From: a virus
Taxonomy: Duplodnaviria > Caudoviricetes
Direction: 5' to 3' (one strand)
DNA length: 64,000 nt
Virus record (IMG/VR): IMGVR_UViG_3300028591_000104
Span: 32,001-96,000 of that record
Of the stretch, positions 1 through 64,000 are shown in pieces. A program made the translations under genes and the position numbers. The notes under the pieces are model-generated. The model was not told the origin of the DNA. It did no database searches and saw nothing but the letters and a program-made list of their open reading frames with translations. Numbering within the stretch: the first letter of the stretch is position 1; each line of letters starts with the position of its first letter.

Positions 1-1007
1 AGTCAGGTCATACCGTAGAAGTGGGAGACAAGAGATTTGTATTTCACGAGCTTGGCTCCGGTTCTTTTAATGACGCTGCTACCTATTGGGATGTTACTTA
101 TCATCCTGACCTTTATGTTTTTAATAAGGAATTTGATGATTTTTATAATCTCACCAAAAAACATGCAAAGATTTATTGCCACAAAGATACTAAGATTACT
201 ATAATTGATGATGTTTTTCTTAACTGCTTCAAAGAAACACAGAAGAAGGCAGGAAGCTGCGGTATGGGTATTTGGGAGTGCGTCTGCCGCAACAATGCTG
301 GATATGGTCTTACAATCCAGGAGGTAAAAGACCTTTCTGTAAGAGAATTATATCATAAGTTGCTTTTCATCAGAACTAATTATACTTTAAAGAGATTAAA
401 CTATCTTAGAGGAAAGTTTGGAAACAATGAATTTTCTGAAAAGATGAATGATGCTGTATTGTTATATAACTATGCAGTAGCTATTAAGTATAATGTTGAT
501 TATATAGAGACAATAGAAGCACCTCATTTCCTTTTTGATAAGTTTGATAATGTTATCTTTGAGAATGGTCAGGGGTTGCTCTTAGATGGAGATTATGATG
601 TAGTTCATGGTACTCCTTCTAAAACAGGTTTGTATAATGTAGTAAATAGCCTCGCGGCCGCCGGTAGAAAACTCGACGAAGCAGTTTATGTTACAAGAAC
701 TTACTTAACCAGACATGGTAGGGGTGACTTTGTAGTAGAATGTGATAATCTGATTAAAGATGATACAAATATTTATAACGAATGGCAGGAAGGTATTCGT
801 TATGGGAGATTTGACTCTTTGGATAACCTTAAAGCAAGAGTCAATGAGGATTGCAAGGTAGTTAAACCTCATTTGTTAATTACTCATGCGAATGTTACCG
901 ACGGTAAAATGCTAACCGCAACCGGAGCAGAAGATATTAAGAATTTAGACTTTGAGAAAATTTATATTTCAGATAACAAGTTTACTGTAAATAAAGTGAT
1001 TGTTTAA
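1..1007 (+). CDS. purA: Adenylosuccinate synthetase (5'-truncated by window edge)
   Basis: SGHTV upstream of the called start, GSCGMGI, ENGQGLLLD, RTYLTRHGRG motifs. Confidence 0.85.
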   Translation, partial: SGHTVEVGDKRFVFHELGSGSFNDAATYWDVTYHPDLYVFNKEFDDFYNLTKKHAKIYCHKDTKITIIDDVFLNCFKETQKKAGSCGMGIWECVCRNNAGYGLTIQEVKDLSVRELYHKLLFIRTNYTLKRLNYLRGKFGNNEFSEKMNDAVLLYNYAVAIKYNVDYIETIEAPHFLFDKFDNVIFENGQGLLLDGDYDVVHGTPSKTGLYNVVNSLAAAGRKLDEAVYVTRTYLTRHGRGDFVVECDNLIKDDTNIYNEWQEGIRYGRFDSLDNLKARVNEDCKVVKPHLLITHANVTDGKMLTATGAEDIKNLDFEKIYISDNKFTVNKVIV

Positions 1008-1086
1008 AAGCAATCACTTTATTGTTTTTTATAAAAAAATATATTATAATATTTATAGAAAATAAGAGAAAAGGAAGTGATAAACT

Positions 1087-2255
1087 ATGCAGTTTTTTGA
1101 ATATTATGTTCTCTACTGGGACGACTTGTCAGAAGAAAATACAGTAGCAAAAGGAATAGTTTTTGCTACTGGCATTACAGAGGCTTATCAGAAGTTAATA
1201 GATTTCTTTGGCGGAGAAAATGAAGATAATATTATAAAGCTTCATATTGATGGGATTGAAAATTTTGAAGGTATAGTACAGACAGAAATTAGAAAGGCAA
1301 AGACAGGAGAAAGGGATAAAGTATAATGGAAAGATGGGAACATGATGCATTTCTTGGTTATATGGCTGAGGAATTTCAGAGGTCAACTTTGAGTGGAATA
1401 GTTAATGATATTGAAAATGATATTATCTTCAATGGTTTTGATGAAGATGATGTTGTTGAGAAGTACGGCCCCAGGATTGGCGAAGAAAATGCAAGAAAAA
1501 TTTTTGGTCAACTTAGTTAAATCGTATTATCCTTTTTTGGATAATACATAACAAAGAAGGAGTAATAATAATGATAAGACTTTATATAAATGAAGGTTAT
1601 GATACTAAGAATAAGCAACTTATTGGGGAGTTTTCTACTAATCGGGAAGTAGCAATAGCTAAGGCGCAGTGGCTGGAAGAGAATGGATTAAAGAGAGCAC
1701 CTTTTTCTCGCTGTTGGCAGACATCTGATGGTGAAATATTTGAAGATTTTGGCTCGTGGCGTTGGTTCTTCATTACAAAAGAGGTATAATTCGCTTTTTT
1801 AAAATTTTTATGTTATAATATTTATGTAAAAAAGATAAGGAAGTGATAAAAATGAAGTTGAAGAAAATAATGAAGATACTCCCTGAATGGGAAACAATTA
1901 GAGTCTGGGGTAATGATGAGAAGGAATATCTTTATCATGGTCTTGTTAGAGATTTGCCCAAGAGGCTAGAAAATCTGAAGATGACCACTAACTCTGAAGG
2001 TAACTCTTACTTCGATATTAGATATAATTGCTCTGATGTTGAAGACCATGTTGCAATCTTTGTTGAAGAGGAGTAAAAATGAAGACTTTAATGATAAATG
2101 GACAAGAAATAAAAGTTGTCTATCCAGAAGAGGTAGATAAGTTTCTTACTCCAGAAGATAAGGAAATGGACGCGCGCTGCCGTGCCGCCGTGGAAGAAGC
2201 TATCAGAAAAAATGAGTTTTTTAATAGCTTAAATAAAAAGAAGAACATAAATTGA
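1087..2255 (+). CDS. Cluster of five small hypothetical early ORFs (1087-1326, 1326-1520, 1571-1789, 1843-2076, 2079-2255)
   Basis: Short ORFs with RBS, downstream of repeated TATAAT promoters. Confidence 0.7.
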
Positions 2256-2587
2256 ATTATAAAAAATTTTATGTTATAATATATATGTAAGAAAGTGAGG
2301 GAAGAAAAAACCAATACCTTTCTAGTCCTTCTATCAAGATTCTAAAGGTCGTGGACGATAAATAAGCCAGCATCTTGGACTCGTCTATTCCAGTAATAAC
2401 TTCATTTGCGAGTATAAATAATTTATGAAGATTACTCTTTTAGAGATGGGTTGGCGCAGTATGTAGGTGTACGCAGTATAAATCCTTAACATAAAAGCTC
2501 TACGGCGTTAAGGTACCTCTGCATAATGATTACCCGTAGCAAGAGGTGGACAGATATCCACAACTCTTCCCCATCTTTTTTAAGTAT

Positions 2588-2661
2588 GTGGGTATCGTAT
2601 AACGGTAGTACTACAGTCTTCCAAACTGTAAGTGAGGGTTCAATCCCCTCTACTCACTCCA
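2588..2661 (+). tRNA. tRNA-Gly(TCC)
   Basis: Cloverleaf; ACAGT-CTTCCAA-ACTGT; T73, CCA. Confidence 0.93.
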
Positions 2662-2714
2662 TTAGAGACGTTTATTTAGAAGGGTTTTCATTTGCGTCTT
2701 TAAATAATTTATGA

Positions 2715-3195
2715 AACTCTTTCCCAAACTCCGAGAGCTAACGGCTAACACTTAGGGTGGTCTTAAGGCGGGACAGGTTGAGTTAGCAGGAGTATAATTA
2801 CCCGAAGTTAAAAACATCATAGGCAAGATGGACTCAAATCAACCGGTTAATGGTTTGAGAGATCTCCACCTGAAGGACCAGGTCTAGGCAGACAGTATTG
2901 CCCTAGATACAACAGTACCCGATTGCATGCCCGAATTTCGACCATAGTGTGGGAGTCGTAGAACGGAGTGAAGCTGAAGGTTTTTAGCGATTTTAGTTTA
3001 ATGGTTGTTATGAGGCTAGAAAGCAGCATCAGGGTAGCTGTAGGCAGGTAGACGAAAGTGATAGCCTTTAACCGATTACAAATAACGGGAAGTCTCAAAT
3101 GAGATTGGGGTTCAATTCCCCCTAGCCTTGTAAGAGCCATTAAACCCCCTCGGTGGTCTGTAACCGGGGTGTGCGGTAAACGTAAGGTTTAAGGC
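2715..3195 (+). ncRNA. Large structured non-coding RNA candidate with terminal T-arm-like hairpin
   Basis: GC-richer, no credible ORF; long helix 2996-3019/3122-3145 enclosing GGGGTTCAATTCCCC. Confidence 0.55.
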
Positions 3196-3203
3196 TTTTA
3201 TAT

Positions 3204-3278
3204 GGCGCGTTGGACAACCGGTCAAGTCACCACCCCTTCACGGTGGAGAAAAGGGTTCAACTCCCTTACGCGCTACCA
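3204..3278 (+). tRNA. tRNA-Glu(TTC), C33
   Basis: CCACC-CCTTCAC-GGTGG; CCA end. Confidence 0.85.
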
Positions 3279-3359
3279 CGAACCTACGAAGAATGAAAAA
3301 GATTTAATTCGCTTTTTATAAAAATTTATATTATAATATATATGTAAAAAGTGAGAAAT

Positions 3360-3434
3360 GCCTATCTAGTTCAATGGCAGAATGCGACACCCTTAATGTC
3401 GGAGATATGGGTTCGACCCCCATGGTAGGTACCA
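3360..3434 (+). tRNA. tRNA-Lys(CTT), C33
   Basis: CGACA-CCCTTAA-TGTCG; CCA end. Confidence 0.85.
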
Positions 3435-3439
3435 AATAT

Positions 3440-3514
3440 GGCGAATTAGTTTAATTAGTAAAACGAGAGATTTGTAACCTTTTGACCTCGGAGCATAACC
3501 GGGATTCGCCTCCA
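3440..3514 (+). tRNA. Degenerate tRNA (anticodon ambiguous, TGT/Thr most likely)
   Basis: Acceptor GGCGAAT/ATTCGCC plus TCCA; weak anticodon stem; T-loop AGCATAA. Confidence 0.55.
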
Positions 3515-3561
3515 CCTCCCCTTTGCGGCTTTCAGGAGGTTAAACTAAAGTCGCTTGATAT

Positions 3562-3635
3562 TCCCCTGTCATTTAAAGGTAGGATAGGTGACTGTTAATC
3601 ATTCAATGGAGGTTCGATTCCTCCCGGGGGAGCCA
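3562..3635 (+). tRNA. tRNA-Asn(GTT)
   Basis: GGTGA-CTGTTAA-TCATT; GCCA end. Confidence 0.9.
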
Positions 3636-3755
3636 AGGAAGTGACGATTAAATAATGCAGAAAAGGAATAAGTCCTTTGTATAGACAGTGGAAAATTCCA
3701 TCGTCTTAGTTATCAGTTCAGATGCCGTAGGTCGCGGTGCATTAGCTGACTTTAT

Positions 3756-3829
3756 GTGGATATAGTATAGTGGCAGTACGCCTGCTTGCCAAGCAGGGAG
3801 CACGGGTTCAATGCCCGTTATCCACTCCA
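3756..3829 (+). tRNA. tRNA-Gly(GCC)
   Basis: CCTGC-TTGCCAA-GCAGG; TCCA end. Confidence 0.93.
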
Positions 3830-3833
3830 ATAT

Positions 3834-3908
3834 ATCAGTATAGTGCTAGTGGTAACACAGCGGTCTCCAAAACCGAAATCGGGGGTTCGATTCCTCCTGC
3901 TGGTGCCA
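3834..3908 (+). tRNA. tRNA-Trp(CCA)
   Basis: GCGGT-CTCCAAA-ACCG; GCCA end. Confidence 0.92.
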
Positions 3909-4086
3909 GCCCAAAGTAGCTTATGGGTTCAAGTGTTTTAGAGGTTTCGACTTACAACCTCTTGGGTGAAGGAGTTAATAACTGTTGCTACGCAGAAAAA
4001 CGCTCCCGACTTATACATGAGGTTTGTATCTTTGAACTATTGGCAATAGTCGTTAAACTGAGGCAAAGGGAAAGATACTATTATAT

Positions 4087-4161
4087 GGCTCTATGGTATA
4101 ATGGCTATTATGACGGATTGTCTCTCCGTAGATCGGGGTTCAATTCCCCGTAGAGTCGCCA
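4087..4161 (+). tRNA. tRNA-Asp(GTC)
   Basis: ACGGA-TTGTCTC-TCCGT; GCCA end. Confidence 0.9.
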
Positions 4162-4164
4162 CAC

Positions 4165-4239
4165 GCCCCTATCGTCTAGTGAATAGGACACGACTCTTCT
4201 AAAGTCGTAACCTAGGTTTAAATCCTAGTGGGGGTGCCA
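4165..4239 (+). tRNA. tRNA-Arg(TCT)
   Basis: CGACT-CTTCTAA-AGTCG; GCCA end. Confidence 0.9.
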
Positions 4240-4366
4240 AAGAAGGATTAGTTCGTTCTGGTTCGTACTAATTTAAATGATAGACCAACGGAAGACAATA
4301 AGGGACCCTTTAACCATGTCTTGACGCTTGAACCTTCTATATTTTATAAAAGAGCAGGTACAATTT

Positions 4367-4771
4367 ATGTTAATAGAAAACAATAAACAAAAAGGAAATG
4401 CTGGATTGGCATTAGGAATAGCTTAGTTTGGTGCTAATGGTTATACAGTTTCTTTACCTCTTAATGATACTCAATGGTATGATTTTATTGTTGAAAAAGA
4501 TGGTATTTTTCAAACTGTTCAATGTAAGTTTACTGACTCTAAAGATAATAGAATTAGTTTAAGATCTACTGGAGGAACTAATGGTAAAGTATATGACAGA
4601 GTAATTGATCATCCAATAGATTTGTTATTTTGTTCTAATGCAAATAATATGTGGGTTATTCCAATGGAAGAATTAAGATTACAAGGAAATGTTAGTTCTA
4701 TAGCTTTAAGAACAGAATTAAATTCTAATAATCAAGGTTTTGAAACTTGTAAATATTTAGTAAAAATTTAA
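4367..4771 (+). CDS. Free-standing PD-(D/E)XK endonuclease (group I intron-associated family); in-frame TAG 4424
   Basis: MLIENNKQKGNAGLALGIA*FGANGYTVSLPLNDTQWYDFIVEKDGIFQTVQCK; open to TAA; absent from the ORF track. Confidence 0.85.
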
Positions 4772-4774
4772 AAT

Positions 4775-4860
4775 GGAAGAGTAAACCGTAATTGGTAGCG
4801 GGCGTGGCTGTAGACCACGTGTCAGTGACTCTGGGGGTTCAAGTCCCTCCTCTTCCACCA
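4775..4860 (+). tRNA. tRNA-Tyr(GTA), G1:C72
   Basis: CGTGG-CTGTAGA-CCACG, variable arm, A73 CCA. Confidence 0.9.
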
Positions 4861-4865
4861 TTTAT

Positions 4866-5418
4866 CGAAGCATCTTCTAATGGTTAGGAAACTTGTCTGA
4901 TTTGAAGAATTAATCATTAATTTTAAACTATGTTAAATACAAAACAGCGTGGAAACATAACAGAATTACAATGTATGTTAGCATTTTTAAAATTAGGATA
5001 CAATGTATTAACTCCTTAGGGTGATTGCGAACGATATGATTTTGTAGTAGATATAAAAGGTAATTTTTATAGAATACAAGTTAAATCGGCGAATGCAAAC
5101 CACCTAGAAGAAGGATATATAGTATTTAATACTTCTAATAAAACTACTAGGGGAGGAACTTTTGTTCGTCATCCATACACAAAAGATGAAATTGATTATT
5201 TCGCAACATTTTTTAATGAGCAATGTTATTTAGTACCAGTGAATGAATGTAGTATTTTTGAAAAAAGATTACGATTTACTCCTCCAAAAAATGGACATAC
5301 TAAAGGAATAACATTTGCTACTGAATATGAATTAGAAAAGGTGGTGAAAAAAATAATTAATGAATAACATCTTTGAATCAAGCAAGTAATGGTAGTTCGA
5401 TTCTATCTGCTTCGACCA
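4866..5418 (+). tRNA. tRNA-Ile(GAT) interrupted after the anticodon by a 478-nt insertion (exons 4866-4901, 5380-5418)
   Basis: Joined halves give CGAAGCA/TGCTTCG acceptor, CTTGT-CTGATAA-GCAAG anticodon arm, GGTAG-TTCGATT-CTATC T arm, ACCA. Confidence 0.85.
4930..5367 (+). CDS. PD-(D/E)XK endonuclease inside the tRNA-Ile insertion; in-frame TAG 5017
   Basis: MLNTKQRGNITELQCMLAFLKLGYNVLTP*GDCERYDFVVDIKGNFYRIQVKS; paralogous to 4367 and 7617. Confidence 0.88.
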
Positions 5419-5419
5419 A

Positions 5420-5995
5420 TGCTCTGGCGCTAGGTCTAAGAGGATAAATTATTTATCTAGCTAACTGCGGGGAAGGAAGTTAAACCGACGAAGAGACTGC
5501 GAGGGTTTACTAGGTCGCGTTGAGGCAGTAATGCCAATAGTGGGTAAGCACCAGGGATGGAAACGCAGAGAGTTCCGAAAAACCTAGTTTTTATTTAGTT
5601 CCTAACCAAATATCCAGAGTATTTTCTTAACAGCCCGTCTGGAGGCGTAGGTTATTGAAAGCACCGCAGTGGATTGACGCTGCTAAGACCAGACAGCTGG
5701 CGAATGAGTATTCCTGAATTGCCAGGAAGGTGTGCACCGCACTGGGCCTGCGGGTCCACCCACCTCATACTTGCGGGAGATATAAATGAGACAGAGGGAA
5801 CTCCAGTGATAGATTCGCTGCGCGCGGAGGTTGTGCTCCGCTGAGGGAAGTAGGCCCCTGACACAAGCACTGACCAAGGTAGTAACAGTCCTTGGTAAAC
5901 TGGCAAGCCGATATGCGTCCAGTGCTTTTAATCTCAAAGTGAGAGCGTGGTTCGAGTCCACCTACCTCCCTTAACCGGGGGGTGCAGGTGCAATA
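5420..5995 (+). ncRNA. Large structured non-coding RNA candidate(s)
   Basis: GC-rich; closing helices 5420-5427/5614-5621 and 5641-5650/5962-5969; T-arm GTGG-TTCGAGT-CCAC. Confidence 0.55.
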
Positions 5996-6011
5996 CCTTT
6001 GAGATTATTAT

Positions 6012-6095
6012 ACCCGAGTGGTGGAAGTGGTAGACACGCTAGTCTTAGAATCTAGTGCCTTGTGCGTAAGAGTTCGAATCTCTTCTTGGGTACCA
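6012..6095 (+). tRNA. tRNA-Leu(TAG)
   Basis: Leu-type D arm GGTGGAAGTGGTAGACAC; loop CTTAGAA; variable arm; ACCA. Confidence 0.92.
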
Positions 6096-6102
6096 TTTAT
6101 AT

Positions 6103-6178
6103 TGGAGGCTACCCAAGCGGTTATGGGGCTGTTCTTATAAAGCAGTTGCGGTGAGTTCGACTCTCACGCCTCCGACCA
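6103..6178 (+). tRNA. tRNA-Ile(TAT)
   Basis: CTGTT-CTTATAA-AGCAG; ACCA. Confidence 0.85.
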
Positions 6179-6331
6179 CGCTCATATTGATGAGCCTAAA
6201 ATAGGAATTTATGGGGATTGTCAAGTCAATCGGGATTTAATGGCAAAACTTTATTTGCTCGTAACTGTAGAGGTCATTGGTCCCAAGCATAGGAGCACCT
6301 AAATTAGAAGATTACAACTTACTATTAAAAT

Positions 6332-6407
6332 GCTTAGATAGCTCAGTAGGTAGAGCGAGGGACTGAAAATCCCTGCGTCAGTGGTTCAATTCCGCTTCTA
6401 AGCACCA
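6332..6407 (+). tRNA. tRNA-Phe(GAA)
   Basis: AGGGA-CTGAAAA-TCCCT; ACCA. Confidence 0.95.
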
Positions 6408-6415
6408 ATTATTAT

Positions 6416-6494
6416 GGGGATTGGGACTGCTTGGAGTGGTCACCTGCCTTGCAAGCAGGATAGCAGACGGGGTCGGTGCCCGTAATCTCCACCA
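6416..6494 (+). tRNA. tRNA-Ala(TGC), atypical D/T loops
   Basis: CCTGC-CTTGCAA-GCAGG; G3:U70; ACCA. Confidence 0.85.
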
Positions 6495-6497
6495 TAT

Positions 6498-6571
6498 GCC
6501 CGGTTAGTTTAATAGGAGAATCCCTCTCTTACAAAGAGGAGGAGAAGGAGCGTAACCTTCACTGGGTACCA
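6498..6571 (+). tRNA. tRNA-Val(TAC)
   Basis: CCTCT-CTTACAA-AGAGG; T loop AGCGTAA; ACCA. Confidence 0.85.
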
Positions 6572-6574
6572 TAT

Positions 6575-6651
6575 GTCTGGCTGATGGAATTGGTATACGT
6601 ACTCGGCTCAAACCCGAGGTTATCTGGGTTCGAATCCCAGGCTAGACACCA
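6575..6651 (+). tRNA. tRNA-Leu(CAA) with short variable region
   Basis: CTCGG-CTCAAAC-CCGAG; Leu-like D arm; ACCA. Confidence 0.85.
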
Positions 6652-6657
6652 TTATAT

Positions 6658-6732
6658 GCTCGCATAGGCTAATGGAGAGACCTCCTGGCTACGAACCAGG
6701 CAGTGAAGGTTCGAGTCCTTCTGTGAGTACCA
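6658..6732 (+). tRNA. tRNA-Arg(ACG)
   Basis: CCTGG-CTACGAA-CCAGG; ACCA. Confidence 0.9.
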
Positions 6733-6736
6733 ATAT

Positions 6737-6897
6737 CATCGGTGGCGGAATAGGTAGACGCTATTGGCTTGGGAAGTAGATTATGTCTGAGGCTCACTGC
6801 CTCCTCAGTGCAGACCGAGATGAAGATGTATTCATATCTGCACGGGCTGAAGATTGAAAACGCATAGTTATGTAAGGTGCAAATCCTTACCCGATGT
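6737..6897 (+). ncRNA. tRNA-like RNA (acceptor, D and T arms; expanded insert replaces the anticodon arm), copy 1
   Basis: CATCGGTGGCGGAATAGGTAGACGC ... TATGTAAGGTGCAAATCCTTACCCGATG; termini shared with 16270-16459. Confidence 0.7.
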
Positions 6898-6981
6898 TTT
6901 TATAAAAAAATTAAATTTATAGGCTTAGGTAAGAGGACCTTGTAAGTAGTTGATAGTGGAACAATAACCTAATTTTAATAT

Positions 6982-7351
6982 GGGGGTGTAATAGGTTTCG
7001 ACAGGGTTAAAAAGTTTAGATAAGCGAACAGAGGATTCTCGTTGTGCCTCTATAAAAAACGAGAACTTTTAAATATAATCGCTAATGATTACGCTTTAGC
7101 AGCCTGATAATGCTGCCGTTTACTTTATTTAATCTGTAAGATAAGGTAAATGTACGGTTTCAGACCTTGATTATTAGAGGTGAAATAATCAAAACTTATT
7201 TTAGTGGTTCGGCTAAGATATTTTATTCAGAACTCCTTGATTATTAATTTGCCAATAGAGGAATAATTAAAGGATAAATAAATATTGGCTATGTTCGTAG
7301 AAAGTCTAAGGTTTTTAGTTTTGGACAGGGGTTCGACTCCCCTCACTTCCA
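6982..7351 (+). ncRNA. ssrA: tmRNA; tag ORF 7081-7107 ANDYALAA-TGA
   Basis: 5' GGGGGTGTAATAGGTTTCGAC, 3' GGACAGGGGTTCGACTCCCCTCACTTCCA, G3:U70, YALAA tag. Confidence 0.95.
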
Positions 7352-7514
7352 ATCTGACATAACAAAACCCTCCACGTGGGGTCAGATGGGCAACATATTA
7401 TTTATGGCTAATTTTGTTAAATTTTATAATTGAGTTCGAAGAATGAACTCTGACCCACAAAATTCATTGGTCAATTTTTTATAATTTATCTATTAAATTT
7501 TTGAAGTATAATAA

Positions 7515-7591
7515 GAGGGTATAACTCAGTTGGCTAGAGTAACGGTCTTTTAAACCGTAGGTCGTGGGTTCAAGTCCCACTACCCTCACCA
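7515..7591 (+). tRNA. tRNA-Lys(TTT)
   Basis: ACGGT-CTTTTAA-ACCGT; canonical. Confidence 0.95.
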
Positions 7592-7616
7592 AAATATACT
7601 TCAAAGGAGATAGATT

Positions 7617-8357
7617 ATGAATAGTAAAAACAAAGGTAATATTGGAGAATCTCAAGCTTTAGCTGAATTTACGAAAAGAGGAATACAAGTTTCTATTCCT
7701 TTTGGAGATAATGCTAGATATGATTTAATAGCAGACTTCAACGGAAAATTAAATAAAATTCAAGTAAAATAGTGTAATCAACAAATAGTAAATGGTTCTA
7801 TTAGTTGTCCTTGTGCTAGTAGTACAAATCATACTACAAATAAGCATTATGATACTTATAAAAATGATATTGATTATTTTGTATTTTATTTAGTTGAATG
7901 GGATGACATTATTATTGTTCCTATTGAAGAAATAGGAGATAAAAAAGCAATCTGTTTTAGAAAATCAATACCTGTTTCGAGTCAAAATTATCATTTAGTA
8001 CAAGATTATACTTTTTCTAAATTTTTTGATGATAAAAAAGAAGAAATAGAAGAAAATCCAATTATTGCTCTAAAAAAAATTACAGATAAAAAGAATTATT
8101 GTATAGATTGTAACACTCCCATTACTAAAGGGGCTGTAAGATGTATGAGCTGTGCCGCAAAATTGCGACCTAGGAAAGTTGAAAGACCGACAAGAGAAGA
8201 ATTAAAACAGTTAATTCGTCATGTTCCATTTGTCAAATTAGCTGAACAATATGGAGTAAGTGATAAAGCAATAGCAAAATGGTGTATAGCAGAAAATTTA
8301 CCATCTAGAAAAAAAGATATTTTACTTTACTCTGATGAAGAATGGGATAAAATTTAA
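7617..8357 (+). CDS. PD-(D/E)XK endonuclease with C-terminal Zn ribbon and HTH; in-frame TAG 7770
   Basis: RBS AAGGAG; SIPFGDNARYDLIAD..KIQVK*CN; in frame with ORF 8145-8357 (CIDC..RCMSC, HTH). Confidence 0.85.
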
Positions 8358-8461
8358 CTTTTTATAGCCTTCCAAATGGAAGGCTATAATTATAAAAATA
8401 ATTGTTTTTTAAAAAAATAAATGATATAATATATATAGAAAATAAAAAGAAGGTGATGTTA

Positions 8462-9223
8462 ATGATTTTCGTAACTGGAGATACACACGGAACAATTGAT
8501 TTAGATAAAGTTACTACTTATTTAAATAACTCTCCAAAAGCATCAAAGATAGATTATCTTATCGTTTTGGGAGATTTTGGTGCATGTTTTTATGGTAAGC
8601 CAGAGCCGGGAACTAAGTGGCATTATGTATTAGAGGCTAGAGGTTTACTTGATGCAGATGAAAAGACTTTAGATAAGTGGAAGAGTTTCCCCTGGACTAC
8701 TCTTTTTATTGATGGCAACCACGAAAATCATAATGTTCTTGATAGCTATCCGGTTAGTGAGTGGAATGGTGGTAAGGTTCACTTCCTCGCAGATAATGTA
8801 ATTCACCTTATGCGTGGTCAGGTCTTTACTATTGAAGGTAAAACTTTCTTCACTATGGGAGGAGCAGAATCTACTGATAGAATATATAGGATAGAAAATC
8901 AAACTTGGTGGGCAAGAGAAATGCCATCTGACCAAGAGTATAAAGAAGCTGTAGCCAATCTTGAAAAAAATGATTTTAAGGTAGACTATATTCTTACTCA
9001 TTGCGCACCCGAGGGTTACATCTATCGTAACTCAGTTTATGTTTATAATAGAAGTCCAAATCGACTAGTTAATTTCTTTTATCATTTGTTAGATGGTATG
9101 GAAATTGAGTTTAAACACTGGTATTTTGGTCATTACCATGGCGATGAAGACATTTGCGGATTTGGAGAAGAAGAACCTCGGTTCCATTTAAGATACAGAA
9201 GAATAGAAGAGATAAAGGAGTAA
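8462..9223 (+). CDS. Calcineurin-like metallophosphoesterase
   Basis: GDTHG, LGDFG, DGNHEN, LTHCAP, FGHYH motifs. Confidence 0.9.
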   Translation: MIFVTGDTHGTIDLDKVTTYLNNSPKASKIDYLIVLGDFGACFYGKPEPGTKWHYVLEARGLLDADEKTLDKWKSFPWTTLFIDGNHENHNVLDSYPVSEWNGGKVHFLADNVIHLMRGQVFTIEGKTFFTMGGAESTDRIYRIENQTWWAREMPSDQEYKEAVANLEKNDFKVDYILTHCAPEGYIYRNSVYVYNRSPNRLVNFFYHLLDGMEIEFKHWYFGHYHGDEDICGFGEEEPRFHLRYRRIEEIKE

Positions 9224-9227
9224 TATA

Positions 9228-10241
9228 ATGCGTAGAGTTTACGATGATAGTAAGTATAATGAAGTGGCGGCAGTGGTCAATGGAGTGATTCAAACCATTA
9301 ATCCTAATCAAGTATCTGAATATAGTTGGGGTACCAATAGAGCAAATGGTAGTCTTATTCGTAATGAAATCTTAAATAAGACAAGTTATATTAAGTTTGG
9401 TCGTAACGTAAATAATACAGGTATTGGTAATAATGCTTGCTATGAACTAATTTATACGGGTAACGACCAAGAAGAACAGATAGTAGGATTGTTCCATTGT
9501 ACTGATGATATGTATGGTGGACAGTGTTGCTGGGTAAGTGATATTGATGGCGGCAGATGCACTAAGGGTAGAACCATAAGACCAAGATGATTAAAGTATA
9601 TACAAGTTATTTTTACCAGATTAGGAATATGCGGCCGGAGGACCTTGCGTTCTCCACGGCACTTGGAGACCCCGCGTGGTACCATGACTTCACAAATGAT
9701 AAACAGTATAAGTTTATAGACAAAAGGGGAGTTTTGAATGGGTTACGGGCAGAACCTTTCTGCCCACGACTAGAGTTGCGGCCGGAGGCTCAGTGCCGGG
9801 GAACGACCGGCTGTCCGCATCTCCTATCTAATTTACCTTGGTATTGTGATTTCCTATTGGAATATGAAAAGAAACTTAAACTCCTCAATCCGCAGGAGAT
9901 AGAACAACGATTTCTCCGAGTAGGAGAATCTTGGCAAAACTTTAATAACAAAGAAATGGATATTACTTATATCCTATTGGTACACGAAGCTCCGAACAAC
10001 CCTTGTAGTGAAAGAGTTATGTTACGACGCTGGTTAAAAGAGAACGGCTTTGGAGGTGAAGAATGGCAAAAGGAAACATCCATAAAAAAATGACTTATGA
10101 AGATAAGTTTGACCGTCACTATGCCTGTTGGGTGAAGAATAACCGCAAGGCCTGGCACTTTTGGAAGAGACGAACTCGTAAACAGTTTAGAATACTCCAA
10201 AAAGAAGAAATAAAGAAAGTATTAAGTGAAGAAGAATCCTA
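9228..10241 (+). CDS. Three hypothetical ORFs (9228-9590; 9587-10093, DUF488-like YTSYF..HE..CSER; ~10063-10241)
   Basis: Overlapping start/stop codons, RBS. Confidence 0.6.
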
Positions 10242-10249
10242 ATCTTTTC

Positions 10250-10278
10250 TTGTTTTTTTAAAAATTTTATGTTATAAT
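10250..10278 (+). promoter_or_regulatory. Sigma-A-type promoter driving ORF 10311, the CUA tRNA and tRNA-Cys; one of about 20 similar copies (e.g. 1022, 2251, 10926, 11640, 15168, 36448, 48079, 50412, 52837, 59830)
   Basis: TTG(T/A)(T/C)N-17 bp-TATAAT with extended TG and a conserved ATATATGTAAAA downstream. Confidence 0.8.
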
Positions 10279-10310
10279 ATATATGTAAAAAAGATAAGGG
10301 AGTAGATATT

Positions 10311-10598
10311 ATGAAGAAAGTTTATGTGCTTACAATGAGTAAAGACACAGTTGTTTGTGTAGCTGATTCTCTTAAAGTAATAGAAGATTATCTTAAATTT
10401 GACTGTAAGTCGATGGGTACAATTAGTACAGATTTGTTTCAGTACAATTATGAAGATGATTTTAATGGATTTTTAATTTATCAAGTTAGGGCTTTTAATA
10501 AAAATAGTAACAAGTTTACTGACTTTTTTGATTATAAACTTCATGTCGGTTTCATGAATGTTGTAGACCCTACGGAATTAGATTATACGCCTTATTAA
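10311..10598 (+). CDS. Hypothetical protein immediately upstream of the suppressor tRNA
   Basis: ORF with RBS GGGAG. Confidence 0.75.
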   Translation: MKKVYVLTMSKDTVVCVADSLKVIEDYLKFDCKSMGTISTDLFQYNYEDDFNGFLIYQVRAFNKNSNKFTDFFDYKLHVGFMNVVDPTELDYTPY

Positions 10599-10606
10599 AT
10601 TAAGTC

Positions 10607-10697
10607 CGGGCGGTATGCAAGTGGTCAAAGTACGCGGACTCTAACTCCGATGCCAGTAGCTAAGGCTTCGCAGGTTCGAATCCTGCCCGCCCGACCA
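10607..10697 (+). tRNA. Amber-decoding tRNA (anticodon CTA at 10641-10643), tRNA-Tyr-like class II body, C1:G72, A73
   Basis: CGGGCGG/CCGCCCG-A-CCA; GCGGA-CTCTAAC-TCCG (cf. Tyr GCGGACTGTAAATCCG); long variable arm; GCAGG-TTCGAAT-CCTGC. Confidence 0.92.
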
Positions 10698-10700
10698 TAT

Positions 10701-10775
10701 GCTACTGAACCTCGTCGGCCGGGGGAGGCGCCGCAACCGCCTCGTTAGTTGGTTCGACTCCAACCGGTAGCTCCA
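10701..10775 (+). tRNA. tRNA-Cys(GCA), C33, atypical D arm
   Basis: AGGCG-CCGCAAC-CGCCT; T73 CCA. Confidence 0.8.
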
Positions 10776-10986
10776 TAGAAGTGAGAATTAAATTATGCGT
10801 TAAAGGATAGCCTTTGGATTGACTGGGACTCCACGCTCATAGGAGGTAGAGTAGCAGTCATTAGTTAACAGTTTCGATGCCGAGCGCAGGGTGCATAAGC
10901 TGTCTTTTTAAAACTAACCACATCTTGTTTTATTAAAAATTTTATGTTATAATATATATGTAAAAAAGAGAAAGGAAAAGAAATAA

Positions 10987-11639
10987 ATGCTTTTTAAGTA
11001 TGTGATACAATATGAACTTGATGGTACTATTGGAATAGAAAATGGTATCATTGGAGCATCTAGCTGGAAAACTGCTTGTGAGCGTCTTATTCAGTACTTT
11101 GGTGAAGAGCATATTGTAGAAATCAAAAGCATTTATGAATTAGAAAATCCTTTATGTGATGGAGACCTTAAAGATATTTTTGAAAAGGAGTGATGATTAT
11201 GTCAAGTTATGTGTGCTTTTATGTTGAGAAGAATGGTGTTTATATTCCTCTGACAGATTACAGCAGAAGCAATCCTATGTATCAGGCAGCTGAATATAAG
11301 GTTCCTTATGAGGATGGTGTAAAGCTTGACGAGAAGGTTTATCACGCCATCAAAGAAGAGTTTGAGGAAATGATTGCTCGTTACGAGAAGAGCCTTAAAA
11401 GATATGAGCATGACATTGAGTTCACTCGTAAGGTAGAAGGTATTACTCTTAAAGAGAAACTTGATGCAGTAGAAGAGTATAACTCTTTTATTGAGGAAGT
11501 AAGTGAGGAACTTGAGATGGCTAAGGCTCAGCTTAATCATCTTAACTTTATGTATCACAATATAGTTAAGTGGAATTGCGGAGAAAATAATGTTTGGGTT
11601 GGAATTGAATGGAATCCAAACTATAAGGAAGAGGATTAA
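10987..11639 (+). CDS. Two hypothetical proteins (10987-11193, paralogous to 1087-1326; 11190-11639, coiled-coil)
   Basis: Promoter at 10926; shared MxFxY..GI..A..L..FFG pattern. Confidence 0.7.
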
Positions 11640-11820
11640 TTGAAAATTTAAAAATTTTATGTTATAATATATATATAAAAGATTGGGTATTACTGAGAGC
11701 TGGGTCACACCCTGGGTAGCGGCGGTCCCGCAAGGAAAGAAGTTGGTTGTCCAACCCTTCGCTGCGAATGTAAGATTCTCCTATAATACTCCCTATGGGC
11801 AACACATAGGTTTTTTAAAT

Positions 11821-11894
11821 GACGCGGGGGTCTGAAAGTACGACACTACCCTCTCAAGGTAGAGAATCCAGGGCAGTACTGGGGCGCGCCACCA
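11821..11894 (+). tRNA. Degenerate tRNA-Glu(CTC)
   Basis: CTACC-CTCTCAA-GGTAG; poorly paired acceptor stem; ACCA. Confidence 0.6.
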
Positions 11895-12157
11895 ATGGAG
11901 GTTCACATCCTTTCCTCAAGCCAGCAAAGGGATGCGGGCTTTACCACCGTAATAATGGTAAACGCTAGGTATTGGCGAGATGATACCTCCCGACGCCGTT
12001 CTGGGATAGAGTGCCATGGCTCAGCTATTGAGGATTGATAGCGGTATGTTTGTCAAGATTTACGACCTTAACACAAGTCTTGGGTAGGCTCTTAACCTAA
12101 GAGAGCAGGAGCAGTCCTCCCCTGTGAGCTGGTGGTGCGGCATGGACATTTTAATAT

Positions 12158-12232
12158 ACCGGGGAGGGTGTTGGTTCCCAAACGAGTCTCATAAACTCGG
12201 TCACGACAGTTCAATTCTGTTCCCCGGAACCA
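12158..12232 (+). tRNA. tRNA-Met(CAT), unpaired 1:72
   Basis: CGAGT-CTCATAA-ACTCG; ACCA. Confidence 0.8.
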
Positions 12233-12354
12233 AATGCATCATAGGGAAAGTTTCGTAACCCCTATGTAAAAACCTGAGGATAAGGTCTTAAGCGAAACGA
12301 AACCGTTTAAGAATAGTGTAGGTCTGTAGTCCAGGTGTAGAGGCAGACGAAAAA

Positions 12355-12428
12355 GCGGGATATGGTCTAGAGGGCTAAGACGCCGGCGCGGAGCCGGAGA
12401 CGTGAGGTTCGAATCCCACTATTCTGCA
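12355..12428 (+). tRNA. Degenerate tRNA-Pro(CGG)-like element, no CCA
   Basis: D arm and GGTTCGAATCC T arm present; aberrant loop CGCGGAG. Confidence 0.5.
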
Positions 12429-12487
12429 ATTATTGTTTTCTAAGAAGTCTCCGGCTTATAAATTCCGCTACACATTTTTTAATAAAA

Positions 12488-12717
12488 ACGACACATGCAG
12501 CAATTTTTACATGATTGATAATCAGAGAAACCGCTCATTTCTTTTTATGTCGTGTCGTGTATTTAAACCGAAAGACCCTTACAGCAACTTATTTAGGAAA
12601 ATTATTAAATTTAGCTGGATAATGTTCACAAACAGGGTCTTGTATTTTTTAGAAAGACGCACTCAGCAACTCTTGAAAATGTCTGCAATTTGGTATGTTG
12701 ATGAAAAAACGCGTCTT
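12488..12717 (+). repeat. Three tandem stem-loop units GAC-N6/7-CAGCAA...GTC
   Basis: ACGACAC/GTGTCGT, AAGACCCT/AGGGTCTT, AAGACGC/GCGTCTT, each followed by CAGCAA. Confidence 0.75.
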
Positions 12718-12735
12718 GGAAAGGAGAAAAAGGAT

Positions 12736-14277
12736 ATGGATTTTTATGGTATGATGAAGAATGGTGCAACTCAGAGAACAGAGAATGGGGCAGTAGGTTA
12801 CGTGACCTCCAAGTCCGCCCTTGTCGATCTTAACTTTGCTACTGGGTCTATGCGTAATATGTCTGAGGACGAAATCGTTGATAGATTCTGGAATGCTTGG
12901 AACGAGGACCAGGTTCTAGCTTTGCGTTGGCTTTTCTTCGCAAGAGATATTCGTAATGGTGGTATGGGAGAGCGTAGAACTTTCCGTACTATTCTTGGGG
13001 ATTTAGTCTACAATGATATAATCCCTTCTGATAAGTATTTCTCTCTCTATAAGTTGATTGAAAAGTATGGAAGGCTTGATGACTTTATCAATCTTATTGA
13101 TATTGTCACAGGTGAGCAGAAGGAAGCTCTTGTTGAGGTTCTTTCTATGGGTCTTGCAGCTGATACTGTAGCTATGCTTCAGAAGAAGCCTGTTACTCTG
13201 TTGGCTAAATGGATGCCCTCTATCAATACTTCCTCAAAGGAAACAAAAGCTCGTGCTGCTAAGTTAGCTCAGGCTTTCCATATCACACATAGAGAGTATC
13301 GTATGATGTTGTCTAAGCTTCGTGCTTATATTGACGTAACTGAAGTTAGAGCTTCGGCTAATGATTGGGATAAGATTGACTATTCAAAGGTTCCTTCTTA
13401 TGCTAATATTAGATTTGCTAATGCTTTCTTGAAGCATGACCAGGAGAGAAGAGAAAAGTATCTTGAATCCTTGAAGAAGGGCGAGACTAAGATTAACGCT
13501 GGAACTTTGTTCCCTTATAACATTGTTCATAAATATGGTGGTCATTATTTCTGGTCACGCATTTCTTCTGTAGATGATACTCTTGAGCAGCTTTGGAAGG
13601 CTTTGCCTGACTATGAACTTAGAAATACTCTTGTAGTAGCTGATGGTTCTGGTTCAATGAGAACTCGAATTAGTGGCGGTTCTGAAGTGACTGCTCTTGA
13701 AGTAGCTAACTCTATTGCCATCTATGCTTCAGAGCACAATGAAGGTGTATTTGCGGATAAGTACATTACATTCTCAGGACACCCTGAGTTTGTAGAGTTC
13801 AGACGCCAAGACACTCTTCACAAGAAGCTTAATAAGGCTTATGAACACGATGAGTGCGCAAACACCAACATCGAGGCCGTATTTGAGCTTATCCTTCATA
13901 CAGCAGTACACAACAATGTACCTGCCAATGAGATGCCTGAGAGAATCCTTATTATCTCTGATATGGAGTTCGACGATGCAACTCATGGCAAAGGTTGGTG
14001 GGATAATGGAAACTGGAAGGCTCCTGATAAGGCGCTTTTCGAGGAAATCGCTGAAGCATATGCCGATAGAGGATATAAGCTTCCTAAGCTCGTATTCTGG
14101 AACGTATGCTCTAGAACTAACACAATCCCCGTACAGGAGAATGAGTTAGGTGTAGCACTCGTATCCGGTTTCTCACCCGCTATCTTTGATATGGTGATGA
14201 GCGATGAAGTAGACCCCTATAAGATCCTCGTAGCTAAGCTTGAGGGTTATAAGGATGCTGATAAGCTCCTTAATTAA
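12736..14277 (+). CDS. DUF2828 / vWA (TROVE/Ro60-like) protein
   Basis: RTENGA, ARDIRNGGMGER, AKWMPS, MIDAS DGSGSM, NTNIEAVF, ISDMEFD, VFWNV; RBS AAGGAG supports ATG 12736. Confidence 0.85.
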   Translation: MDFYGMMKNGATQRTENGAVGYVTSKSALVDLNFATGSMRNMSEDEIVDRFWNAWNEDQVLALRWLFFARDIRNGGMGERRTFRTILGDLVYNDIIPSDKYFSLYKLIEKYGRLDDFINLIDIVTGEQKEALVEVLSMGLAADTVAMLQKKPVTLLAKWMPSINTSSKETKARAAKLAQAFHITHREYRMMLSKLRAYIDVTEVRASANDWDKIDYSKVPSYANIRFANAFLKHDQERREKYLESLKKGETKINAGTLFPYNIVHKYGGHYFWSRISSVDDTLEQLWKALPDYELRNTLVVADGSGSMRTRISGGSEVTALEVANSIAIYASEHNEGVFADKYITFSGHPEFVEFRRQDTLHKKLNKAYEHDECANTNIEAVFELILHTAVHNNVPANEMPERILIISDMEFDDATHGKGWWDNGNWKAPDKALFEEIAEAYADRGYKLPKLVFWNVCSRTNTIPVQENELGVALVSGFSPAIFDMVMSDEVDPYKILVAKLEGYKDADKLLN

Positions 14278-14344
14278 AATCAAAAAAGACTTACTCAAGG
14301 GAAGTCTCCTTGAAAGAGGTTCTAAACCCTTGAACATAATATAC

Positions 14345-14435
14345 GGACAGATACCCAAGTCTGGTTGAAGGGGACGGTTTGCTAAATCGTTAGGTCGGAG
14401 ACGGCGCGTGGGTTCGAAGCCCACTCTGTCCGCCA
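14345..14435 (+). tRNA. tRNA-Ser(GCT)
   Basis: ACGGT-TTGCTAA-ATCGT, long variable arm, GCCA. Confidence 0.92.
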
Positions 14436-14442
14436 ATAGCAT

Positions 14443-14518
14443 GTGGTTGCTGGTGTAACGGCTAACACGACGGTCCGTGGCACCGTTGATCTCAGTTCGA
14501 TTCTGAGGCTTCCACCCA
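14443..14518 (+). tRNA. tRNA-His(GTG), C33
   Basis: ACGGT-CCGTGGC-ACCGT; G-1:C73. Confidence 0.85.
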
Positions 14519-14523
14519 AATAA

Positions 14524-14594
14524 CCGGGTGTCGTATAAAGGTAGTATTCGAGTTTTGGGTACTTGAGGTAGAGGTTCGATTCCTCTCACTCGGA
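14524..14594 (+). tRNA. tRNA-Pro(TGG), no encoded CCA
   Basis: CGAGT-TTTGGGT-ACTTG; AGAGG-TTCGATT-CCTCT. Confidence 0.85.
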
Positions 14595-14655
14595 GGTTGT
14601 CAAAGAAGATTACCTGCACGTGGTGACAACTGCTTTTACTAAAAATCTTCAATAA

Positions 14656-14745
14656 GCTGAGGTGCCGAAGTGGACATAACGGCGTAGACTTGAAATCTTC
14701 TGTGACCGCAAGGTCCCGTGGGTTCGAATCCCACCCTCAGTGCCA
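14656..14745 (+). tRNA. tRNA-Ser(TGA)
   Basis: Loop CTTGAAA, long variable arm, GCCA. Confidence 0.9.
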
Positions 14746-14814
14746 ACCTCTCCAATAGAGAGGAATATTTTATAGAAAGGCGTAAGATTAGGATAAACGC
14801 CGAAGGAGGAAATT

Positions 14815-15952
14815 ATGAAGTACTTTAGTACAGAAACAAAGAAGGTTTATGACACGGTAGAAGAGCTTGAGGCTGCTGAAAAAAAGGCGCTTGAAGTTAA
14901 GGATGCCCGTAAGGTCGAAGCAGAAAAGGTTGAAAAGGCTTATACTGCTATGAAGGAAGCCAAGAAGGCTTACGAAGTAGCAACTCATGATTACCAAAAG
15001 GCATTGAGTGAGTTTTGCGATAAGTATGGTACTTATAAGACTGCACTGCGGCCGGGGGAGATGTTCGACATAGACCCATTCTTTAAGTTTTTTTACTTCT
15101 AAATTCCATGCGGCCGGCCGGTTAATGCACTATGCACGAGCGGCTTGCCGCATCTTTTTATTTAACTTGTTTTTTATAAATTTTTATGATATAATATATA
15201 TGTAAAAAATAAAGGAAATAAATAAAAAAGGAAGTGATAATTATGAAAGTATTTACAGTTTGGGAATGTGATGATTTAGTAGGAGTTTTTGATTCTTTAG
15301 AAAAAGCAAAAGATTGTATTGTAAAAATACTGATTCATGACGGCTGGAAAGAAGAAGAGATAGATTTTAATAACTTTGAAGATGATTCTACAGAATATTT
15401 TTCAAGAAGTTATCCTAAGCTTGATTTCGGGATATATGAATATGTATTGAATGGGATAAGACCATATTGGTTAAAATAATATATATGTAAATAAAAAGGA
15501 AGTGATAACTATGAAAGTTTTTAAAGTATTTACGAAAAATATGATGTCTGACTATTGGAAAATGACTATTTTGGCGCATGACTATACTGAAGCTATAAAT
15601 ATAGCTTTAGAGCATTGTAAAGAAAAAGACATTACCACAATCATAGACCTTACGGAAGATGCAGAACCGAGAATAATATGTCACGAAGATTATAAGTGGG
15701 GTTAATTAAATGAATATTTATGTAGTAACTGAAGATTTGTGCCCTCTTGGAGTATTTAATTCTATTGAAGCAGCTAATAATTATATTCTTAACCTTATAA
15801 GAGTAAGAGAAAAAGTATTGGATGTAACAATTTCTAAGGATTATATGGATTACAATGATGACCCTTATGTTCTTAGACATTATCTTGATAATTTTGCAGA
15901 TTATTATATTCGCCCTTTTATTCTTAATAAGCAAGATTTGGAAGAAGCATAA
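14815..15952 (+). CDS. Four small hypothetical ORFs (14815-15102, 15234-15479, 15502-15705, 15710-15952)
   Basis: RBS-preceded ORFs; 15234 and 15710 share a GVFxSxExA motif. Confidence 0.7.
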
Positions 15953-15955
15953 TAA

Positions 15956-16031
15956 TGAGGACTAGCATAATTGGCAGTGCAACGGTTTCTGGTACCGTGG
16001 GTTCTGGGTTCAAATCCCAGGTCCTCATCCA
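15956..16031 (+). tRNA. tRNA-Gln(CTG)
   Basis: U1:A72; ACGGT-TTCTGGT-ACCGT; CCA. Confidence 0.88.
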
Positions 16032-16134
16032 TACCAACAACTGAGGGGAAGCCTACCGTCTGGGAGGAAAAATTCTCAGAGGATGAAACCTTAGAAAAGC
16101 AAGACGCGGAAAGTAGGTTGTTGGTTTTTAATAT

Positions 16135-16219
16135 TGGGGGGTGTCCGAGTGGTTAATGGAGCCAGGCTTTGACCCTGGTAGCTTAGCTTTCGTGGGTTCG
16201 AATCCCACCCCCTCAGCCA
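16135..16219 (+). tRNA. tRNA-Gln(TTG) with extended variable arm
   Basis: U1:A72, G73; CCAGG-CTTTGAC-CCTGG; AGCTTAGCT variable hairpin. Confidence 0.85.
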
Positions 16220-16269
16220 GAGCCTTCGGGCGTGATCGTATCATAGATACCTGCGAGGCCTATGATCTA

Positions 16270-16459
16270 ACATCGGTGGCGGAATAGACATAAGGTTTGG
16301 CGCACAACGGAATCTTATGTGATAGTAGACGCAAGCTGGAATGTGCAGGCTCCATTGAGAGTGCAAAGGTTCAAGTGAAAGGCTTGATGAGGTTGGCAGA
16401 GTAACCGACACACGACATTTGGCTAACTGCTATGTAAGGTGCAAATCCTTACCCGATGT
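16270..16459 (+). ncRNA. tRNA-like RNA, copy 2 (additional hairpin inserted in the D loop)
   Basis: Identical termini to 6737-6897. Confidence 0.7.
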
Positions 16460-16624
16460 TTTTATTAAAATACCTACTGACTTGGCAAAATCCAAGTCTT
16501 AATATATAGGTTTCCGGTGGACGCACCAATAGCTACTAGGAAGTAGGATTAATGGAGTCCATCTTTTAAAGAGTAGGTTCTAATCGTATGTGGAACCTTT
16601 TGGGCATTGAGCCACACTATTAGC

Positions 16625-16655
16625 AAAAGGAAGTCAGTGATGGCTTCCTTTTTTT
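16625..16655 (+). terminator. Rho-independent terminator ending the RNA-gene region
   Basis: AAGGAAGTCA-GTGA-TGGCTTCCTT plus T run. Confidence 0.8.
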
Positions 16656-16833
16656 ATGCATTTGTAAAAACAACGAACCGAACTGCCGAGCGCAGAGGGC
16701 TTAGAAGATCGTCTCCCGAAACCAAATGGCCCTAGGTATTTTTATGGGCAAAAGTAAGAAATTTATAATATCTTTTTTTTATTATAAATAAAGGTATGTT
16801 CCTTAAAAATTAAATAAGAAAGGAGATAAAGGA

Positions 16834-19800
16834 ATGGCAACAGTTGACAATAGAAGTATTACAACTAATATGGAAGAAATATTCCTCTTACAGTCCATGG
16901 ATGGCGGCGGCTCGGGTAGTGGCGGTGGATTTAACGGTAAATATTTAGCCATTGAAGCTGCCTTAAATCAGCAATTCGGTGAACCATCTATATCAATGGG
17001 TACTAAAAGCTATGCTGCTAAATATGGAAGTATTGTAGTTGGTACTGACAGCAAATCTGGTGAATATAACACTATTACTTTTGGTAATAATAATGTAAAT
17101 ACTAGTTATGAAAGTTTAGTATTGGGTAATAGTAATGAAATACATATGACCTATCCAGCTAGACCAGAAATAGCAGGTCTTATAGTAGGTGGGCATAATA
17201 ATAAACTTTATCCTATATTGTATGATAGTAATTATAATCGAATTACTATTGAAGGAGTTGTTCCTGTTTATTATTTTGAAGGTTCTTTTTATGAAAGTTT
17301 GGATTATGTAAATCCAACCACCCCTGAGAATAATAAAATTTATGTTGATTTATTATCTGATACTGATAATAGATATTTATATTATAATGATGAGCTTTTT
17401 AGTTTTCAAGCATTGAAAAATTTAGGTTGGATAATTCCTGATACTAGTATTTTAGGTATTATTTCTGGTGAGAATAATGTATATAGAATAGGCAGCAATA
17501 ATGATTGGGCCTGTGTTTATAGTTTTGGAGATGCAAATAAAATAATTAATGAATTTAATGATAATCTTCATTTTATAGCAGGGCAAGATAACGAAATAAG
17601 TGTTGTAACTAACAAGGATAAAAATCATAATATTCCAGACTCAGAGAGTACATTAGTTGCTTTTGGTAGCCGAAATAAAATAGATTTACAAGTTAATTCT
17701 AAAGCAGGTAGTCAACTTTATTTATTAGGCTATAATAATGAATTTTCCAATGAAAATATAACTTCTAAGTTTGATAGTACTGATGTTAATTTTATATGTG
17801 GGGAAGGAAATAAACTTTTAATAAGAGATCAATATAATGATAAGAATAATATAACTGTTGAAAATAATATTATTTTTGGTAGAGGCAATAAATTAGAGTT
17901 TAGTAATTATAACTATATCTATGGACTTAATGGATATAGTAATATTGTCTTAGGTGAAAATAATAAAATTTTTGGACGTGACGCTCATAGTGGCACTAAT
18001 ACCAATCGAAATATAATTATAGGTCAAGATAATAAAATTGGTGGTAATGAATATGATGTAGAAGAAAGAAAATGTGATTCTTTACATCAAAATTATATCT
18101 TTGGTAATGATATAGAATTATCAACTACAGGAGATTTAAAAGATAATGTTTATCTTGGTAAATCTCATGGATTAACATATAATCCTTCTGTAATTAATAA
18201 CGTTATTGGTGGAAATCAAGTATTTTTTAAAGGTTCTAAATAGTGTAGTGATAATTTATTAGTTGGACCTAATTCAAGTAGTTTAATAGTTAGTGGTTCT
18301 GGTAATTTAGGCTTAGGAAAAAATTCAATTTATGGAAATAATTGCGTTGTTGTAGGCGAAGATAATACGATTAAAGCTAATATTAGAAATATCGGAGAAT
18401 ATTATTCAGGTAGTATTTATAATGAAGGTGATTTTTGTTATTATAATGATATTCTTTATATTTGTAAAAGTAATAATGTAACCGGTCCTTTTAATATGCA
18501 AAATTGGTAGGAACCTGAATTAGGTAACTATTCATATATTTTTGGTAGAAGGAATGGTGTAAATGGTGATTATAGTATTGTGATTGGAGAACTCAATGCA
18601 GTAACTGGTGATTATAATGTTGTATTTGGAAAAAATAATACTATTACTAAAAATTATAATGCAGCATTTGGTCATGACAATTCTATGAATGGTTCTTATA
18701 ATAGCTTAACTTTTGGAGAACAAAATATAATACAATCAAGTGATAGTTTTGTCGGAGGATATTATGGAAAATCGACAGGCACAACTGGTTTTTGTTTTAG
18801 CGGTTTAGGTACTACCCCCGAGGAATTTTATGGTGTAGATTTAATTTATTATTTTCCAGAAGCGGATGAAATAACAGATGAGCGCATTATTTTTAATACA
18901 GCTAAATCCGTAACTAAAATTACAATTAAATTAAATTATACTACTAAAACTATAGAAGCTTTAAAACGTGTAAGCGCAGCTGCTATTTACGCTAGTAATT
19001 TACAAAGTGGATTTGGTTAGTATGATTTAAATAATCCTGATGGGCCTCAAGTAGGAGGTACTAGTTTTGGAGTTGATCCTAGTCAACAAGATTTATTAAT
19101 AAGTTTAGAAAATCCAGAGCTTACATTAAATCTTAGTTCACCCATATCTATGCCTGCAAATAGATTTATTAAAAGAAGTGAAATATCAGGATGGACCTCA
19201 GCATGTGTCGGTTATGGTCCTAATATTCAATCTTCTGATAAATCACAAGTATTAAAAACGGGTGGAGTAGCTATAGGTACTGGTGTAATAGCTAATGGTA
19301 TGTGTCAAACTGTTATAGGCAGAGGTAATATATCAGATTCAGATAGTTTATTTATTATAGGTAACGGTAGAATTACACCAGCTTATGATGCAAACCATAA
19401 TCCTTATAGTGATACTTTAGATAGGTCTAATGCACTTACTGTAGACTGGGATGGTAACCAAGTACTTGCGGGCAAGCTTACTGTCGGCACGCAACCTACG
19501 GCCGCGAATGATGTAACCACTAAAACATATGTTGATACAGCAGATGCAGCTATATCAGCCGAAATTGAAACTCCTATAACTGGACTTAAAGCACGCATGA
19601 CAACAGCCGAAGGCGCGATTTCAGATCTCGAAACAACAGTTGGAGATAGCACATCAGGCTTAGTTAAAGATGTAAATGATTTACAAACTGAAGTAGAAGC
19701 TTCTACTACTGGATTAATAGATAGAACTACTAATCTTGAAACAACTGTAGGTGATAGTAATAGTGGTTTAGTACATGATGTAGACGACCTTGAAGATCGC

Positions 19801-20070
19801 GTAACTACACTTGAACAAGCACCCCTTCCTACTGTATCACTTTCTCAAACCAATACAACAATTACTGGTTTGTCACAAGGAGATACTGATATAACATTAC
19901 CTTCTGGATATACTGATAATAGTATTGTAGATATTTATATAGATAGATTGCATTATTGTAATATTTTAGATTTCACAATTAATCAAGGTATTGCTTCTTT
20001 CTCTACTTCTCCAATAGCAACAGGAAATGAATTAGTTCAAGTTAGTATAACAAATGTTAATATATCTTAA
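16834..20070 (+). CDS. Large beta-helical adhesin / tail fibre-like protein (~1078 aa); TAGs at 18241, 18508, 19018
   Basis: Three ORF-track fragments in one frame separated only by TAG; GxxN repeats, YadA-like neck, coiled coil. Confidence 0.8.
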
Positions 20071-20077
20071 TAATTTA

Positions 20078-20110
20078 AGGGACTAGATTTATATCTAGTC
20101 CCTATTTTTT
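20078..20110 (+). terminator. Rho-independent terminator
   Basis: AGGGACTAGAT/ATCTAGTCCCT plus T run. Confidence 0.8.
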
Positions 20111-20188
20111 ATTGGGCAAAATATTATAATTTTATATACCTTTTTTTCAATATAAATAGGTAAAATATTTTAAAGGAGGTAACAAATA

Positions 20189-22327
20189 ATGGCAATAATT
20201 ATAGCATCCAATAGTGGAAAGAAACATTATGCTTTACAGCACTATATCTGTGATACTAATGAAGATATTGTAGATTTACCCATAGATAATGTATGGGTAG
20301 GTAGTACAGCTTTTGTAATTGATAGTGGTGAAACATATATGTTTAATTCCCAAAAGGAATGGATAAAAATCGCGGCCGAGGGTGGCGGCGGGGGAGGAAC
20401 CGGCATGGCCGCAACTATTCAAGTAGGAGAAGTGCATACAGGTGAACCGGGATCTCAAGTAACTATCGAGAATAGCGGCACTTCATCTGCCGCCGTATTT
20501 GATTTCTCTATCCCTCGTGGAGAACCATTTCAAATCAAGAAAATTTATGATAGCTACACAGATATGAATAATGATTATTCTGGTACTGATGTAAAAGTAG
20601 GTGAGATTGTTTGTGTAACTAATGGAAGTAATGAAAAAGAATTATGGATTAAGGGTAATACTCAGTATGAGTTCTTTACAAGCCTTGAAAATGTAACAGT
20701 AGTCAAAGGTGAAGATGGCGCTAAAGGTTCTAAGGGTGATAAGGGTGACAAAGGTGACCCTTTCCTTTATGTAGATTTTACAGAAGAACAGTTAGAAGAA
20801 TTAACTGGCCCTGGCATTACCAATATTGAATTAGATGCACAAGGTAGATTAATTATTACAATTGCTACTGGTGATTCATATACCGTTGATTTTGGTGATA
20901 TATGGATGCGTAAAGTTAATCCAGTGGGTACTGGTTCAATGTCAATGAACAGAAAAGCAGAAACCACAATTGGTATAAATTCTGCTACTTTTGGAAAAGA
21001 TTGTGAAGCTTCTGGAGACTATTCCTTTGCAGAAGGTGAAGAAACAATAGCAGCTGGTAGAGCGTCTCATGCAGAAGGACATAATACTTATGCTGGTCCG
21101 TTTGACAGCCATGCAGAAGGATGCACTACAAGAGCAGAAGGACATTATTCTCATTCAGAAGGACATTTAACAAAAGCCAAAGGTGAAGCTGCGCATGCTG
21201 AAGGCTCTGAATCAGAGGCAATTGGACATTATTCACATGCAGAAGGCAGAAAAACTAAAACTACAGATATTAGTACTCATGCAGAGGGAGAAGAAACTCA
21301 GGCAACAGCTCCATATGCTCACGCAGAAGGTCATAAAACTTTGGCATCCGGTTCAAACTCTCATGCTGAAGGAGAAAATACAATTTCTTCACATGATTGC
21401 GCACATGCTGAAGGTAGTAATACTCAGGTTACAGGCCCATATTCTCATGCAGAAGGTTATTATACAATAGCTTCTGGTAACTCACAACACGTAAGTGGTA
21501 AATATAATATTTCTGATAATAATAATACATATGCAGAGATTGTTGGAGGCGGTAGCGCCGCTAATGCGCGAGTTAATATCCGTACTCTTGATTGGTCTGG
21601 TAACGCTAAATTAGCAGGTAAATTAACTGTAGGAACAAATCCGGTTAATAATATGGATGTTGCTACAAAGGTATATGTAGATAATGCCGCTAGTGCTTTA
21701 ATAAATGATATAACTCCATCTGCCAATAATACATATAGTAGTGAAAAAATAGAGGCTTTAATTAATCCTCCCACTTTAGATAAAGTTAAATATATTAAAG
21801 TAGTAATTAATAGTATACAAGGCAGTGATGCAAACTTAGTTTTAAGAACTCCTATATACTTACAAAACGGTACTACTGGAGAAACTTATACATTTGCTGG
21901 TTCAGAAACTTTCATAGGCTCTGATGGAACTAATTGGTTTGATTTCCTTACTACAGATGGTAATGAATTTTATTTACCTGGAATATCTTCTAAATTACCT
22001 TATTCTATTACTTTAACTTCTTTAACCGATATAAACATAGCTCAATATAATGAATTTTATTTTCGTAATGCTTCTTATGAATCAGCTTCTCCACGCGCTT
22101 GTGATTTATATGTTTCCTTAGATGGAGAAACATGGATTCAAGTTTCTACTAATAACGATATAGGTTATAATGGTGGTTATAATAAAGTTAAGGTTGGAGA
22201 GATGCATGCGGCACCGCCTCAGGAACTCCCTCAACCAACTATAGCTGATGCGGGTAAAATATTAACAGTTAATTCATCTGGCATTATCGTGTGGGCTGAT
22301 TTAAACGCTAATAATACACAATATTAA
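20189..22327 (+). CDS. Adhesin/fibre protein with collagen-like GxKGD and 14-aa SHAEG (YadA head-like) repeats
   Basis: Many SHAEG repeats; neck motif shared with 16834; discoidin-like C-terminus. Confidence 0.8.
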   Translation: MAIIIASNSGKKHYALQHYICDTNEDIVDLPIDNVWVGSTAFVIDSGETYMFNSQKEWIKIAAEGGGGGGTGMAATIQVGEVHTGEPGSQVTIENSGTSSAAVFDFSIPRGEPFQIKKIYDSYTDMNNDYSGTDVKVGEIVCVTNGSNEKELWIKGNTQYEFFTSLENVTVVKGEDGAKGSKGDKGDKGDPFLYVDFTEEQLEELTGPGITNIELDAQGRLIITIATGDSYTVDFGDIWMRKVNPVGTGSMSMNRKAETTIGINSATFGKDCEASGDYSFAEGEETIAAGRASHAEGHNTYAGPFDSHAEGCTTRAEGHYSHSEGHLTKAKGEAAHAEGSESEAIGHYSHAEGRKTKTTDISTHAEGEETQATAPYAHAEGHKTLASGSNSHAEGENTISSHDCAHAEGSNTQVTGPYSHAEGYYTIASGNSQHVSGKYNISDNNNTYAEIVGGGSAANARVNIRTLDWSGNAKLAGKLTVGTNPVNNMDVATKVYVDNAASALINDITPSANNTYSSEKIEALINPPTLDKVKYIKVVINSIQGSDANLVLRTPIYLQNGTTGETYTFAGSETFIGSDGTNWFDFLTTDGNEFYLPGISSKLPYSITLTSLTDINIAQYNEFYFRNASYESASPRACDLYVSLDGETWIQVSTNNDIGYNGGYNKVKVGEMHAAPPQELPQPTIADAGKILTVNSSGIIVWADLNANNTQY

Positions 22328-22341
22328 GGAGGTAAATAATA

Positions 22342-23088
22342 ATGGCAAATAAATTATATGATGAAACCTCCATTCAAAATATTGCTAATGCAATAAGAAG
22401 TAAAAATGGCTCATCTGACTCATATACTGTGGGTCAGATGGCACAAGCCATTACTGACTTACCTACTGGAGGAGAAAGTGATATTACTTGGGATAGAGAA
22501 CTTGTTGATGAATGGGACTTTACAGAATCACTTATATCTAAAAACCATAATAAATCATTCGTAATTGATGGCGCGGACATAACACGCACTTCTGAGGGTA
22601 TATATTTCGGAACTAATTCAACCGATCAAACCGTATATAGTCCCGATCTTCACGAACTACCCGTCACTGATTGGAGCAAGATTGACATAGAATTAGAAGT
22701 TGAGGCAGTGGGGTCTACTCAGTCTATGAGGGCGTTATTCAGTGTGTGGTCATCCGTCAAAAATGCTTATAGTCTCGGGTTGCAGTTTGCCGGGCTTGCT
22801 GACGGCTTCAAATGGATAAATACCACTTATGTAACACCGCCCGCGAACTTCACCAACATAGAAAGCGCGGCGCGTCAACTGTGTCTTAATCTGGAGACTG
22901 GTAACCTTTATACGCACGGTATTTTTATAACAGGTCTCTTTACTTTTGGTGGTCTGTTTGCTGACGCTATGGCTGACACTGAGCATAATAGATTCTATCT
23001 CGGAACAAATGCCGGGTGGGTTGGCAATCCGGGAAGCTATAAATTTAAGAAATTGAGAATTTATAAACATATCACAGAGGAGGTATAA
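22342..23088 (+). CDS. Hypothetical structural/fibre-associated protein
   Basis: N-terminal IANAIRSKNG..GQMAQAI module shared with 23093. Confidence 0.65.
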   Translation: MANKLYDETSIQNIANAIRSKNGSSDSYTVGQMAQAITDLPTGGESDITWDRELVDEWDFTESLISKNHNKSFVIDGADITRTSEGIYFGTNSTDQTVYSPDLHELPVTDWSKIDIELEVEAVGSTQSMRALFSVWSSVKNAYSLGLQFAGLADGFKWINTTYVTPPANFTNIESAARQLCLNLETGNLYTHGIFITGLFTFGGLFADAMADTEHNRFYLGTNAGWVGNPGSYKFKKLRIYKHITEEV

Positions 23089-23092
23089 ATAA

Positions 23093-24229
23093 ATGAGTGT
23101 TAGAATTGGAAAATCTGGCGACCATGTCCAATAGGGAACAGTGATTTATACCGCCGATAATGAGAGCGATATACAATCTCTCCCTACGACATGCACACCA
23201 GGTAGTACTTGTTTTTGTATTGAAACAAGTACTACTTATATATTAAATAATAAAGGTGAATGGAAAGTTAAGTCAACAGCGGGCGGAGGTGGTGAAGCTC
23301 GTGCTTACCCTTCGGCTGATGGACGTTCTTTTCCATTGAGTAATGATAATGTAACTTTTACTACTTCAAGTGAAAATTATAATGATATTGCTAAAGCAAT
23401 TAATCAAAGAGCTGGTACAACAAATACCTATAGTCCCGGACAAATGGCTAGTGCTATTACAAATATACCTATTCCCACATATCAACAGAAATCTGTAACA
23501 CCTGATTTCAGCGGTGGAAATGTTGATGTAACAGCAGATAGTGGTTATGATGCTTTAAGCTCCGTTGTTGTTTAGAAGGACAGCAATCTTGTCGCAGGTA
23601 ACATTAAGAAGGATGTTACTGTGCATGGGATTACAGGTACGTTTGCTGGCGGTAGTGACCAATCAGGAGCAATAGTAGATAGAAGCATTGTTGAATATGA
23701 AAACAACACGATTACGAACGTAGCACAGTATGTTTTTTATATCAGTAATTCCCTAAAAAAGTTCAAATCAAATAGTGTTACAAATATTGGTGAAAGTGCT
23801 TTTTATCAGAATTCAAAATTATCAGAAGTTGATTTACCAAATCTTATACATTTGGGAAATTCTGCTTTTTTTAGTTGTAGTTCATTGAAACAAGTTATTT
23901 TTCCAAAAGTTACAAGTATAGGTGGTAATTGCTTTTATAATTGTCAAAATTTACAAACAGTTGATTTATCGGAAATTACATCTTTTGGTAGTAGTTGTTT
24001 TTATAATTGTAAAAAATTTAAAACTTTAATATTAAGAAATAATGAAGTCGTTCCATTAGGAAGCGTCGGCATATTTAATTTATCGGCATTTGCAAGTAAC
24101 GGAACAGGCGGTACGTTATATGTACCACAGGCATTAATTGCTAGCTATCAGGCTACCAATGCCTGGTCAACGATTCTTGGCTATCCCAACAACCAGATCA
24201 AGGCGATTGAAGGCAGTATTTACGAGTGA
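23093..24229 (+). CDS. BspA-type leucine-rich-repeat protein; TAGs at 23132, 23573
   Basis: RBS GGAGG; N-terminus paralogous to 20189; IGxxAFxxCxxL repeats; LYVP..Y..W C-terminus. Confidence 0.85.
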
Positions 24230-24363
24230 AGTATTTGTTAATATCAAGATTACAAAAATCATGATTGTTCTTAAATAAAGGGATGATTTTATATCGTCCC
24301 TTTATTTGCTTTCTAAAAAAATTTATATTATAATATAAATATAAAAAATAGGAGATAAAATAT

Positions 24364-25140
24364 ATGAGCTATAAAGATTGTGATATAGTCTATATCCTAA
24401 AAGATGGTATAGACCCGGCAGAATTAACATAGTCATTAAGAAGTGTAGATAAAAATTTTCCTCATAGAAAAGTATGGTTTGTGGGGGCACAACCAGAAGG
24501 TTTAACCCCTGACCTCAGGCTGCCGCACAAGCAATCTGGCTCTAATAAGTGGGAAAGAGTCTGCTCTTCTTATCTTAAAATTTGTAATAATCCTACCATA
24601 AGTGAGAATTTTTTCTTATTTAATGATGACTTTTTTGTACTTAAAAGAATTGATAGAGACGATGAGTTTATTAATTTTGTAGACGGAACTCTAGAGAACA
24701 GGGTGAAAAAATTAAATAATAATTTGAATGGAAGTTCAACTTATTCAAAAAAATTGGCTGATTTATCAATTTATTTAAAGATGAAGAATTTAGACACAAT
24801 GAATTTTGCTTTACATTTACCCTTTTTATATAATAAATCTTTAATTAAGAAAACTCTTAATGAATTTCCTAATAGTCCTATGTTTAGATCGGCTTATGGG
24901 AATTTAAATGATGTTCCTTATAGATCTCATAAAGATATAAAAATTTATGATAGAGTAACAATTCCAGGTGAAGATTGGGATTATGTCTCAACTACAGAGG
25001 AAACTTTTGCTAAAGGAAAAGTAGGAGAATATATCAGAAACCTTTTCCCAGAACCAAGTAGATTTGAACCTGGTTATTATGAGGCTAAAACTAAGGAGTT
25101 ATAGACGGAAGAAGGTGAAGAAAGATACCATGTACTTTAA
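24364..25140 (+). CDS. Stealth-family (hexose-phosphate transferase)-like protein; TAGs at 24430, 25102
   Basis: DIVY..ELT*SLRSVDKNFP..VWFVG; FFLFNDDFF. Confidence 0.75.
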
Positions 25141-25162
25141 TTTAAGAGTTAATAATAAATAT

Positions 25163-25441
25163 ATGTTATAGGCAGTTGAAGATAAAAATGGAGATGGAGA
25201 TTATTATATTGCTTATCCATTAGAAGAAGATATAAAATTAATTGCCCAATAGGAAGAAAGAAATACAGTTATAGAAGGTATTCCTACTGATACTAATACA
25301 TCTTTTAGAAAATTCTATGGACGTTTTTATGATGTAAAAATTAATGAATACGGCGGAATTAGTTTTAGAATTAAATCTGCTGTCGAATCAGTACATATAA
25401 GTCCTAATGGAGAAATAGAAGTAGAATGGAATTATTATTAA
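25163..25441 (+). CDS. Hypothetical protein; TAGs at 25169, 25250
   Basis: 92-codon frame open except for two TAGs; fills an otherwise empty gap. Confidence 0.6.
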
Positions 25442-25863
25442 AAAAGGAGATAAAATTATGACAGAGAAAGAGTTGCGCGCGGCCGCTATCGAGAATCGCA
25501 TAGGCGTCCTTTCCGCGAGGAAAAAGGACAATGGAAGAATTATTAAGAAGCTCCAAAGACAGATTAGGGCGTTGAGAAAGTAATTACAAAGACCTAGATA
25601 ATAAATCTAGGTCTTTTTTTGTTTTTTAGAAAAAAATATGTTATAATTAATTATAAGAAAATAGAAAGTAGGTGATAAAATATGATGTTGATTAAAGTAT
25701 CCTTTGCCGTAACTTTATTCTTATTTGCGATTTTTGTTATACTAATATTCTTTGGAGAGATTGGTGTAAAGAGATTGGCAAAGAGTCTTGATGTTCTTTA
25801 TTTCATTGGCTCATTCTTTGGCTTTATGCTTTTGGCTATTACTTTATGGGGGGTTTTTAGTTT

Positions 25864-26121
25864 ATGAAATATGTAACTCATAGATTTTTTTGCCCTCGAT
25901 GCGGCGAGGAGACTCTGCCCGTGGTCAGAAGCACTAGTAAGTTGCGCGAGAGAGGTCACTTAAAGAAATTATATTGTTATCACTGTAATATGACCTTAAA
26001 TATGGTAGAGTGCAGAGATGAGTTTGAGGTAAGAGCATTTAAAGAAGCATTTTTAGCTGGTGATTTAGCTGAAATAGTAGATGAAAGTGAGATAATTGAT
26101 TGGAATGGGAAAAATAATTAA
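25864..26121 (+). CDS. Zn-ribbon protein resembling ribosomal protein L33
   Basis: CPRC...HLKKLYCYHC pattern. Confidence 0.5.
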   Translation: MKYVTHRFFCPRCGEETLPVVRSTSKLRERGHLKKLYCYHCNMTLNMVECRDEFEVRAFKEAFLAGDLAEIVDESEIIDWNGKNN

Positions 26122-26602
26122 TATAATGATAGGACTACCTGGATGCGGCAAGTCAACTTACTGTAAGAAGATAAAGGAAGAATGGAATAACATAGCTTAT
26201 ATTTCTCGTGACGAGGTAAGATTGGAAATCTTAGGACCGAACGAGCCATTCTTCGCTAAGGAAACAATAGTTTATAATACTTTTATAGACAGAATAAACC
26301 AGGCATTAGCTTCTGATGTTAATGAGATTTACATAGATGCTACTCACATCAACTCTTCTTCCAGATTAAAGCTGTTGAGAAGATTAAACCTTAAGGGTGA
26401 TGAAGAGATTTGCTATTACATCTTTGATGTACCTTTGCAAGAGTGTATGCGCAGAAACCGTTTGCGTACAGGAGTCGCAAGAGTACCAGATAGCGCGATT
26501 CGTGACATGAACGCCCGCGCGCAGTTTTTTATAACAGATGCGGAAACTAGAAGTTTTAATCCTGTTGCTTATATGGTAGATTATAAAGGAGAAATAGAAT
26601 AA
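26105..26602 (+). CDS. P-loop kinase (AAA_33 / polynucleotide kinase-like)
   Basis: GLPGCGKST, SRDEVR, IDATH, CMRRNRLR. Confidence 0.85.
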   Translation: MGKIINIMIGLPGCGKSTYCKKIKEEWNNIAYISRDEVRLEILGPNEPFFAKETIVYNTFIDRINQALASDVNEIYIDATHINSSSRLKLLRRLNLKGDEEICYYIFDVPLQECMRRNRLRTGVARVPDSAIRDMNARAQFFITDAETRSFNPVAYMVDYKGEIE

Positions 26603-26604
26603 TT

Positions 26605-29600
26605 ATGGCAGAAAAATTAACAATTATATGTATGTATCTTTTAAGCTTTTTGATTGGTATGGCAATAGGCATAATAATTATAAGTTTTGTTTATCGCGGA
26701 AGTAAATTTTGCCCTGAGTGTGGACATCATTATGAAACTAAAGTAGAATATTGCCCTATTGATGGAACAGAGCTAAAGGAGGTCACTAATTCATGAAAAA
26801 AATTAAAATGAAATCAATAAAAGAAGATAAACTTTTTACAGAAATGATATGTATCAATCCTATGCCTGCAAATTGTTGCGAATGTCCTTTTTATTATATG
26901 CCATACCCAGAAGATGAGGGTACATGGTATGAAGATTGGGATTGTTATCTTGGTGGTATAAAAAGTAATTGGGGTATTGCATTAGAACGTTCAAAACACT
27001 GTCCTTTAAATTTATTAGAAAGGTGTGAAAAGAATGAAAAATAATGAATTAATTGAATGTTTAAAGATACTCAAAAAAGGTGTTAAGGCTACTGGTATAA
27101 ATACTACGATTATAGAGGGTGTTAATGCTGGTAGCGTTGTTTGGGTTCTAGATGAAGCAATAGAAGAAGTAAAAAGACATACTCTTGGCTGCCATATTTG
27201 TGTTAATCAAAACTCTAAAAGCAAAGAAGTATGCGGAGAGTGCGAATTTTTAAAGGGGACAAAGAATGAATAACTTAGATTTATATTTCCCACATACTCA
27301 ATATTATGCAGAGGATTGCATTATAATCCCTATAAGTCAAATAACAAACTTTGACGTTACAATAACTTCTATGAGCGCCGATGAAATTCCTAACGCAGAA
27401 ATGACATTAACTGTTGTTGGGAGAAGGAGGAATAATGACACTTGATGAAGCTATAAAGCATTGCGAGGAAAAGGCTAACGAAATACGATGGCAAGCTTTA
27501 AAAGAAAGAATGGATATTGAAGGAATCGCAGAGTGTGAAACTTGTGCAGAAGAACATGAGCAGTTAGCAGAGTGGTTGAAGGAACTAAAAGGCTTGCGAC
27601 TTCTTGTGAATTGGGCAGTTGATTGTAATTTTGGATATGATAATATACCTGATTTGTATGAAAGATACGCAGACGAAATAAAAGATATGAGCTATACCGA
27701 AGGACTTGTTTATATCGCTACAAAGCAAGCTAATCAAAATGAGCCATTAAAGTAAAGGAGACAGAAGAATGATTATTCCAAGACATAAAATATGTGATAT
27801 TTGTGGTAAAAAAGTAGGAATTAATAATAGATATTTCATTATTAAAAGTAAAAACATCCTTAATGATTATGCAGGAAGTTTCCACGACAATAAAAATTAT
27901 GATATATGTATAGATTGTATGCAGGAATTCGCAACTTATCTTCATACCAAATTAAAAGGAGATAAAGAATGACGGTTGAAATAACATTGACTGATATAAT
28001 TTGCCGCTATATTGCAGGTATTAGTGTTATTCTTTGTATTATTCTATATTTCTATGATAAGCACAAAATGACTAAATGGCTAAAGGAAAATTTAAAAGAT
28101 AGGAATAGTAAGGAGGTAAATGATGCTGACACTTGAAGAAGATATTTTGTATTGTAAGGAAAAAGCGAAAATATGTAGAGAATTAGCAATACTTTATAAA
28201 GATGAGGCATTGCTACGAACAACATACTATAAAAACGAAGGAGAATATCTCCAGTTTGAGTCATACTTGAAAGAATTAAAGCGTTTGAGAGAATCTGAAA
28301 GACCAAAGGGTGAGTGGGTAGTAAAAGGTCAAGATATATATTGTTCTGTATGCAATCAAGAAAGTGCTTACAATGAATTTGGTGCAAGCAAATTTTCTAA
28401 TTTTTGTCCTAGCTGTGGTGCAGATATGAGAAAGCCACAAACACAGAAATTTGCTGATACTGATACTGCTTATGGCGGTTTGGCTTCTGCAACATAAGAA
28501 AGGCGGTGCGGAATGAAAAAATCGGTAGAGGAAATCAATGAAAGATTGATAGGTGAATATATCAGTAAGGTTAGATGTTGTGATGAGTGTTTTGCTTCTG
28601 TATATTGCACAGTAAATGGACTAAGAAAAAGCCGTGTGCCACAGGGATATTGTGTAAAAAATATAAAAAGATATTTTAGTGATAATGCAAGACAACAGAA
28701 AGGCGGTGAATAAGAATGAGTGATGAATTAAAATCTTGTCCGTTTTGTGGTAGTAGTGCAACAGTATGGTATCGTATGGGCCACATAGCGACTGTTGTAT
28801 GTAACAACGAATATTGCGGTTGTATCTATGGAGATAATATGTCTCTAACAGATAAAGAAGCTGTTAAATTGTGGAATAGGCGGTCTTACAATGAAGGGGG
28901 TGAATGAGAATGACAAATAAAGAAATTATTAAATATTTAATTGCACCAGTTGCAACAAGTACAGAGCCAAGTGCTGAATACTTGAAACAGAAAGAAGCCT
29001 ATGACCTTGCTATCAAGGCTCTTGAAGAACAAAGACCAAAAGGCATGTGGATACACAGACGAGTTATTGCAAAAAATAGGTCATTTGATATGGTAGTATG
29101 CTCTAACTGCTGGGAAGAGTTTAGCTGGGATGCTGAAACAGGAGTATCTATGGACAATTATGAGACTTGTCCAAATTGTGCCGCAGATATGAGAGAAAAT
29201 AATAATGTATCCTCAAAATACAATTCTAGTATCAACACTAGTATGGAAGATATTATGTCAAATCCTGAACTCTACAAGCATTGGATAGAAATTTCTAGAT
29301 AAAAAGGAGAAAAAAATGGAAAATTATAATTTTGCGCAACAGGGTTGGCAATGCCCCTTATGTAAGAGAGTGTATTCCCCATCTACTCCATGTTGTTTTT
29401 ATTGCGGAGCGGAGGGCATGGCTAAGAGTGTAACAACTACAACTTTGGATATTGGCATTTATCCATTAGAAGAAGAAGATAATACCTCGAGTATGAAAGG
29501 AGAAGAGGAATGATACCTATTGAATTTTATTGGTGCGAAGAAACACCTACATTAGATGATGTAAAGTTTGCCTATGAACGAGTAAGGCAAGGTGTGGTTG

Positions 29601-31776
29601 TAATGATTAAATGGTGGGTAAGGTATAGTGGCCACTATGAAAAAATAGTTACACCTGAAACTATAAAAGATATGGATGAAATTACTTATTTCAATGAAAT
29701 AATTCCACATTGTTATGGTGTATAAAAGGTAAGCAAACAATTACCTTGTCCATATTGTAAAGACAGGAGTGATGAAAATAGTGCTGAATGATGGAACAGA
29801 GATTCCTGTTAGTATTTATATTGATTATATAACAAGATAGCCAATCGCACAAGAAGATTGGGATTTGATACTTAAGGAATGGGAAAAGGAAATAAAGGAG
29901 ACAAATAATGAGAACGATTGATGCAGATGAATTTAAGCATACAATCTCAAGTGGTATGTGTACGGATAGTATTACATTTTCTATTCTATTGGGAATGATG
30001 AATGGTAACACTAATCTTGATGAAACTACTAATAAAATAGTTCGTGAACATATTAAAGAGGTAAATAGGCTTATTGACAATGCCCCAACAGTTGAATCAA
30101 AAAGACTACGAGGCAAGTGGATAGAAAGAGAAGATATGGACTATCTTGATGAAAATAAAGTAATTCATAAACACTTTGAATGTAACAAATGCGGACTTAT
30201 TCATGATTTTATTGATGGACATACATCACAATATAACTTTTGCCCTAATTGTGGTGCAGATATAAGAGGTGAAGAAAGAATGAAAGAAATATTAGATGTA
30301 ATTCATAAGACAATATATCAATTCTTTGATGTATGTGGAGACGATGAAGAAGTACCTATGTCCGACAAGGACAAACTTCTGTTAGAGGTTAATAAGGCAA
30401 TTTGCAATAATCTAAAGGCATTACAGCAAGATGAAGGAGAAAGGTAGAATGAGACCAATTGATGCTGACGCTTTACAAAAGGTAATAGAAGAAGTTTATT
30501 TTAGTGATAAATGGCTCGATTTTAGAGTCAACTATGGATCAAATGGTGTAAGAGATGTAATATTAGATCTCGTAACCAATGCTCCTCCCATACCTAAAGA
30601 AAAACCAAGCAAAAATAAAATACGACACGGAAAGACGTTATACAAAGTACAGATTAAAGATAAAACTTACTGTTGTGGAGATAAACTATTACGTATAGTA
30701 TCTGCTATTCTTCATGTAATAGAATTAGGATTTATTATTTATCTGTTTATGAGGTGAGAGAATGAGCAGACAAGATGATTTATGGACAAAAGACCCGATG
30801 CCAATATGGAAGAAAATACTAATTGTTACTTTTATTCTCTTCATCGCTTGGGTCATTGGAGTAAAGATAGAATACGCAGATAAGCCTATGAGCGAAGTGC
30901 CATACTGGGTTATTTGGTTTACATAAGAATAAAAGGAGATAAAAAATGCACAATAAAAATAAGAAATATTACGCTTTTAGCAGACCAAACCAGATGATAG
31001 GACATAGATTTACAGATGATGTTGCTCTGTGCAAAGCTACATCGTTTAGACAGGCAAAGAAAATATTCAGCAAGTATTATGCTGATATTAAAGACAATGA
31101 AATCATGCTAATTAGTGGGATGCTCAATAACGGTGTGTATGGTGATGTTATAATTCTCACTGATTATTAAAAAAGAAGGTGATATAATGGCAAATATAAG
31201 ATGTATGTTAGGATTTCATAAATATACAGAATTTTATAAACGGTATCGAGTGATCGGCCCCGATCAATGGTATAGTCACGTTAAAACTTGTAAGATTTGT
31301 GGCAAGTCAGAATCTGAATTTGTTAAAATACCCACAATATTAGCAAGAGAATTTGAAAGAGATAATAATGTGATTTAAAGAGGGACAAAATAATAGTGAT
31401 AACAACTATAATAGAAGAAATGTTTAAAGGAAATTTTTCTTTTCTTATATTAGTTGTAGGTATTTTACAGCTAATAGTTATGAAATAAAAAGTCCTTTAT
31501 AATAGGACTTTTTTGTATTTTATAAAAAATTATGATATAATATAAATATATATAAATAGGAAGGTAAATTTTAAGATGCACAAACTTGTTTGTAAGATAA
31601 GTGGTGGCCATAAATACGAAGATAAAAATTTAAAATGTACTTATGATGTGACTACCAATACTTATATTTTTTATAATTATTGTGTAAAATGCGGAGAAAG
31701 AATTGAATTTAGTGAACCAGCAAAAACCTTCCTCTCTGATTTTGATAAAGCTTTAAGGGAGTTGTTTCAAAAATGA
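26605..31776 (+). CDS. Cluster of about 20 small accessory ORFs, many with CxxC Zn fingers (G.W...C..C..FCPxCGADM); 28716-28907 is Lar-like (LKSCPFCG..A..WNRR)
   Basis: Tightly packed overlapping ORFs typical of Clostridia phages. Confidence 0.7.
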
Positions 31777-31864
31777 TATACGTGTAAAATAAAAGGTCAA
31801 AATCATGAAACCCGTATCATAAAATTTTTATTATATATGTAATAATAAAAAGGAGGATAAATAT

Positions 31865-32512
31865 ATGGGTTATATTTATAAAATTACAAACAATATCAAT
31901 AGAAATATTTAGATAGGACAAACAAATATTTCTGTAGAAGAAAGATTTAAGGCTCATTGCTATTGTTCATTTAATCATAGGCAAACAAAAGGAAAAGATG
32001 AATATTATTATCCTATTCATCAAGCAATAAGAAAATATGGAATTGAAAACTTTTCTGTTGAAATTATAGAAGAATGCTCTCAAGAACTTTTAAATCAACG
32101 AGAAATTTATTGGATAAAATTTTATGACTCTTACCACAATGGTTATAATGCCACTTTAGGTGGAGATGGCAATTCAAAATACAATTATGATGAAATAGTA
32201 AATTTTTTCTTACAAAATAATTTTTCTATTTTATTAACTTGTCAACATTTTAAAATTTATGACCAAGTTGTATATAGTGCTTTAAAAAGTAAAAATATAG
32301 ATTATAAAAGTTTAACTGATAAAAAGATAAAAAATCAACAAGACAAAAAAAAGAAAAAAATAAAAATGGTAGAAACTGGGCAGTTATTTAATTCTATGTC
32401 ACAAATAGATAGTTATTTTGGAAAAGTAGTACATCCTAACATTCGTAGATGTTTAAATGGAATAACTGAAAAAGCATATGGATACCATTGGGAAGAGGTA
32501 GAAGATGAGTAA
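31865..32512 (+). CDS. GIY-YIG homing endonuclease; TAG 31910 at the YIG tyrosine
   Basis: MGYIYKITNNINRNI*IGQT..AIRKYGIENF..LNQREIYWIKFYDSYHNGYNATLGG; RBS GGAGG; absent from the ORF track. Confidence 0.92.
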
Positions 32513-33071
32513 TATATGGTTTACTTCAGATTGGCATTTCAATCATAACAAATCTTTTGTTTATGAACCAAGAGGTTTTAAAAATGTTTATGATATGAAT
32601 AAAATGATAATAAAAAATTTTAATAGTGTTGTAAAATATGAAGATACAGTTTATTGCTTAGGTGATTGTATGTTAGGAGACAATGCTATTGGAATTTCTT
32701 GCTTAAAACAGCTAAATTGCGGAAATATAAAAATTATTTTGGGTAACCATTGCACCAAAGTGAGAGAAGAATTATATAAAACAATGTATAATGTAGAAGT
32801 ATTAGGCTATGCTAATATACTTAAGTATCATCACTATACTTTTTACTTATCTCACTATCCAACAATAGTTTCAAACTATGACGCGGACAAGCCCTTAAAG
32901 GCGCGCGTCATCAACCTCTGCGGCCATTCTCACACACAAGATAAGTTTCATGATTTTGATAAGGGGTTAATATATCATTGTGAACTAGACGCCCATAATA
33001 ATACCCTAGTATCAATAGACCAAATAATTTTAGATATAAAAGAAAGGATAAATAATAATGGAAAATATTAA
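32505..33071 (+). CDS. Metallophosphoesterase
   Basis: FTSDWHFNH, LGD, GNH, SHYP, GHSH. Confidence 0.9.
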   Translation: MSNIWFTSDWHFNHNKSFVYEPRGFKNVYDMNKMIIKNFNSVVKYEDTVYCLGDCMLGDNAIGISCLKQLNCGNIKIILGNHCTKVREELYKTMYNVEVLGYANILKYHHYTFYLSHYPTIVSNYDADKPLKARVINLCGHSHTQDKFHDFDKGLIYHCELDAHNNTLVSIDQIILDIKERINNNGKY

Positions 33072-33444
33072 TTTTTATTACACCAACGACAATACTACAA
33101 TCTGTGTTCTCACCCACCCCGATAGTGGTCAGAAATTTGTAGGCATAGCTAAATGTAATCCAGAAGATAGTTATAATCAGCGTATAGGCGAGCAAATTGC
33201 TGAAATGCGAGCAGAAACTGAGATTTATAGATATCTTAGGGAGAGTTATCGAGAAGAAGAGAATAGGCTTAAAATTCTTATCACTGACATGGAACAGAGT
33301 AAGAAGTATAATCCTAAATCTTATGAAGCAAAAAGTATTAAAAGGCAATATTGGAACGCTAAATCGTCTAGAATAGACTTTGATATTATGATTAAGCATA
33401 TGAAAGATACTATTAATAGTTATATTGCGGTCAGATGTAAATAA
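33058..33444 (+). CDS. Hypothetical protein
   Basis: GIAKCNPEDSY..GEQIA phage motif. Confidence 0.7.
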   Translation: MENINFYYTNDNTTICVLTHPDSGQKFVGIAKCNPEDSYNQRIGEQIAEMRAETEIYRYLRESYREEENRLKILITDMEQSKKYNPKSYEAKSIKRQYWNAKSSRIDFDIMIKHMKDTINSYIAVRCK

Positions 33445-33481
33445 TTTCTTATAAATAATTTTCAATTATAATGAAAGGAAG

Positions 33482-33718
33482 GTGATTTTTATCGAATACT
33501 TACTTTTTTTCATTATAGGAATTATAGCCTAGGAATGGGTATTCCCTTTAATAGATTCCTTTATCCAGCTACTTGGCGTTCATCTTGAAGAAAAGAAAAA
33601 TATAGTAGCTGTTAGAATAAAAAAATTACAATCCCAACTCGAAGAACCTGAGGAGAAGCCATACTATATCGGGTTTCAAGTCGAACCAGAGGATGATGAA
33701 GAGGAGGATGAAGAATAA
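33482..33718 (+). CDS. Small membrane protein with acidic tail; TAG 33530
   Basis: Hydrophobic N-terminus IIA*EWVFP; stop overlaps the PhoH start (TAATG). Confidence 0.6.
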
Positions 33719-34962
33719 TGGCAATTAAATTTTTAGATACCAGTTCTTTATTATTGCAAATTCCTATTGAGTTTTTTTATATTAGTGATTTAACTTTAAT
33801 AGAACTTGAAGGAATTAAAAATTCTTCTAATAAAGATTATGAAATAAAACAAAAAGCTAGAACTGTATCTAGATTTATTATGGAAAATTATGATAACAAC
33901 AAATTTAAAGTTGTTAATTATAATATTAATCAATTAAACTATATTTTAGAGCCAGACGACGATAAGACTAAAGCTAATAATGATTTAAAGATTTTAGCTA
34001 CTGCGTGTTGGCTAAAACACTTTCATGAGGATGAAGGTTTGGAATTTTATACCAATGATATAAATTTATTTAACCTAGCTCGTTGTCATGGATTAAATGC
34101 TAAGCAAGTAGAGCCTATACAAGAAGATTACAACGGATATGTTGAAGTCACACTTAGTGACGAAGAAATGGCTGATTATTATAGTCATTTAGGGTGTAAT
34201 TATTTTAATCTTTATATCGGTGAGTATGTAATTATATATAATACTGACCAAGAGGTAGTAGATATAGCTTGTTGGGAAGGCAATAAAATGCGGTCAATTA
34301 CTTATCCAAACCTTTATTCTGATTATTTTGGAAAGCTAAAAGCTAAGAATGATGACCCTTATCAGAAAATAGCTTGTGATAGTTTAATGAATAATCAGTT
34401 AACCGTTTTGCGCGGACCCGCCGGTTCTGGAAAGTCATATCTCGGATTAGGTTATCTTTTTAGTCTATTGGATAATGGTAAAATAGATAAGATAGTTATG
34501 TTTGTTAATCCAATGGCAGAAAGAAATAGTTGTAAATTTGGTTTTCTACCGGGTACTTTATTAGAAAAAATACTTGGTAGCCAAATTGGAAATTTTTTAT
34601 CCTCTAAATTGGGAGGAATTGAAAATGTATATTCTTTAGTAGATGAAGGAAAACTGGAGTTTATAGCCACTGCAGATGCCAGAGGTTATGATACATCTAA
34701 TATGAAATGTGGTATTTTTATGACCGAGGCGCAAAATACTACAATAGATATGATGAAACTTCTACTTGAGAGATTCGGAGAAGATACAATAGGTGTATTT
34801 GAGGGTGATACTGAATGTCAAGTAGACCATGCAAGTTATGAAAATGGGAATAATGGATTAAGAAGAGTGTGTGAAGTATTTAAAGGGCAACCTTATTTCG
34901 GAACTGTTATACTTAAAAATTGCTATCGAAGTAAAATAGCTAAACAAGCACTTAAAATGTAA
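33718..34962 (+). CDS. phoH: PIN-PhoH family protein
   Basis: LDTS, NDLKIL, TND (PIN); GPAGSGKS, GFLPG, EAQN, GD..QVD. Confidence 0.9.
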   Translation: MAIKFLDTSSLLLQIPIEFFYISDLTLIELEGIKNSSNKDYEIKQKARTVSRFIMENYDNNKFKVVNYNINQLNYILEPDDDKTKANNDLKILATACWLKHFHEDEGLEFYTNDINLFNLARCHGLNAKQVEPIQEDYNGYVEVTLSDEEMADYYSHLGCNYFNLYIGEYVIIYNTDQEVVDIACWEGNKMRSITYPNLYSDYFGKLKAKNDDPYQKIACDSLMNNQLTVLRGPAGSGKSYLGLGYLFSLLDNGKIDKIVMFVNPMAERNSCKFGFLPGTLLEKILGSQIGNFLSSKLGGIENVYSLVDEGKLEFIATADARGYDTSNMKCGIFMTEAQNTTIDMMKLLLERFGEDTIGVFEGDTECQVDHASYENGNNGLRRVCEVFKGQPYFGTVILKNCYRSKIAKQALKM

Positions 34963-35029
34963 GATAAAAATGGGTAGAGCGAAAGCTCTACCTTTTTTAT
35001 TATAAAAAGAAACAAAGGAGGAAAAAATA

Positions 35030-35989
35030 ATGGGTAACTATGCTAGTACTATTATAAAACAAGCAATAGAAGAAATTGGATATTTAGAAAAAAAGTCCAA
35101 TAGCCAATTAGATAGTAAAACTGCTAATGCTGGTTCTAATAATTTTACAAAGTATGCTCGTGATGTTTGGGAAAAAGCTAGAAATATTCTGAACGGTAAT
35201 AAGCAAGGCGTTGACTGGTGTGCTGTATTCTGCATTTGGTTATTTGTAATAAGTTTTGGCGCTGCTATCGCACAAAAAATATTATTCTTACCAAATAAGA
35301 GTAGCGCGGCCGGGGCACATTACTTTATGAATTATTTTAAAGCTAAGAAAAGATTTTATTCATCTCCTAAACCTGGAGACTTGATTTTCTTCGGAACTAG
35401 TAGGGCAAGACACGTAGGTGTAGTAGAGTATGTTACAAGTACGGAAGTACATACTATTGAAGGTAATTCTTCCAATAGAGTAAGAAGAAAGAAATATAAA
35501 TTATCTAATAAAGATATTTTAGGCTATGGTCGTCCAGATTATGATGCGGAGCCAGGTCCCACTCCACCACCCACCCCGCCGCAGCCAGATACTTTTGAAG
35601 TTGGCGATAAGGTTAAAATCGTAGAGGGAGCTACTTGGGCAAGTGGATCTAAAATTCCTAAATGGGTAATGGATTCTGTACTGTACGTAAGACAGATCCG
35701 CAAAGATGGCAATATTGCTATTTCTATTTATGAAACAGGAGCTATTACTGGGGTTATAAATCCTAAATACCTTATTAAAATTGAAGATACTTATACTGCT
35801 ATAGTAATAGATGTGGCAGGCACTTATCTTAATGTACGTTCTGGTCCTGGTAAATCATATCCTGATATTGGTAGATTATATGATGGAAACCTTATTAAGA
35901 TTGACCAAGAGGATGGCAGATGGGTACACATGACTCATGGTGACCTTGTTGGTTGGTGTTCTATGGACTATATTAAGAAAGTAGGATAA
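35030..35989 (+). CDS. Endolysin (CHAP amidase plus SH3-like domains)
   Basis: WCAVF, PGDLIFF, HVGVVE, TIEGNS; LNVRSGPG. Confidence 0.9.
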   Translation: MGNYASTIIKQAIEEIGYLEKKSNSQLDSKTANAGSNNFTKYARDVWEKARNILNGNKQGVDWCAVFCIWLFVISFGAAIAQKILFLPNKSSAAGAHYFMNYFKAKKRFYSSPKPGDLIFFGTSRARHVGVVEYVTSTEVHTIEGNSSNRVRRKKYKLSNKDILGYGRPDYDAEPGPTPPPTPPQPDTFEVGDKVKIVEGATWASGSKIPKWVMDSVLYVRQIRKDGNIAISIYETGAITGVINPKYLIKIEDTYTAIVIDVAGTYLNVRSGPGKSYPDIGRLYDGNLIKIDQEDGRWVHMTHGDLVGWCSMDYIKKVG

Positions 35990-35993
35990 GCCT

Positions 35994-36308
35994 ATGAAAA
36001 AAACAGGACTTAAACATTTGCCAGTGCCAAAAAATAAAAAGAAATTAGAATTTTCTAAGATACTATTAATTCAAGAATCAATTTTAATCTGGGTTATGAC
36101 TATTTCTTTTATTGTTCTTGCTTTTGTTTGTATTTATAAAGAATATCTTGGTGAACTTCCTTGGTTGAGCGCGATGGTAGCACTTCCATGGACAGCCTAT
36201 GGCGCGAGCCAGGGTTTCTATTATAATAAAGCGAAAGCAGAAAATACTAAAGATGGGATAGTTTATGAAACTGCTTTAGCTGATAAGGAAGAAGAACCTA
36301 AAGGCTAA
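35994..36308 (+). CDS. Putative holin
   Basis: Two TM segments, FYYNKAKAEN, adjacent to the endolysin. Confidence 0.6.
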   Translation: MKKTGLKHLPVPKNKKKLEFSKILLIQESILIWVMTISFIVLAFVCIYKEYLGELPWLSAMVALPWTAYGASQGFYYNKAKAENTKDGIVYETALADKEEEPKG

Positions 36309-36510
36309 CTATATTGTATCAAAAAAAATCTAAAATTTCAAGATGGGGTATCCTCTAAGGGATGCCCCACTTTTTATTTGCAAATTTGAAAATTTTTTGT
36401 TATAATTAGTTTGGACGAAACGATTAATGGATTTGAGAAGAGAAAATTTGACAAATATAAAAATATATGTTATAATATTATTGTATAAGAAATGAAAGGA
36501 GTTTGTTATA

Positions 36511-38424
36511 GTGGCAGATAAAAAATTATATACTAAAGATAGTATTGAGTCTTTAACCCCACTAGAATTTACTCGTCTTAGACCACAAGTTTATTGTGGA
36601 GATACTTCTTATTCTACTCAGCTTTTGGTAGAAATAATAAGTAATTCTATAGATGAATATAGATTAGGTCATGGTAATAAGATAGAAGTAAAGGTCGAAG
36701 AAGATGATACTATAACTGTTAGAGATTATGGTCAAGGTTTTTTGGTTAATGAAAAGCGCTCTGAAGATGGTAAAACAATTTTGGAGGCTGCTTTTAGTGT
36801 TTTAAATACTTCCGGTAAATATAGCGAAGATGGCGTTTATTCGGGGACTTCCCTTGGTTCTTTTGGTATCGGAAGTAAAATTACCACTTATCTTTCTCAT
36901 AAACTTATAGTAACAACTTATAGAGATAAAAAATTTGAAACTGTTACTTTTAAAGAGGGTGAATTTGCTGATAGAAAAGTTGGTAAATCTGCAGAACCTA
37001 CAGGAACTCAAGTAACTTATTCTCCTTCAGAAGAATTTTTTACTGATAAGGGAATAGAAATTAAGAAAATAAAAGATTTGTTTAAGACTATTAGTTGTCT
37101 TTGTCCTGGTTTAACTATAGAATTAACATATAAGTCTGAACCTAAAGAAATCTTTTATTCTGATAAAGGTCTTGATGACTTTGTAACTAATGCTGTTGGA
37201 GAAAAAGAAATTATAAGAAATCGTTTTCATAGTACTTTTAATGCTGATGAAAAAAATAAGATGGATTTTATCCTCACTTATACTACAGATTATAGCTCTA
37301 ACATGATAGCATATGTTAATACAGGTCTTACAGAGCGTGGACCACACATTACTTTAATCAAAACTTTTATTACAAGAGAATTTAATAAGTTTTTTAGGGA
37401 AAAAGGTTGGTTAAAAGAAAAAGAAGATAACCTTGAGGGTAGTGATATCCAAGAGGGAATGTATATAGTTTTCAATATAACGGCGCCCAATGTCGCCTAC
37501 AATGCGCAAGTAAAAAGTGATATTACGAAGATTGATATGAAGCCATTCACACCTAATCTTACAGAAGAACTTCATACATGGCTTCTAGCAAATGAAAAAG
37601 AAATTAAAATAATAGCTGATAAAGCCATTAATGCCCGTAAGGCTAGAGAAGCTGCCAAGAAAGCTAGAGATGCTGCCAGAGGCGTAGAAAAGAAAAAGGA
37701 AAAGAAATTATTAAATCTTCCTAGCAAATTAATTGATGCCTATGGAAAAAAGAGAGAAAAATGTGAATTATTAATTGTAGAAGGAGACTCCGCGGCAGGA
37801 GGGTTGGTGGAAGCACGTGATCCAGAGATTATGGCAATTTTCCCAATCCGTGGTAAAATTATTTCTGCATATAAAAACAGTAATGAAAAAATATTTGCTA
37901 ATCAAGAAGTTGTAAATATTATTAAGGCTCTTGGGCTTGATGTAGATGCAAAGACAGGTAAAATAATTTATGATAAATCTAAATTACGTTATGGTAAAAT
38001 AGTGCTTTGCGCTGATGCAGATCCAGATGGCCAGGCAATTAAAAATTTGTTACTTGAATTATTTTGGTGGTTATGTCCAGAACTTGTTAAAAATGGTCAT
38101 ATTTACGCTGCCGTACCGCCTCTTTTTAGAATAACTACAAAGAAAAATAAATATATTTTCCTTAAAGACCAAAAGGCTTTAGAAGAATATAAAAATACTC
38201 ACACTGGAGAGTCTTATTTAGTTAATCGAAATAAGGGATTGGGAGAACAAGATGCTTCTGAGCTTCGTGAAGCTATTATCGATGAAAAAACAAGAAATAT
38301 AGTTCAGATAGTGGTAGAAGATGAAAAAGAAGCTTCTAAATTAATGGAATGCTTAATGGGTTCTTCAGTGCCTCCTCGTAGAGAATATTTATTAAAACAT
38401 AGTGAGGAGGCGAATTTAGAGTGA
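36511..38424 (+). CDS. gyrB: Type IIA topoisomerase / gyrase subunit B
   Basis: EIISNSIDE, DYGQG, EGDSAAG, PIRGK, DADPDG, KGLGE. Confidence 0.93.
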   Translation: MADKKLYTKDSIESLTPLEFTRLRPQVYCGDTSYSTQLLVEIISNSIDEYRLGHGNKIEVKVEEDDTITVRDYGQGFLVNEKRSEDGKTILEAAFSVLNTSGKYSEDGVYSGTSLGSFGIGSKITTYLSHKLIVTTYRDKKFETVTFKEGEFADRKVGKSAEPTGTQVTYSPSEEFFTDKGIEIKKIKDLFKTISCLCPGLTIELTYKSEPKEIFYSDKGLDDFVTNAVGEKEIIRNRFHSTFNADEKNKMDFILTYTTDYSSNMIAYVNTGLTERGPHITLIKTFITREFNKFFREKGWLKEKEDNLEGSDIQEGMYIVFNITAPNVAYNAQVKSDITKIDMKPFTPNLTEELHTWLLANEKEIKIIADKAINARKAREAAKKARDAARGVEKKKEKKLLNLPSKLIDAYGKKREKCELLIVEGDSAAGGLVEARDPEIMAIFPIRGKIISAYKNSNEKIFANQEVVNIIKALGLDVDAKTGKIIYDKSKLRYGKIVLCADADPDGQAIKNLLLELFWWLCPELVKNGHIYAAVPPLFRITTKKNKYIFLKDQKALEEYKNTHTGESYLVNRNKGLGEQDASELREAIIDEKTRNIVQIVVEDEKEASKLMECLMGSSVPPRREYLLKHSEEANLE

Positions 38425-39164
38425 ATAAATATGGAATAATTTATAAAGTAACTAATTCTGTTAATAATAAAATTTATATTGGTCAAACGGTAAAAAATTT
38501 AAATGAAAGACGAAATGCTCATTATTATAAGGCAAGACATGAAAATTTAAACACACATTTTTTAAATGCTTTAAATAAATATCCTGAAGAAGTTTTTATT
38601 TGGGAAGAAATTGATGAAGCTAAAAATAGAGAAGAATTAGATAATAAAGAAATTTATTGGATAAATTATTATAATTCTATTGAAAATGGTTATAATACTA
38701 GGGCTGGCGGAGAAACGAGAAAAGAAGATGATAAATTTGCAGAAGCTTGTGGCTCTTCTCCATTTTTACTATATACCGCAAAAGGAGAATATGTTGGAGA
38801 ATTTGTCAATAAGCGTGATGTAGAGAGAAAATATGGCGTAAATCATAGCGACATTACTCAGATGATTAAAAACAATAAAGGTTCTTCTGGTGGTTATATA
38901 GCAATAGATAAAAAGAATTTTACACAAGAGATTTTAAAAGAAAGAATACAAATTGCTAATAAGAAAAAAGAGCAATTGTCACAAAAATATATTGCTATAG
39001 ATGTAAAGACTTTGCAAGAATACGGCCCCTTTAATACAATTAAAGAAATGGGAGAAGCATTAAATGTTAATCCTGCAAGTTTAAAAGTAAGTGATGTAAT
39101 TAAAGGAAAACGAAAAATAAGTTGTGGCTATACTTTTAAATTAAAAAAAGAAGGTGAAACATGA
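38421..39164 (+). CDS. GIY-YIG homing endonuclease between the gyrase subunits
   Basis: GIIYKVTN..KIYIGQT; GYNTRAGG; NUMOD-like tail. Confidence 0.9.
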   Translation: MNKYGIIYKVTNSVNNKIYIGQTVKNLNERRNAHYYKARHENLNTHFLNALNKYPEEVFIWEEIDEAKNREELDNKEIYWINYYNSIENGYNTRAGGETRKEDDKFAEACGSSPFLLYTAKGEYVGEFVNKRDVERKYGVNHSDITQMIKNNKGSSGGYIAIDKKNFTQEILKERIQIANKKKEQLSQKYIAIDVKTLQEYGPFNTIKEMGEALNVNPASLKVSDVIKGKRKISCGYTFKLKKEGET

Positions 39165-41500
39165 GTATTGATATAACACAAGAATTGCATCAAAATTTTA
39201 TAGACTTTTCTTATGAAGCCAATAGTCAAAGGGCATTTCCAGATGCTAGAGACGGATTAAAGCCTGGACAAAGAGCTTGTCTTTGGGAAATGTATGAAAA
39301 AGGATATATTCATTCTAAGCCTCATGTAAAAAGTGCAAAAATATCTGGCGGCGTTGCTGCTACATGGTGGCCGCATGGAACTACTGCCATTTATGATACC
39401 TTTACTCGTATGTCTCAAAATTGGATAAATAATATTCCAGAAGTAGAGTGGCATGGTGCAAATGGTTCAATAATTATAAGTAATGAGGCTGCCGCAGATC
39501 GTTATACAGAAGCTAGATTAAGTGCGGCCGCCCAGGCAGGAATGTTTGAGGGAATTAAGCAAAACAATGTCCCGATGATTAATAACTTTACAGAAGATGC
39601 ACAATGGCCAGAGGTATTACCAGCCGTAATGCCAAGGTTATTAATTAATGGTAGTATGGGTATTGGAGTAACAATAGCTAATACCTGGTTACCGATGAAT
39701 CTTAATGAATGCGCTGATGTAATTAAATCTTTTGTAAAAGATGAAGAAATAGATTATAATTCTTTAAAACTTATTGATTTTCCTTCTGGTGGAATAATTA
39801 TAAATTCTAAAGAATTGGGTAAAATTCATTCTACAGGAAAAGGAAAAGTTGTACTAAGAGGTATTACTAATATTAAAAATAATATTATAGAGATTACATC
39901 TTTTCCGTATCAGGTTTATATAGAACCTTGGATTGAGTCAGTTAAGAAATTAGTTAATGATGGAACTATAACTGGAATTGAAGATATTTATAATAAAAGC
40001 AGTAATGGAAAAATATTGGTAGAAGTTGAATGCTCCGGCAGTCCATCAACTATACTTCAGCAACTTTTTAAATTAACAGACCTTCAAAATTCTTATAATG
40101 CCAATCAGTTTGCTCTTATAGGAAATAAAACTCCTACTCTTTTAACACTTAAAGATTATTTAAAAGTTTATACAGAGCATAATTATGAATGTATAAAAAG
40201 AGAGTATAAATTTAATCTTGAAAAAGCTACTAGTCGTTTAGAGATAGTTGAAGGGTTATTAAAGGCAATAGTTAATATTGATGATATTATAGCTCTTATT
40301 AAGGCTTCTGATAGTTCTGCTCATGCAAGAGAAAATTTAATAAAAAAATATGGTTTTTCTGAAGCTCAGGCTAAGGCTATTACAAATATGAAACTTGGTA
40401 CTTTGGCTAGACTAGAAGGAGTAGAACTGGAGAAAGAAAAGAAAGAACTAACAGAAACAATAGAAGAATGTAATAAGATTTTATCCAACAGATCAGAACA
40501 AATAAATTTATTTATTACAAGATTAAATAAATTTGTTTCTGCTTATGGATATACCCGCCACACTCAGCTTACAGATATTGCGGAAGAAAAAGTTGCTAAA
40601 GAAATTGTAAATGTAGAACCTGAAAAGTGCGTTGTAATTATGACAGAAAGTGGCTTAATTAAGCGTATCCCCACTTCTTCCTTTAGGGAACAGAAGAAAG
40701 GTGGTAAGGGAATTAAGACTAAAGATGATATAGTATCTTCTATTATTAGGACTAACACTATTGATTCATTAATGGTATTTACAAATACTGGTACAATGTA
40801 TCGTCTGTTGGTTAATGATATCCCAGCCGGCACAAATACGACAAAGGGTACACCTATTAGAAGTTTGATTAATCTCCAGGCAAATGAACAGCCTATTATT
40901 ATCTATTCTATTTATAGAGATACAAAGGCTAAATATGTATTATTTGTTACAAAGAATGGTACAATTAAAAAGACTTCTCTTGAGGAATATACAAAGACAA
41001 TTAGAAAGACAGGAATATCTTGCTTGAAGTTGCGCGAAGGCGATGTGTTGGCGGACGCAACCTTAATTGATAACGAAGATATTGTTATCGTTACAAAGAA
41101 TGGTATGGGTATTAGATTTAAGTCTTCAGAAGTAGCAGCTTCTGGTAGAGCAACGATTGGTATTAAGGGTATTAGCCTTAAAGAAGGTGATAGTGTAATT
41201 AAGTTAGTACCAATAAGAGATGTTACAGATGATATTGCAATATTCACTGTTACTGGCCTTGGTAAGAGAATGTCCATAAGCGAACTCCCCGAGCAGAAAA
41301 GAAGTGGAAAGGGAGTAGCAATAGTCAAAGATGCTGAATTGGCAGATGCAATTATGGTAAATGATAGTGACATGGTTTTGGCTGTTGGAGTTTCTAACTC
41401 AATTTGTATTTCAGCATCAGAAATCACTAAGGCAACAAAGAACGCAGTTGGAACACAAATTATAAAAGGAACAAGATTACAAGGAGTAAGTAAAATATGA
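39161..41500 (+). CDS. gyrA: Gyrase subunit A
   Basis: DGLKPGQR, PHG, AADRYTE catalytic Tyr, GyrA-box-like QKKGGKG, beta-pinwheel repeats. Confidence 0.93.
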   Translation: MSIDITQELHQNFIDFSYEANSQRAFPDARDGLKPGQRACLWEMYEKGYIHSKPHVKSAKISGGVAATWWPHGTTAIYDTFTRMSQNWINNIPEVEWHGANGSIIISNEAAADRYTEARLSAAAQAGMFEGIKQNNVPMINNFTEDAQWPEVLPAVMPRLLINGSMGIGVTIANTWLPMNLNECADVIKSFVKDEEIDYNSLKLIDFPSGGIIINSKELGKIHSTGKGKVVLRGITNIKNNIIEITSFPYQVYIEPWIESVKKLVNDGTITGIEDIYNKSSNGKILVEVECSGSPSTILQQLFKLTDLQNSYNANQFALIGNKTPTLLTLKDYLKVYTEHNYECIKREYKFNLEKATSRLEIVEGLLKAIVNIDDIIALIKASDSSAHARENLIKKYGFSEAQAKAITNMKLGTLARLEGVELEKEKKELTETIEECNKILSNRSEQINLFITRLNKFVSAYGYTRHTQLTDIAEEKVAKEIVNVEPEKCVVIMTESGLIKRIPTSSFREQKKGGKGIKTKDDIVSSIIRTNTIDSLMVFTNTGTMYRLLVNDIPAGTNTTKGTPIRSLINLQANEQPIIIYSIYRDTKAKYVLFVTKNGTIKKTSLEEYTKTIRKTGISCLKLREGDVLADATLIDNEDIVIVTKNGMGIRFKSSEVAASGRATIGIKGISLKEGDSVIKLVPIRDVTDDIAIFTVTGLGKRMSISELPEQKRSGKGVAIVKDAELADAIMVNDSDMVLAVGVSNSICISASEITKATKNAVGTQIIKGTRLQGVSKI

Positions 41501-41940
41501 AACAACTTATTATTGCTAGAAAAGATTTAAATATGTCTGCTGGTAAACTCGCCGCACAGGTGAGCCATGCCAGCATGGCTTTTATCTCTACTATGATAAG
41601 AAATAATACTAAATATGATAATAGTATGAATTTTTTACCTTGTCACTTTTTAATAGAAAAAGAAATATATGAAGAATGGTTTCAAGGAAGTTTTACTAAA
41701 GTAGTGTGTGAAGCAAAAAATAAAAATCATTTGATGAAAGTAGTAGAAGTAGCTAAGACCATGGGATTAGTCGAAGGTAAAGATTTCTTTTTAATTAAAG
41801 ATAATTGTTATACTGAATTGGAACCCGAAGAAGTCGATGAGAATGGCATCGGCAGAACTCTTACCTGTATTGGTTTTAAACCTTTACCTGATGAGATGGC
41901 AGAAAAGTTAAGCAAAAAGTATCAGTTATATAAAGGATAA
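41497..41940 (+). CDS. Peptidyl-tRNA hydrolase, Pth2 type
   Basis: KQLIIARKDLNMSAGKLAAQVSHAS; KVV; IKD..TE; TCIGF.P. Confidence 0.88.
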   Translation: MKQLIIARKDLNMSAGKLAAQVSHASMAFISTMIRNNTKYDNSMNFLPCHFLIEKEIYEEWFQGSFTKVVCEAKNKNHLMKVVEVAKTMGLVEGKDFFLIKDNCYTELEPEEVDENGIGRTLTCIGFKPLPDEMAEKLSKKYQLYKG

Positions 41941-41944
41941 ACTT

Positions 41945-42148
41945 ATGAAAAGAATAAATAAAAATAAAAAAGGTTTTACTCTTGTAGAAATGATGTTGGT
42001 CATAGCTATTATTGTAATCTTAGCTGGTGTACTGACCCTGGGCATTGGTAATTACATTGTCAGGGCCCAGGCCGCCGCATCTTCGGTTTCAGAACATAAT
42101 GGAGAAATTAGCTCTGCTGTATCTGAAGTAGATGCGCATATGGGATAA
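41945..42148 (+). CDS. Type IV prepilin-like small protein
   Basis: KKG/FTLVEMMLVIAIIVILAG class III signal peptide. Confidence 0.85.
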   Translation: MKRINKNKKGFTLVEMMLVIAIIVILAGVLTLGIGNYIVRAQAAASSVSEHNGEISSAVSEVDAHMG

Positions 42149-42527
42149 GGAGGAAAATATGGATAGAACTATTGGTTGTGATGGAAATTATGATAAAGAA
42201 ATTGAAAAATTAAAATATCAATATGAACAAGATCACCATTATACTTTAGAAGAAGTAATAAAAGAATGTTCAGATAAGATTGAAGAATATGACAAAGATT
42301 TAAAAGAAATGATTTTAAATAACAAAAGAGAATCACCGCATCATTTTGATCTTTATCATTATGGTTATGAAACATACGTTAAACAACAAAGACTAGTTCA
42401 ATTAAGAACTTGGCTGGAAAGTTTACAGTCTTCTGTAGAAAGACAGCAAGACCCAGAGAAACTCAAACAACAAAAATTTTTATTTGAATTGTGGGAAACT
42501 GATTATGAAAAGCTAAAGAGGTAATTA

Positions 42528-43235
42528 ATGAAAATATTAGTAGCATGCGAAGAGTCACAAGAAGTGTGTAAGGCTTTTCGAGAGAAGGGACATGAGGCTT
42601 AGAGTTGCGATATAATCGATTGCTCAGGTGGACACCTAGAATGGCATATTAAACAAGATGTATTACCTTTAATTAATGGTAATTGTACTTTTGAAACTTG
42701 CGATGGAATATCTCATGCGGTCGAAGGTAAGTGGGATATGATTATAGCGTTCCCTCCATGTACTGACCTTACAACAACGGGTGCGCGAGTTTTTGAACGC
42801 AAGCGCGCCGATGGTTCCCAAGTAAGGTCTATAGAGTTCTTTGCAAAGTTTCTTGAGGCTGATTGTGATAAGATAGCTATAGAGAATCCAGTGGGTATAA
42901 TATCAGGAAATTATATTAAACAGTGGTTTCCAGACCTTTGTGAAAAATATAATCTACCACGCGCTTATACTCAGATTGTTCACCCTTGGATGTTTGGCGC
43001 CAATTATACAAAGAGAACCTGTTTATGGCTAAAAGGATTACCGAATCTTATTCCAGAAGTAGAAGAGGAACCAGAAATTGAGTAGGTAGAATGGGTAGAT
43101 AAGAAAAGTGGTAGAACCAAAAGACAAAATAAATGGTATTATGAATTATCTTGTTTACCTACTGCGCAAAGAGCTAAGGCGAGATCAAAAACATACCCAG
43201 GCTTTGCACAAGCCATGGCTGAACAATGGGGGTAA
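42528..43235 (+). CDS. DNA cytosine methyltransferase-like protein; TAGs at 42600, 43083
   Basis: MKILVACEESQEVCKAFREKGHEA*SCD, AFPPCT, ENPVG, KRTCLWLKGLP, RSKTYPGFAQAMAEQWG. Confidence 0.85.
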
Positions 43236-44042
43236 AATATGATAGATAAAGACGGTAAAGAATTTGATGGATATATTAAAGAAATAATAATGCCTAATGG
43301 AAAGGTTTATAAACTTCAATGTGAGGTAGTTGAAGTTTATCCTATGCAATGCCCAAGGTGTGGTGGACGAGTAGAATTAAAATATGGCTCTGGTGATTGT
43401 CAATCTTGCGGAACGGCTTTTACTACACAATTTAAAATAACGGAAGTTTAATAATATTCTATACAAAAAAGTTCTTTTATAGGACTTTTTTGTTTTTTAT
43501 TAAAAATTTTGATATAATATATATAGTAAAAAGAAAGAGAGCGAAAAAATGAACGAAGATAAAGATAAAGATAATGAGCTTACACCAGAAGAGTTGGAAG
43601 AAATCAATGACATTCTTGGATTGGAAGGTGATGAGGCTCTTACTAATGATGATATAAAAGAAGTAACAGATGCTTTTAATAGTCTTTTTACTGCTATTGC
43701 AGGCGCTTTTATGGCTGAATCTATTAAGCATACACAAGCAGAAGATTTTAAAGTAGATACAGCTAAAGTTTATGATAAACCATTCCCTTATGAAATAGCA
43801 GTTTGTCATAAGAATTTTAATAACGGAGCTTGGATTATAGTTGGTACGGCTAAAACAAAAGAAGAAGCTATTAAAAAGCATGATATGTTTGTTAGTAAAA
43901 TGATGGATAAAAAAGTAACTTATTTAAGAGATATTTGGGAGAATGTTATTTATCTTGAAGATAAAAATAGCAAGTAATTTGATTTTAAATAAAATAAATA
44001 GTATAATATATATAGAAAAAATAAAGAAAGGAAATTAGAGTT

Positions 44043-45137
44043 ATGTCTTATTTGATAGATTTTATCAAAGAAAATCCTGATTGGAGAGAGCTTTTGGCTA
44101 AGGAGCCTTATTGCTTGAAGATTAAGGATGAGGATAATTATACTCTTTTTATGTATAATCAGTTATGCTCTGATTTCTATAATCCAATAGTAAAGGAAGC
44201 TAGAGGTATAATTTTAGACCTCACGGGCAAGGAGCCTCGTGTAGTGTGCAGAGCCTTTGATAAGTTTGGTAACTATGGCGAAGGTTATGTTGATTCCATA
44301 GACTGGTCTTCCGCTGTAGTACAGGAGAAGGTAGATGGTTCTATTATGAAGCTTTGGTTTGATAAGGGCTCTTGGCATGTATCTACTAATTCTTGTATCA
44401 ATGCATTTAATGCACAGTTGTCTAACTCTAAAATAACTTTTGGTAAGTTGTTCACGCAGGCTTTTCCTTCTGACAAGATAAATCAGTTGGATACGGATTA
44501 TACTTATATCTTTGAGCTTGTGTCTCCTTACAACCGGGTTGTAATCAACTATGGCTCTGATACTAAGTTGTATCTGTTGGGTAAGAGAAATAATAAGACA
44601 GGCTTTGAGGAAATACCTGAAGATTTGGGTATAGCTAAGCCGGATACTTATCCTCTCTCTTCCCTTGAGGAGTGTATTGAAGCAGCTAATGCTTTGAATG
44701 ATAATGAAGAAGATATTCAGTATGAAGGTTTTGTAGTAGTAGATGAGGCTTTTCATCGAGTAAAGATTAAGTCCCCCTACTATGTAGCTAGACATCATAT
44801 ACTTACTAAGACACCTTCTCTTGAAGACTTGGTATTAGTATATTTGCGTCATGAGCAGGAAGAGTTTTTAACTTACTTCCCAGCTTATACTCATCCTTTG
44901 AATCTTATCTATTTCTTCTTCTCTGACTTGGACTATTATATGTTTAAGGCTAGACTTGATTGGAATAATATGAACAAAGATAGAAAGGCTTTTGCCATCA
45001 AGTATAAGAATCATCCTTTTACTCATTTTTATTTCGATGCTATAAAGAATGAAGATTGGTCTATTGAAAGAGTAAAGAATTTGTCTACTGCTGAACTTGC
45101 GAGATTTATAAAGAATTATTATGGAGGAAATATATGA
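44043..45137 (+). CDS. RNA ligase, T4 Rnl1-like
   Basis: EARGII, FDKFGN, EKVDGS, FELVSP.NRVV, EGFVV, RVKIKS. Confidence 0.88.
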   Translation: MSYLIDFIKENPDWRELLAKEPYCLKIKDEDNYTLFMYNQLCSDFYNPIVKEARGIILDLTGKEPRVVCRAFDKFGNYGEGYVDSIDWSSAVVQEKVDGSIMKLWFDKGSWHVSTNSCINAFNAQLSNSKITFGKLFTQAFPSDKINQLDTDYTYIFELVSPYNRVVINYGSDTKLYLLGKRNNKTGFEEIPEDLGIAKPDTYPLSSLEECIEAANALNDNEEDIQYEGFVVVDEAFHRVKIKSPYYVARHHILTKTPSLEDLVLVYLRHEQEEFLTYFPAYTHPLNLIYFFFSDLDYYMFKARLDWNNMNKDRKAFAIKYKNHPFTHFYFDAIKNEDWSIERVKNLSTAELARFIKNYYGGNI

Positions 45138-46057
45138 TTAATATAAAGCATTTTATGGATATACAAAATTTAATAGAGAATGAGACAGCAATTAAGGCTT
45201 CTAATGCTAAGGCATTTGAGGTTGGTGATATTATACAAATAACAGAGAAGTGGGACGGTTCAAATGCTTCTGTCGGTTATGATGCTGATTCTGATAGTCT
45301 TGTTGCTTTTTCTAGAAAGCAGACTCTGTCTTTGGGAAATACTCTTAATGGCTTTTGGGATTATGTTCAGGGATTGGACAAGACTGGTTTTAAGGCTAAT
45401 CCCACATATAGAGTATTCGGTGAGTGGGGAAATAAGAATAAGATAATTTATAATGCTGACAATTACAAGAAGTGGTATGTTTATGATATTTTTGATATGG
45501 GTACAGAGAAGTGGCTACCACAGGATATTGTAAAGAAGTTTTGTAATGACTATGGATTTATTTATATCCATGTTCTTTATGAGGGTCCGTTCATTTCATG
45601 GGACCACTGCAGAAGCTTTATGAATAGCCCTGCTTATGGAGATAGACAGGAGGGTGTGGTTGTTAAGAATCAGACAAAGCTTAATGACCCTAATACAAGA
45701 CAGCCTTTTTACCTTAAGATTGTCAATGAGGATTTTAAGGAGACAAAGGCTCCTAAGGTTGTTGACCCCGAGCAGGAGGCTAAGAAGGTTTATGCTTATT
45801 CTCTTGCCGAGAGTATTGTAACCAAGAATAGAATTGAAAAGATGATATATAAGCTCAGAGATGAGCAGCTTATTCCTGATACACTTACTCCTGGAGATAT
45901 GGGTAAGCTGGCTAAGGTACTTCCTAAGAGAATCTATGAGGATTGCGTTAAGGAGGAGCCTGAGACCATTGCAAAGGTTAATGACACTGGAATAAACTTT
46001 AGTAAGGTTTGTGGAACTCTGACTATGAAGATTGCAAGAGACATTATTTGCAATTAA
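45134..46057 (+). CDS. RNA ligase, Rnl2-like
   Basis: TEKWDGSN, FGEW, YDI, EGVVVKN. Confidence 0.85.
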   Translation: MINIKHFMDIQNLIENETAIKASNAKAFEVGDIIQITEKWDGSNASVGYDADSDSLVAFSRKQTLSLGNTLNGFWDYVQGLDKTGFKANPTYRVFGEWGNKNKIIYNADNYKKWYVYDIFDMGTEKWLPQDIVKKFCNDYGFIYIHVLYEGPFISWDHCRSFMNSPAYGDRQEGVVVKNQTKLNDPNTRQPFYLKIVNEDFKETKAPKVVDPEQEAKKVYAYSLAESIVTKNRIEKMIYKLRDEQLIPDTLTPGDMGKLAKVLPKRIYEDCVKEEPETIAKVNDTGINFSKVCGTLTMKIARDIICN

Positions 46058-46110
46058 ATAAAATTTTTGTTATAATATATTTATAATAAATTAAAGGAAA
46101 TAGAGGATAA

Positions 46111-48087
46111 ATGAAAGAACAGATTAGGCAAATTATTAATCAGCTTAATGAGGCTACAAAGGCCTACGATGAAGGGCATCCCATGATGAGTGATAAGGCA
46201 TGGGATGACCTCTATTTCTATCTTCAGCAATTAGAGCATCAGTCTGGAATTTATTTTCCAGATAGTCCTACTCAAAAGATTAACTTTGAAATAACTACTC
46301 CATTAAGGAAGGTAGAGCATACTCATTTAATGCTTAGTTTGGATAAAACTAAAGATTTAAATGAAATTAAGACTTTTGTTAAAAAGCATCCATCTATTTG
46401 TATGGGAAAGATGGATGGTTTGACTTGCGCACTGAGGTATAAGGATGGGGAATTAATCGCTGCTGAAACGCGTGGAAATGGTGTAATTGGTGAAGATGTT
46501 TTTTATAATATTATAAATATTAATAATATTCCCAAAAAGATAAAAATAAAAGATGAAGTTGAAGTAGATGGTGAAATTATCTGTAAGTATGATGATTTTG
46601 AGCCATTTGCAGAAGAATATAAGAATCCAAGAAACTTCGCAGCTGGAAGCATTAGATTATTAGACAGCGAAGAATGTGCAAAAAGAAATTTATCTTTTAT
46701 TGCATGGGATTGGATTAATAATCCTTATCCTAGACTTGGTGATGCTTTAGTTGAGTTAAAAGGATTAGGATTTACTACTGTTCCTTATTGGGATGGAATT
46801 ATAACAGAGTTTGAGATTGATAATTTAAATGAAATTGTTGATTTTGTTAAAAATTCTTGTGCCAATGAAAAGCTCCCAATAGATGGATTAGTATTTAAGT
46901 ATGATTATGTGACAGATTATAAAGCTGAAGGTAGAACAACTCATCACTTTAGAGGTGGTTTAGCTTTTAAGTTTTATGATGAATGTGTTGAGACCGAAAT
47001 TGAAGATATAGAGTGGTCTATGGGCAGAGAAGGCAGATTAACTCCTGTAGCGATTTTTAAGCCTATAGAGCTTGAAGGAACTGAGGTATCAAGAGCAAGT
47101 CTTCATAATTTAAGTGTTCTTGATGAACTTTGCGGCGGCCAGGCGCCTATGCGTGGTGACATAGTCAGCGTGTACAAGGCGAATCAAATTATACCTCAGA
47201 TTGATATATGGACAACGACCATTGAGCCTCCTGACTATTTTTCAGTTGACCAGGGTTTAGGTGATATGTTAGCACCGCCTGAGGTATGTCCAATATGCGG
47301 CGGCCGCACCGAAATAATAGAAGAAGATTCTGGTACAAAGAATCTCTAGTGTACAAATGACGCTTGCCCCGGTAAGCTAATAAATAGATTAGTTCACTAT
47401 TGCGATATGAAAAAGGGCATGGCAATTAAAGGACTTTCTGAGAAATTAATTTCTCGTTTTATGAACAAAGGTTGGCTTAATAGTTTTTTTGATTTATACA
47501 ATTTACACCAGTTCCGTACAGATATGGAAAAAATGGAAGGACTGGGACCGAAATCCGTAGATAATATATTAACCGCAATAGAAGAAAGTAAAAATTGTGA
47601 ATTATGGCAATTTATCTCTGCTCTTGGTATTCCTCTTATCGGAACCACCGCGAGCAAAGACCTTGCGAACCATTTCAGTACTTGGGCAAACTTTTATAAA
47701 TCAATTAAGGAAAATTTCATATATAGTACACTTCCAAATTTTGGTTTTGAAATGAATAAGGCGCTTCATGACTATGATTATAGCGAAGCCGAAAAGATAG
47801 CGGCTATCCTTAATTTTAAAGAACCAAAAGCAGAAGAAATTATAAGCGAAATTTTACAAGGCAAGAAAATTTGCATAACAGGTAAATTGGTTCAGTTTAA
47901 GAACCGGAGTTTGTTCCAGGAGGCTGTTGAAGCTAGAGGCGGCAAGGTGGTGTCTGGTGTGACAGGAGCTACAGACTTCTTGGTAACTAATGACACAGAA
48001 AGCGGTACTGCTAAAAATCAAGCAGCTAAAAAATTAAACATACCTATTATGTCAGAAGAAGATTTTATCAAAAATTTCTTGACTTAA
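46111..48087 (+). CDS. ligA: NAD-dependent DNA ligase; TAG 47347 within the Zn finger
   Basis: KMDG, NPRNFAAGS, CPICG..NL*CTNDACP, HhH, BRCT in one frame. Confidence 0.93.
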
Positions 48088-48424
48088 TAAAAATTTTATG
48101 TTATAATATTAACATAATAAGAAAGGAAAGGTAATGAGTAAAAAAGAGTTAAAGAAGTTAGCGAAGGAAATTGCTAACTATGAAAAGATTTGTCAAGGCA
48201 CCGCAGAGTACGCGGAAAAAGAAAAAGCAAGACAGAAGATTATAGAATTAACAGAACAGGTTTACAATCTTGAAGATTTGTTAGTTCTTGACACTCTTAT
48301 TCAAGATTATCTTTCTTGATTAATTAGCTTATAAATAATACTTAAATTGAAGTTATGGGCAATTTATTTATTATTTAGATTATAAAATATTAAAATTTTT
48401 TAAACACAAAGGAGAAAAACAATT

Positions 48425-48697
48425 ATGGCAATGTCAGAAAACACAGTAACAGTATTTAAGTATTTGCAGGCACACAATGAGGGACTTACAGCTCAGGAGA
48501 TTGCTGATGCTACAGGTCTTAACGCAAAGCAGGTTAATGGAGCTTTTACAATGGGTATCCAGCGTAAGGAGTACGGCTATCGTACAGAGGAGAAGGTAAA
48601 GGTTGAGCTAGAGGATGGCACAGCTATCGAGGCTAAGCAGCTTTTCCTTAACGATGCTGGTCTCGCTGTAGACGTTGATGCTCTTGCTGCTGAGTAA
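48425..48697 (+). CDS. Small HTH DNA-binding protein
   Basis: LTAQEIADATGLNAKQVNG. Confidence 0.65.
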   Translation: MAMSENTVTVFKYLQAHNEGLTAQEIADATGLNAKQVNGAFTMGIQRKEYGYRTEEKVKVELEDGTAIEAKQLFLNDAGLAVDVDALAAE

Positions 48698-48749
48698 TAA
48701 ATATTCTTGGGGGAGAGCTTAATTGTTCTCCCCCATTTTTTTATTTATT

Positions 48750-49775
48750 ATGTGGTATTTTATTATAGGACTGGTTGCCCTGGCGGCCGGCTGTATCGGG
48801 ACCTACCTTATGCTTAGGTCTCGTTTGGCTGTTACGCAGGAGATCAACCAGAAGGTGAAAAAGGAGAACGAGGATAATTTAGCTCTAAAAGCTAGACTTG
48901 TTTCTGAAGTAGAAAGTCTAGAAACTCAAAAATCTAGGTGTCAGAATGATATTAATTCTATAAATTTTAATATCCAACAGGCTCAAACTAACCTTTCAGG
49001 TTTAAATAACCTTTTGAAAGAAAATACCGCAGCCATTGATGAAACTACCAAGAGGTAGGAAGAACAAGCACTAGAAAGTATGGGCGAGCGCATGGACGCG
49101 GCCGCCGAAAAAGAGAGAATTAAGTATCTCGATGCTATTACTAGTTATAGAGCTGAATATGAAAGCGTTTTAGAAGATTTAGCCGAACAATTTAAAAAGA
49201 TTACTGAGGAAGATGAAGCGACCATAACCACTTTAAAAGACTCAATAGGAAATTTAAGAAAAAAGGTTTTGGCTATAACTGAAGCTAACAAACGCCTTGA
49301 AGAAGAAAAAGATAAAATTAACTTTTATAAACTTCAAATTTCTGATTTAGATAAGGAAGAGCTTGCTAAATTAAGAGAAATAGGTAAGATTTTAAGAGAT
49401 AGTACCCCATTAAATAAACTTATTTGGACTTATTATTTTAGAAATCCTTATAATGATTTGTGCGGCCGTGTGATTGGTTCCGAGGCAAAGACCGGCATCT
49501 ATAAAATTACTAATACCTTAAATGGTAAGTGTTATATAGGTCAAGCAGTCAACATCAAGAACCGTTGGGGCGACCATATAAAGATGGGTTTGGGCGCCGA
49601 CACGCCTTCGCGCAACAAGATTTATCCAGCTATGATGAAAGATGGAGTGGAGAATTTTACTTTTGAAGTTTTAGAAGAATGTAGTGGTAATCAATTAAAT
49701 GAAAGAGAAAAATTCTATATAGAGTTTTATGACTCTGTGAATTATGGATATAACGTAACGCGAGGAGGAAGCTAA
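48750..49775 (+). CDS. N-terminal TM, coiled-coil and C-terminal GIY-YIG nuclease; TAG 49056
   Basis: Two fragments in frame across TAG; TGIYKITN..CYIGQA. Confidence 0.8.
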
Positions 49776-50422
49776 TGAAGATAGAAAAGATCGAGTCCTA
49801 TGGCTGGGAGGCAGCCTTAAGAGGTATGCGCAATCCCATGAATAGTTGGGAGAAGTCTGATACTACCTATAATGAGAAAGGTATTCCTACTATTGGTCCT
49901 AATGATTTGAAATTAGCTACAAATCTTATTAAAGCTGGTCCAGAGCACGGTAAATGGGCAAGAATGGTAACTGTATCTATGGATATTACAGCGCCACTTT
50001 AGGTATGGAAAGAGCTCGACACCTACAAAGTGGGTACAACAGCTAATTCACAATCTACAATGCACAAACTTGCATCTGTCCCCATAACTATTGACTGTTT
50101 TGAAACAGACGATATGGCAGATGATTTGGAGATTTATACAACACCTTTGACCACTGCTGCTGATGTATTTAACCATTTAATAGGAGATTGCGAGCGTTTG
50201 CGTCAATTATATCTACAAACTAATGATGTTCGCTATTGGAAAGAACTGGTTAGATTACTCCCAGAAGGTTGGTTACAGACCAGAACATGGACAGCTAACT
50301 ATGCTGTATTAAGAACTATATATCATCAAAGAAAAAACCACAAACTCATAGAGTGGCATACCTTCCTTGATGAAATTATAAAAACTCTACCTTATAGTAA
50401 AGAGTTTATAGTTGACAATTAA
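49775..50422 (+). CDS. thyX: ThyX-like flavin-dependent thymidylate synthase; TAG 50000
   Basis: ALRGMRNPMNSW, EHGKWAR, ITAPL*VWKELDTYKVGT, STMHKL, NYAVLR..RKNHKLIEW. Confidence 0.8.
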
Positions 50423-50477
50423 TAAATTTTATGTTATAATATATGTATAAAAAGTTAAAAGAAAGAGAGAAAAGCTA

Positions 50478-50843
50478 ATGAAACAGGAATTTTTAGAGTT
50501 TTTGGATGCACTAATGAAAGCAGCGCCAAATGTAGTAGAGGAAAAGGGTAGTGAAACTGTTATGGCCTATATTGAGGCTTTAAGAGAGAATACTAAAAAG
50601 CAAGAAAGTTTAACAGAAAATGGGGCGCGGGTCTTATCATTTTTGCAGACGGCTGACTCTCTTACTTTTAAGGCAAAGGATATTGGGGAAGCGCTTGGTG
50701 TAGCGTCAAGAACAGTATCTGGCGCATTGAGAAAGCTGGTAAATGATGGATTTGTAGACAAGATGGGAACGAACCCGACAATTTACGCTTTAACAGAAAA
50801 AGGAAAAAATTTTAAAATTGAAGAAGGAGAAAATGACGCATGA
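50478..50843 (+). CDS. Winged-helix transcription regulator
   Basis: AKDIGEALGVASRTVSGALRKLVNDGFV. Confidence 0.8.
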   Translation: MKQEFLEFLDALMKAAPNVVEEKGSETVMAYIEALRENTKKQESLTENGARVLSFLQTADSLTFKAKDIGEALGVASRTVSGALRKLVNDGFVDKMGTNPTIYALTEKGKNFKIEEGENDA

Positions 50844-51784
50844 AGAAGATGAATAATAAGGTACACCTTGAAGGAAGACTTTATCAGCACAGTTTGGAAA
50901 AGAAGGTAACAGGGCCTCAGTCTAAGAAGCCCGGCACAGAATATATTCAGGGTAACATTGAGATTGCTACTGATGATAATATCACAAACATTGTTTCTGT
51001 TCACTTCTCATACATTACTGAGGTTACTTCTACAGGTAAGACAGATACAAGATTTAAGGTTTTGTCTGATATTATTGATGGTAAGTATCTTACATGCATG
51101 GCTGATGGTGCAGAAGTTGCAACAAAGGTTTCTGTAGATACAGCAATCGGTATAAATGATTTTTATACAGATCGTCAGAAGGACGATAATGGAGACCCTA
51201 CACTTGTTTCTGCTAAGAGAAACGAGGGCGGTTTTGTTAGAATCGTTAACAACCTTAAGGAGTCTGACAAGGACCGTAATTACTTTAATGTTGATATTGT
51301 AATCACAAACTTCACTCGTAAGGAAGCTGACGAAGAGAGAGGACTCCCTGAGAAGGGAATTATCAAGGGCGCAATCTTTGATTTCAGAGGTTCTATGCTC
51401 CCTGTTGAGTTCTCTGTTCTTAATCCTAAGGCTATGGATTATTTTGAGGGACTTGAGCCTTCAAGTAAGACACCTGTTTTCACAGCTATTAAGGGTACTC
51501 AGATCTCTGAGGTAGTTAAGAAGACTATCACAGTTGAGGGTGCTTTTGGTGATGAAGTTCGTGAAGTGGAGAATAACCACAAGGATTGGACAATTTATTG
51601 GGCACAGTCTGAGCCTTATGAGTGGGACGATGAGTCTACAATCACAAAGGCAGAGCTTACAAAGGCTATGACAGACCGTCAGACAATGCTTGCTGAAGTT
51701 AAGCAGAGATATATGGATTATAAGGCATCAGCTGGAGAAGCTGCTTCTAAGGCTCCTACAGGTGGAGATACATTTGATTTCTAA
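50840..51784 (+). CDS. Putative single-stranded DNA-binding protein
   Basis: NKVHLEG OB-like start, acidic/aromatic C-terminus DTFDF, replication context. Confidence 0.6.
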   Translation: MKKMNNKVHLEGRLYQHSLEKKVTGPQSKKPGTEYIQGNIEIATDDNITNIVSVHFSYITEVTSTGKTDTRFKVLSDIIDGKYLTCMADGAEVATKVSVDTAIGINDFYTDRQKDDNGDPTLVSAKRNEGGFVRIVNNLKESDKDRNYFNVDIVITNFTRKEADEERGLPEKGIIKGAIFDFRGSMLPVEFSVLNPKAMDYFEGLEPSSKTPVFTAIKGTQISEVVKKTITVEGAFGDEVREVENNHKDWTIYWAQSEPYEWDDESTITKAELTKAMTDRQTMLAEVKQRYMDYKASAGEAASKAPTGGDTFDF

Positions 51785-51803
51785 TTAAAAGGGGGAAAAG
51801 ATT

Positions 51804-52796
51804 ATGGCAATAAATTTGCTTGCACTGGAACCCCATAAGGTTAGTAGAGATTTAAGTGGATACATTTCATATATCTATGGAACTCCGAAGGTTGGGAAGA
51901 CGACACTCGTCTCCCAATTCCCCGGTGTTTTGCTTCTCGCTACCGAAAAAGGATATAATGCTTTACCTGGTATCTTGGTACAAGACATTACTCGTTGGGG
52001 CGATATTAAAGAAGTAGTTAGAGAATTAAAGAAGCCAGAAGTTAAGGAAAAGTTCAAAACCATTGCTATTGATACTATCGACGTAGCAGCTAGCTATTGT
52101 GATAAGTATATTTGTAATCAGCTTGGTATTGAAACATTAGGCGAAGGCGGATGGACAGTTAATGGCTGGTCAAAATACAAGAAGGAATTGGAGGATACAT
52201 TCCGTACTATCACTAATTTGGGATATGCTCTTGTATTTATCAGTCATGATAAAGATAAGGAATTTACTCGTAAGGATGGTACAAAGTACAATCAGACAAT
52301 ACCAACAGTACAGAGTTCAGCGAATGAAATCATCAAGGCTATGGCAGACCTTTATATGTATGCTGTAATTGATGAAACAACTAAGGAGCGTAAGTTAATT
52401 CTTCGTTCTCTTGATGGTACAGTAGATGCTGGTTGTAGATTTAAGTATATTGCTCCTGAAATTCCTCTTTCATATGATGCCCTTATCAAAGCAATGGGCG
52501 AAGCTATTGACAAGGAAGCTAGCGAAAGCGAAGGTAAGTTTGTAACAGATGAAAGAGAAAAGGCACCAACAACTGCTATTGAGTATGATTATGATGCTTT
52601 GATGAAGGAATTTGCAGAAATCACTGGTAAGTTAATGGGTAAAGATTCTACATATTATGGTCCTCGTATTACTCAAGTCGTTGAGAAGATACTTGGTAAA
52701 GGTAAGAAAGTATCAGAAACCAAGAGAGACCAAGCAGAATTCATTTATTTAATTGTCGGAGATTTAAAAGACGAGTTTGGTAAAGAGTTGAAGTAA
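51804..52796 (+). CDS. AAA_24 / Sak4-like ATPase
   Basis: YGTPKVGKTT, IAIDTID, FISH. Confidence 0.8.
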   Translation: MAINLLALEPHKVSRDLSGYISYIYGTPKVGKTTLVSQFPGVLLLATEKGYNALPGILVQDITRWGDIKEVVRELKKPEVKEKFKTIAIDTIDVAASYCDKYICNQLGIETLGEGGWTVNGWSKYKKELEDTFRTITNLGYALVFISHDKDKEFTRKDGTKYNQTIPTVQSSANEIIKAMADLYMYAVIDETTKERKLILRSLDGTVDAGCRFKYIAPEIPLSYDALIKAMGEAIDKEASESEGKFVTDEREKAPTTAIEYDYDALMKEFAEITGKLMGKDSTYYGPRITQVVEKILGKGKKVSETKRDQAEFIYLIVGDLKDEFGKELK

Positions 52797-52900
52797 TAGA
52801 AATAAATAGGGGGTAAGGTTAATACTTACCCCCCATTTGTTTTTTATAAAAATTTATGTTATAATATATATGTAAAATATGAAAAGAAAGGAGTAGGTTA

Positions 52901-53425
52901 ATGGCGAAAGCAATAGTAAAATGCTTGTATTGTGGTCAAAGCTTTGACCGTAATGATCCAAATATACCATTTGTTAAAGTAAATAGTAATAGGTATGCCC
53001 ATAAAGCTTGTGCGGATCAGAAGGACCAACTCCAAACAAAAGAACAAAAAGATAAAGATGCCTTTTATCAATATTGTTCAAAGATATTTGGTAAACAATT
53101 TGATTTTGTAAGAACTAAAAGAATGGCTGAGAATTATGTTAAAAAGTATAACTATACTTATACGGGTATGCTAAAGTCTTTAATATATTTCTTTGAAATT
53201 AAAAAGAACCCAATAGAGAAGGCAAATGGCGGCATAGGTATAATCCCGTACATCTACCAAGAAGCGCATGATTATTATTTTGACATTTGGCAAGCGCAAC
53301 AGTTAAATGTAAATAAAAAAATTGAAAATTATATACCGGAGGTTATAGAAATTAAAATACCTCCGCCAGAACCAAAACCTAAACGTAGAAGGTTATTTTC
53401 ATTTTTAGATAGAGAGGAAAGTTAA
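52901..53425 (+). CDS. Zn-finger replication-associated protein
   Basis: KCLYCG..YAHKAC; GIGIIPYIY; precedes the helicase. Confidence 0.6.
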   Translation: MAKAIVKCLYCGQSFDRNDPNIPFVKVNSNRYAHKACADQKDQLQTKEQKDKDAFYQYCSKIFGKQFDFVRTKRMAENYVKKYNYTYTGMLKSLIYFFEIKKNPIEKANGGIGIIPYIYQEAHDYYFDIWQAQQLNVNKKIENYIPEVIEIKIPPPEPKPKRRRLFSFLDREES

Positions 53426-54963
53426 TGGCATCCAAATATTACGACACAACGGCTGTAGTTCAAGTTATAGGAAGTGTTTATAATAACCCTTCTTTATTAA
53501 GTTTTACAGATAAATATAGTATAAATGATGAAGATTTTTCTAATTCATTTCATAAGTTAGTATTTGGAAGTATCTATAAACTTTATGAGTTGGGAGCTAA
53601 AAAGATAACTATAGAGAATATCTTAGACTTTTTGGCAGATAGACCTAAACTTGAAGCAGAATTTAAACAAAATAAAGGTGACGAATGGCTTATTAGAGCC
53701 TCTGAATCAGCCATTCCAGACTCTTTTGATTATTATTATAATAGAATGAAGAAGTTCTCCTTGTTGAGAGCTTATGATTATGTGGGGCTTGATGTAAGGT
53801 TCATTTATGACCCTGATAACATTTTAGATGGAAAGAAAAAGCAACTTCAAGAAGATTGGCTTGATAATAGTACATTAGACATGATAGCCAATAAGATAGA
53901 TGAAAAAATTGAAGGCATTAAAATTAAATATGTTGATGATGTTTATGATGATGCCATGTTGGTAGGAGAAGGAATTGAAGACTTAATTGAAAGTCTAAAG
54001 AAAAGACCAGAAGTCGGTATTCCTTTGTATGGACCTTTAATTAACACAGTAACAAAGGGCGCAAGGTTGGGAAAGTTTTATCTTCGTTCCGCGCCGACGG
54101 GTATAGGAAAGTCAAGAACCATGGCCGCCGACGCTTGTTACATTGGCACTGATGAATTATATGAACCATCTTTTGGTGGTTGGATAAAGACAAACGCGGC
54201 AAGGCCGGTTCTATACATATCCACCGAGTTGGACTTAAGTGAAGTACAAACTATGATGTTGTCGTTTCTCAGTGCGGTAAACGAAGATCATATCCTCACC
54301 GGTAGATACGTTGGTGATGAGGAGGAACGTGTACTCCATGCCGCCCAGTTAATTAAGAACAGTAAGATATATGTAGAATATAAACCAGATTTCTCATTAA
54401 AGGATATAGAGGATATTATTAAGAAGAATATAAGAGAACATGATATACATTATATCTTTTATGATTATATCCATACTTCAATGAAGATTTTGGAAGAAAT
54501 TAGTAGAAGAAGTGGTGGAGTAAAATTAAGGGAAGATAATGCACTATTCATGTTATCCGTAACTTTAAAAGATATTTGCACAAAGAATGATGTATTTATT
54601 ATGTCATCAACACAGCTTAATGGAGATTGGAAAGAAAGTGAAACACCTGACCAGAACTTATTAAGAGGTGCGAAGAGTATCGCGGATAAGATAGACTGGG
54701 GAGCTATTATGCTTCCTGTCACGCAGACAGATAAAGAAAAGCTTCAAAGAATACTTCAAACAACAGCATTTGATGTTCCTAATATTAAAATCTCAATTTA
54801 TAAAAATAGACGAGGTAAATATAAGGGAGTATATCTTTGGTGTAAAGCAGATTTAGGTATTTGCAGAGTAGAACCAATGTTTGTAACTGATTTTAGTTTT
54901 GAACTACAACAAGTACCAGAAATAAAGATTATAATGGAAGAAGATTTAGGCGGGGCCTGGTAA
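53425..54963 (+). CDS. dnaB: Replicative DnaB-like helicase
   Basis: APTGIGKSR, ISTE, FYDYIH, STQLN, KNRRG. Confidence 0.88.
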   Translation: MASKYYDTTAVVQVIGSVYNNPSLLSFTDKYSINDEDFSNSFHKLVFGSIYKLYELGAKKITIENILDFLADRPKLEAEFKQNKGDEWLIRASESAIPDSFDYYYNRMKKFSLLRAYDYVGLDVRFIYDPDNILDGKKKQLQEDWLDNSTLDMIANKIDEKIEGIKIKYVDDVYDDAMLVGEGIEDLIESLKKRPEVGIPLYGPLINTVTKGARLGKFYLRSAPTGIGKSRTMAADACYIGTDELYEPSFGGWIKTNAARPVLYISTELDLSEVQTMMLSFLSAVNEDHILTGRYVGDEEERVLHAAQLIKNSKIYVEYKPDFSLKDIEDIIKKNIREHDIHYIFYDYIHTSMKILEEISRRSGGVKLREDNALFMLSVTLKDICTKNDVFIMSSTQLNGDWKESETPDQNLLRGAKSIADKIDWGAIMLPVTQTDKEKLQRILQTTAFDVPNIKISIYKNRRGKYKGVYLWCKADLGICRVEPMFVTDFSFELQQVPEIKIIMEEDLGGAW

Positions 54964-56096
54964 TGGGATATGATAAAAAGGTAGTTAAAGATTTAATAAG
55001 CACCGATCAAATATTCGAACTATTGGAAGAATATGGCGGTGAACCTGAATATGCTTTTGAGGGTAATATTATATCTCGTACCATTTGTCATAACCACCCC
55101 AATGATGATGCTTCGCGTAAGTTGTATTATTATACAAATAGCAGATTATTTCATTGTTATACTGGTTGCGCCGAGCCTTCATTTGATGTTTTTCAGTTAA
55201 TCATAAAAATAGCAGATATACAATTTCATCAAGAGTGGGATTTAGACCAAGCTGTAAGATTTTTGGTTTATAGACTTGGCATCGATGTTCCAAGAGAAGA
55301 AAATGAAGAAGATCCAGTTCTACTAAAGCAAGATTTTGATTACTTTGATAAAATTAATAGAGTAAAAGAATTGGATATAAAAAATTATACAACTTTACTT
55401 AATCCTTATGATGAAAAAATATTAAATAGATTTAACTATAATGTAAAAATAACCCCGTGGATTAATGAAGGTATGAACCAAGAGACATTAGATAAATATA
55501 AGATAGGTTTTTATCCAGGCACTGATGTAATCACTATACCACATTATGATATTAATAATAATTTTGTAGGATTGCGCGGGCGCGCTTTGGTGCGCGAAGA
55601 TGCGGAGAAGTATGGTAAGTACAGACCCGTTCGCATTGGAAAAACTTTATATAACCATCCTCTTGGATTTAATCTATACGGACTTGAAAAAAATAAAGAA
55701 AGAATAAAACTTATGCAAAAGGCCGTGGTCTTTGAGGGGGAAAAGAGCGTCTTGTTATTTGACTCTTATTTTGGTTCAGAAAATAATATCTCGGTGGCAT
55801 GTTGCGGAAGTAGCTTTACAATTTATCAGTTTTATCTATTAAAAAATCTTGGAGTTAAAGAGATAATTATTGCATTTGATAAACAGTATCAACAATTCGG
55901 AGATGCTGAACATTTGCATTTAGTAAAAAATTTTTATAAAATATTAAATAGACACATAAATGATGTAATGGTGAGCTTTATATTTGATGGTGAACAAAAC
56001 CTAGGATACAAGGATTCTCCAATTGACAGAGGAGCAGATACATTTATGAAATTATTTCAGGAAAGAAGAGTGTTTGAAGGAGGAGTGTTTAAATGA
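54963..56096 (+). CDS. dnaG: DNA primase
   Basis: CH..CYTGC Zn region; TOPRIM FEGEKS, AFD. Confidence 0.85.
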   Translation: MGYDKKVVKDLISTDQIFELLEEYGGEPEYAFEGNIISRTICHNHPNDDASRKLYYYTNSRLFHCYTGCAEPSFDVFQLIIKIADIQFHQEWDLDQAVRFLVYRLGIDVPREENEEDPVLLKQDFDYFDKINRVKELDIKNYTTLLNPYDEKILNRFNYNVKITPWINEGMNQETLDKYKIGFYPGTDVITIPHYDINNNFVGLRGRALVREDAEKYGKYRPVRIGKTLYNHPLGFNLYGLEKNKERIKLMQKAVVFEGEKSVLLFDSYFGSENNISVACCGSSFTIYQFYLLKNLGVKEIIIAFDKQYQQFGDAEHLHLVKNFYKILNRHINDVMVSFIFDGEQNLGYKDSPIDRGADTFMKLFQERRVFEGGVFK

Positions 56097-57814
56097 ATTA
56101 GGAATTGCGGCAGCCGGTTGATAGAAACCTTTCACCGCTGCAAAATATATTTAAAAATAGAGGAATGCTTTAGGGAAAAGATGATATATTAACTTATGTT
56201 TAGCCTCCCGCTTCAGTTCAATATGATTTAACTCTCATAGAGAACTTGCGAGAGGGTGCTTCTATGTTAATGAAACATATTAAAAATAATGATAAGGTTC
56301 TTTTGGTAGTCGATGAAGACTGTGATGGATATACTTCTTCAGCTTACTTCTTGAATTACTTTAATAAACTATTTCCAGCTTTCGTACAAAATAACATAAA
56401 ATATGTTGTTCACCCAAATAAGGCGCATGGTATACCGACTAATCTAATAACAGATGAAAAATTAATTATAGTGCCCGATGCGAGTAGTAATGAATATGAT
56501 ATTCATAAAGAATTAAAGGAAAAAGGAATAGATGTATTGGTCATTGACCACCACGAAGCACCAGAGTTCTCTCAGTACGCATGTGTTATTAATAATCAAC
56601 TTGGTAACTACCCAAATAAGTCATTATCTGGTGTGGGAATGGTATATAAGTTCTGTAGTTTCTTTGATAAGCTAATGAACACTAATTATGCTAACACAAT
56701 GTTAGATATTGTTGCTCTTGGACTTGTTGGAGATATGATGGACTTACGAAATCTTGAAACAAGGTATCTCGTAAGAGAAGGTTTTACCACTATTACTAAC
56801 CCTTTTCTTAAGGCTATGGTAATAAAACAGGAGTATTCTGTTAAAGGTCATTTAAATCCCCATAAAGCAGCATTTTATATAGTTCCTGGTATTAACTCCG
56901 TTACGAGAATAGGAACGGTAGAAGAAAAATTAGTTTTATTTGAGTCAATGGTAGAATATAAAGCCTTTGAAATGATACCTTCAAATGGTAGAGGTAAAAA
57001 GGGAACTTTAGAGCCGAGAGTTGAACAGGCTGTCCGCAACTGTGTAAATATTCGCAATAGGCAAAACCGCATTAAAGACGATTTGGTAGAGAGTATAGAC
57101 GAATTAATTAACAGAAAGAATTTGCTAGAACACAAACTTCTTGTTATTAAAGTTGAAAATCCTATAAATACAGGTATTACTGGTCTTGTAGCTAACCAGA
57201 TAGCTAATAAGTATCAACGTCCAACTTTAATATTAAACTGGCGCAAAGAGCAACGCACCTGGGAAGGGTCCGGCCGCAACTACTCAAACTCCCCGCTTAA
57301 AGACTTTAGAAGTTTCCTTGAATCTACTGGACTTATTTTGTATGCACAAGGACATGCCTCAGCTTTTGGTTTTGGTATAAGCGATGAAAATTTTGAAACT
57401 TTTATCGGAAAAACCGATAAAAGTTTATCAGATGTAGAGTTTAACTATAAATATGATATAGACCTTGAATATGAAAATAATGATCTACTTAATGGAGATA
57501 TTATAGATATAGCTGAATGCGAAGACCTGTGGGGACAAAATATTGAAGAGCCACTTATCTTAATTAAAAATGTTACTGTTAATAAAGATAATATCTTTTT
57601 ATACAAGGAAAAAGTATTAAAGATAGAGAATCAAAACGGTATTAGTTTTGTGAATTTATCTTCTAACCAAGAAGAGTTTGATGCCCTTTATCCTAATGAT
57701 GGATATGTAAATTTAAATATAATAGGCACTTGTTCTATTAATGATTTTAATCAAATGGGGCAAATAAAAATTAAAGATTATGAAGTAGTTAGAAAGGGGG
57801 AATATTAGTTTTGA
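56093..57814 (+). CDS. recJ: RecJ-like DHH exonuclease; TAGs at 56099, 56171, 56201, 57806
   Basis: RBS GGAGG and ATG overlapping the primase stop; NRG, DEDCDG, DHH, GSGR, GHASAFG; ends EY*F-TGA overlapping the next TTG. Confidence 0.88.
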
Positions 57815-58572
57815 AAAAGTTTACTTTATTAATTTGTCAAGGAATAGTATTGTTATTTTCTCTTGTAGTTGGCTGTAATATTAAGGAAGAAGAAATAATA
57901 GAAACTGTTCCTACTACTACTGCTACAGAACAAAGTATTCCACCCCCTCCTATAACCCCTAAACCTTTACCAACCCCCGAGTAGAGAAGACCTTATGAAT
58001 ATGATGCCTCTTTATCATTAAAAGAAAAAGAAAAGATGGTAGAAGAGTGTAATTCTTATGTCAGTTATTTAAATTATTTTATTTGGGACGTAGATAAAGA
58101 TGATGTAATTTTAGACACTGAAGAAGTAATAGAATTGTATCTTGAGGATATAGGAATTTGGAAAGAAAAAGTAAAAGAATATCCAGTAGCAGCTACAGTA
58201 TGGCGCTGGGCAATCGAAGAAAAAGGATACTCAGAATATGTAGCTGCTGGGATTATAGGTAATATGATGGTTGAAGTGGGTGGTCATACAATGGTTTTAA
58301 AACATATGACAAGAGTAGAAAAATATTTTGGATTATGTATGTGGTATTTACCCTATAGCCCAGAAGTTGATGGAAAAAGTCTAAGAGACCAACTTAATTT
58401 TTTAGGAAAAACTATGGAAAAAAATATGGGTTCTGCTCATTATAAAGAACTTTTAAATAGTAAAAATGAAAAAGAAGCATCTATTATTTTTGCGATGTAT
58501 TATGAAAGATGTATAAGGCCGTATGGAAGACAATCTGAAGCGTCTCGTGCATACAGATATTTTACCAGTTGA
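57811..58572 (+). CDS. Secreted/lipoprotein-like phage-tail-lysozyme (Phage_lysozyme2-like) protein; TAG 57982
   Basis: Signal peptide LVVGC, Pro/Thr linker, AAGIIGNMMVE, GLCMW, DQLNF, YERC. Confidence 0.75.
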
Positions 58573-58648
58573 GCCGAGCGCAAACACACAGGTTAACCGC
58601 CTTCCAAATAAAAATGGCCCTGGGAATTTTTTAAGATGGAGTTAAAGA

Positions 58649-59833
58649 ATGGAACTAAATATAGAACAAAAAGAAGCATTAAAATTAGCGATTGAGCGTT
58701 ATAAGGCAGGATTTCCTTATACTTATATTGCAGGACCAGCTGGATCAGGAAAGAGTTTCTTGGTTCAGCATATTGTTGCTGCCCTTGGACTCGACCCGAG
58801 TCTTGACGTATGTTATGCTACGTACACAGGTAAGGCCGCTCTTAATCTTCAAAGGAAAAATTGTCCTAACGCTCATACACTTCATAAATTATTATATAAT
58901 GCGAGACAAAATAAGAACACAGGAATATATTATTTTACACCAAAGCCAATAGGTGAATTAGAATATAAATTAATTGTTATAGATGAGATATCGATGGTAA
59001 CTCAAGAGATGTGGGACTTGTTATTAGAGCATGGTATACATGTAATAGCTTTAGGAGATATTGCTCAGTTACCAGCTATTGGAGCTACCAATGATATTTT
59101 GGATAAGCCTCATGCCGTTTTAAATGAGATTATGCGCCAAGAGGCAGATAGTGAAATTATACAAATAGCTACACTTGCGAGAACACATCAAGAAATTCCT
59201 TTTATGAAAGGAAAACAAGTTCAAGTTATTCATAGTTATGAATTTCAAGATGCGATGTTGGAATGGGCAGATATGACATTATGTGCAACCAATAGGCTAA
59301 GACACCAGTTAAATAGAACAGCGCGCGAGCGCAAATGGGGCGACGCAAAGGCTTTGCCGCAGAAGGGCGATAGAATCGTTTGCCTTCATAACGAATGGGG
59401 CGAGGTAACGAAGAGTGGCGACGTATTAGTCAACGGTTTAGTCGGATACATAAACGACCCGCCGCGAATCAATCCTATGCCTTCTCTTTATAGAAAATAT
59501 TGCGACAAACAGGTAATATTAAATTTTATTCCAGACTTTAGAGAGCCGGGAGATACCGATGCTGTTTTTAAAAACATGAAAGCAGATTGGAAAATCTTTA
59601 CAGATGGAGAGCCTACTGTAAATTCAAAAAACTTTAAGTTTATTCCTAAGGTATTGCGTCCTTATCAATTTGATTATGCTTATGCGATGTCTGTGTGGAA
59701 GGCACAAGGCAGTGAGTATGGGAAGGTATTACTCTTTGAAGAATCGTTTCCTTCAGGCGATGCTCATTGGCAGTATTTATACACTGGTATCACGCGTGCG
59801 GTAGACAAGCTGGTGTTAGTTAGAAAAAATTGA
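58649..59833 (+). CDS. SF1B helicase (Dda/RecD-like)
   Basis: GPAGSGKS, DEISMV, GDIAQLP, MRQ, KAQGSEY, YTGITRA. Confidence 0.9.
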   Translation: MELNIEQKEALKLAIERYKAGFPYTYIAGPAGSGKSFLVQHIVAALGLDPSLDVCYATYTGKAALNLQRKNCPNAHTLHKLLYNARQNKNTGIYYFTPKPIGELEYKLIVIDEISMVTQEMWDLLLEHGIHVIALGDIAQLPAIGATNDILDKPHAVLNEIMRQEADSEIIQIATLARTHQEIPFMKGKQVQVIHSYEFQDAMLEWADMTLCATNRLRHQLNRTARERKWGDAKALPQKGDRIVCLHNEWGEVTKSGDVLVNGLVGYINDPPRINPMPSLYRKYCDKQVILNFIPDFREPGDTDAVFKNMKADWKIFTDGEPTVNSKNFKFIPKVLRPYQFDYAYAMSVWKAQGSEYGKVLLFEESFPSGDAHWQYLYTGITRAVDKLVLVRKN

Positions 59834-59895
59834 CAATATATAAAAAATATGTTATAATAAAGTATAAAAAGTAAAAAAGGAGGTTTTGTGAAGCG

Positions 59896-62800
59896 ATGAA
59901 GTTTCCAGGTAGCGTGCATAACCATACCGATTTTAGTAACTTTAGATTACGTGATTCTATTAATCGCGTGAATACTTTAATAGATTATGCCATTGAATTA
60001 GGGCATGATGGTATAGCATTCACAGAACACGAGACTATTGCTAACGCAATAAGAATTGAAGAGTATAGAGATAAGATTAAAGAAAAGCATCCAAACTTTA
60101 AGATAATTCGTGGAAATGAGATTTATTTGGTTAGAAATGACCTTACACCAGAGAATTATGATAGAACTAAAGATAGATACTATCATTTTATTTTATTGGC
60201 TAAAGATGCAGAAGGTCATAAGCAAATAAGAGAATTATCTACAAGAGCTTGGATGCGTTCGTATACTCAAAATAATATGGTTCGTGTACCGACACATTAT
60301 CAAGATTTAATTGATATTATTAAAGCTAACCCAGGTCATGTAATTGGTTCCACCGCTTGTATTGGTGGAGCTTTGCCAACTCAACTTTTGAGATGGAGAT
60401 TATTAGGTGATAATAGAATATATGACGCATGTGTTAAGTGGTGTCAGAATATGGTCGGAATTTTTGGAGAAAGTAATTTCTTTTTAGAATTGCAGCCTTC
60501 ATTTAATAAAGACCAGATTTTTGTAAATAAGGAATTAATTAAACTTTCAAATAAGTTAAACATTCCTTATATTATAACTAATGATGCTCATTATTTGAAA
60601 AAAGAGGATGCCCCTATTCATGCGGCATTTCTTAGAGCACAGGATGGAGAAAGAGAGGTTGAGGAGTTTTACTCATCCACTTATCTTATGTCTGATGATG
60701 AAGTAAGAAATTATTTAAAAGATTATATAACTGAAGAAGAGCTTCAGACCGCATATCAGAATATAAAAAAGATAATAGATATGTGTGAAGATTATAGTAT
60801 TAAAAAGGAATTAACTATTCCTCGTTTGACCTGGAAAGAACCAACAGAAGAAGTAACAGCAGAAGAAAAGCAATTTTGGTCAAAAAAGATTCCTTATATT
60901 GAAAAGTTCTTAAAGAGCGAATATAAGGAAGATGTTTTATTGGCTGAAAATATTATAGATAGAATTAGAAATGATAATGAATTAAAAAATGATAGGACTT
61001 GTGAAGAAATTAATGCGTGTCTTGAAGATACCTGGGTATCTAGTGAAAAGAATAATGCAAGATGGAGTGCATATTTTTTAAATCTTCAGAAGATAGTAGA
61101 TACATGTTGGGATGCTGGTTCACTTGTAGGGTGCGGCCGTGGCTCAGGCGTAGGATTTATCCTCTTGTATTTATTAGGAATAACACAGATTAACCCATTA
61201 AAAGAAAAGACCGCAACTTATAGATGGAGATTTTTGAACCCAGACCGTGTATCAGTACTTGATGTTGATGTAGATATTGAATCGACAAAACGTGAACAGG
61301 TTCTTACAAAGCTCAGAGAAGTGTATGGAGAAGATAGAGTTGCGAATGTTTTAACTTTGGGCACAGAACAGAGCAAGTCCGCCATTCAAACGGCCGCCCG
61401 TGGTTTAGGAATTGATGTAGATATTGCAAGATATTTATCTTCAATGATTGAGGCAGATCGTGGTAAGACAAGGACCTTAGCGCAAACTTTTTATGGTGAT
61501 GAAGAAAATGATATAAAGCCTAATAAGCAGTTTGTTTATGAAATGACAAACAATTATCCTGAATTATGGAAAGTAGCCCAAAAGATAGAAGGATTAATTT
61601 GCCGTACAGGTATTCATGCGGGTGGTGTAATATTTGTTGATGAACCATTCACAAACTCAACGGCTTTAATGCGCGCTCCGAGTGGTGAAATTATAACTCA
61701 ATTTGAGTTGCATGATAGTGAAAAAGCAAGTTTGATTAAGTATGACTTGTTGAGCGTAGAAGCTTTGGATAAGATACATATTTGTTTAGATTTGTTACAA
61801 GAACATGACTATATTGATGATAAGGGTAGCTTGAAAGCAACTTATGAAGATACTATTGGAATATATAAGTTAGAGCGTACCGCAGAAGATATGTGGAAGA
61901 TGTGCTGGGAACATAAAGTATTAAGTTTGTTCCAGATGGAGAAACAAAGTGGTATTAAGGGTATAGCTTTGTTAAAGCCTAACTCAGTAGATGAATTGGC
62001 GATTTTGAACTCAACGATTCGACTTATGGCGACTGAAAAGGGTGGCGAAATGCCAACAGAGAAGTTAACTAGGTTTAAGAATAATCCTAAATTGTGGGAT
62101 GCGGAATTGCGGCAGTACGGTCTAGGGCCGGCGGAAAAAGCAGTGATTGAACCAGTGGTTGGAATCTCATATGGCTTATGTATTGCGCAAGAGCAGTTTA
62201 TGCAGTTAGTACAATTGCCGGAGCTTGGTGGTTTCTCATTGACCTTTGCAGATAAACTTCGTAAATCTATTGCAAAGAAGAACCCGGCAGATTATGAAAA
62301 GATAACTAAAGAGTTTTTTAAAGAAACTAAGGAAAAAGGCTGTAACATGCAGCTTTGCCATTATGTGTGGGACGTGCTTATAGCGATGTCTCGTGGGTAT
62401 GGATTTAACCAGTCTCACACTTTGGCTTATTCATTAATTGGATTGCAAGAATTAAATTTGGCTTATAAGTTTCCTACGATATTTTGGGATACAGCTTGTT
62501 TGATTGCAAATAGCGGTGGTGAAGGAGCTTCCACAGACTATACGAAGCTTGCACAGGCAATAGGCACTGTCCGCAGAGAAGGTATTAAAGTAGGTCTTCC
62601 TAATATTAATATTTCACAGCTGGGTTTTGAACCTGATGTTGCAAGTGACCAGATTTTGTTTGGACTTAAAGCGATGTTGGGTATTGGTGATGAAGTTGTA
62701 GAGTCAATTATAGCAAACAGACCTTATACATCAATAAAAGATTTTATTAATAAAGTAAAACCGAAGAGAAGTGTAATGATTTCTTTAATAAAAGGTGGAG

Positions 62801-63756
62801 CTTTTGACTCAATGATGGATCGTAAATTTGCGATGGCATGGTATCTTTGGGAAACTTGCGATAAGAAAAAGCGTATTACCCTTCAGAATATGAATGGTTT
62901 AAAAACTTATGGTTTATTGCCAATGACGCCAGACTACATTCCATCTTTTAAGATTTATGAGTTTAATAGATATTTAAAAGCAAAATGTAAGTTAGATTCA
63001 GTTTCTTATCAATTAGATGAAAGAGGAATTGATTTTCTTGTTTCTATTGGTTATGACACCTTAATTAACCAAGACTCTACTTTAAAAATAAAAGAGTGGG
63101 ATAAAGTATATCAGAATGCGATGGACGTTTATCGTTTATGGATAAAAGAAAACCATGACCAGATATTAAAAGATTTAAATGTTAAGATATTTAAAGAAGA
63201 TTGGGACAAATATGCGACAGGTAACTTATCTTCTTGGGAAATGGACGTATTGTGTTTCTACTATCATGAGCACGAACTCGCGCACATTGATAAAGATAAA
63301 TATGGAATTGATGATTTTAATGATATTCCAGAAGAGCCTTTAGTAGAATATACTTTCCCTCGTGGTGGTATCTACATCCCGATTTATAAATTAAATAAGA
63401 TAATTGGAACAGTTATCGCAAGAGATAAAAATAAAGCTATAGTTTATCTTTTAACAACAGATGGCGTAGTTCCAGTTAAGTTCAGAAAAGAATATTTTGC
63501 ATTATTTGATAAGCAAATTTCTGAAAGGAACCCAGATGGTACAAAGACCGTTAAAGAAAAGAGTTGGTTTACTAGAGGAAATAAGATTATGGTAATGGGA
63601 ATAAGGAATAATGAAGAGTTTGTAGTTAAAAAATATGCTTCTTCTATAGGGCATCAATTATATAAGATAACTGATTATTTTGAAGATGGAACTTTAAATC
63701 TTACAAGTGATAGGTATCAAGGTGGAATAGAAGAAGAGGAAGGAGGAATGTCATGA
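59896..63756 (+). CDS. dnaE: DNA polymerase III alpha subunit
   Basis: PHP HNHTDFS, GRGSG, DVDVD, HAGGV, KYDLL, YGFNQSH. Confidence 0.95.
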   Translation: MKFPGSVHNHTDFSNFRLRDSINRVNTLIDYAIELGHDGIAFTEHETIANAIRIEEYRDKIKEKHPNFKIIRGNEIYLVRNDLTPENYDRTKDRYYHFILLAKDAEGHKQIRELSTRAWMRSYTQNNMVRVPTHYQDLIDIIKANPGHVIGSTACIGGALPTQLLRWRLLGDNRIYDACVKWCQNMVGIFGESNFFLELQPSFNKDQIFVNKELIKLSNKLNIPYIITNDAHYLKKEDAPIHAAFLRAQDGEREVEEFYSSTYLMSDDEVRNYLKDYITEEELQTAYQNIKKIIDMCEDYSIKKELTIPRLTWKEPTEEVTAEEKQFWSKKIPYIEKFLKSEYKEDVLLAENIIDRIRNDNELKNDRTCEEINACLEDTWVSSEKNNARWSAYFLNLQKIVDTCWDAGSLVGCGRGSGVGFILLYLLGITQINPLKEKTATYRWRFLNPDRVSVLDVDVDIESTKREQVLTKLREVYGEDRVANVLTLGTEQSKSAIQTAARGLGIDVDIARYLSSMIEADRGKTRTLAQTFYGDEENDIKPNKQFVYEMTNNYPELWKVAQKIEGLICRTGIHAGGVIFVDEPFTNSTALMRAPSGEIITQFELHDSEKASLIKYDLLSVEALDKIHICLDLLQEHDYIDDKGSLKATYEDTIGIYKLERTAEDMWKMCWEHKVLSLFQMEKQSGIKGIALLKPNSVDELAILNSTIRLMATEKGGEMPTEKLTRFKNNPKLWDAELRQYGLGPAEKAVIEPVVGISYGLCIAQEQFMQLVQLPELGGFSLTFADKLRKSIAKKNPADYEKITKEFFKETKEKGCNMQLCHYVWDVLIAMSRGYGFNQSHTLAYSLIGLQELNLAYKFPTIFWDTACLIANSGGEGASTDYTKLAQAIGTVRREGIKVGLPNINISQLGFEPDVASDQILFGLKAMLGIGDEVVESIIANRPYTSIKDFINKVKPKRSVMISLIKGGAFDSMMDRKFAMAWYLWETCDKKKRITLQNMNGLKTYGLLPMTPDYIPSFKIYEFNRYLKAKCKLDSVSYQLDERGIDFLVSIGYDTLINQDSTLKIKEWDKVYQNAMDVYRLWIKENHDQILKDLNVKIFKEDWDKYATGNLSSWEMDVLCFYYHEHELAHIDKDKYGIDDFNDIPEEPLVEYTFPRGGIYIPIYKLNKIIGTVIARDKNKAIVYLLTTDGVVPVKFRKEYFALFDKQISERNPDGTKTVKEKSWFTRGNKIMVMGIRNNEEFVVKKYASSIGHQLYKITDYFEDGTLNLTSDRYQGGIEEEEGGMS

Positions 63757-64000
63757 CCGCAACATTAATTATTATTTGGTCCATTTGTTTCTTATTTTGG
63801 CTTATTATGTGCGTCTCGGCTATTGTAGATCGTAGACCTTTAGCTGCCATAGCTTACGGTTTACTTACGATTCTTTGTTTTATGCTTACTGCCGTCTGTG
63901 CATACAAATTTGAGAATGAGACTTTAGAACCTACGACAGTTATTATTGTAAAAGATGTAAATGAAACTGAGGTATATGAAGATGCTACAATTAGCCGAAA
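63753..64000 (+). CDS. Membrane protein, 3'-truncated
   Basis: ATG overlapping the dnaE stop; two hydrophobic segments. Confidence 0.6.
   Translation, partial: MTATLIIIWSICFLFWLIMCVSAIVDRRPLAAIAYGLLTILCFMLTAVCAYKFENETLEPTTVIIVKDVNETEVYEDATISR

Follow-up and report, generated by a model that had tools for sequence, protein, structure and literature searches.

A phage lineage in which TAG is a sense codon, very probably for tyrosine, and which carries a tyrosine-type CUA tRNA

In the window, i.e., the whole 64,000-nucleotide stretch of phage DNA that was analyzed, a sequence-only reading had noticed 24 in-frame TAGs in 15 otherwise intact genes and had proposed that TAG alone is reassigned to tyrosine, which raises the question of whether TAG is a sense codon in this phage and, if so, which residue it specifies. 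Both the positions and the frames were borne out. All of the 24 listed positions, together with a further one at 30445, carry TAG in frame, and, with TAG taken as sense, the 24 triplets lie within 15 continuous plus-strand ORFs, to which the ambiguous 29908–30462 is added (Table 1). No in-frame TAA or TGA was found within the TAG-bearing genes of the window; given that TAG makes up 23.6% of the plus-strand stop triplets there, the chance that all 24 interruptions would be TAG is about 1 × 10−15. Profile matches run across the TAGs of the NAD-dependent DNA ligase, the RecJ-like DHH protein, the DNA methyltransferase, and the phrog_6721 and phrog_7999 proteins. In the ligase, the adenylation and OB domains lie upstream of the TAG and the HhH and BRCT domains downstream, and PDB ligases align through it. 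The counterparts of the 1078-aa protein in relatives are single proteins of 1179–1346 aa.

When TAG is read as sense, the 185 genes end in TAA (130) or TGA (55), in agreement with the earlier claim that real genes stop at these two codons. Genome-wide, 55 TAG sites fall within alignments to relatives, and in none of the 140 alignments that reach the C-terminus of an orthologue does a TAG of the phage coincide with the orthologue's stop. Position 30445, already flagged as ambiguous, stays so: the downstream gene starts at 30431, so either TAG or TGA may serve as the stop of the 184-aa protein, and no aligned orthologue at its C-terminus was found among the relatives. The 103-aa ORF, whose ATG at 25130 is preceded by a purine-rich stretch, has no homologue in the relatives, Pfam, PHROGs or the other sequences fetched.

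Coding density was compared among codes over the whole 150,486-bp genome by a greedy procedure, as the sequence-only reading had proposed. It was the highest with TAG as sense (89%); code 11 gave 79%, and reading TGA or TAA as sense gave 81% and 85%, respectively. The genome thus displays two marks by which recoded phages are recognized, namely, a density gain of at least 5–10% under an alternative code (79% to 89%) and a single stop codon in frame in many intact genes. As the record derives from one metagenomic assembly, the TAGs might in principle be damage or artefacts, such as pseudogenes or sequencing or assembly errors. This is vanishingly improbable, as the interruptions are solely TAG, 18 TAG positions are common to the phage and its recoded relatives (relA, 145.7 kb, L007, L198 and L206) from separate assemblies of other samples, essential genes (NrdD, ligase, structural proteins) carry TAGs, and the matching tRNA is conserved. 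TAG is, therefore, a sense codon in this phage genome.

Table 1. The CUA tRNA and the TAG-bearing genes of the window, with the residues or codons aligned at the TAG sites
Feature	Position	Strand	In-frame TAG	Basis	Aligned at TAG
Suppressor tRNA, anticodon CUA	10607–10697	+		ARAGORN; Rfam tRNA model, 44.1 bits	
PD-(D/E)XK_5 endonuclease	4328–4771	+	4424	PF11645, E 7.6 × 10−15, match spans TAG	Weakly informative: Tyr in one IMG/VR homologue, Glu in paralogue
PD-(D/E)XK_5 endonuclease	4930–5367	+	5017	PF11645, E 6.7 × 10−33	Phe in paralogue; Met 3, Phe 3, Val 2 in IMG/VR homologues
PD-(D/E)XK_5 endonuclease with C-terminal extension	7617–8357	+	7770	PF11645, E 2.7 × 10−29	Uninformative: Ser and Phe in paralogues, Thr 4 in IMG/VR homologues
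1078-aa beta-roll/fibre-like protein	16834–20070	+	18241, 18508, 19018	One frame if TAG is sense	Poorly conserved stretches: Asp/Thr, Gly/Val, Asp/Trp
BspA-type leucine-rich-repeat protein	23093–24229	+	23132, 23573	PF13306, E 5 × 10−21	23132: TAG in L198, Tyr in two homologues
phrog_7999/weak Stealth_CR2-like protein	24364–25140	+	24430, 25102	phrog_7999, E 6.6 × 10−43	Both TAT in relA and L198
103-aa ORF, putative gene model	25130–25441	+	25169, 25250	Open frame only if TAG is sense	
184-aa Zn-ribbon-like protein	29908–30462	+	30445	TAG five codons before TGA	
GIY-YIG homing endonuclease	31865–32512	+	31910	PF01541; TAG at Tyr of second (YIG) motif	Tyr in two paralogues, twice in c62, in relA, L197 and nine IMG/VR homologues
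78-aa protein	33482–33718	+	33530	relA orthologue 79% identical	Tyr in relA orthologue
DNA methyltransferase	42528–43235	+	42600, 43083	phrog_757, E 1.4 × 10−58, full length	42600: Tyr 99, Phe 36, Trp 4 (150 representatives), TAG in relA and L198; 43083: variable, gapped region, TAG in relA
NAD-dependent DNA ligase	46111–48087	+	47347 (zinc-finger region)	Pfam domains on both sides of TAG	Tyr 54, Val 17, Ile 13, Trp 8, Lys 8 (n = 120); Ile in relA
350-aa protein, C-terminal GIY-YIG domain	48723–49775	+	49056	PF01541, homing-endonuclease PHROGs	TAT in c62, GCC in relA
215-aa phrog_6721 protein	49775–50422	+	50000	phrog_6721, E 3.4 × 10−60, full length	TAT in relA; Tyr 2, Phe 1 in standard-code relatives
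RecJ-like DHH exonuclease	56093–57814	+	56099, 56171, 56201, 57806	PF01368, RecJ_OB	56099: TAG in relA and L007, Tyr 3, Ile 1 in standard-code relatives; 56171: Phe/Tyr; 56201: Asn in all relatives; 57806: Tyr in relA, L007, L206 and c62, orthologues extend one residue beyond
Phage tail lysozyme-like protein	57811–58572	+	57982	PF18013	TAG in relA; Phe 2, Val 1 in other relatives

The residue was sought in the homologue columns at the TAG sites. About 10 of the 24 window sites are individually uninformative, including 4424, 5017, 7770, 18241, 18508, 19018, 23573, 43083, 25169 and 25250. The tyrosine that had been expected at methyltransferase site 42600 is what most representatives carry, the TAG of the GIY-YIG endonuclease aligns with tyrosine in two paralogues, and the N-terminus of the gene at 23093 is in register with that of its paralogue at 20189, as previously aligned. 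The expectation for the ligase held in part: tyrosine is the plurality residue of the column, with less than a majority, and tryptophan occupies it in the two closest homologues; glutamine is absent among the eight commonest residues of the 120 homologues. Likewise, the Stealth identity proposed for 24364–25140 has a Stealth_CR2 match below the Pfam cut-off; both of its TAG sites are tyrosine codons in two relatives. The label "ThyX-like" for 49775–50422 is not backed by Pfam, in which this protein has no match, and the protein belongs to a PHROG family of unknown function.

Outside the window, the gene for the anaerobic ribonucleotide reductase NrdD (genome positions 97526–99781) contains four TAGs. 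Three of the corresponding columns are occupied by tyrosine in 119, 119 and 117 of 120 homologues, and the fourth holds Tyr in 65 and Phe in 44 of 120. The few "Q" residues at these columns in the closest relatives are the relatives' own TAGs, translated as glutamine in the database. In the standard-code relative G002:C62 (coding density of 93% under code 11), 19 of the 27 TAG-aligned residues are Tyr and none is Gln; pooling all of the standard- or TGA-code relatives gives Tyr at 58 of 79 and Gln at none. In the recoded relatives, the TAGs of the phage that are not shared align with Tyr in 22 and with Gln in one of 41 cases; reciprocally, the TAGs of these relatives meet Tyr of the phage, mostly encoded by TAT, in 33 of about 50 non-TAG pairs (counted over the ten commonest residues).

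Log-likelihoods, calculated with substitution tables derived from the alignments themselves, favor Tyr as well: −43.7 versus −74.5 for the next best residue with c62, and −42.0 versus −66.3 with L006 and L007. Tyr thus leads every other residue by 24–31 units, and Phe, Trp and His rank next; the probability of finding Tyr opposite a Gln codon in the tables is 0.003–0.005. Ordinary code 15, under which TAG would be Gln as in the described recoded gut phages and public protein databases, can draw on the relatives' database proteins, which are stored "with_TAG=Q", and on the related phages L202, L212 and L214, which do appear to use TAG as Gln. The TAGs of these three phages align with Gln of the present phage (14 cases, the top residue), which shows that code 15 is picked up by the method when present. 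For the present phage, code 15 is extremely improbable, given the Gln counts above, a likelihood rank of Gln outside the six best residues, and a suppressor that is class II and Tyr-like rather than of the U1–A72 Gln type; NCBI table 15 was, therefore, rejected. NCBI table 29, in which both TAA and TAG are Tyr, agrees with respect to TAG and fails with respect to TAA, which ends 130 of the 185 ORFs; no conserved gene requiring TAA readthrough was found.

At approximately one quarter to one half of the positions aligned with TAG, the residue is other than Tyr (e.g., Phe, Ser, Ile or Asn). This share matches ordinary divergence, as the self-conservation of Tyr in the same comparisons is 0.56–0.81, and it would also leave room for another residue to be inserted in a minority of cases. 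Based on four independent lines (homologue columns, the standard-code relative, TAG/TAT swaps, and the type of the suppressor tRNA), the proposed assignment gains firm ground: the phage very probably reads TAG as Tyr, with TAA and TGA as stops. TAG would be a minor codon, accounting for about 6.6% of the Tyr codons.

The matching CUA tRNA that had been reported is indeed present and Tyr-like. It is a 91-nt class II molecule with a long variable arm, a C1–G72 first pair, A73 and an encoded CCA, and the gene for tRNA-Cys lies 3 nt downstream. The ARAGORN cloverleaf has an 18-nt variable region, a 3-bp D stem and an 11-nt D loop. The pair of tRNA genes is kept in relA and L198, with compensatory changes in the acceptor and D stems, and the variable-arm stem is kept across the relatives with a loop of varying length. 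With the anticodon masked, the tRNA scores 32–40 bits on the Lachnospirales tRNA-Tyr profile and at most 24 bits on that of any other isotype. In global comparisons with 131 tRNAs, a small reference set gathered by BLAST with the CUA tRNA as a query, the top eight matches are all eight of the host tRNA-Tyr genes. The CUA tRNA, thus, possesses the class II shape, A73 and closest isotype of a bacterial tRNA-Tyr, and it is conserved in the relatives that share the recoding. The suppressors with the CUA anticodon of other phages are 73–78 nt long, belong to class I and score at most 11 bits on the Tyr profile. ARAGORN labeled the tRNA as tRNA-Pyl, a label that derives from the anticodon alone; tRNA-Pyl has a short variable loop and a small D loop and goes with pyl genes, and the label is opposed by the long variable arm, the 11-nt D loop and the Tyr columns.

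The CUA tRNA departs from bacterial tRNA-Tyr in having C1–G72 and CUA instead of G1–C72 and GUA. The eight host-type tRNA-Tyr genes have the GUA anticodon, and those cleanly framed by ARAGORN start with G1–C72. In microhelix assays at least, bacterial TyrRS is sensitive to this first base pair. Furthermore, the acceptor stem and T-arm resemble those of the host tRNA-Pro, with about 90% identity over positions 62–91. TAG might accordingly be sense with a residue that is not, or not only, Tyr, through a chimeric tRNA served by another synthetase or through ambiguous reading; the atypical, Pro-like C1–G72/A73 end would fit this, as would the columns at which Phe, Trp or Asn is favored. It is, nevertheless, very unlikely: Tyr has the maximum likelihood by the margin given above, the TAG-aligned positions hold no Pro and few Leu or Ser, and TAGs stand on invariant-Tyr columns (NrdD, the GIY-YIG motif, the methyltransferase). 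ProRS identity requires G35 and G36, which the CUA anticodon lacks, and this argues against charging by ProRS.

A Tyr-inserting amber suppressor is familiar from Escherichia coli, in which supF (su3) is a tRNA-Tyr with the anticodon CUA. The two share a bacterial-type tRNA-Tyr body, the G34-to-C change and the reading of UAG as Tyr, and supF is charged by the resident TyrRS. However, supF is a laboratory mutant that acts by partial suppression and on which the genes of the cell do not depend, whereas the phage suppressor is a conserved gene with a C1–G72 acceptor end on which well over 50 in-frame TAGs depend. As in NCBI table 29 (Mesodinium nuclear code) and tables 14 and 33 (TAA as Tyr, some mitochondria), the reassignment to Tyr affects a stop codon in the TAR box, one transversion away from TAT/TAC. 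Those codes belong to a eukaryotic nucleus or organelle, while here it is a phage with a bacterial host that reassigns TAG alone and retains TAA as the main terminator.

The closest parallels are the TAG-to-Gln gut phages (bioRxiv 10.1101/2021.08.26.457843; Peters et al., PMC9523058; phAss-1, PMC10607447), with which the phage shares a phage-borne CUA suppressor tRNA, in-frame TAGs in many genes, a density gain, the lack of a phage aminoacyl-tRNA synthetase, a lower frequency of TAG in early/replication genes and a presumably standard-code host. They differ in the residue, Gln there and Tyr here, and in the suppressor, which is a 73–78-nt Gln-type tRNA in the former and an 86–91-nt class II tRNA-Tyr-like molecule in the present lineage. 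According to Borges et al., TAG-to-Gln and TGA-to-Trp alone were observed in phages that differ from the host code (bioRxiv 10.1101/2021.08.26.457843), a generalization that the present finding contradicts. Kienbeck et al. predicted the Tyr isotype for 1.1% of 180 phage suppressor tRNAs; the prediction was labeled "code 29" without an analysis of TAG columns, and code 15 was concluded (PMC10879173). No description of a TAG-to-Tyr phage code was found in the searchable literature, which is in line with the earlier impression that a TAG-only-to-Tyr code is undescribed in phages. It is probable that this is the first natural TAG-only-to-Tyr code, used by a phage lineage of about 145–150 kb with an SPbeta-like replication module, represented by at least five independent assemblies, equipped with a chimeric suppressor (tRNA-Tyr body, C1–G72 end), and placed among related TAG-to-Gln and TGA-to-Trp phages.

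If so, amber reassignment in phages is not restricted to Gln, bacterial TyrRS can be co-opted too, and code changes arose repeatedly within one phage group, whose members with TAG as Gln, TGA as sense and standard codes would form a compact system for studying the origin of such changes. The natural and conserved Tyr amber suppressor with its unusual acceptor end may also interest groups working on genetic-code expansion. For annotation, prodigal-gv, Pharokka-gv, Mgcod and public protein collections apply table 15 to every TAG-recoded phage; as a result, conserved and in some cases catalytic Tyr positions of this lineage are rendered as Gln, which the relatives' stored proteins show directly.

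Based on these data, TAG would act as a minor Tyr codon decoded by the phage-borne class II CUA tRNA, with TAA and TGA terminating translation. The D-arm, anticodon arm, long variable arm and A73 of the suppressor are of the bacterial tRNA-Tyr type, so that it amounts to a naturally occurring version of the classical amber suppressor that inserts Tyr. Domain searches with positive controls detected neither a class Ib aminoacyl-tRNA synthetase, and hence no TyrRS, nor an RF-1 release factor domain in the phage genome. Because the phage encodes no TyrRS, the host enzyme would charge the suppressor, which would then out-compete the host RF1. The similarity of NrdD and the tRNAs points to Lachnospiraceae or Clostridia, which, to our knowledge, are not recoded; together with the avoidance of TAG in early genes, this similarity suggests that the host uses the standard code.

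The frequency of TAG per 1000 codons is 1.3–2.2 at 60–100 kb (the replication module) versus 3.3–8.6 at 130–150 kb, and, among the aligned sites, TAG is over-represented within the first 60 codons (odds ratio, 2.2; p = 0.013), although the early/late contrast is modest and the gene starts are approximate. The depletion in early/replication genes is a further mark of recoded phages. Given the lower frequency of TAG in the replication than in the structural module and its enrichment toward 5′ ends, the TAG-bearing, mostly late proteins may be made in full length only once the suppressor has built up, as was already proposed for TAG-to-Gln phages (bioRxiv 10.1101/2021.08.26.457843). In an alternative reading, which is also the model put forward for code-15 phages (bioRxiv 10.1101/2021.08.26.457843), suppression would be partial and time-dependent instead of a full reassignment: TAG would stop translation early, perhaps even end a few genes (29908–30447), and be read as Tyr once the suppressor accumulates. 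This is possible, if clearly the less likely course; the distribution of TAG, the ambiguous site at 30445 and a host that presumably retains RF1 are consistent with it, whereas the lack of any TAG at an orthologue stop in the C-terminal alignments speaks against it. Moreover, TAG is also present in some replication enzymes, namely, NrdD, the RecJ-like protein and the ligase, and their synthesis, at whatever time, requires the suppressor to be active.

The phage is represented by a single linear contig in the IMG/VR virus record (150,486 bp, 35% GC; CheckV completeness, 93%), in which ARAGORN and Rfam detected 26 tRNA genes and one tmRNA. The window covers positions 32001–96000 of this contig. 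The replication module is SPbeta-like: its DnaE-type polymerase shares 38% identity with YorL of SPbeta, and in relA, a TAG-recoded relative, the counterparts of window genes match the YorF and YorH families. Gyrase B, gyrase A, an NAD ligase and a RecJ-like exonuclease are also encoded within the window, and the gene for the anaerobic ribonucleotide reductase (NrdD) is found just outside it. Homing-endonuclease-like genes are numerous: three PDDEXK_5 genes are interspersed with the tRNA genes, and at least three others are of GIY-YIG type. One of these homing-endonuclease-like genes separates gyrB from gyrA, a position that is unoccupied in relA.

Features of the phage and their positions (window coordinates unless marked genome)
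Coordinates	Feature	Remarks
4328–8357	Homing-endonuclease-like genes	
4775–4860	tRNA-Tyr(GUA)	
6575–6651	tRNA-Leu(CAA)	Only 77 nt; short variable arm
6982–7351	tmRNA	Inside the tRNA cluster; tag ANDYALAA
10607–10697	tRNA with CUA anticodon	Class II cloverleaf
12356–12427	tRNA	Rfam, 42 bits; absent from the ARAGORN calls
16135–16219	tRNA-Gln(UUG) by ARAGORN	85 nt; long variable arm
From 25130	Plausible 103-aa gene	Contains TAG at 25169 and 25250
27860–28495	ORF picked by a greedy caller, minus strand	Rejected; probably a shadow of plus-strand genes
31865–32512	Homing-endonuclease-like	
38421–39164	Homing-endonuclease-like	
41497–41940	relA orthologue: PTH2-type peptidyl-tRNA hydrolase	
44043–45137	relA orthologue: T4 Rnl1-type RNA ligase	
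45134–46057	relA orthologue: second RNA ligase family	
48723–49775	Homing-endonuclease-like	
105–148 kb (genome)	Structural genes	Minus strand

All of the 25 positions at which the sequence-only reading had placed a TAG carry this triplet, and translating it as sense joins the fragments predicted under code 11 (the standard bacterial code) into 15 unbroken genes, as that reading had claimed; the observation of in-frame TAGs is real. None of these genes is interrupted by TAA or TGA, and the probability of 24 out of 24 interruptions being TAG by chance, calculated from the stop-triplet composition of the strand, is about 1e-15. The adenylation and OB domains of the ligase are encoded 5′ of its TAG and the HhH and BRCT domains 3′ of it, with ligases from the PDB aligning across, and the methyltransferase, phrog_6721 and phrog_7999 proteins give full-length profile matches that span their TAGs. 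The proposed comparison of coding density over the whole genome revealed an increase from 79% under code 11 to 89% with TAG as sense (81% with TGA and 85% with TAA as sense in the genome-wide controls). For the 103-aa ORF, no homologues were found in the relatives, Pfam or PHROGs, and the TAG at 30445 is still as ambiguous as it was initially considered to be. In no case does a TAG coincide with the stop of an orthologue, and thus there is no sign that TAG still terminates conserved genes.

Distant homologues point to Tyr. In the four NrdD columns that contain a TAG, 120 homologues of 70–88% identity have Tyr in 119, 119, 117 and 65 cases, the last of these columns also containing 44 Phe. A few Gln residues are also present, confined to the closest relatives, whose NrdD proteins are reproduced from the contig DNA only when TAG is translated as Gln; they are therefore the relatives' own TAGs, database-translated by table 15 (TAG as Gln, code 15). 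Tyr likewise prevails in the methyltransferase column at TAG 42600 (Tyr 99, Phe 36, Trp 4; n = 150), and the TAG at 31910 falls on the tyrosine of the GIY-YIG endonuclease's second catalytic motif, a position occupied by Tyr in two paralogues and all retrieved homologues. Tyr is the plurality residue in the ligase column (54/120), with Gln absent among the eight commonest residues; the NAD ligase used as a probe of the viral contigs recovered no relatives. A search of 400 Clostridia genomes with PDDEXK_5 gave only two matches, both of them weak, so that the sites at 4424, 5017 and 7770 stay weak. Only six homologues were found for the 1078-aa protein, whose TAG sites lie in variable regions, and the 71 IMG/VR loci with a DUF2828 gene are too distant, being informative at no more than four sites.

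Closer relatives allowed TAG codons to be compared directly. G002:C62, a 68-kb contig from the bin of a Bacilli MAG, has about 40 genes in common with the phage, uses the standard code (coding density, 93%) and, at 27 aligned TAG positions, has TAT or TAC in 19 and no Gln codons. Recoded relatives were found in four further assemblies: relA (a 145.7-kb ENA contig, 71 kb of which was compared), L007 (43 kb), L198 (16.7 kb) and L206 (15 kb, IMG/VR). The phage and these relatives have 18 TAG positions in common; at other sites, TAG mostly alternates with TAT. When pooled, standard- or TGA-code relatives have Tyr opposite the phage TAG in 58 out of 79 cases and Gln in none, and among the non-TAG pairs of the recoded relatives, Tyr accounts for 22 of 41 and Gln for one. 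In the opposite direction, the TAGs of relatives are aligned with 33 Tyr codons, 18 TAGs and a single Gln codon of the phage. When candidate residues were scored with substitution frequencies taken from the same alignments, Tyr led by margins of 31 and 24 natural-log units, and the six best residues did not include Gln. Two apparent TAG-to-CAG pairs (53410 and 57790) lie upstream of the true starts and were discarded.

Three related TAG-recoded phages from IMG/VR that share the NrdD neighborhood (L202, L212 and L214) served as a positive control: their coding density rises from 0.68–0.78 to 0.92–0.93, and their TAGs are found opposite Gln of the phage 14 times, Gln being the top residue, so the method tells Gln from Tyr. 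The columns of homologues and relatives, mainly Tyr and with Gln nearly absent, support the assignment of TAG to Tyr made from the sequence alone. Two other related phages (L207 and L210) gain density with TGA as sense only, and the phage group seems to hold several codes, at least four. Further related phages use the standard code.

The predicted CUA tRNA is indeed present. It has a 7-bp acceptor stem starting from C1–G72 and followed by A73 and CCA, a 3-bp D stem with an 11-nt D loop, CUA in the anticodon loop and an 18-nt variable region. relA and L198 have a CUA tRNA in the corresponding position, immediately followed by tRNA-Cys. It shows a compensatory C–G to U–A change in the acceptor stem, the D stem has G–C in place of G–U, and the stem of the variable arm is retained although its loop differs in length. 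BLAST against 201 Lachnospirales genomes yielded long matches covering positions 14–78 to 14–89, and all six of the long-match regions examined contain a tRNA-Tyr(GUA) gene; in comparison with the CUA tRNA, the tRNA-Tyr genes (8/8) rank top among 131 tRNAs of the retrieved loci. Isotype profile HMMs with masked anticodons scored 32–40 bits for Tyr, 22–24 for Gln, about 20 for Pro, 16–20 for Ser and 7 or less for Leu. CUA suppressors of other phages in the retrieved loci are class I molecules of 73–78 nt that score at most 11 bits on the Tyr profile. The acceptor end is unusual: the C1–G72 pair and the T-arm resemble host tRNA-Pro, whereas host tRNA-Tyr genes whose ends are cleanly framed by ARAGORN have G1–C72 as the first pair. 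Neither a class Ib synthetase nor a release-factor domain was found in the phage genome, and Rfam detected no ribozyme after the CUA tRNA. Genome comparison shows TAG to be translated and to correspond to Tyr, and a conserved CUA tRNA of Tyr type to be encoded.

The established identity elements for bacterial TyrRS are A73, U35 and the long variable arm, and the classical Tyr amber suppressor is an example of C34 being tolerated; by these identity rules, the host TyrRS would be expected to charge the CUA tRNA. Among the Tyr codons, TAG is rare (148 versus 2103 TAT or TAC); its frequency is lowest in the replication module and highest in the structural genes. At aligned sites it is somewhat enriched in the first 60 codons (16/55 TAG versus 184/1184 TAT or TAC; odds ratio, 2.2; p = 0.013); the raw 5′ enrichment (odds ratio, 3.3–3.9) was distrusted because longest-ORF starts take in non-coding TAGs. 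TAGs are located near the start, at codons 3–58, in many genes, such as those from 56093, 42528, 31865, 23093, 24364 and 33482. As in the model that Borges et al. proposed for TAG-to-Gln phages (bioRxiv 10.1101/2021.08.26.457843), TAG-bearing genes may give a full-length product only after the suppressor has become abundant.

According to the literature, code 15 has been validated by Peters et al. (PMC9523058), table 15 or Gln was used for every amber-recoded phage by Cook et al. and Benler et al., and Gln was assigned in phAss-1 (PMC10607447). Borges et al. report TAG-to-Gln and TGA-to-Trp as the sole reassignments seen in phages that differ in code from their host. Mgcod models TAA-to-Tyr as hypothetical only, and Kienbeck et al. 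(PMC10879173) mention in passing a predicted Tyr isotype for 1.1% of 180 suppressor tRNAs. Searches of the accessible literature, which excludes subscription-only papers, revealed no TAG-to-Tyr code in phages; the code was suggested to be undescribed, and within that literature this holds for the amino acid and the tRNA type, the kind of system, phage stop-codon recoding by a suppressor tRNA, being already known. We regard TAG as very probably a Tyr codon. In public protein collections (entries P0001–P0008 and P0241–P0243), this lineage is translated with TAG as Gln, which places Gln at conserved Tyr positions.

Other tRNAs of the phage are also unusual. The putative tRNA-Gln(UUG) reaches 44 bits with the tRNA-Tyr profile and 10 with that of Gln, yet its acceptor end is of Gln type (U1–A72, G73); by contrast, the tRNA-Gln(UUG) of relA and L198 is an ordinary one of 74 nt. 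Since CAA and CAG are still aligned with Gln in relatives, this tRNA does not turn CAA into a Tyr codon. With G37 and a D loop resembling that of tRNA-Leu, the tRNA-Tyr(GUA) is a better match to the Leu profile than to the Tyr profile, and its Rfam score is only 33 bits; given this molecule and the short tRNA-Leu(CAA), several phage tRNAs look chimeric. The matches of the relA orthologues to a PTH2-type hydrolase and RNA ligases, together with the 26 tRNAs, suggest a large outlay on tRNA supply and repair, and the tmRNA might, speculatively, rescue ribosomes running off host mRNAs once host TAG stops are suppressed. In G002:C62, L206, L207, L209, L210 and L212–L214, the NrdD match extends over about 3.0–3.2 kb rather than 2.25 kb, which suggests an insertion in the gene (intein, intron or endonuclease).

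Follow-up and report, generated by a model that had tools for sequence, protein, structure and literature searches.

The tRNA-Ile(GAU) gene of a phage is interrupted in its anticodon loop by an insert that encodes an endonuclease, and the question is whether this insert is an intron that is removed from the transcript or a selfish gene that disables the tRNA. The window, by which we mean the whole stretch of 64,000 nucleotides that was analysed, corresponds to bases 32001-96000 of a virus record with a total size of 150,486 bp and contains 26 tRNA genes plus one tmRNA. The 5' half of the tRNA (positions 1-36) is located at 4866..4901 on the plus strand and ends with the anticodon GAT (4899-4901), while the 3' half (positions 37-76, with an encoded CCA) is located at 5380..5418 on the same strand. 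The two halves are separated by an insert of 478 nt (4902..5379, plus strand), and the split gene is flanked by a gene for tRNA-Tyr (4775-4860) on one side and a GC-rich unannotated stretch on the other. ARAGORN called no tRNA on the native unspliced stretch. Deletion of 4902-5379 in silico yielded a tRNA-Ile(gat) of 75 nt with four stems, a 7-nt loop (CUGAUAA) and the encoded CCA, and the joined halves read CTTGTCTGAT^AAGCAAGTAATGG across the predicted junction. Since T4901 differs from C5379, and T4902 from A5380, the break cannot slide and is fixed between positions 36 and 37. Both the complete tRNA and the site of interruption agree to the nucleotide with the original prediction. The claim that the window contains no other tRNA-Ile(GAT) also held, and it extends to the whole 150,486-bp genome, in which the sole other Ile tRNA has the anticodon TAT.

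The insert consists almost entirely of a homing-endonuclease ORF of 145 codons plus TAA (4930..5367, plus strand), leaving a 5' flank of 28 nt (4902..4929, plus strand) and a 3' flank of 12 nt (5368..5379, plus strand), the latter ending with ATC, the complement of the anticodon. There is no Shine-Dalgarno-like run upstream of the ATG in the 28-nt flank. The ORF matches PF11645 (PDDEXK_5) over its full length (E = 2e-32, 112 bits versus a cut-off of 26) and aligns with I-Ssp6803I (PDB 2OST, E = 1e-13), and E12, D37 and Q50-x-K52 are invariant among 13 relatives (alignment A3). At E <= 1e-20, this large family comprises 620 clusters in the database. Thus, a PD-(D/E)XK ORF with short flanks was correctly recognised in the original prediction; what was overlooked is that the ORF is broken in the standard code by an in-frame TAG at codon 30 (5017..5019, plus strand).

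This TAG faces the Tyr of TPYGDCERYDF, which is kept in 29 of 33 homologues. Genome-wide alignments to four other phage genomes gave a similar picture: 60 of 81 aligned in-frame TAG codons with conserved flanks faced Tyr, and both TAG positions in the large terminase aligned with Tyr, in 21 of 22 and 17 of 22 homologues, respectively. In-frame TAG codons are abundant in the late genes on the minus strand (105-148 kb in the genome, L154-L156), and a suppressor tRNA(CUA) with a long variable arm and A73 is encoded at 10607..10697 on the plus strand. As judged from these alignments, the phage reads TAG as Tyr and not as Gln, so that the endonuclease ORF is whole in the code of its own phage; gene callers truncate the endonuclease for the same reason. 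In other recoded phages, the relatives L215, L216 and L219 have TAG at Gln positions instead, which suggests that the endonuclease gene is adapted to the code of the resident phage. Database relatives had been translated automatically with Q at the TAG sites. The closest relative of the suppressor tRNA (66%) is an 85-nt tRNA with the anticodon UUG (nominally Gln) and a long variable arm at 16135-16219. It has been proposed by Borges et al. that recoded in-frame stops should postpone the production of intron homing endonucleases until late in the infection (bioRxiv 10.1101/2021.08.26.457843). The endonuclease considered here would be made solely when the TAG=Tyr suppressor tRNA of the phage is present.

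To examine whether the insert contains a ribozyme, we searched for the intron families in Rfam. None was found in the window at the gathering score, and none at E <= 10 in the segment 4700-5700. Nor were there any matches at E <= 1 in 20 related loci, in which tRNAs, ROOL, tmRNA, twister and HDV-like RNAs were readily found. The terminal guanosine of group I introns (omega-G) is absent, the last base being C5379, and the inserts of the relatives end with C or A, never with G. Likewise, there is no U-G wobble at the 5' splice site as in the P1 helix of group I introns; U4901 is paired with A5377 at the 3' end of the insert, and the Ala-type copies have C36:G at this place. The 40 nt outside the ORF provide no room for a group I core (P3-P9, ~150-200 nt), and RNAalifold detected no conserved helices inside the ORF in an alignment of 21 inserts. 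The insert also lacks the signs of a group II intron (5' GUGYG, 3' AY and domain V): it starts with UUGAAG, ends with AAUC and shows no Rfam match over its 478 nt. The expectation that the flanks are too small for a group I or group II core is thereby confirmed, as conserved structure is confined to the ends, and the covariance-model search for group I introns proposed at the outset came out negative for this insert and for the related loci alike. Together, the searches against Rfam, the consensus fold and the identity of the terminal bases led us to reject a cryptic ribozyme in the insert.

Two GC-rich and apparently structured stretches of ~550-590 nt are located between tRNA genes in the window, at 5420-6010 and 2662-3203. 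The former, an unclassified RNA of ~590 nt, begins 2 nt past the split tRNA. At E <= 1, Rfam returned no match to it; neither of the two stretches has a family at the gathering score, and no homologue of either was found beside the other split tRNAs. We therefore discarded the neighbouring RNA as a catalyst acting in trans. ROOL RNAs are present in comparable places of related loci (L031 831-1423 and L002 3114-3438).

Although devoid of a recognisable ribozyme, the insert is structured at its ends. The original prediction suggested that the boundaries of the insert can pair, and this pairing is present in the minimum-free-energy fold and is accompanied by compensatory changes in the relatives. 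Here, helix A is formed by the anticodon plus the first seven bases of the insert (4899..4908, plus strand) and by the last ten bases of the insert (5370..5379, plus strand), as shown by the minimum-free-energy fold, RNAalifold and pair counts. It is extended by helix B, in which TCATTAAT in the 5' flank (4914..4921, plus strand) pairs with ATTAATGA in the last codons of the ORF (5356..5363, plus strand). When the whole precursor is folded, both helices are retained in the structure of minimum free energy and the arms of the cloverleaf are intact (z = -4.1), and RNAalifold on the 21 aligned inserts placed conserved structure at the two ends alone. Helix A has seven pairs in the relatives, with compensatory changes in six of them (RNAalifold and pair counts), and the equivalent of helix B covaries, for example with the stop codons TAA/TGA versus TTA/TCA. 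The two helices together make up a rod. The layout around the two junctions is near-symmetric, with 7 pairs, 3 pairs and 7 pairs, and the junctions are located 3 bp apart across one helix.

To quantify the support for the rod, its 13 pairs were counted in an alignment made with MAFFT, into which no structural model had entered. Standard pairs were observed in 91% of the cells, as compared to 72% in shuffled alignments and 39-51% when the strands were slid by 1-3 columns. The covariation score was 0.52, as compared to 0.17 in shuffled alignments and <= 0.12 after sliding by 1-3 columns, and changes on both sides were seen in 12 of the 13 pairs. G-U pairs are frequent in the rod, indicating a constraint on the RNA rather than inverted repeats in the DNA. 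The pairs between the anticodon and the insert (G34:C-1, N35:N-2 and U36:A-3) are kept across the Ile, Asn, Lys and Ala hosts, and the last three bases of the insert track the anticodon: AUC with Ile GAU, AAA with Lys UUU, GCA with Ala UGC, and AGC, including a G-U pair, with Asn GUU. The Ile copies in L005 and L207 retain AGC with an A-G mismatch. By eye, we also noted an internal loop in the Asn- and Lys-type rods, in which a conserved YUGAC is located opposite CUGAUGU (e.g. L009 1466-1480 with 1918-1934). This loop resembles box D plus box C, or a tandem G-A kink-turn, with an imperfect fit, and it is absent from the Ile-type rod of the window.

The rod differs from the bulge-helix-bulge motif, which consists of two 3-nt bulges separated by a 4-bp helix. 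No such motif was found; in both the minimum-free-energy and the consensus folds, the junctions fall within a continuous helix or at its edge, and a rod with no bulges at its junctions is not a bulge-helix-bulge. Genes for EndA (PF01974) and RNase III were also absent from five complete genomes of phages that carry the cassette, while archaeal EndA and bacterial RNase III were recovered as positive controls.

We also examined the distribution of the insert in about 45 loci, comprising 33 IMG/VR loci, three MAG contigs and nine contexts of the closest protein relatives. The three MAG contigs are labelled Clostridium sp., Bacillota and Erysipelotrichaceae. Nearly all cassettes were located at position 36/37 of genes for tRNA-Asn(GTT), Ile(GAT), Lys(TTT) or Ala(TGC), with homologous inserts of 462-486 nt at this position in about 40 loci. 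The five closest relatives (77-81% amino-acid identity) reside in five different tRNA-Ile(GAT) genes with perfect stems, and the ends of these inserts are near-identical to those of the insert in the window. The inserts may be 85-97% identical inside exons that are just 62-74% identical, a difference that is compatible both with recent homing and with selection. Related phages contain uninterrupted genes for tRNA-Ile and tRNA-Asn that share these anticodon arms and loops. The insert is thus mobile, as was originally suggested, and the uninterrupted alleles sought in related phages exist, with the same anticodon arms. The joined anticodon-arm sequence of this particular tRNA had no exact match in IMG/VR, and the only match to a 24-nt exon word in the metagenome collection was an identical, insert-bearing copy (L204). 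In a comparison of this phage with the related genome G001, all tRNAs were 48-74% identical and the arrays were rearranged.

Most of the ~35 distinct split tRNAs have flawless cloverleaves. In some copies the ORF is open but the exons are damaged: L014 (1424-1970) carries a duplication of 8 nt in its 5' exon, L030 (1430-1975) no longer has an anticodon stem, and position 33 is a C in L026 (1437-1973). A different context was observed in L216 (740-1310), where a 78%-identical cassette is situated not in a clean anticodon loop but in a long hairpin of the host sequence, and an intact tRNA-Ile(GAT) follows shortly after it. The 5' side of this hairpin resembles the anticodon arm of tRNA-Asn, no tRNA body is evident, and the long rod is kept with many G-U pairs; the ORF of this cassette contains three in-frame TAGs, each at a position for Gln, and one of these is the catalytic Q of the QxK motif. 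The presence of the rod outside a clean anticodon loop suggests that it serves the RNA of the cassette itself. No insert that has lost its ORF was found when the commonest Asn-type ends were searched as gapped patterns at a spacing of 0-60 nt, as compared to 11 full-size copies; a plain scan with 3'-end words was dominated by chance matches.

Sealing of the tRNA halves had been attributed to phage enzymes. The RNA ligase and kinase genes named in the original prediction are real: the window encodes an Rnl1-like RNA ligase (44043-45137, plus strand; PF09511, E = 4e-22), an Rnl2-like RNA ligase (45134-46057, plus strand; PF09414, E = 2e-23) and an AAA_33 kinase (26096-26602; Pfam), as well as a metallophosphoesterase. 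Only if splicing takes place would the two ligases be candidates for the sealing step. Each of the five complete carrier genomes encodes an RNA ligase, the type of which varies. G001, G002 and G005 each encode a protein of ~460 amino acids with a PHA02142 OB domain and a weak match to PF09414, which looks Rnl5-like, and Enterococcus phage EFP01 (G004) encodes RtcB. The Rnl1-like protein of the window was absent from the four other carrier genomes in searches with the protein itself and a positive control. Being unique to this genome among the five, it was dismissed as a ligase shared by the phages that could act as the splicing partner. The split gene is the sole gene for its isoacceptor in four of the five genomes (G000, G001, G004 and G005), and G002 has a spare tRNA-Asn alongside the split one. 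We note in passing that the NAD-dependent DNA ligase of the window is divided into one ORF with the adenylation and OB domains (46111-47349) and another with the HhH and BRCT domains (47407-48087), and that it is a single ORF of 675 amino acids in G001 (L165 398-2425).

How these observations are to be combined is a matter of weighing. We lean towards a selfish endonuclease gene over protein-assisted splicing, and consider the chances of the former to be slightly below even: the cassette would disable a phage tRNA that is dispensable, with the tRNA body and the rod as a scaffold for processing and stability and as a gate on translation. The cassette is a mobile homing-endonuclease element of the I-Ssp6803I family that has no ribozyme. 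Its endonuclease, to judge from its family membership, would cut the intronless DNA of the anticodon arm, and repair of the empty site would copy the cassette into position 36/37. About 40 nt of non-coding sequence of its own fold into the rod in RNA, the last three bases of the insert pairing with the anticodon, the next bases with the first bases of the insert, and the 5' leader with the last codons of the ORF. According to this model, the insert would stay in the transcript and the tRNA-Ile(GAU) gene would be disabled, while the tRNA body and the rod may provide a nuclease-resistant scaffold, processed by RNase P/Z, around the endonuclease mRNA and a gate on its translation. In favour of such a selfish gene, no self-splicing RNA was found, the cassette is mobile and some exons decay while the ORF stays open. 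Further points on the same side are the placement of the rod in L216, the lack of inserts with no ORF, the lack of EndA and RNase III genes, the different ends needed by the ligase families and the spare tRNA-Asn in G002. Against it, junctions 3 bp apart and bases that track the anticodon look like the definition of a splice site, most cloverleaves are flawless, the split gene is the sole isoacceptor in four of five genomes, and every carrier genome examined has an RNA ligase.

The same facts are among the reasons to consider an intron that is removed by proteins, which we regard as possible but rather doubtful. An endonuclease would cut the rod at U36|U+1 and C-1|A37 with a 3-bp stagger, and an RNA ligase would reseal the anticodon loop. 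The cutter could be a host enzyme, an unrecognised phage enzyme or the PD-(D/E)XK protein of the insert acting on RNA; for the sealing, we propose Rnl1/Rnl2 with the kinase and the phosphoesterase in this phage, and the Rnl5-like protein or RtcB in other carriers. Covariation of the insert with the identity of the anticodon, compensatory changes in 12 of 13 rod pairs and the near-symmetric arrangement of 7-3-7 pairs around the two junctions are in line with such a process. So are the flawless exons of most copies, the lack of a spare isoacceptor in G000, G001, G004 and G005, the ligases in all five carriers with a healing kinase and a metallophosphoesterase in the window, and a single previous report of unexplained tRNA introns in phages, namely the Lak phages (PMC6784885). 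However, the junctions are located in a continuous helix rather than in a bulge-helix-bulge, and none of the five genomes has a gene for EndA or RNase III. Moreover, RtcB needs 3'-P and 5'-OH ends and the Rnl enzymes 3'-OH and 5'-P ends; as these are incompatible, one pathway cannot account for all carriers. There are also other reasons why RNA ligases are common in tRNA-rich phages. Intact exons are equally well explained by recent homing, since a cassette that moves often may simply be flanked by young exons, and damaged exons do occur while derivatives with no ORF were not found. Hence, of the earlier proposal of a mobile, protein-spliced tRNA intron sealed by the phage ligases and kinase, the mobility and the lack of a ribozyme stand, whereas splicing and sealing lack a bulge-helix-bulge, an EndA or RNase III gene, and, in four carriers, the Rnl1-like ligase. 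It is doubtful that bacterial viruses carry widespread ribozyme-less mobile tRNA introns that proteins remove from a rod with its two splice sites opposite each other, at a distance of 3 bp, after which phage or host RNA ligases reseal the anticodon loop. The 3' overhangs left by I-Ssp6803I are 3 nt long and would resemble the junctions with their stagger of 3 bp, a likeness that was not used as evidence.

An intron removed by RNA catalysis, with an unrecognised core overlapping the ORF or supplied in trans by a large structured phage RNA, is in our view very unlikely. Group I introns of bacterial tRNAs are known from position 36/37, the same site as the insert. It was in an intron of this kind that the endonuclease family was originally discovered (PMC1995217), and the unclassified RNA of ~590 nt starts 2 nt after the tRNA, in a setting where small ribozymes and ROOL are common in related arrays. 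Speaking against catalysis by RNA, there was no Rfam match even at permissive thresholds, no terminal G, no U-G pair at the 5' junction and neither conserved structure nor covariation inside the ORF, and the neighbouring RNA has no homologue at the other split tRNAs. We assign a very low probability also to a rod that is cut out with no re-ligation, for example by the RNase III of the host as in the intervening sequences of 23S rRNA, whereby the endonuclease mRNA would be released, and the acceptor, D and T arms would keep the two halves of the tRNA together. The rod and the anticodon stem do form a long, near-continuous duplex with internal loops, similar to RNase III substrates, and bacterial hosts have RNase III; but this enzyme leaves 2-nt overhangs while a 3-nt stagger is needed for the exact ends, and a tRNA with a nick or a gap in its anticodon loop would not decode.

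The scaffold proposed for the selfish cassette may be likened to an artificial design. In engineered tRNA scaffolds, a foreign RNA is placed in the anticodon arm via a closing stem, processed by RNase P/Z and shielded from exonucleases. We know of no natural mRNA that has been described to use a tRNA in this manner. Among natural elements, free-standing nuclease genes next to tRNA genes, such as SegB of T4 and the PDDEXK_5 genes of the phages My1 and phi-pp2 and of the haloarchaeal virus HSTV-4, are likewise selfish, intron-less and tied to tRNA clusters. The PDDEXK_5 genes are distant relatives from the same protein family as the ORF of the insert (~28-32% identity). They differ in that they are intergenic and leave the tRNA intact, whereas the gene described here is situated inside the anticodon loop and its ends have evolved to pair with the anticodon. 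Archaeal protein-spliced introns, such as those in rRNA with LAGLIDADG genes, and the tRNA introns of archaea and eukaryotes are similar in having no ribozyme, in their possible homing endonuclease gene and in the pairing with the anticodon, and removal of the insert would likewise need an endonuclease and a ligase. Yet, they depend on a bulge-helix-bulge and EndA and have 37/38 as their canonical site, while the insert has neither and is located at 36/37 in a bacterial virus.

The closest match with respect to the protein is the intron in the tRNA-fMet gene of Synechocystis PCC 6803 that encodes I-Ssp6803I, which is 655 nt in size and contains an ORF of 150 codons and a ribozyme of ~200 nt (PMC1995217). 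The two share the endonuclease family, a tRNA host gene, a site in the anticodon loop and the size of the ORF (150 versus 145 codons). In contrast to this group I intron, the insert is only 478 nt in size, of which 40 nt are non-coding, and it lacks an Rfam match, a terminal G and a conserved core. In the Lak megaphages, 'enigmatic' tRNA introns that fit no known intron class were described by Devoto et al. in 2019 (PMC6784885). These are also inserts outside the known intron classes that interrupt the tRNA genes of a TAG-recoded phage, but they were described with no endonuclease genes, one of them may encode a tRNA, and no analysis of a rod or of mobility was reported (PMC6784885). Beyond the I-Ssp6803I and Lak introns as the nearest cases, we found no description of this architecture of split-tRNA cassettes in the published literature.

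If the insert is spliced, it would represent an undescribed protein-based route of tRNA splicing in bacteria or their viruses, with a new kind of substrate unlike the bulge-helix-bulge, the first case of protein-dependent splicing of a tRNA beyond archaea and eukaryotes, and a new role for the RNA repair enzymes of many large phages. If it is not, a homing endonuclease can shed its intron and thrive by targeting dispensable phage tRNA genes, with the tRNA body as a scaffold for its message. Either way, such genes are overlooked by tRNA finders, and in this phage the sole tRNA-Ile(GAU) gene was hidden. Since there is a cultured carrier, Enterococcus phage EFP01 with the tRNA-Asn version, the question of splicing is directly testable.

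Some other features of the tRNA arrays deserve mention. The tmRNA of the window (tag ANDYALAA) is located within the tRNA array at 6982-7351, and the relatives G001 and L003 also have one. A tRNA-like element called by Rfam at 12356-12427 was missed by ARAGORN and seems to have a loop of 5 nt where the anticodon loop would be. Directly downstream of it is a gene for a DUF2828/DUF7788/vWA protein of 614 amino acids (12433-14277), and the two might constitute a module of a Y-RNA-like RNA and a Ro60-like protein within the RNA-repair gene set. In L024, the 3' end of a split tRNA-Asn is followed immediately by a match to an HDV-like ribozyme (1973-2040) that scores 38 bits, less than the gathering score, and a twister-P1 match was obtained in another tRNA array (L017 717-782). 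Small self-cleaving ribozymes may process such arrays.

Follow-up and report, generated by a model that had tools for sequence, protein, structure and literature searches.

A Tyr-type tRNA with anticodon CUA and a C1:G72 pair in a TAG-recoded phage, most likely charged by the host tyrosyl-tRNA synthetase

A phage genome of one contig, 150,486 bp long and 93% complete according to CheckV, carries a single tRNA gene with the anticodon CUA. Which amino acid does this tRNA bring to UAG, and which enzyme loads it? The published cases of stop-codon recoding in phages are limited to TAG to Gln and TGA to Trp, apart from TGA to Gly where the host uses that code as well, and gene callers and protein catalogues accordingly apply table 15 to every TAG-recoded phage. 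With a Tyr-type suppressor, a third amino acid would be in play, and the proteins of this phage would be mistranslated under table 15. The analysis was centred on a stretch of 64,000 nucleotides of this genome (IMGVR_UViG_3300028591_000104:32001-96000; hereafter the window, from whose first letter positions are counted). Its preliminary description had noted a Tyr-type suppressor with an archaeal- or eukaryal-like first pair and had proposed that the phage may encode its own tyrosyl-tRNA synthetase (TyrRS) outside the window, forming a natural orthogonal pair. The evidence given below suggests that the gene probably encodes a functional Tyr-inserting amber suppressor, which reads TAG as a rare Tyr codon and is most likely charged by the host TyrRS.

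The tRNA(CUA) gene is located at positions 10607-10697 on the plus strand and is 91 nt long. ARAGORN called it with the anticodon CTA and found no other CUA tRNA in the 150,486-bp genome, Rfam matched it to the full RF00005 model with 44.1 bits against a gathering score of 29, and a Tyr covariance model recovered it as well. The acceptor stem, CGGGCGG/CCGCCCG, has 7 of 7 Watson-Crick pairs with C:G at 1:72, followed by the discriminator A73 and a CCA end encoded in the gene. The D arm, preceded by U8 and A9, has a 3-bp stem (UGC/GUA, with one G.U pair) and the 11-nt loop AAGUGGUCAAA; G18G19 and the T loop are intact, and the T arm is GCAGG-UUCGAAU-CCUGC. The anticodon stem GCGGA/UCCGA contains four pairs and a G27.A43 mismatch, and its loop is CU-CUA-AC. 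The 19-nt variable arm is composed of U, a GCC..GGC stem, a 9-nt loop and UUC. ARAGORN, Rfam and direct reading confirmed the full cloverleaf, the CTA anticodon, the class II arm, A73 and C1:G72 of the preliminary description, and its comparisons with other tRNAs of the window agree with the sequence: the ordinary tRNA-Tyr(GUA) at 4775-4860 (+), called by ARAGORN and similar to tRNAs in related phages, has G1:C72 (with A73), unlike tRNA(CUA), and the tRNA-Gln at 15956 and the tRNA at 16135 have U1:A72. The minimum-free-energy fold of tRNA(CUA) was no better than that of shuffled sequences (z = -1.2). The label 'Pyl' given to the gene is merely the ARAGORN default name for CUA. tRNA-Pyl is compact, with a short variable loop, a small D loop and a long anticodon stem, and tRNA(CUA), of class II, departs from this architecture in its D loop of 11 nt and its variable arm of 19 nt.

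The phage is TAG-recoded. All genes of the window are on the plus strand, and a late block on the minus strand, at 103.7-147.1 kb of the genome, contains abundant in-frame TAG codons, with six in a 3111-codon ORF, six in a 1504-codon ORF and two each in the portal and terminase genes, which were identified with PHROGs. A Pfam search of ten late proteins gave no match. Broken frames also join within the window if TAG is read through. The NAD-dependent DNA ligase gene (46111-48087, +), an example of a gene dependent on the suppressor, has an in-frame TAG at 47347, through which the translated ORF aligns to full-length LigA structures (E = 1e-65), and the translated tail-fibre-like gene of 1078 codons (16834-20070, +) has TAGs at 18241, 18508 and 19018. 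The CUA anticodon therefore matches a stop codon that lies in frame in essential genes, namely those for portal, terminase, ligase and tail proteins. TAG made up about 5-7% of TAT, TAC and TAG codons in a crude ORF set delimited by TAA or TGA only, which includes some spurious ORFs.

The meaning of TAG was read from relatives. With the portal protein as query, IMG/VR yielded 80 related loci at 46-70% identity; every ORF translated with TAG as X was compared with these 80 loci by tblastn, and the substitution profile was learned from the same alignments. At single TAG sites, relatives had Tyr in 16/16, 20/20, 52/52, 12/12, 46/49, 44/47 and 60/66 cases. Tyr was the majority residue at 11 of 15 TAG sites (at least five aligned homologues each) and at 141 of 197 TAT/TAC sites, which means that TAG sites show the same Tyr-majority rate as ordinary Tyr codons. 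The log-likelihoods for TAG over the 15 sites were -25.6, -41.4, -41.5 and -59 for Tyr, Trp, Phe and Ser, respectively, placing Tyr about 16 nats ahead of the next residue and 33 nats ahead of Ser. Two TAG sites had a Ser/Thr majority in distant relatives; at the portal TAG site, where distant relatives have Ser/Thr, the closest relatives (loci L007 and L008) have Tyr. Across 19 TAG sites these two loci showed 12 Tyr, four TAG, one Ser, one Leu and one gap, so that 16 of 19 sites had Tyr or TAG. When NrdD was aligned with solved structures, one TAG corresponded to Tyr in 8p23 and three others fell in variable positions. The code-15 meaning of TAG, Gln, does not fit these data, as TAG aligns with Tyr and the acceptor end of the tRNA combines A73 with a strong pair at 1:72. 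The alignment of TAG sites with Tyr, together with A73, U35-A36 and the D-arm and variable-arm layout of bacterial tRNA-Tyr, bears out the earlier assignment of the tRNA to the Tyr type, and UAG is most likely read as Tyr by tRNA(CUA).

To place the body of the tRNA, bacterial genomes were scanned with a pattern, which gave 119 tRNA-Tyr(GUA) genes, 65 of them non-redundant with clean acceptor stems. G1, C72 and A73 were invariant in the 65 genes, in agreement with the earlier remark that C1:G72 is unlike bacterial tRNA-Tyr; none of the 65 had C1:G72. Their variable arms consisted of 1 nt, a 3-bp stem, a loop and then UAC or UUC. The variable arm of tRNA(CUA) has the same layout with a larger loop, 19 nt compared with the usual 13-15 nt, a length in or near the range of tRNA-Ser. 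U35 and A36 are kept, and G34 is replaced by C34. A covariance model built from the 65 genes was run on the tRNAs of the window. tRNA(CUA) scored 68.6 bits, a value biased upward because the training set had been picked with a D-loop and anticodon-stem pattern derived from tRNA(CUA) itself. The best score in the window was 80.8 bits, for the tRNA(UUG) at 16135, and the phage tRNA-Tyr(GUA) at 4775, two tRNA-Ser genes and the tRNA-Leu genes reached 49.8 bits, 46.6 and 45.1 bits, and 36.5-40 bits, respectively. Sequence HMMs of phage tRNAs, which are free of this bias, gave tRNA(CUA) 24.9 bits for Tyr, 24.8 for Ser and 15.0 for Leu, so the body alone excludes Leu and not Ser. The D loop of tRNA(CUA), with G15 and an alpha region of two nucleotides, differs from the A15 type of the tRNA-Leu(UAG) at 6012. 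A73 was present in 0/31 phage tRNA-Ser, 7/7 phage tRNA-Tyr and 65/67 bacterial tRNA-Tyr genes, and by these counts the discriminator base does separate Tyr from Ser for tRNA(CUA). With A73, U35-A36 and the codon evidence taken together, Tyr identity is the best reading of the gene. tRNA(CUA) is not a recent copy of the phage tRNA-Tyr(GUA), which is of a different lineage and of a tRNA type that is common to related phages. A close bacterial donor was not found among 78 bacterial tRNA-Tyr genes, the nearest being about 73% identical. Descent from the Gln-type suppressors of the sister clade was considered and is not supported, as the suppressors of genome G003 belong to class I. No GenBank phage matched the 8 kb around the gene by megablast, and exact-pattern scans of IMG/VR and JGI metagenomes returned no close homologue; their hits were CUA tRNAs unrelated to it, apart from one look-alike in a phage of 435 kb.

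The gene lies within a short unit led by a promoter-like element. The preliminary description had placed an early sigma-A-type promoter at 10250. A repeated promoter-like element is indeed present, at 10262-10280 (+); this 19-nt element, AAATTTTATGTTATAATAT, has an extended -10 (TG-n-TATAAT) and a poor -35, and a generic promoter scan did not list it. It occurs 15 times in the window, always on the plus strand, against 0.42 copies expected by chance; the copies span 1803-52867 (e.g., 2264, 10262, 10937, 11652, 48091 and 50424). The copy at 10937 begins the next unit, and that at 46060 is upstream of the TAG-containing ligase gene. Since AAATTTTATGTTATAATAT also precedes genes that contain TAG, it gives no indication that tRNA(CUA) is made before the genes it serves, and the earlier suggestion of such an order found no support. 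Between the element and the tRNA, the ORF list has a 95-aa ORF without TAG (10311-10598, +), which ends 8 nt before tRNA(CUA) and is probably co-transcribed with it. A Pfam search with this ORF gave no match, and an IMG/VR search gave no related locus. Homologues with 76-84% identity are present on seven short public contigs (ENA, Logan, JGI and NCBI); therefore, close relatives of the phage exist outside IMG/VR. An atypical tRNA-Cys(GCA)-like gene called by ARAGORN (10701-10775, +) follows the CCA of tRNA(CUA) at a distance of 3 nt. Its discriminator is U73, its D arm is unusual, and it falls below the Rfam tRNA threshold, the best match being tRNA-Sec with 25.6 bits against 47. The extended -10 promoter would drive a common transcript of the small ORF, tRNA(CUA) and the tRNA-Cys-like gene, from which the tRNA would be processed.

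The question of the charging enzyme turns on the first pair. C1:G72 with A73 is the signature of archaeal and eukaryal tRNA-Tyr, and tRNA(CUA) has both; the short class I variable loop of those tRNAs is absent from it. The validated determinants of bacterial tRNA-Tyr are A73, G34 and U35 (PMC9976931); G34 is the one that tRNA(CUA) lacks. Bacterial TyrRS is generally held to prefer G1:C72. Pair 1:72 has been held responsible for the lack of cross-charging between kingdoms (PMC1934993), so C1:G72 should cost some charging efficiency. The bacterial-type TyrRS enzymes of human mitochondria and of the Plasmodium apicoplast have been reported to charge G1:C72 and C1:G72 tRNAs about equally, so an enzyme of this type can tolerate C1:G72. 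The variable arm that bacterial TyrRS reads is retained in tRNA(CUA), and charging by the host TyrRS is likely. Under this reading, a host TyrRS of the bacterial type would recognise A73, U35/A36 and the long variable arm, and the charged tRNA would compete with host RF1 at UAG. We infer expression of the gene, its charging by the host TyrRS and the tolerance of this enzyme for C1:G72. A C1:G72 Tyr suppressor with a bacterial variable arm would make a test object for the strictness of bacterial TyrRS at 1:72, which matters for the design of orthogonal pairs.

On a rival reading, C1:G72 would make tRNA(CUA) a poor substrate for the host TyrRS, and a dedicated synthetase would charge it. This synthetase could be encoded by the phage and unrecognised, lie in the missing 7% of a genome rated 93% complete, or be an archaeal-type TyrRS of an unusual host, and the archaeal/eukaryal signature C1:G72 with A73, together with the occurrence of C1 in 0/65 bacterial tRNA-Tyr genes, speaks for it. 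The whole-genome searches for TyrRS and release factors suggested earlier were carried out with PF00579 (TyrRS/TrpRS) and PF00472 (release factor), and neither had a match in the 150-kb genome, although the PF00579 search was positive in 14 of 14 control genomes, M. jannaschii included. PF00579 was likewise without a match in 26 records of the phage family, eight of them at least 90% complete, and in five other phage records with comparable tRNAs, among them a complete 435-kb phage and the contig of locus L095. An archaeal-type TyrRS would moreover reject the phage's own tRNA-Tyr(GUA) with G1:C72, and the long variable arm is an element read by the bacterial enzyme. Named relatives by portal similarity infect Bacillota and not CPR bacteria, the phAss-1 paper agrees on the host, and the host of the present phage is probably a member of the Bacillota. 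The natural orthogonal pair proposed in the preliminary description is, on this evidence, very unlikely. Because there is no sign of a private synthetase, C1:G72 stays unexplained. A strong 1:72 pair with A73 would bar a CUA tRNA from the Gln pathway, since the latter reads U1:A72 or a weak pair with G73; this argument does not choose between C:G and G:C at 1:72.

Two further readings were considered. If tRNA(CUA) were charged wholly or partly with Ser, Leu, Gln/Glu (by U35-dependent mischarging) or Lys, the equal HMM scores for Tyr and Ser, the variable arm of tRNA-Ser length and the Ser/Thr majority at two TAG sites would be accounted for, and sister lineages do show host enzymes loading CUA tRNAs with Gln or Glu. 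The codon likelihoods favour Tyr over the next residue by 16 nats and over Ser by 33, and the portal site with Ser/Thr in distant relatives is Tyr in the closest ones. The absence of A73 from all 31 phage tRNA-Ser genes argues against Ser, the low Leu score and the G15 D loop, unlike the A15 type of tRNA-Leu(UAG), argue against Leu, and the strong 1:72 pair with A73 opposes Gln identity; another amino acid is thus unlikely. The gene could also be a relic or a non-decoding tRNA, with TAG read by a host suppressor or by read-through. Its G27.A43 mismatch, its D stem of three pairs and a fold no better than shuffled sequences are in line with decay, and a suppressor tRNA is present in no more than about half of TAG-recoded phages (35-40% according to Borges et al. 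and 52% according to Cook et al. 2024). Decay is difficult to reconcile with perfect acceptor and T arms, with intact U8, G18G19, T loop and encoded CCA, with a promoter-led unit inside a phage tRNA cluster, and with identity features that match the amino acid inferred independently from the codons. We regard a relic as extremely improbable, and a Tyr-inserting suppressor charged by the host TyrRS as the preferred reading.

The TAG-site analysis was repeated for each of the 80 portal-related loci (L007-L086). TAG was assigned to Tyr in the present phage, L007 and L008, to Gln in 15 loci, to Glu in 31 loci (e.g., L082, with log-likelihoods of -85, -139 and -159 for Glu, Asp and Gln, respectively) and to Trp in three loci (in L063, -34.5 for Trp and -89 for Tyr); 28 loci were not recoded. 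L056 had only five TAG sites, three of them with a Leu majority. A single phage family is thus predicted to read TAG as Tyr, Gln, Glu or Trp according to lineage, which is new here; a literature search found no paper on TAG to Glu or TAG to Trp in phages. The portal tree groups the Tyr clade with a Gln clade as its sister, inside a half dominated by Gln. The CUA tRNAs of the lineages agree with these readings. In the Trp lineage, a tRNA-Trp-like CUA tRNA adjoins the tRNA-Trp of the genome, and in one genome of the Gln lineage the two CUA tRNAs are of class I, with G73 and a weak pair at 1:72. The Glu-lineage genomes G006, G007 and G010 share a conserved tRNA(CUA) of class I, with a D arm of the Glu kind (L109 1468-1541, L121 1489-1562 on the minus strand, and L122 2104-2177), whose first pair and discriminator, C1:G72 and A73, are those of the Tyr suppressor. 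C1:G72 therefore recurs in phage tRNAs, including the Glu-type suppressor of sister lineages.

The Glu-lineage tRNAs and the strong-pair argument led to the hypothesis that acceptor-end identity acts as a switch of TAG meaning. Across the family, the meaning of TAG would have been set, and changed several times, by the acceptor end of the CUA tRNA, and C1:G72 would be a functional insulator and not an archaeal relic; we consider this idea tentative and rather doubtful. Host enzymes would readily load CUA tRNAs in this setting. A weak or U1:A72 pair with G73 would lead to Gln; a class I tRNA that joins C1:G72 to a Glu-like D arm would stay Glu, because amidotransferases need U1:A72; and a Tyr-bodied tRNA with C1:G72 and A73 would lead to Tyr. 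C1:G72 would keep a CUA tRNA away from both the GluRS signature (G1:C72) and the signature of the Gln pathway (U1:A72). A family in which TAG means Tyr, Gln, Glu or Trp would be a natural experiment in changing the meaning of a codon through tRNA identity elements.

Among known systems, the nearest functional analogue of tRNA(CUA) is supF (su+3) of E. coli. This is a tRNA-Tyr whose anticodon has changed from GUA to CUA and which inserts Tyr at UAG by means of the ordinary cellular TyrRS. Both tRNAs have a class II body of the bacterial Tyr type, A73, U35, A36 and C34. supF differs in having G1:C72 and an arm of 13 nt, and it arose in the laboratory or spontaneously in a cell with the standard code, whereas the present tRNA has C1:G72 and a 19-nt arm and serves a phage in which TAG is a regular sense codon. 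Stop codons one base from TAY have also become Tyr elsewhere: TAA and TAG are Tyr in the nuclear code of Mesodinium (NCBI table 29), and TAA is Tyr in flatworm mitochondria. These codes are eukaryotic, nuclear or organellar, with no phage or bacterial link, and that of Mesodinium involves both UAR codons.

The code-15 phages (crAss-like phages, Lak, Agate and phAss-1) resemble the present phage in being large gut or rumen phages with a CUA tRNA and late in-frame TAG codons, and in having no phage synthetase, a host enzyme being presumed. They differ in that TAG is Gln and the tRNAs are Gln-like (U1:A72 or a weak 1:72 pair, usually with G73), while in the present phage TAG stands for Tyr and the tRNA resembles tRNA-Tyr. 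The present phage and phAss-1 are distantly related, with 35.5% portal identity; the phAss-1 authors found no synthetase gene and suggested use of the host enzyme (PMC10607447). Borges et al. saw solely TAG to Gln and TGA to Trp in phages with a code unlike that of the host. Tyrosine is not mentioned in the phAss-1 paper (PMC10607447) or in Cook et al. 2024, and our literature search found no case of TAG to Tyr in a phage or bacterium. Archaeal and eukaryal tRNA-Tyr and the M. jannaschii TyrRS/tRNA(CUA) orthogonal pair share C1:G72 and A73 with tRNA(CUA), and the engineered form shares CUA; their variable loop is short and they depend on a TyrRS of the archaeal type, in contrast to the long bacterial-type arm and the absence of such an enzyme, as searched with PF00579, from the phage genome and 26 relatives. 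The combination of C1:G72 with a bacterial-type variable arm is found in the tRNA-Tyr of CPR bacteria, whose genomes also encode an archaeal-type TyrRS (Mukai et al. 2017, PMC5370408). The CPR tRNA has the anticodon GUA, while here the anticodon is CUA and the phage tRNA-Tyr with GUA has G1:C72.

Comparable tRNAs were also seen in other phages. A complete 435-kb phage (G025) with 61% GC has a class II tRNA(CUA) at L099 8018-8108 on the minus strand, identical to L398 99-189. Like the tRNA studied here, it combines C1:G72 and A73 with a class II D arm and a variable arm of 19 nt, and the two agree in their anticodon and T stems. The terminase of this phage has no in-frame stop, PF00579 had no match in its genome, and Pfam gave one uninformative hit for eight ORFs of the locus. 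The idea that the variable-arm loop mimics the Tyr anticodon was dropped, as the L099 tRNA has no such motif. At L095 6110-6197 (+), on a 57-kb contig that also has a Gln-like CUA suppressor, there is a phage tRNA-Tyr(GUA) with a variable arm, A73 and C1:G72; C1:G72 is therefore not limited to suppressors among phage Tyr-type tRNAs. Long-armed CUA tRNAs were also found on IMG/VR viral contigs (L135-L149, L271, L356, L364, L371 and L386). In most of them, a class I D arm is combined with U1:A72 or with an A1.C72 mismatch; the discriminator is G73 in the tRNAs with A1.C72 and mostly A73 in those with U1:A72. The extra arm of these tRNAs has a recurrent ...CUCUGAAGG... loop, a design that differs from the tRNA studied here.

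ARAGORN found 26 tRNAs and a tmRNA in the window. The tRNA with anticodon UUG at 16135-16219 (+), which had the highest Tyr-model score, has a class II Tyr-like body with U1:A72 and G73, so that acceptor and anticodon elements of the Gln type are set on a Tyr scaffold; the tRNA-Gln(UUG) of related phages is an ordinary class I tRNA, unlike this gene. A tRNA-like sequence at 12356-12427 (+), scored by Rfam at 42.4 bits and missed by ARAGORN, has C1:G72 and an irregular anticodon loop and lies just upstream of a DUF2828/DUF7788/VWA gene (12433-14277). The tmRNA of the phage is located at 6982-7351 (+) within the tRNA cluster, with an Rfam score of 131.6 bits and the tag ANDYALAA.
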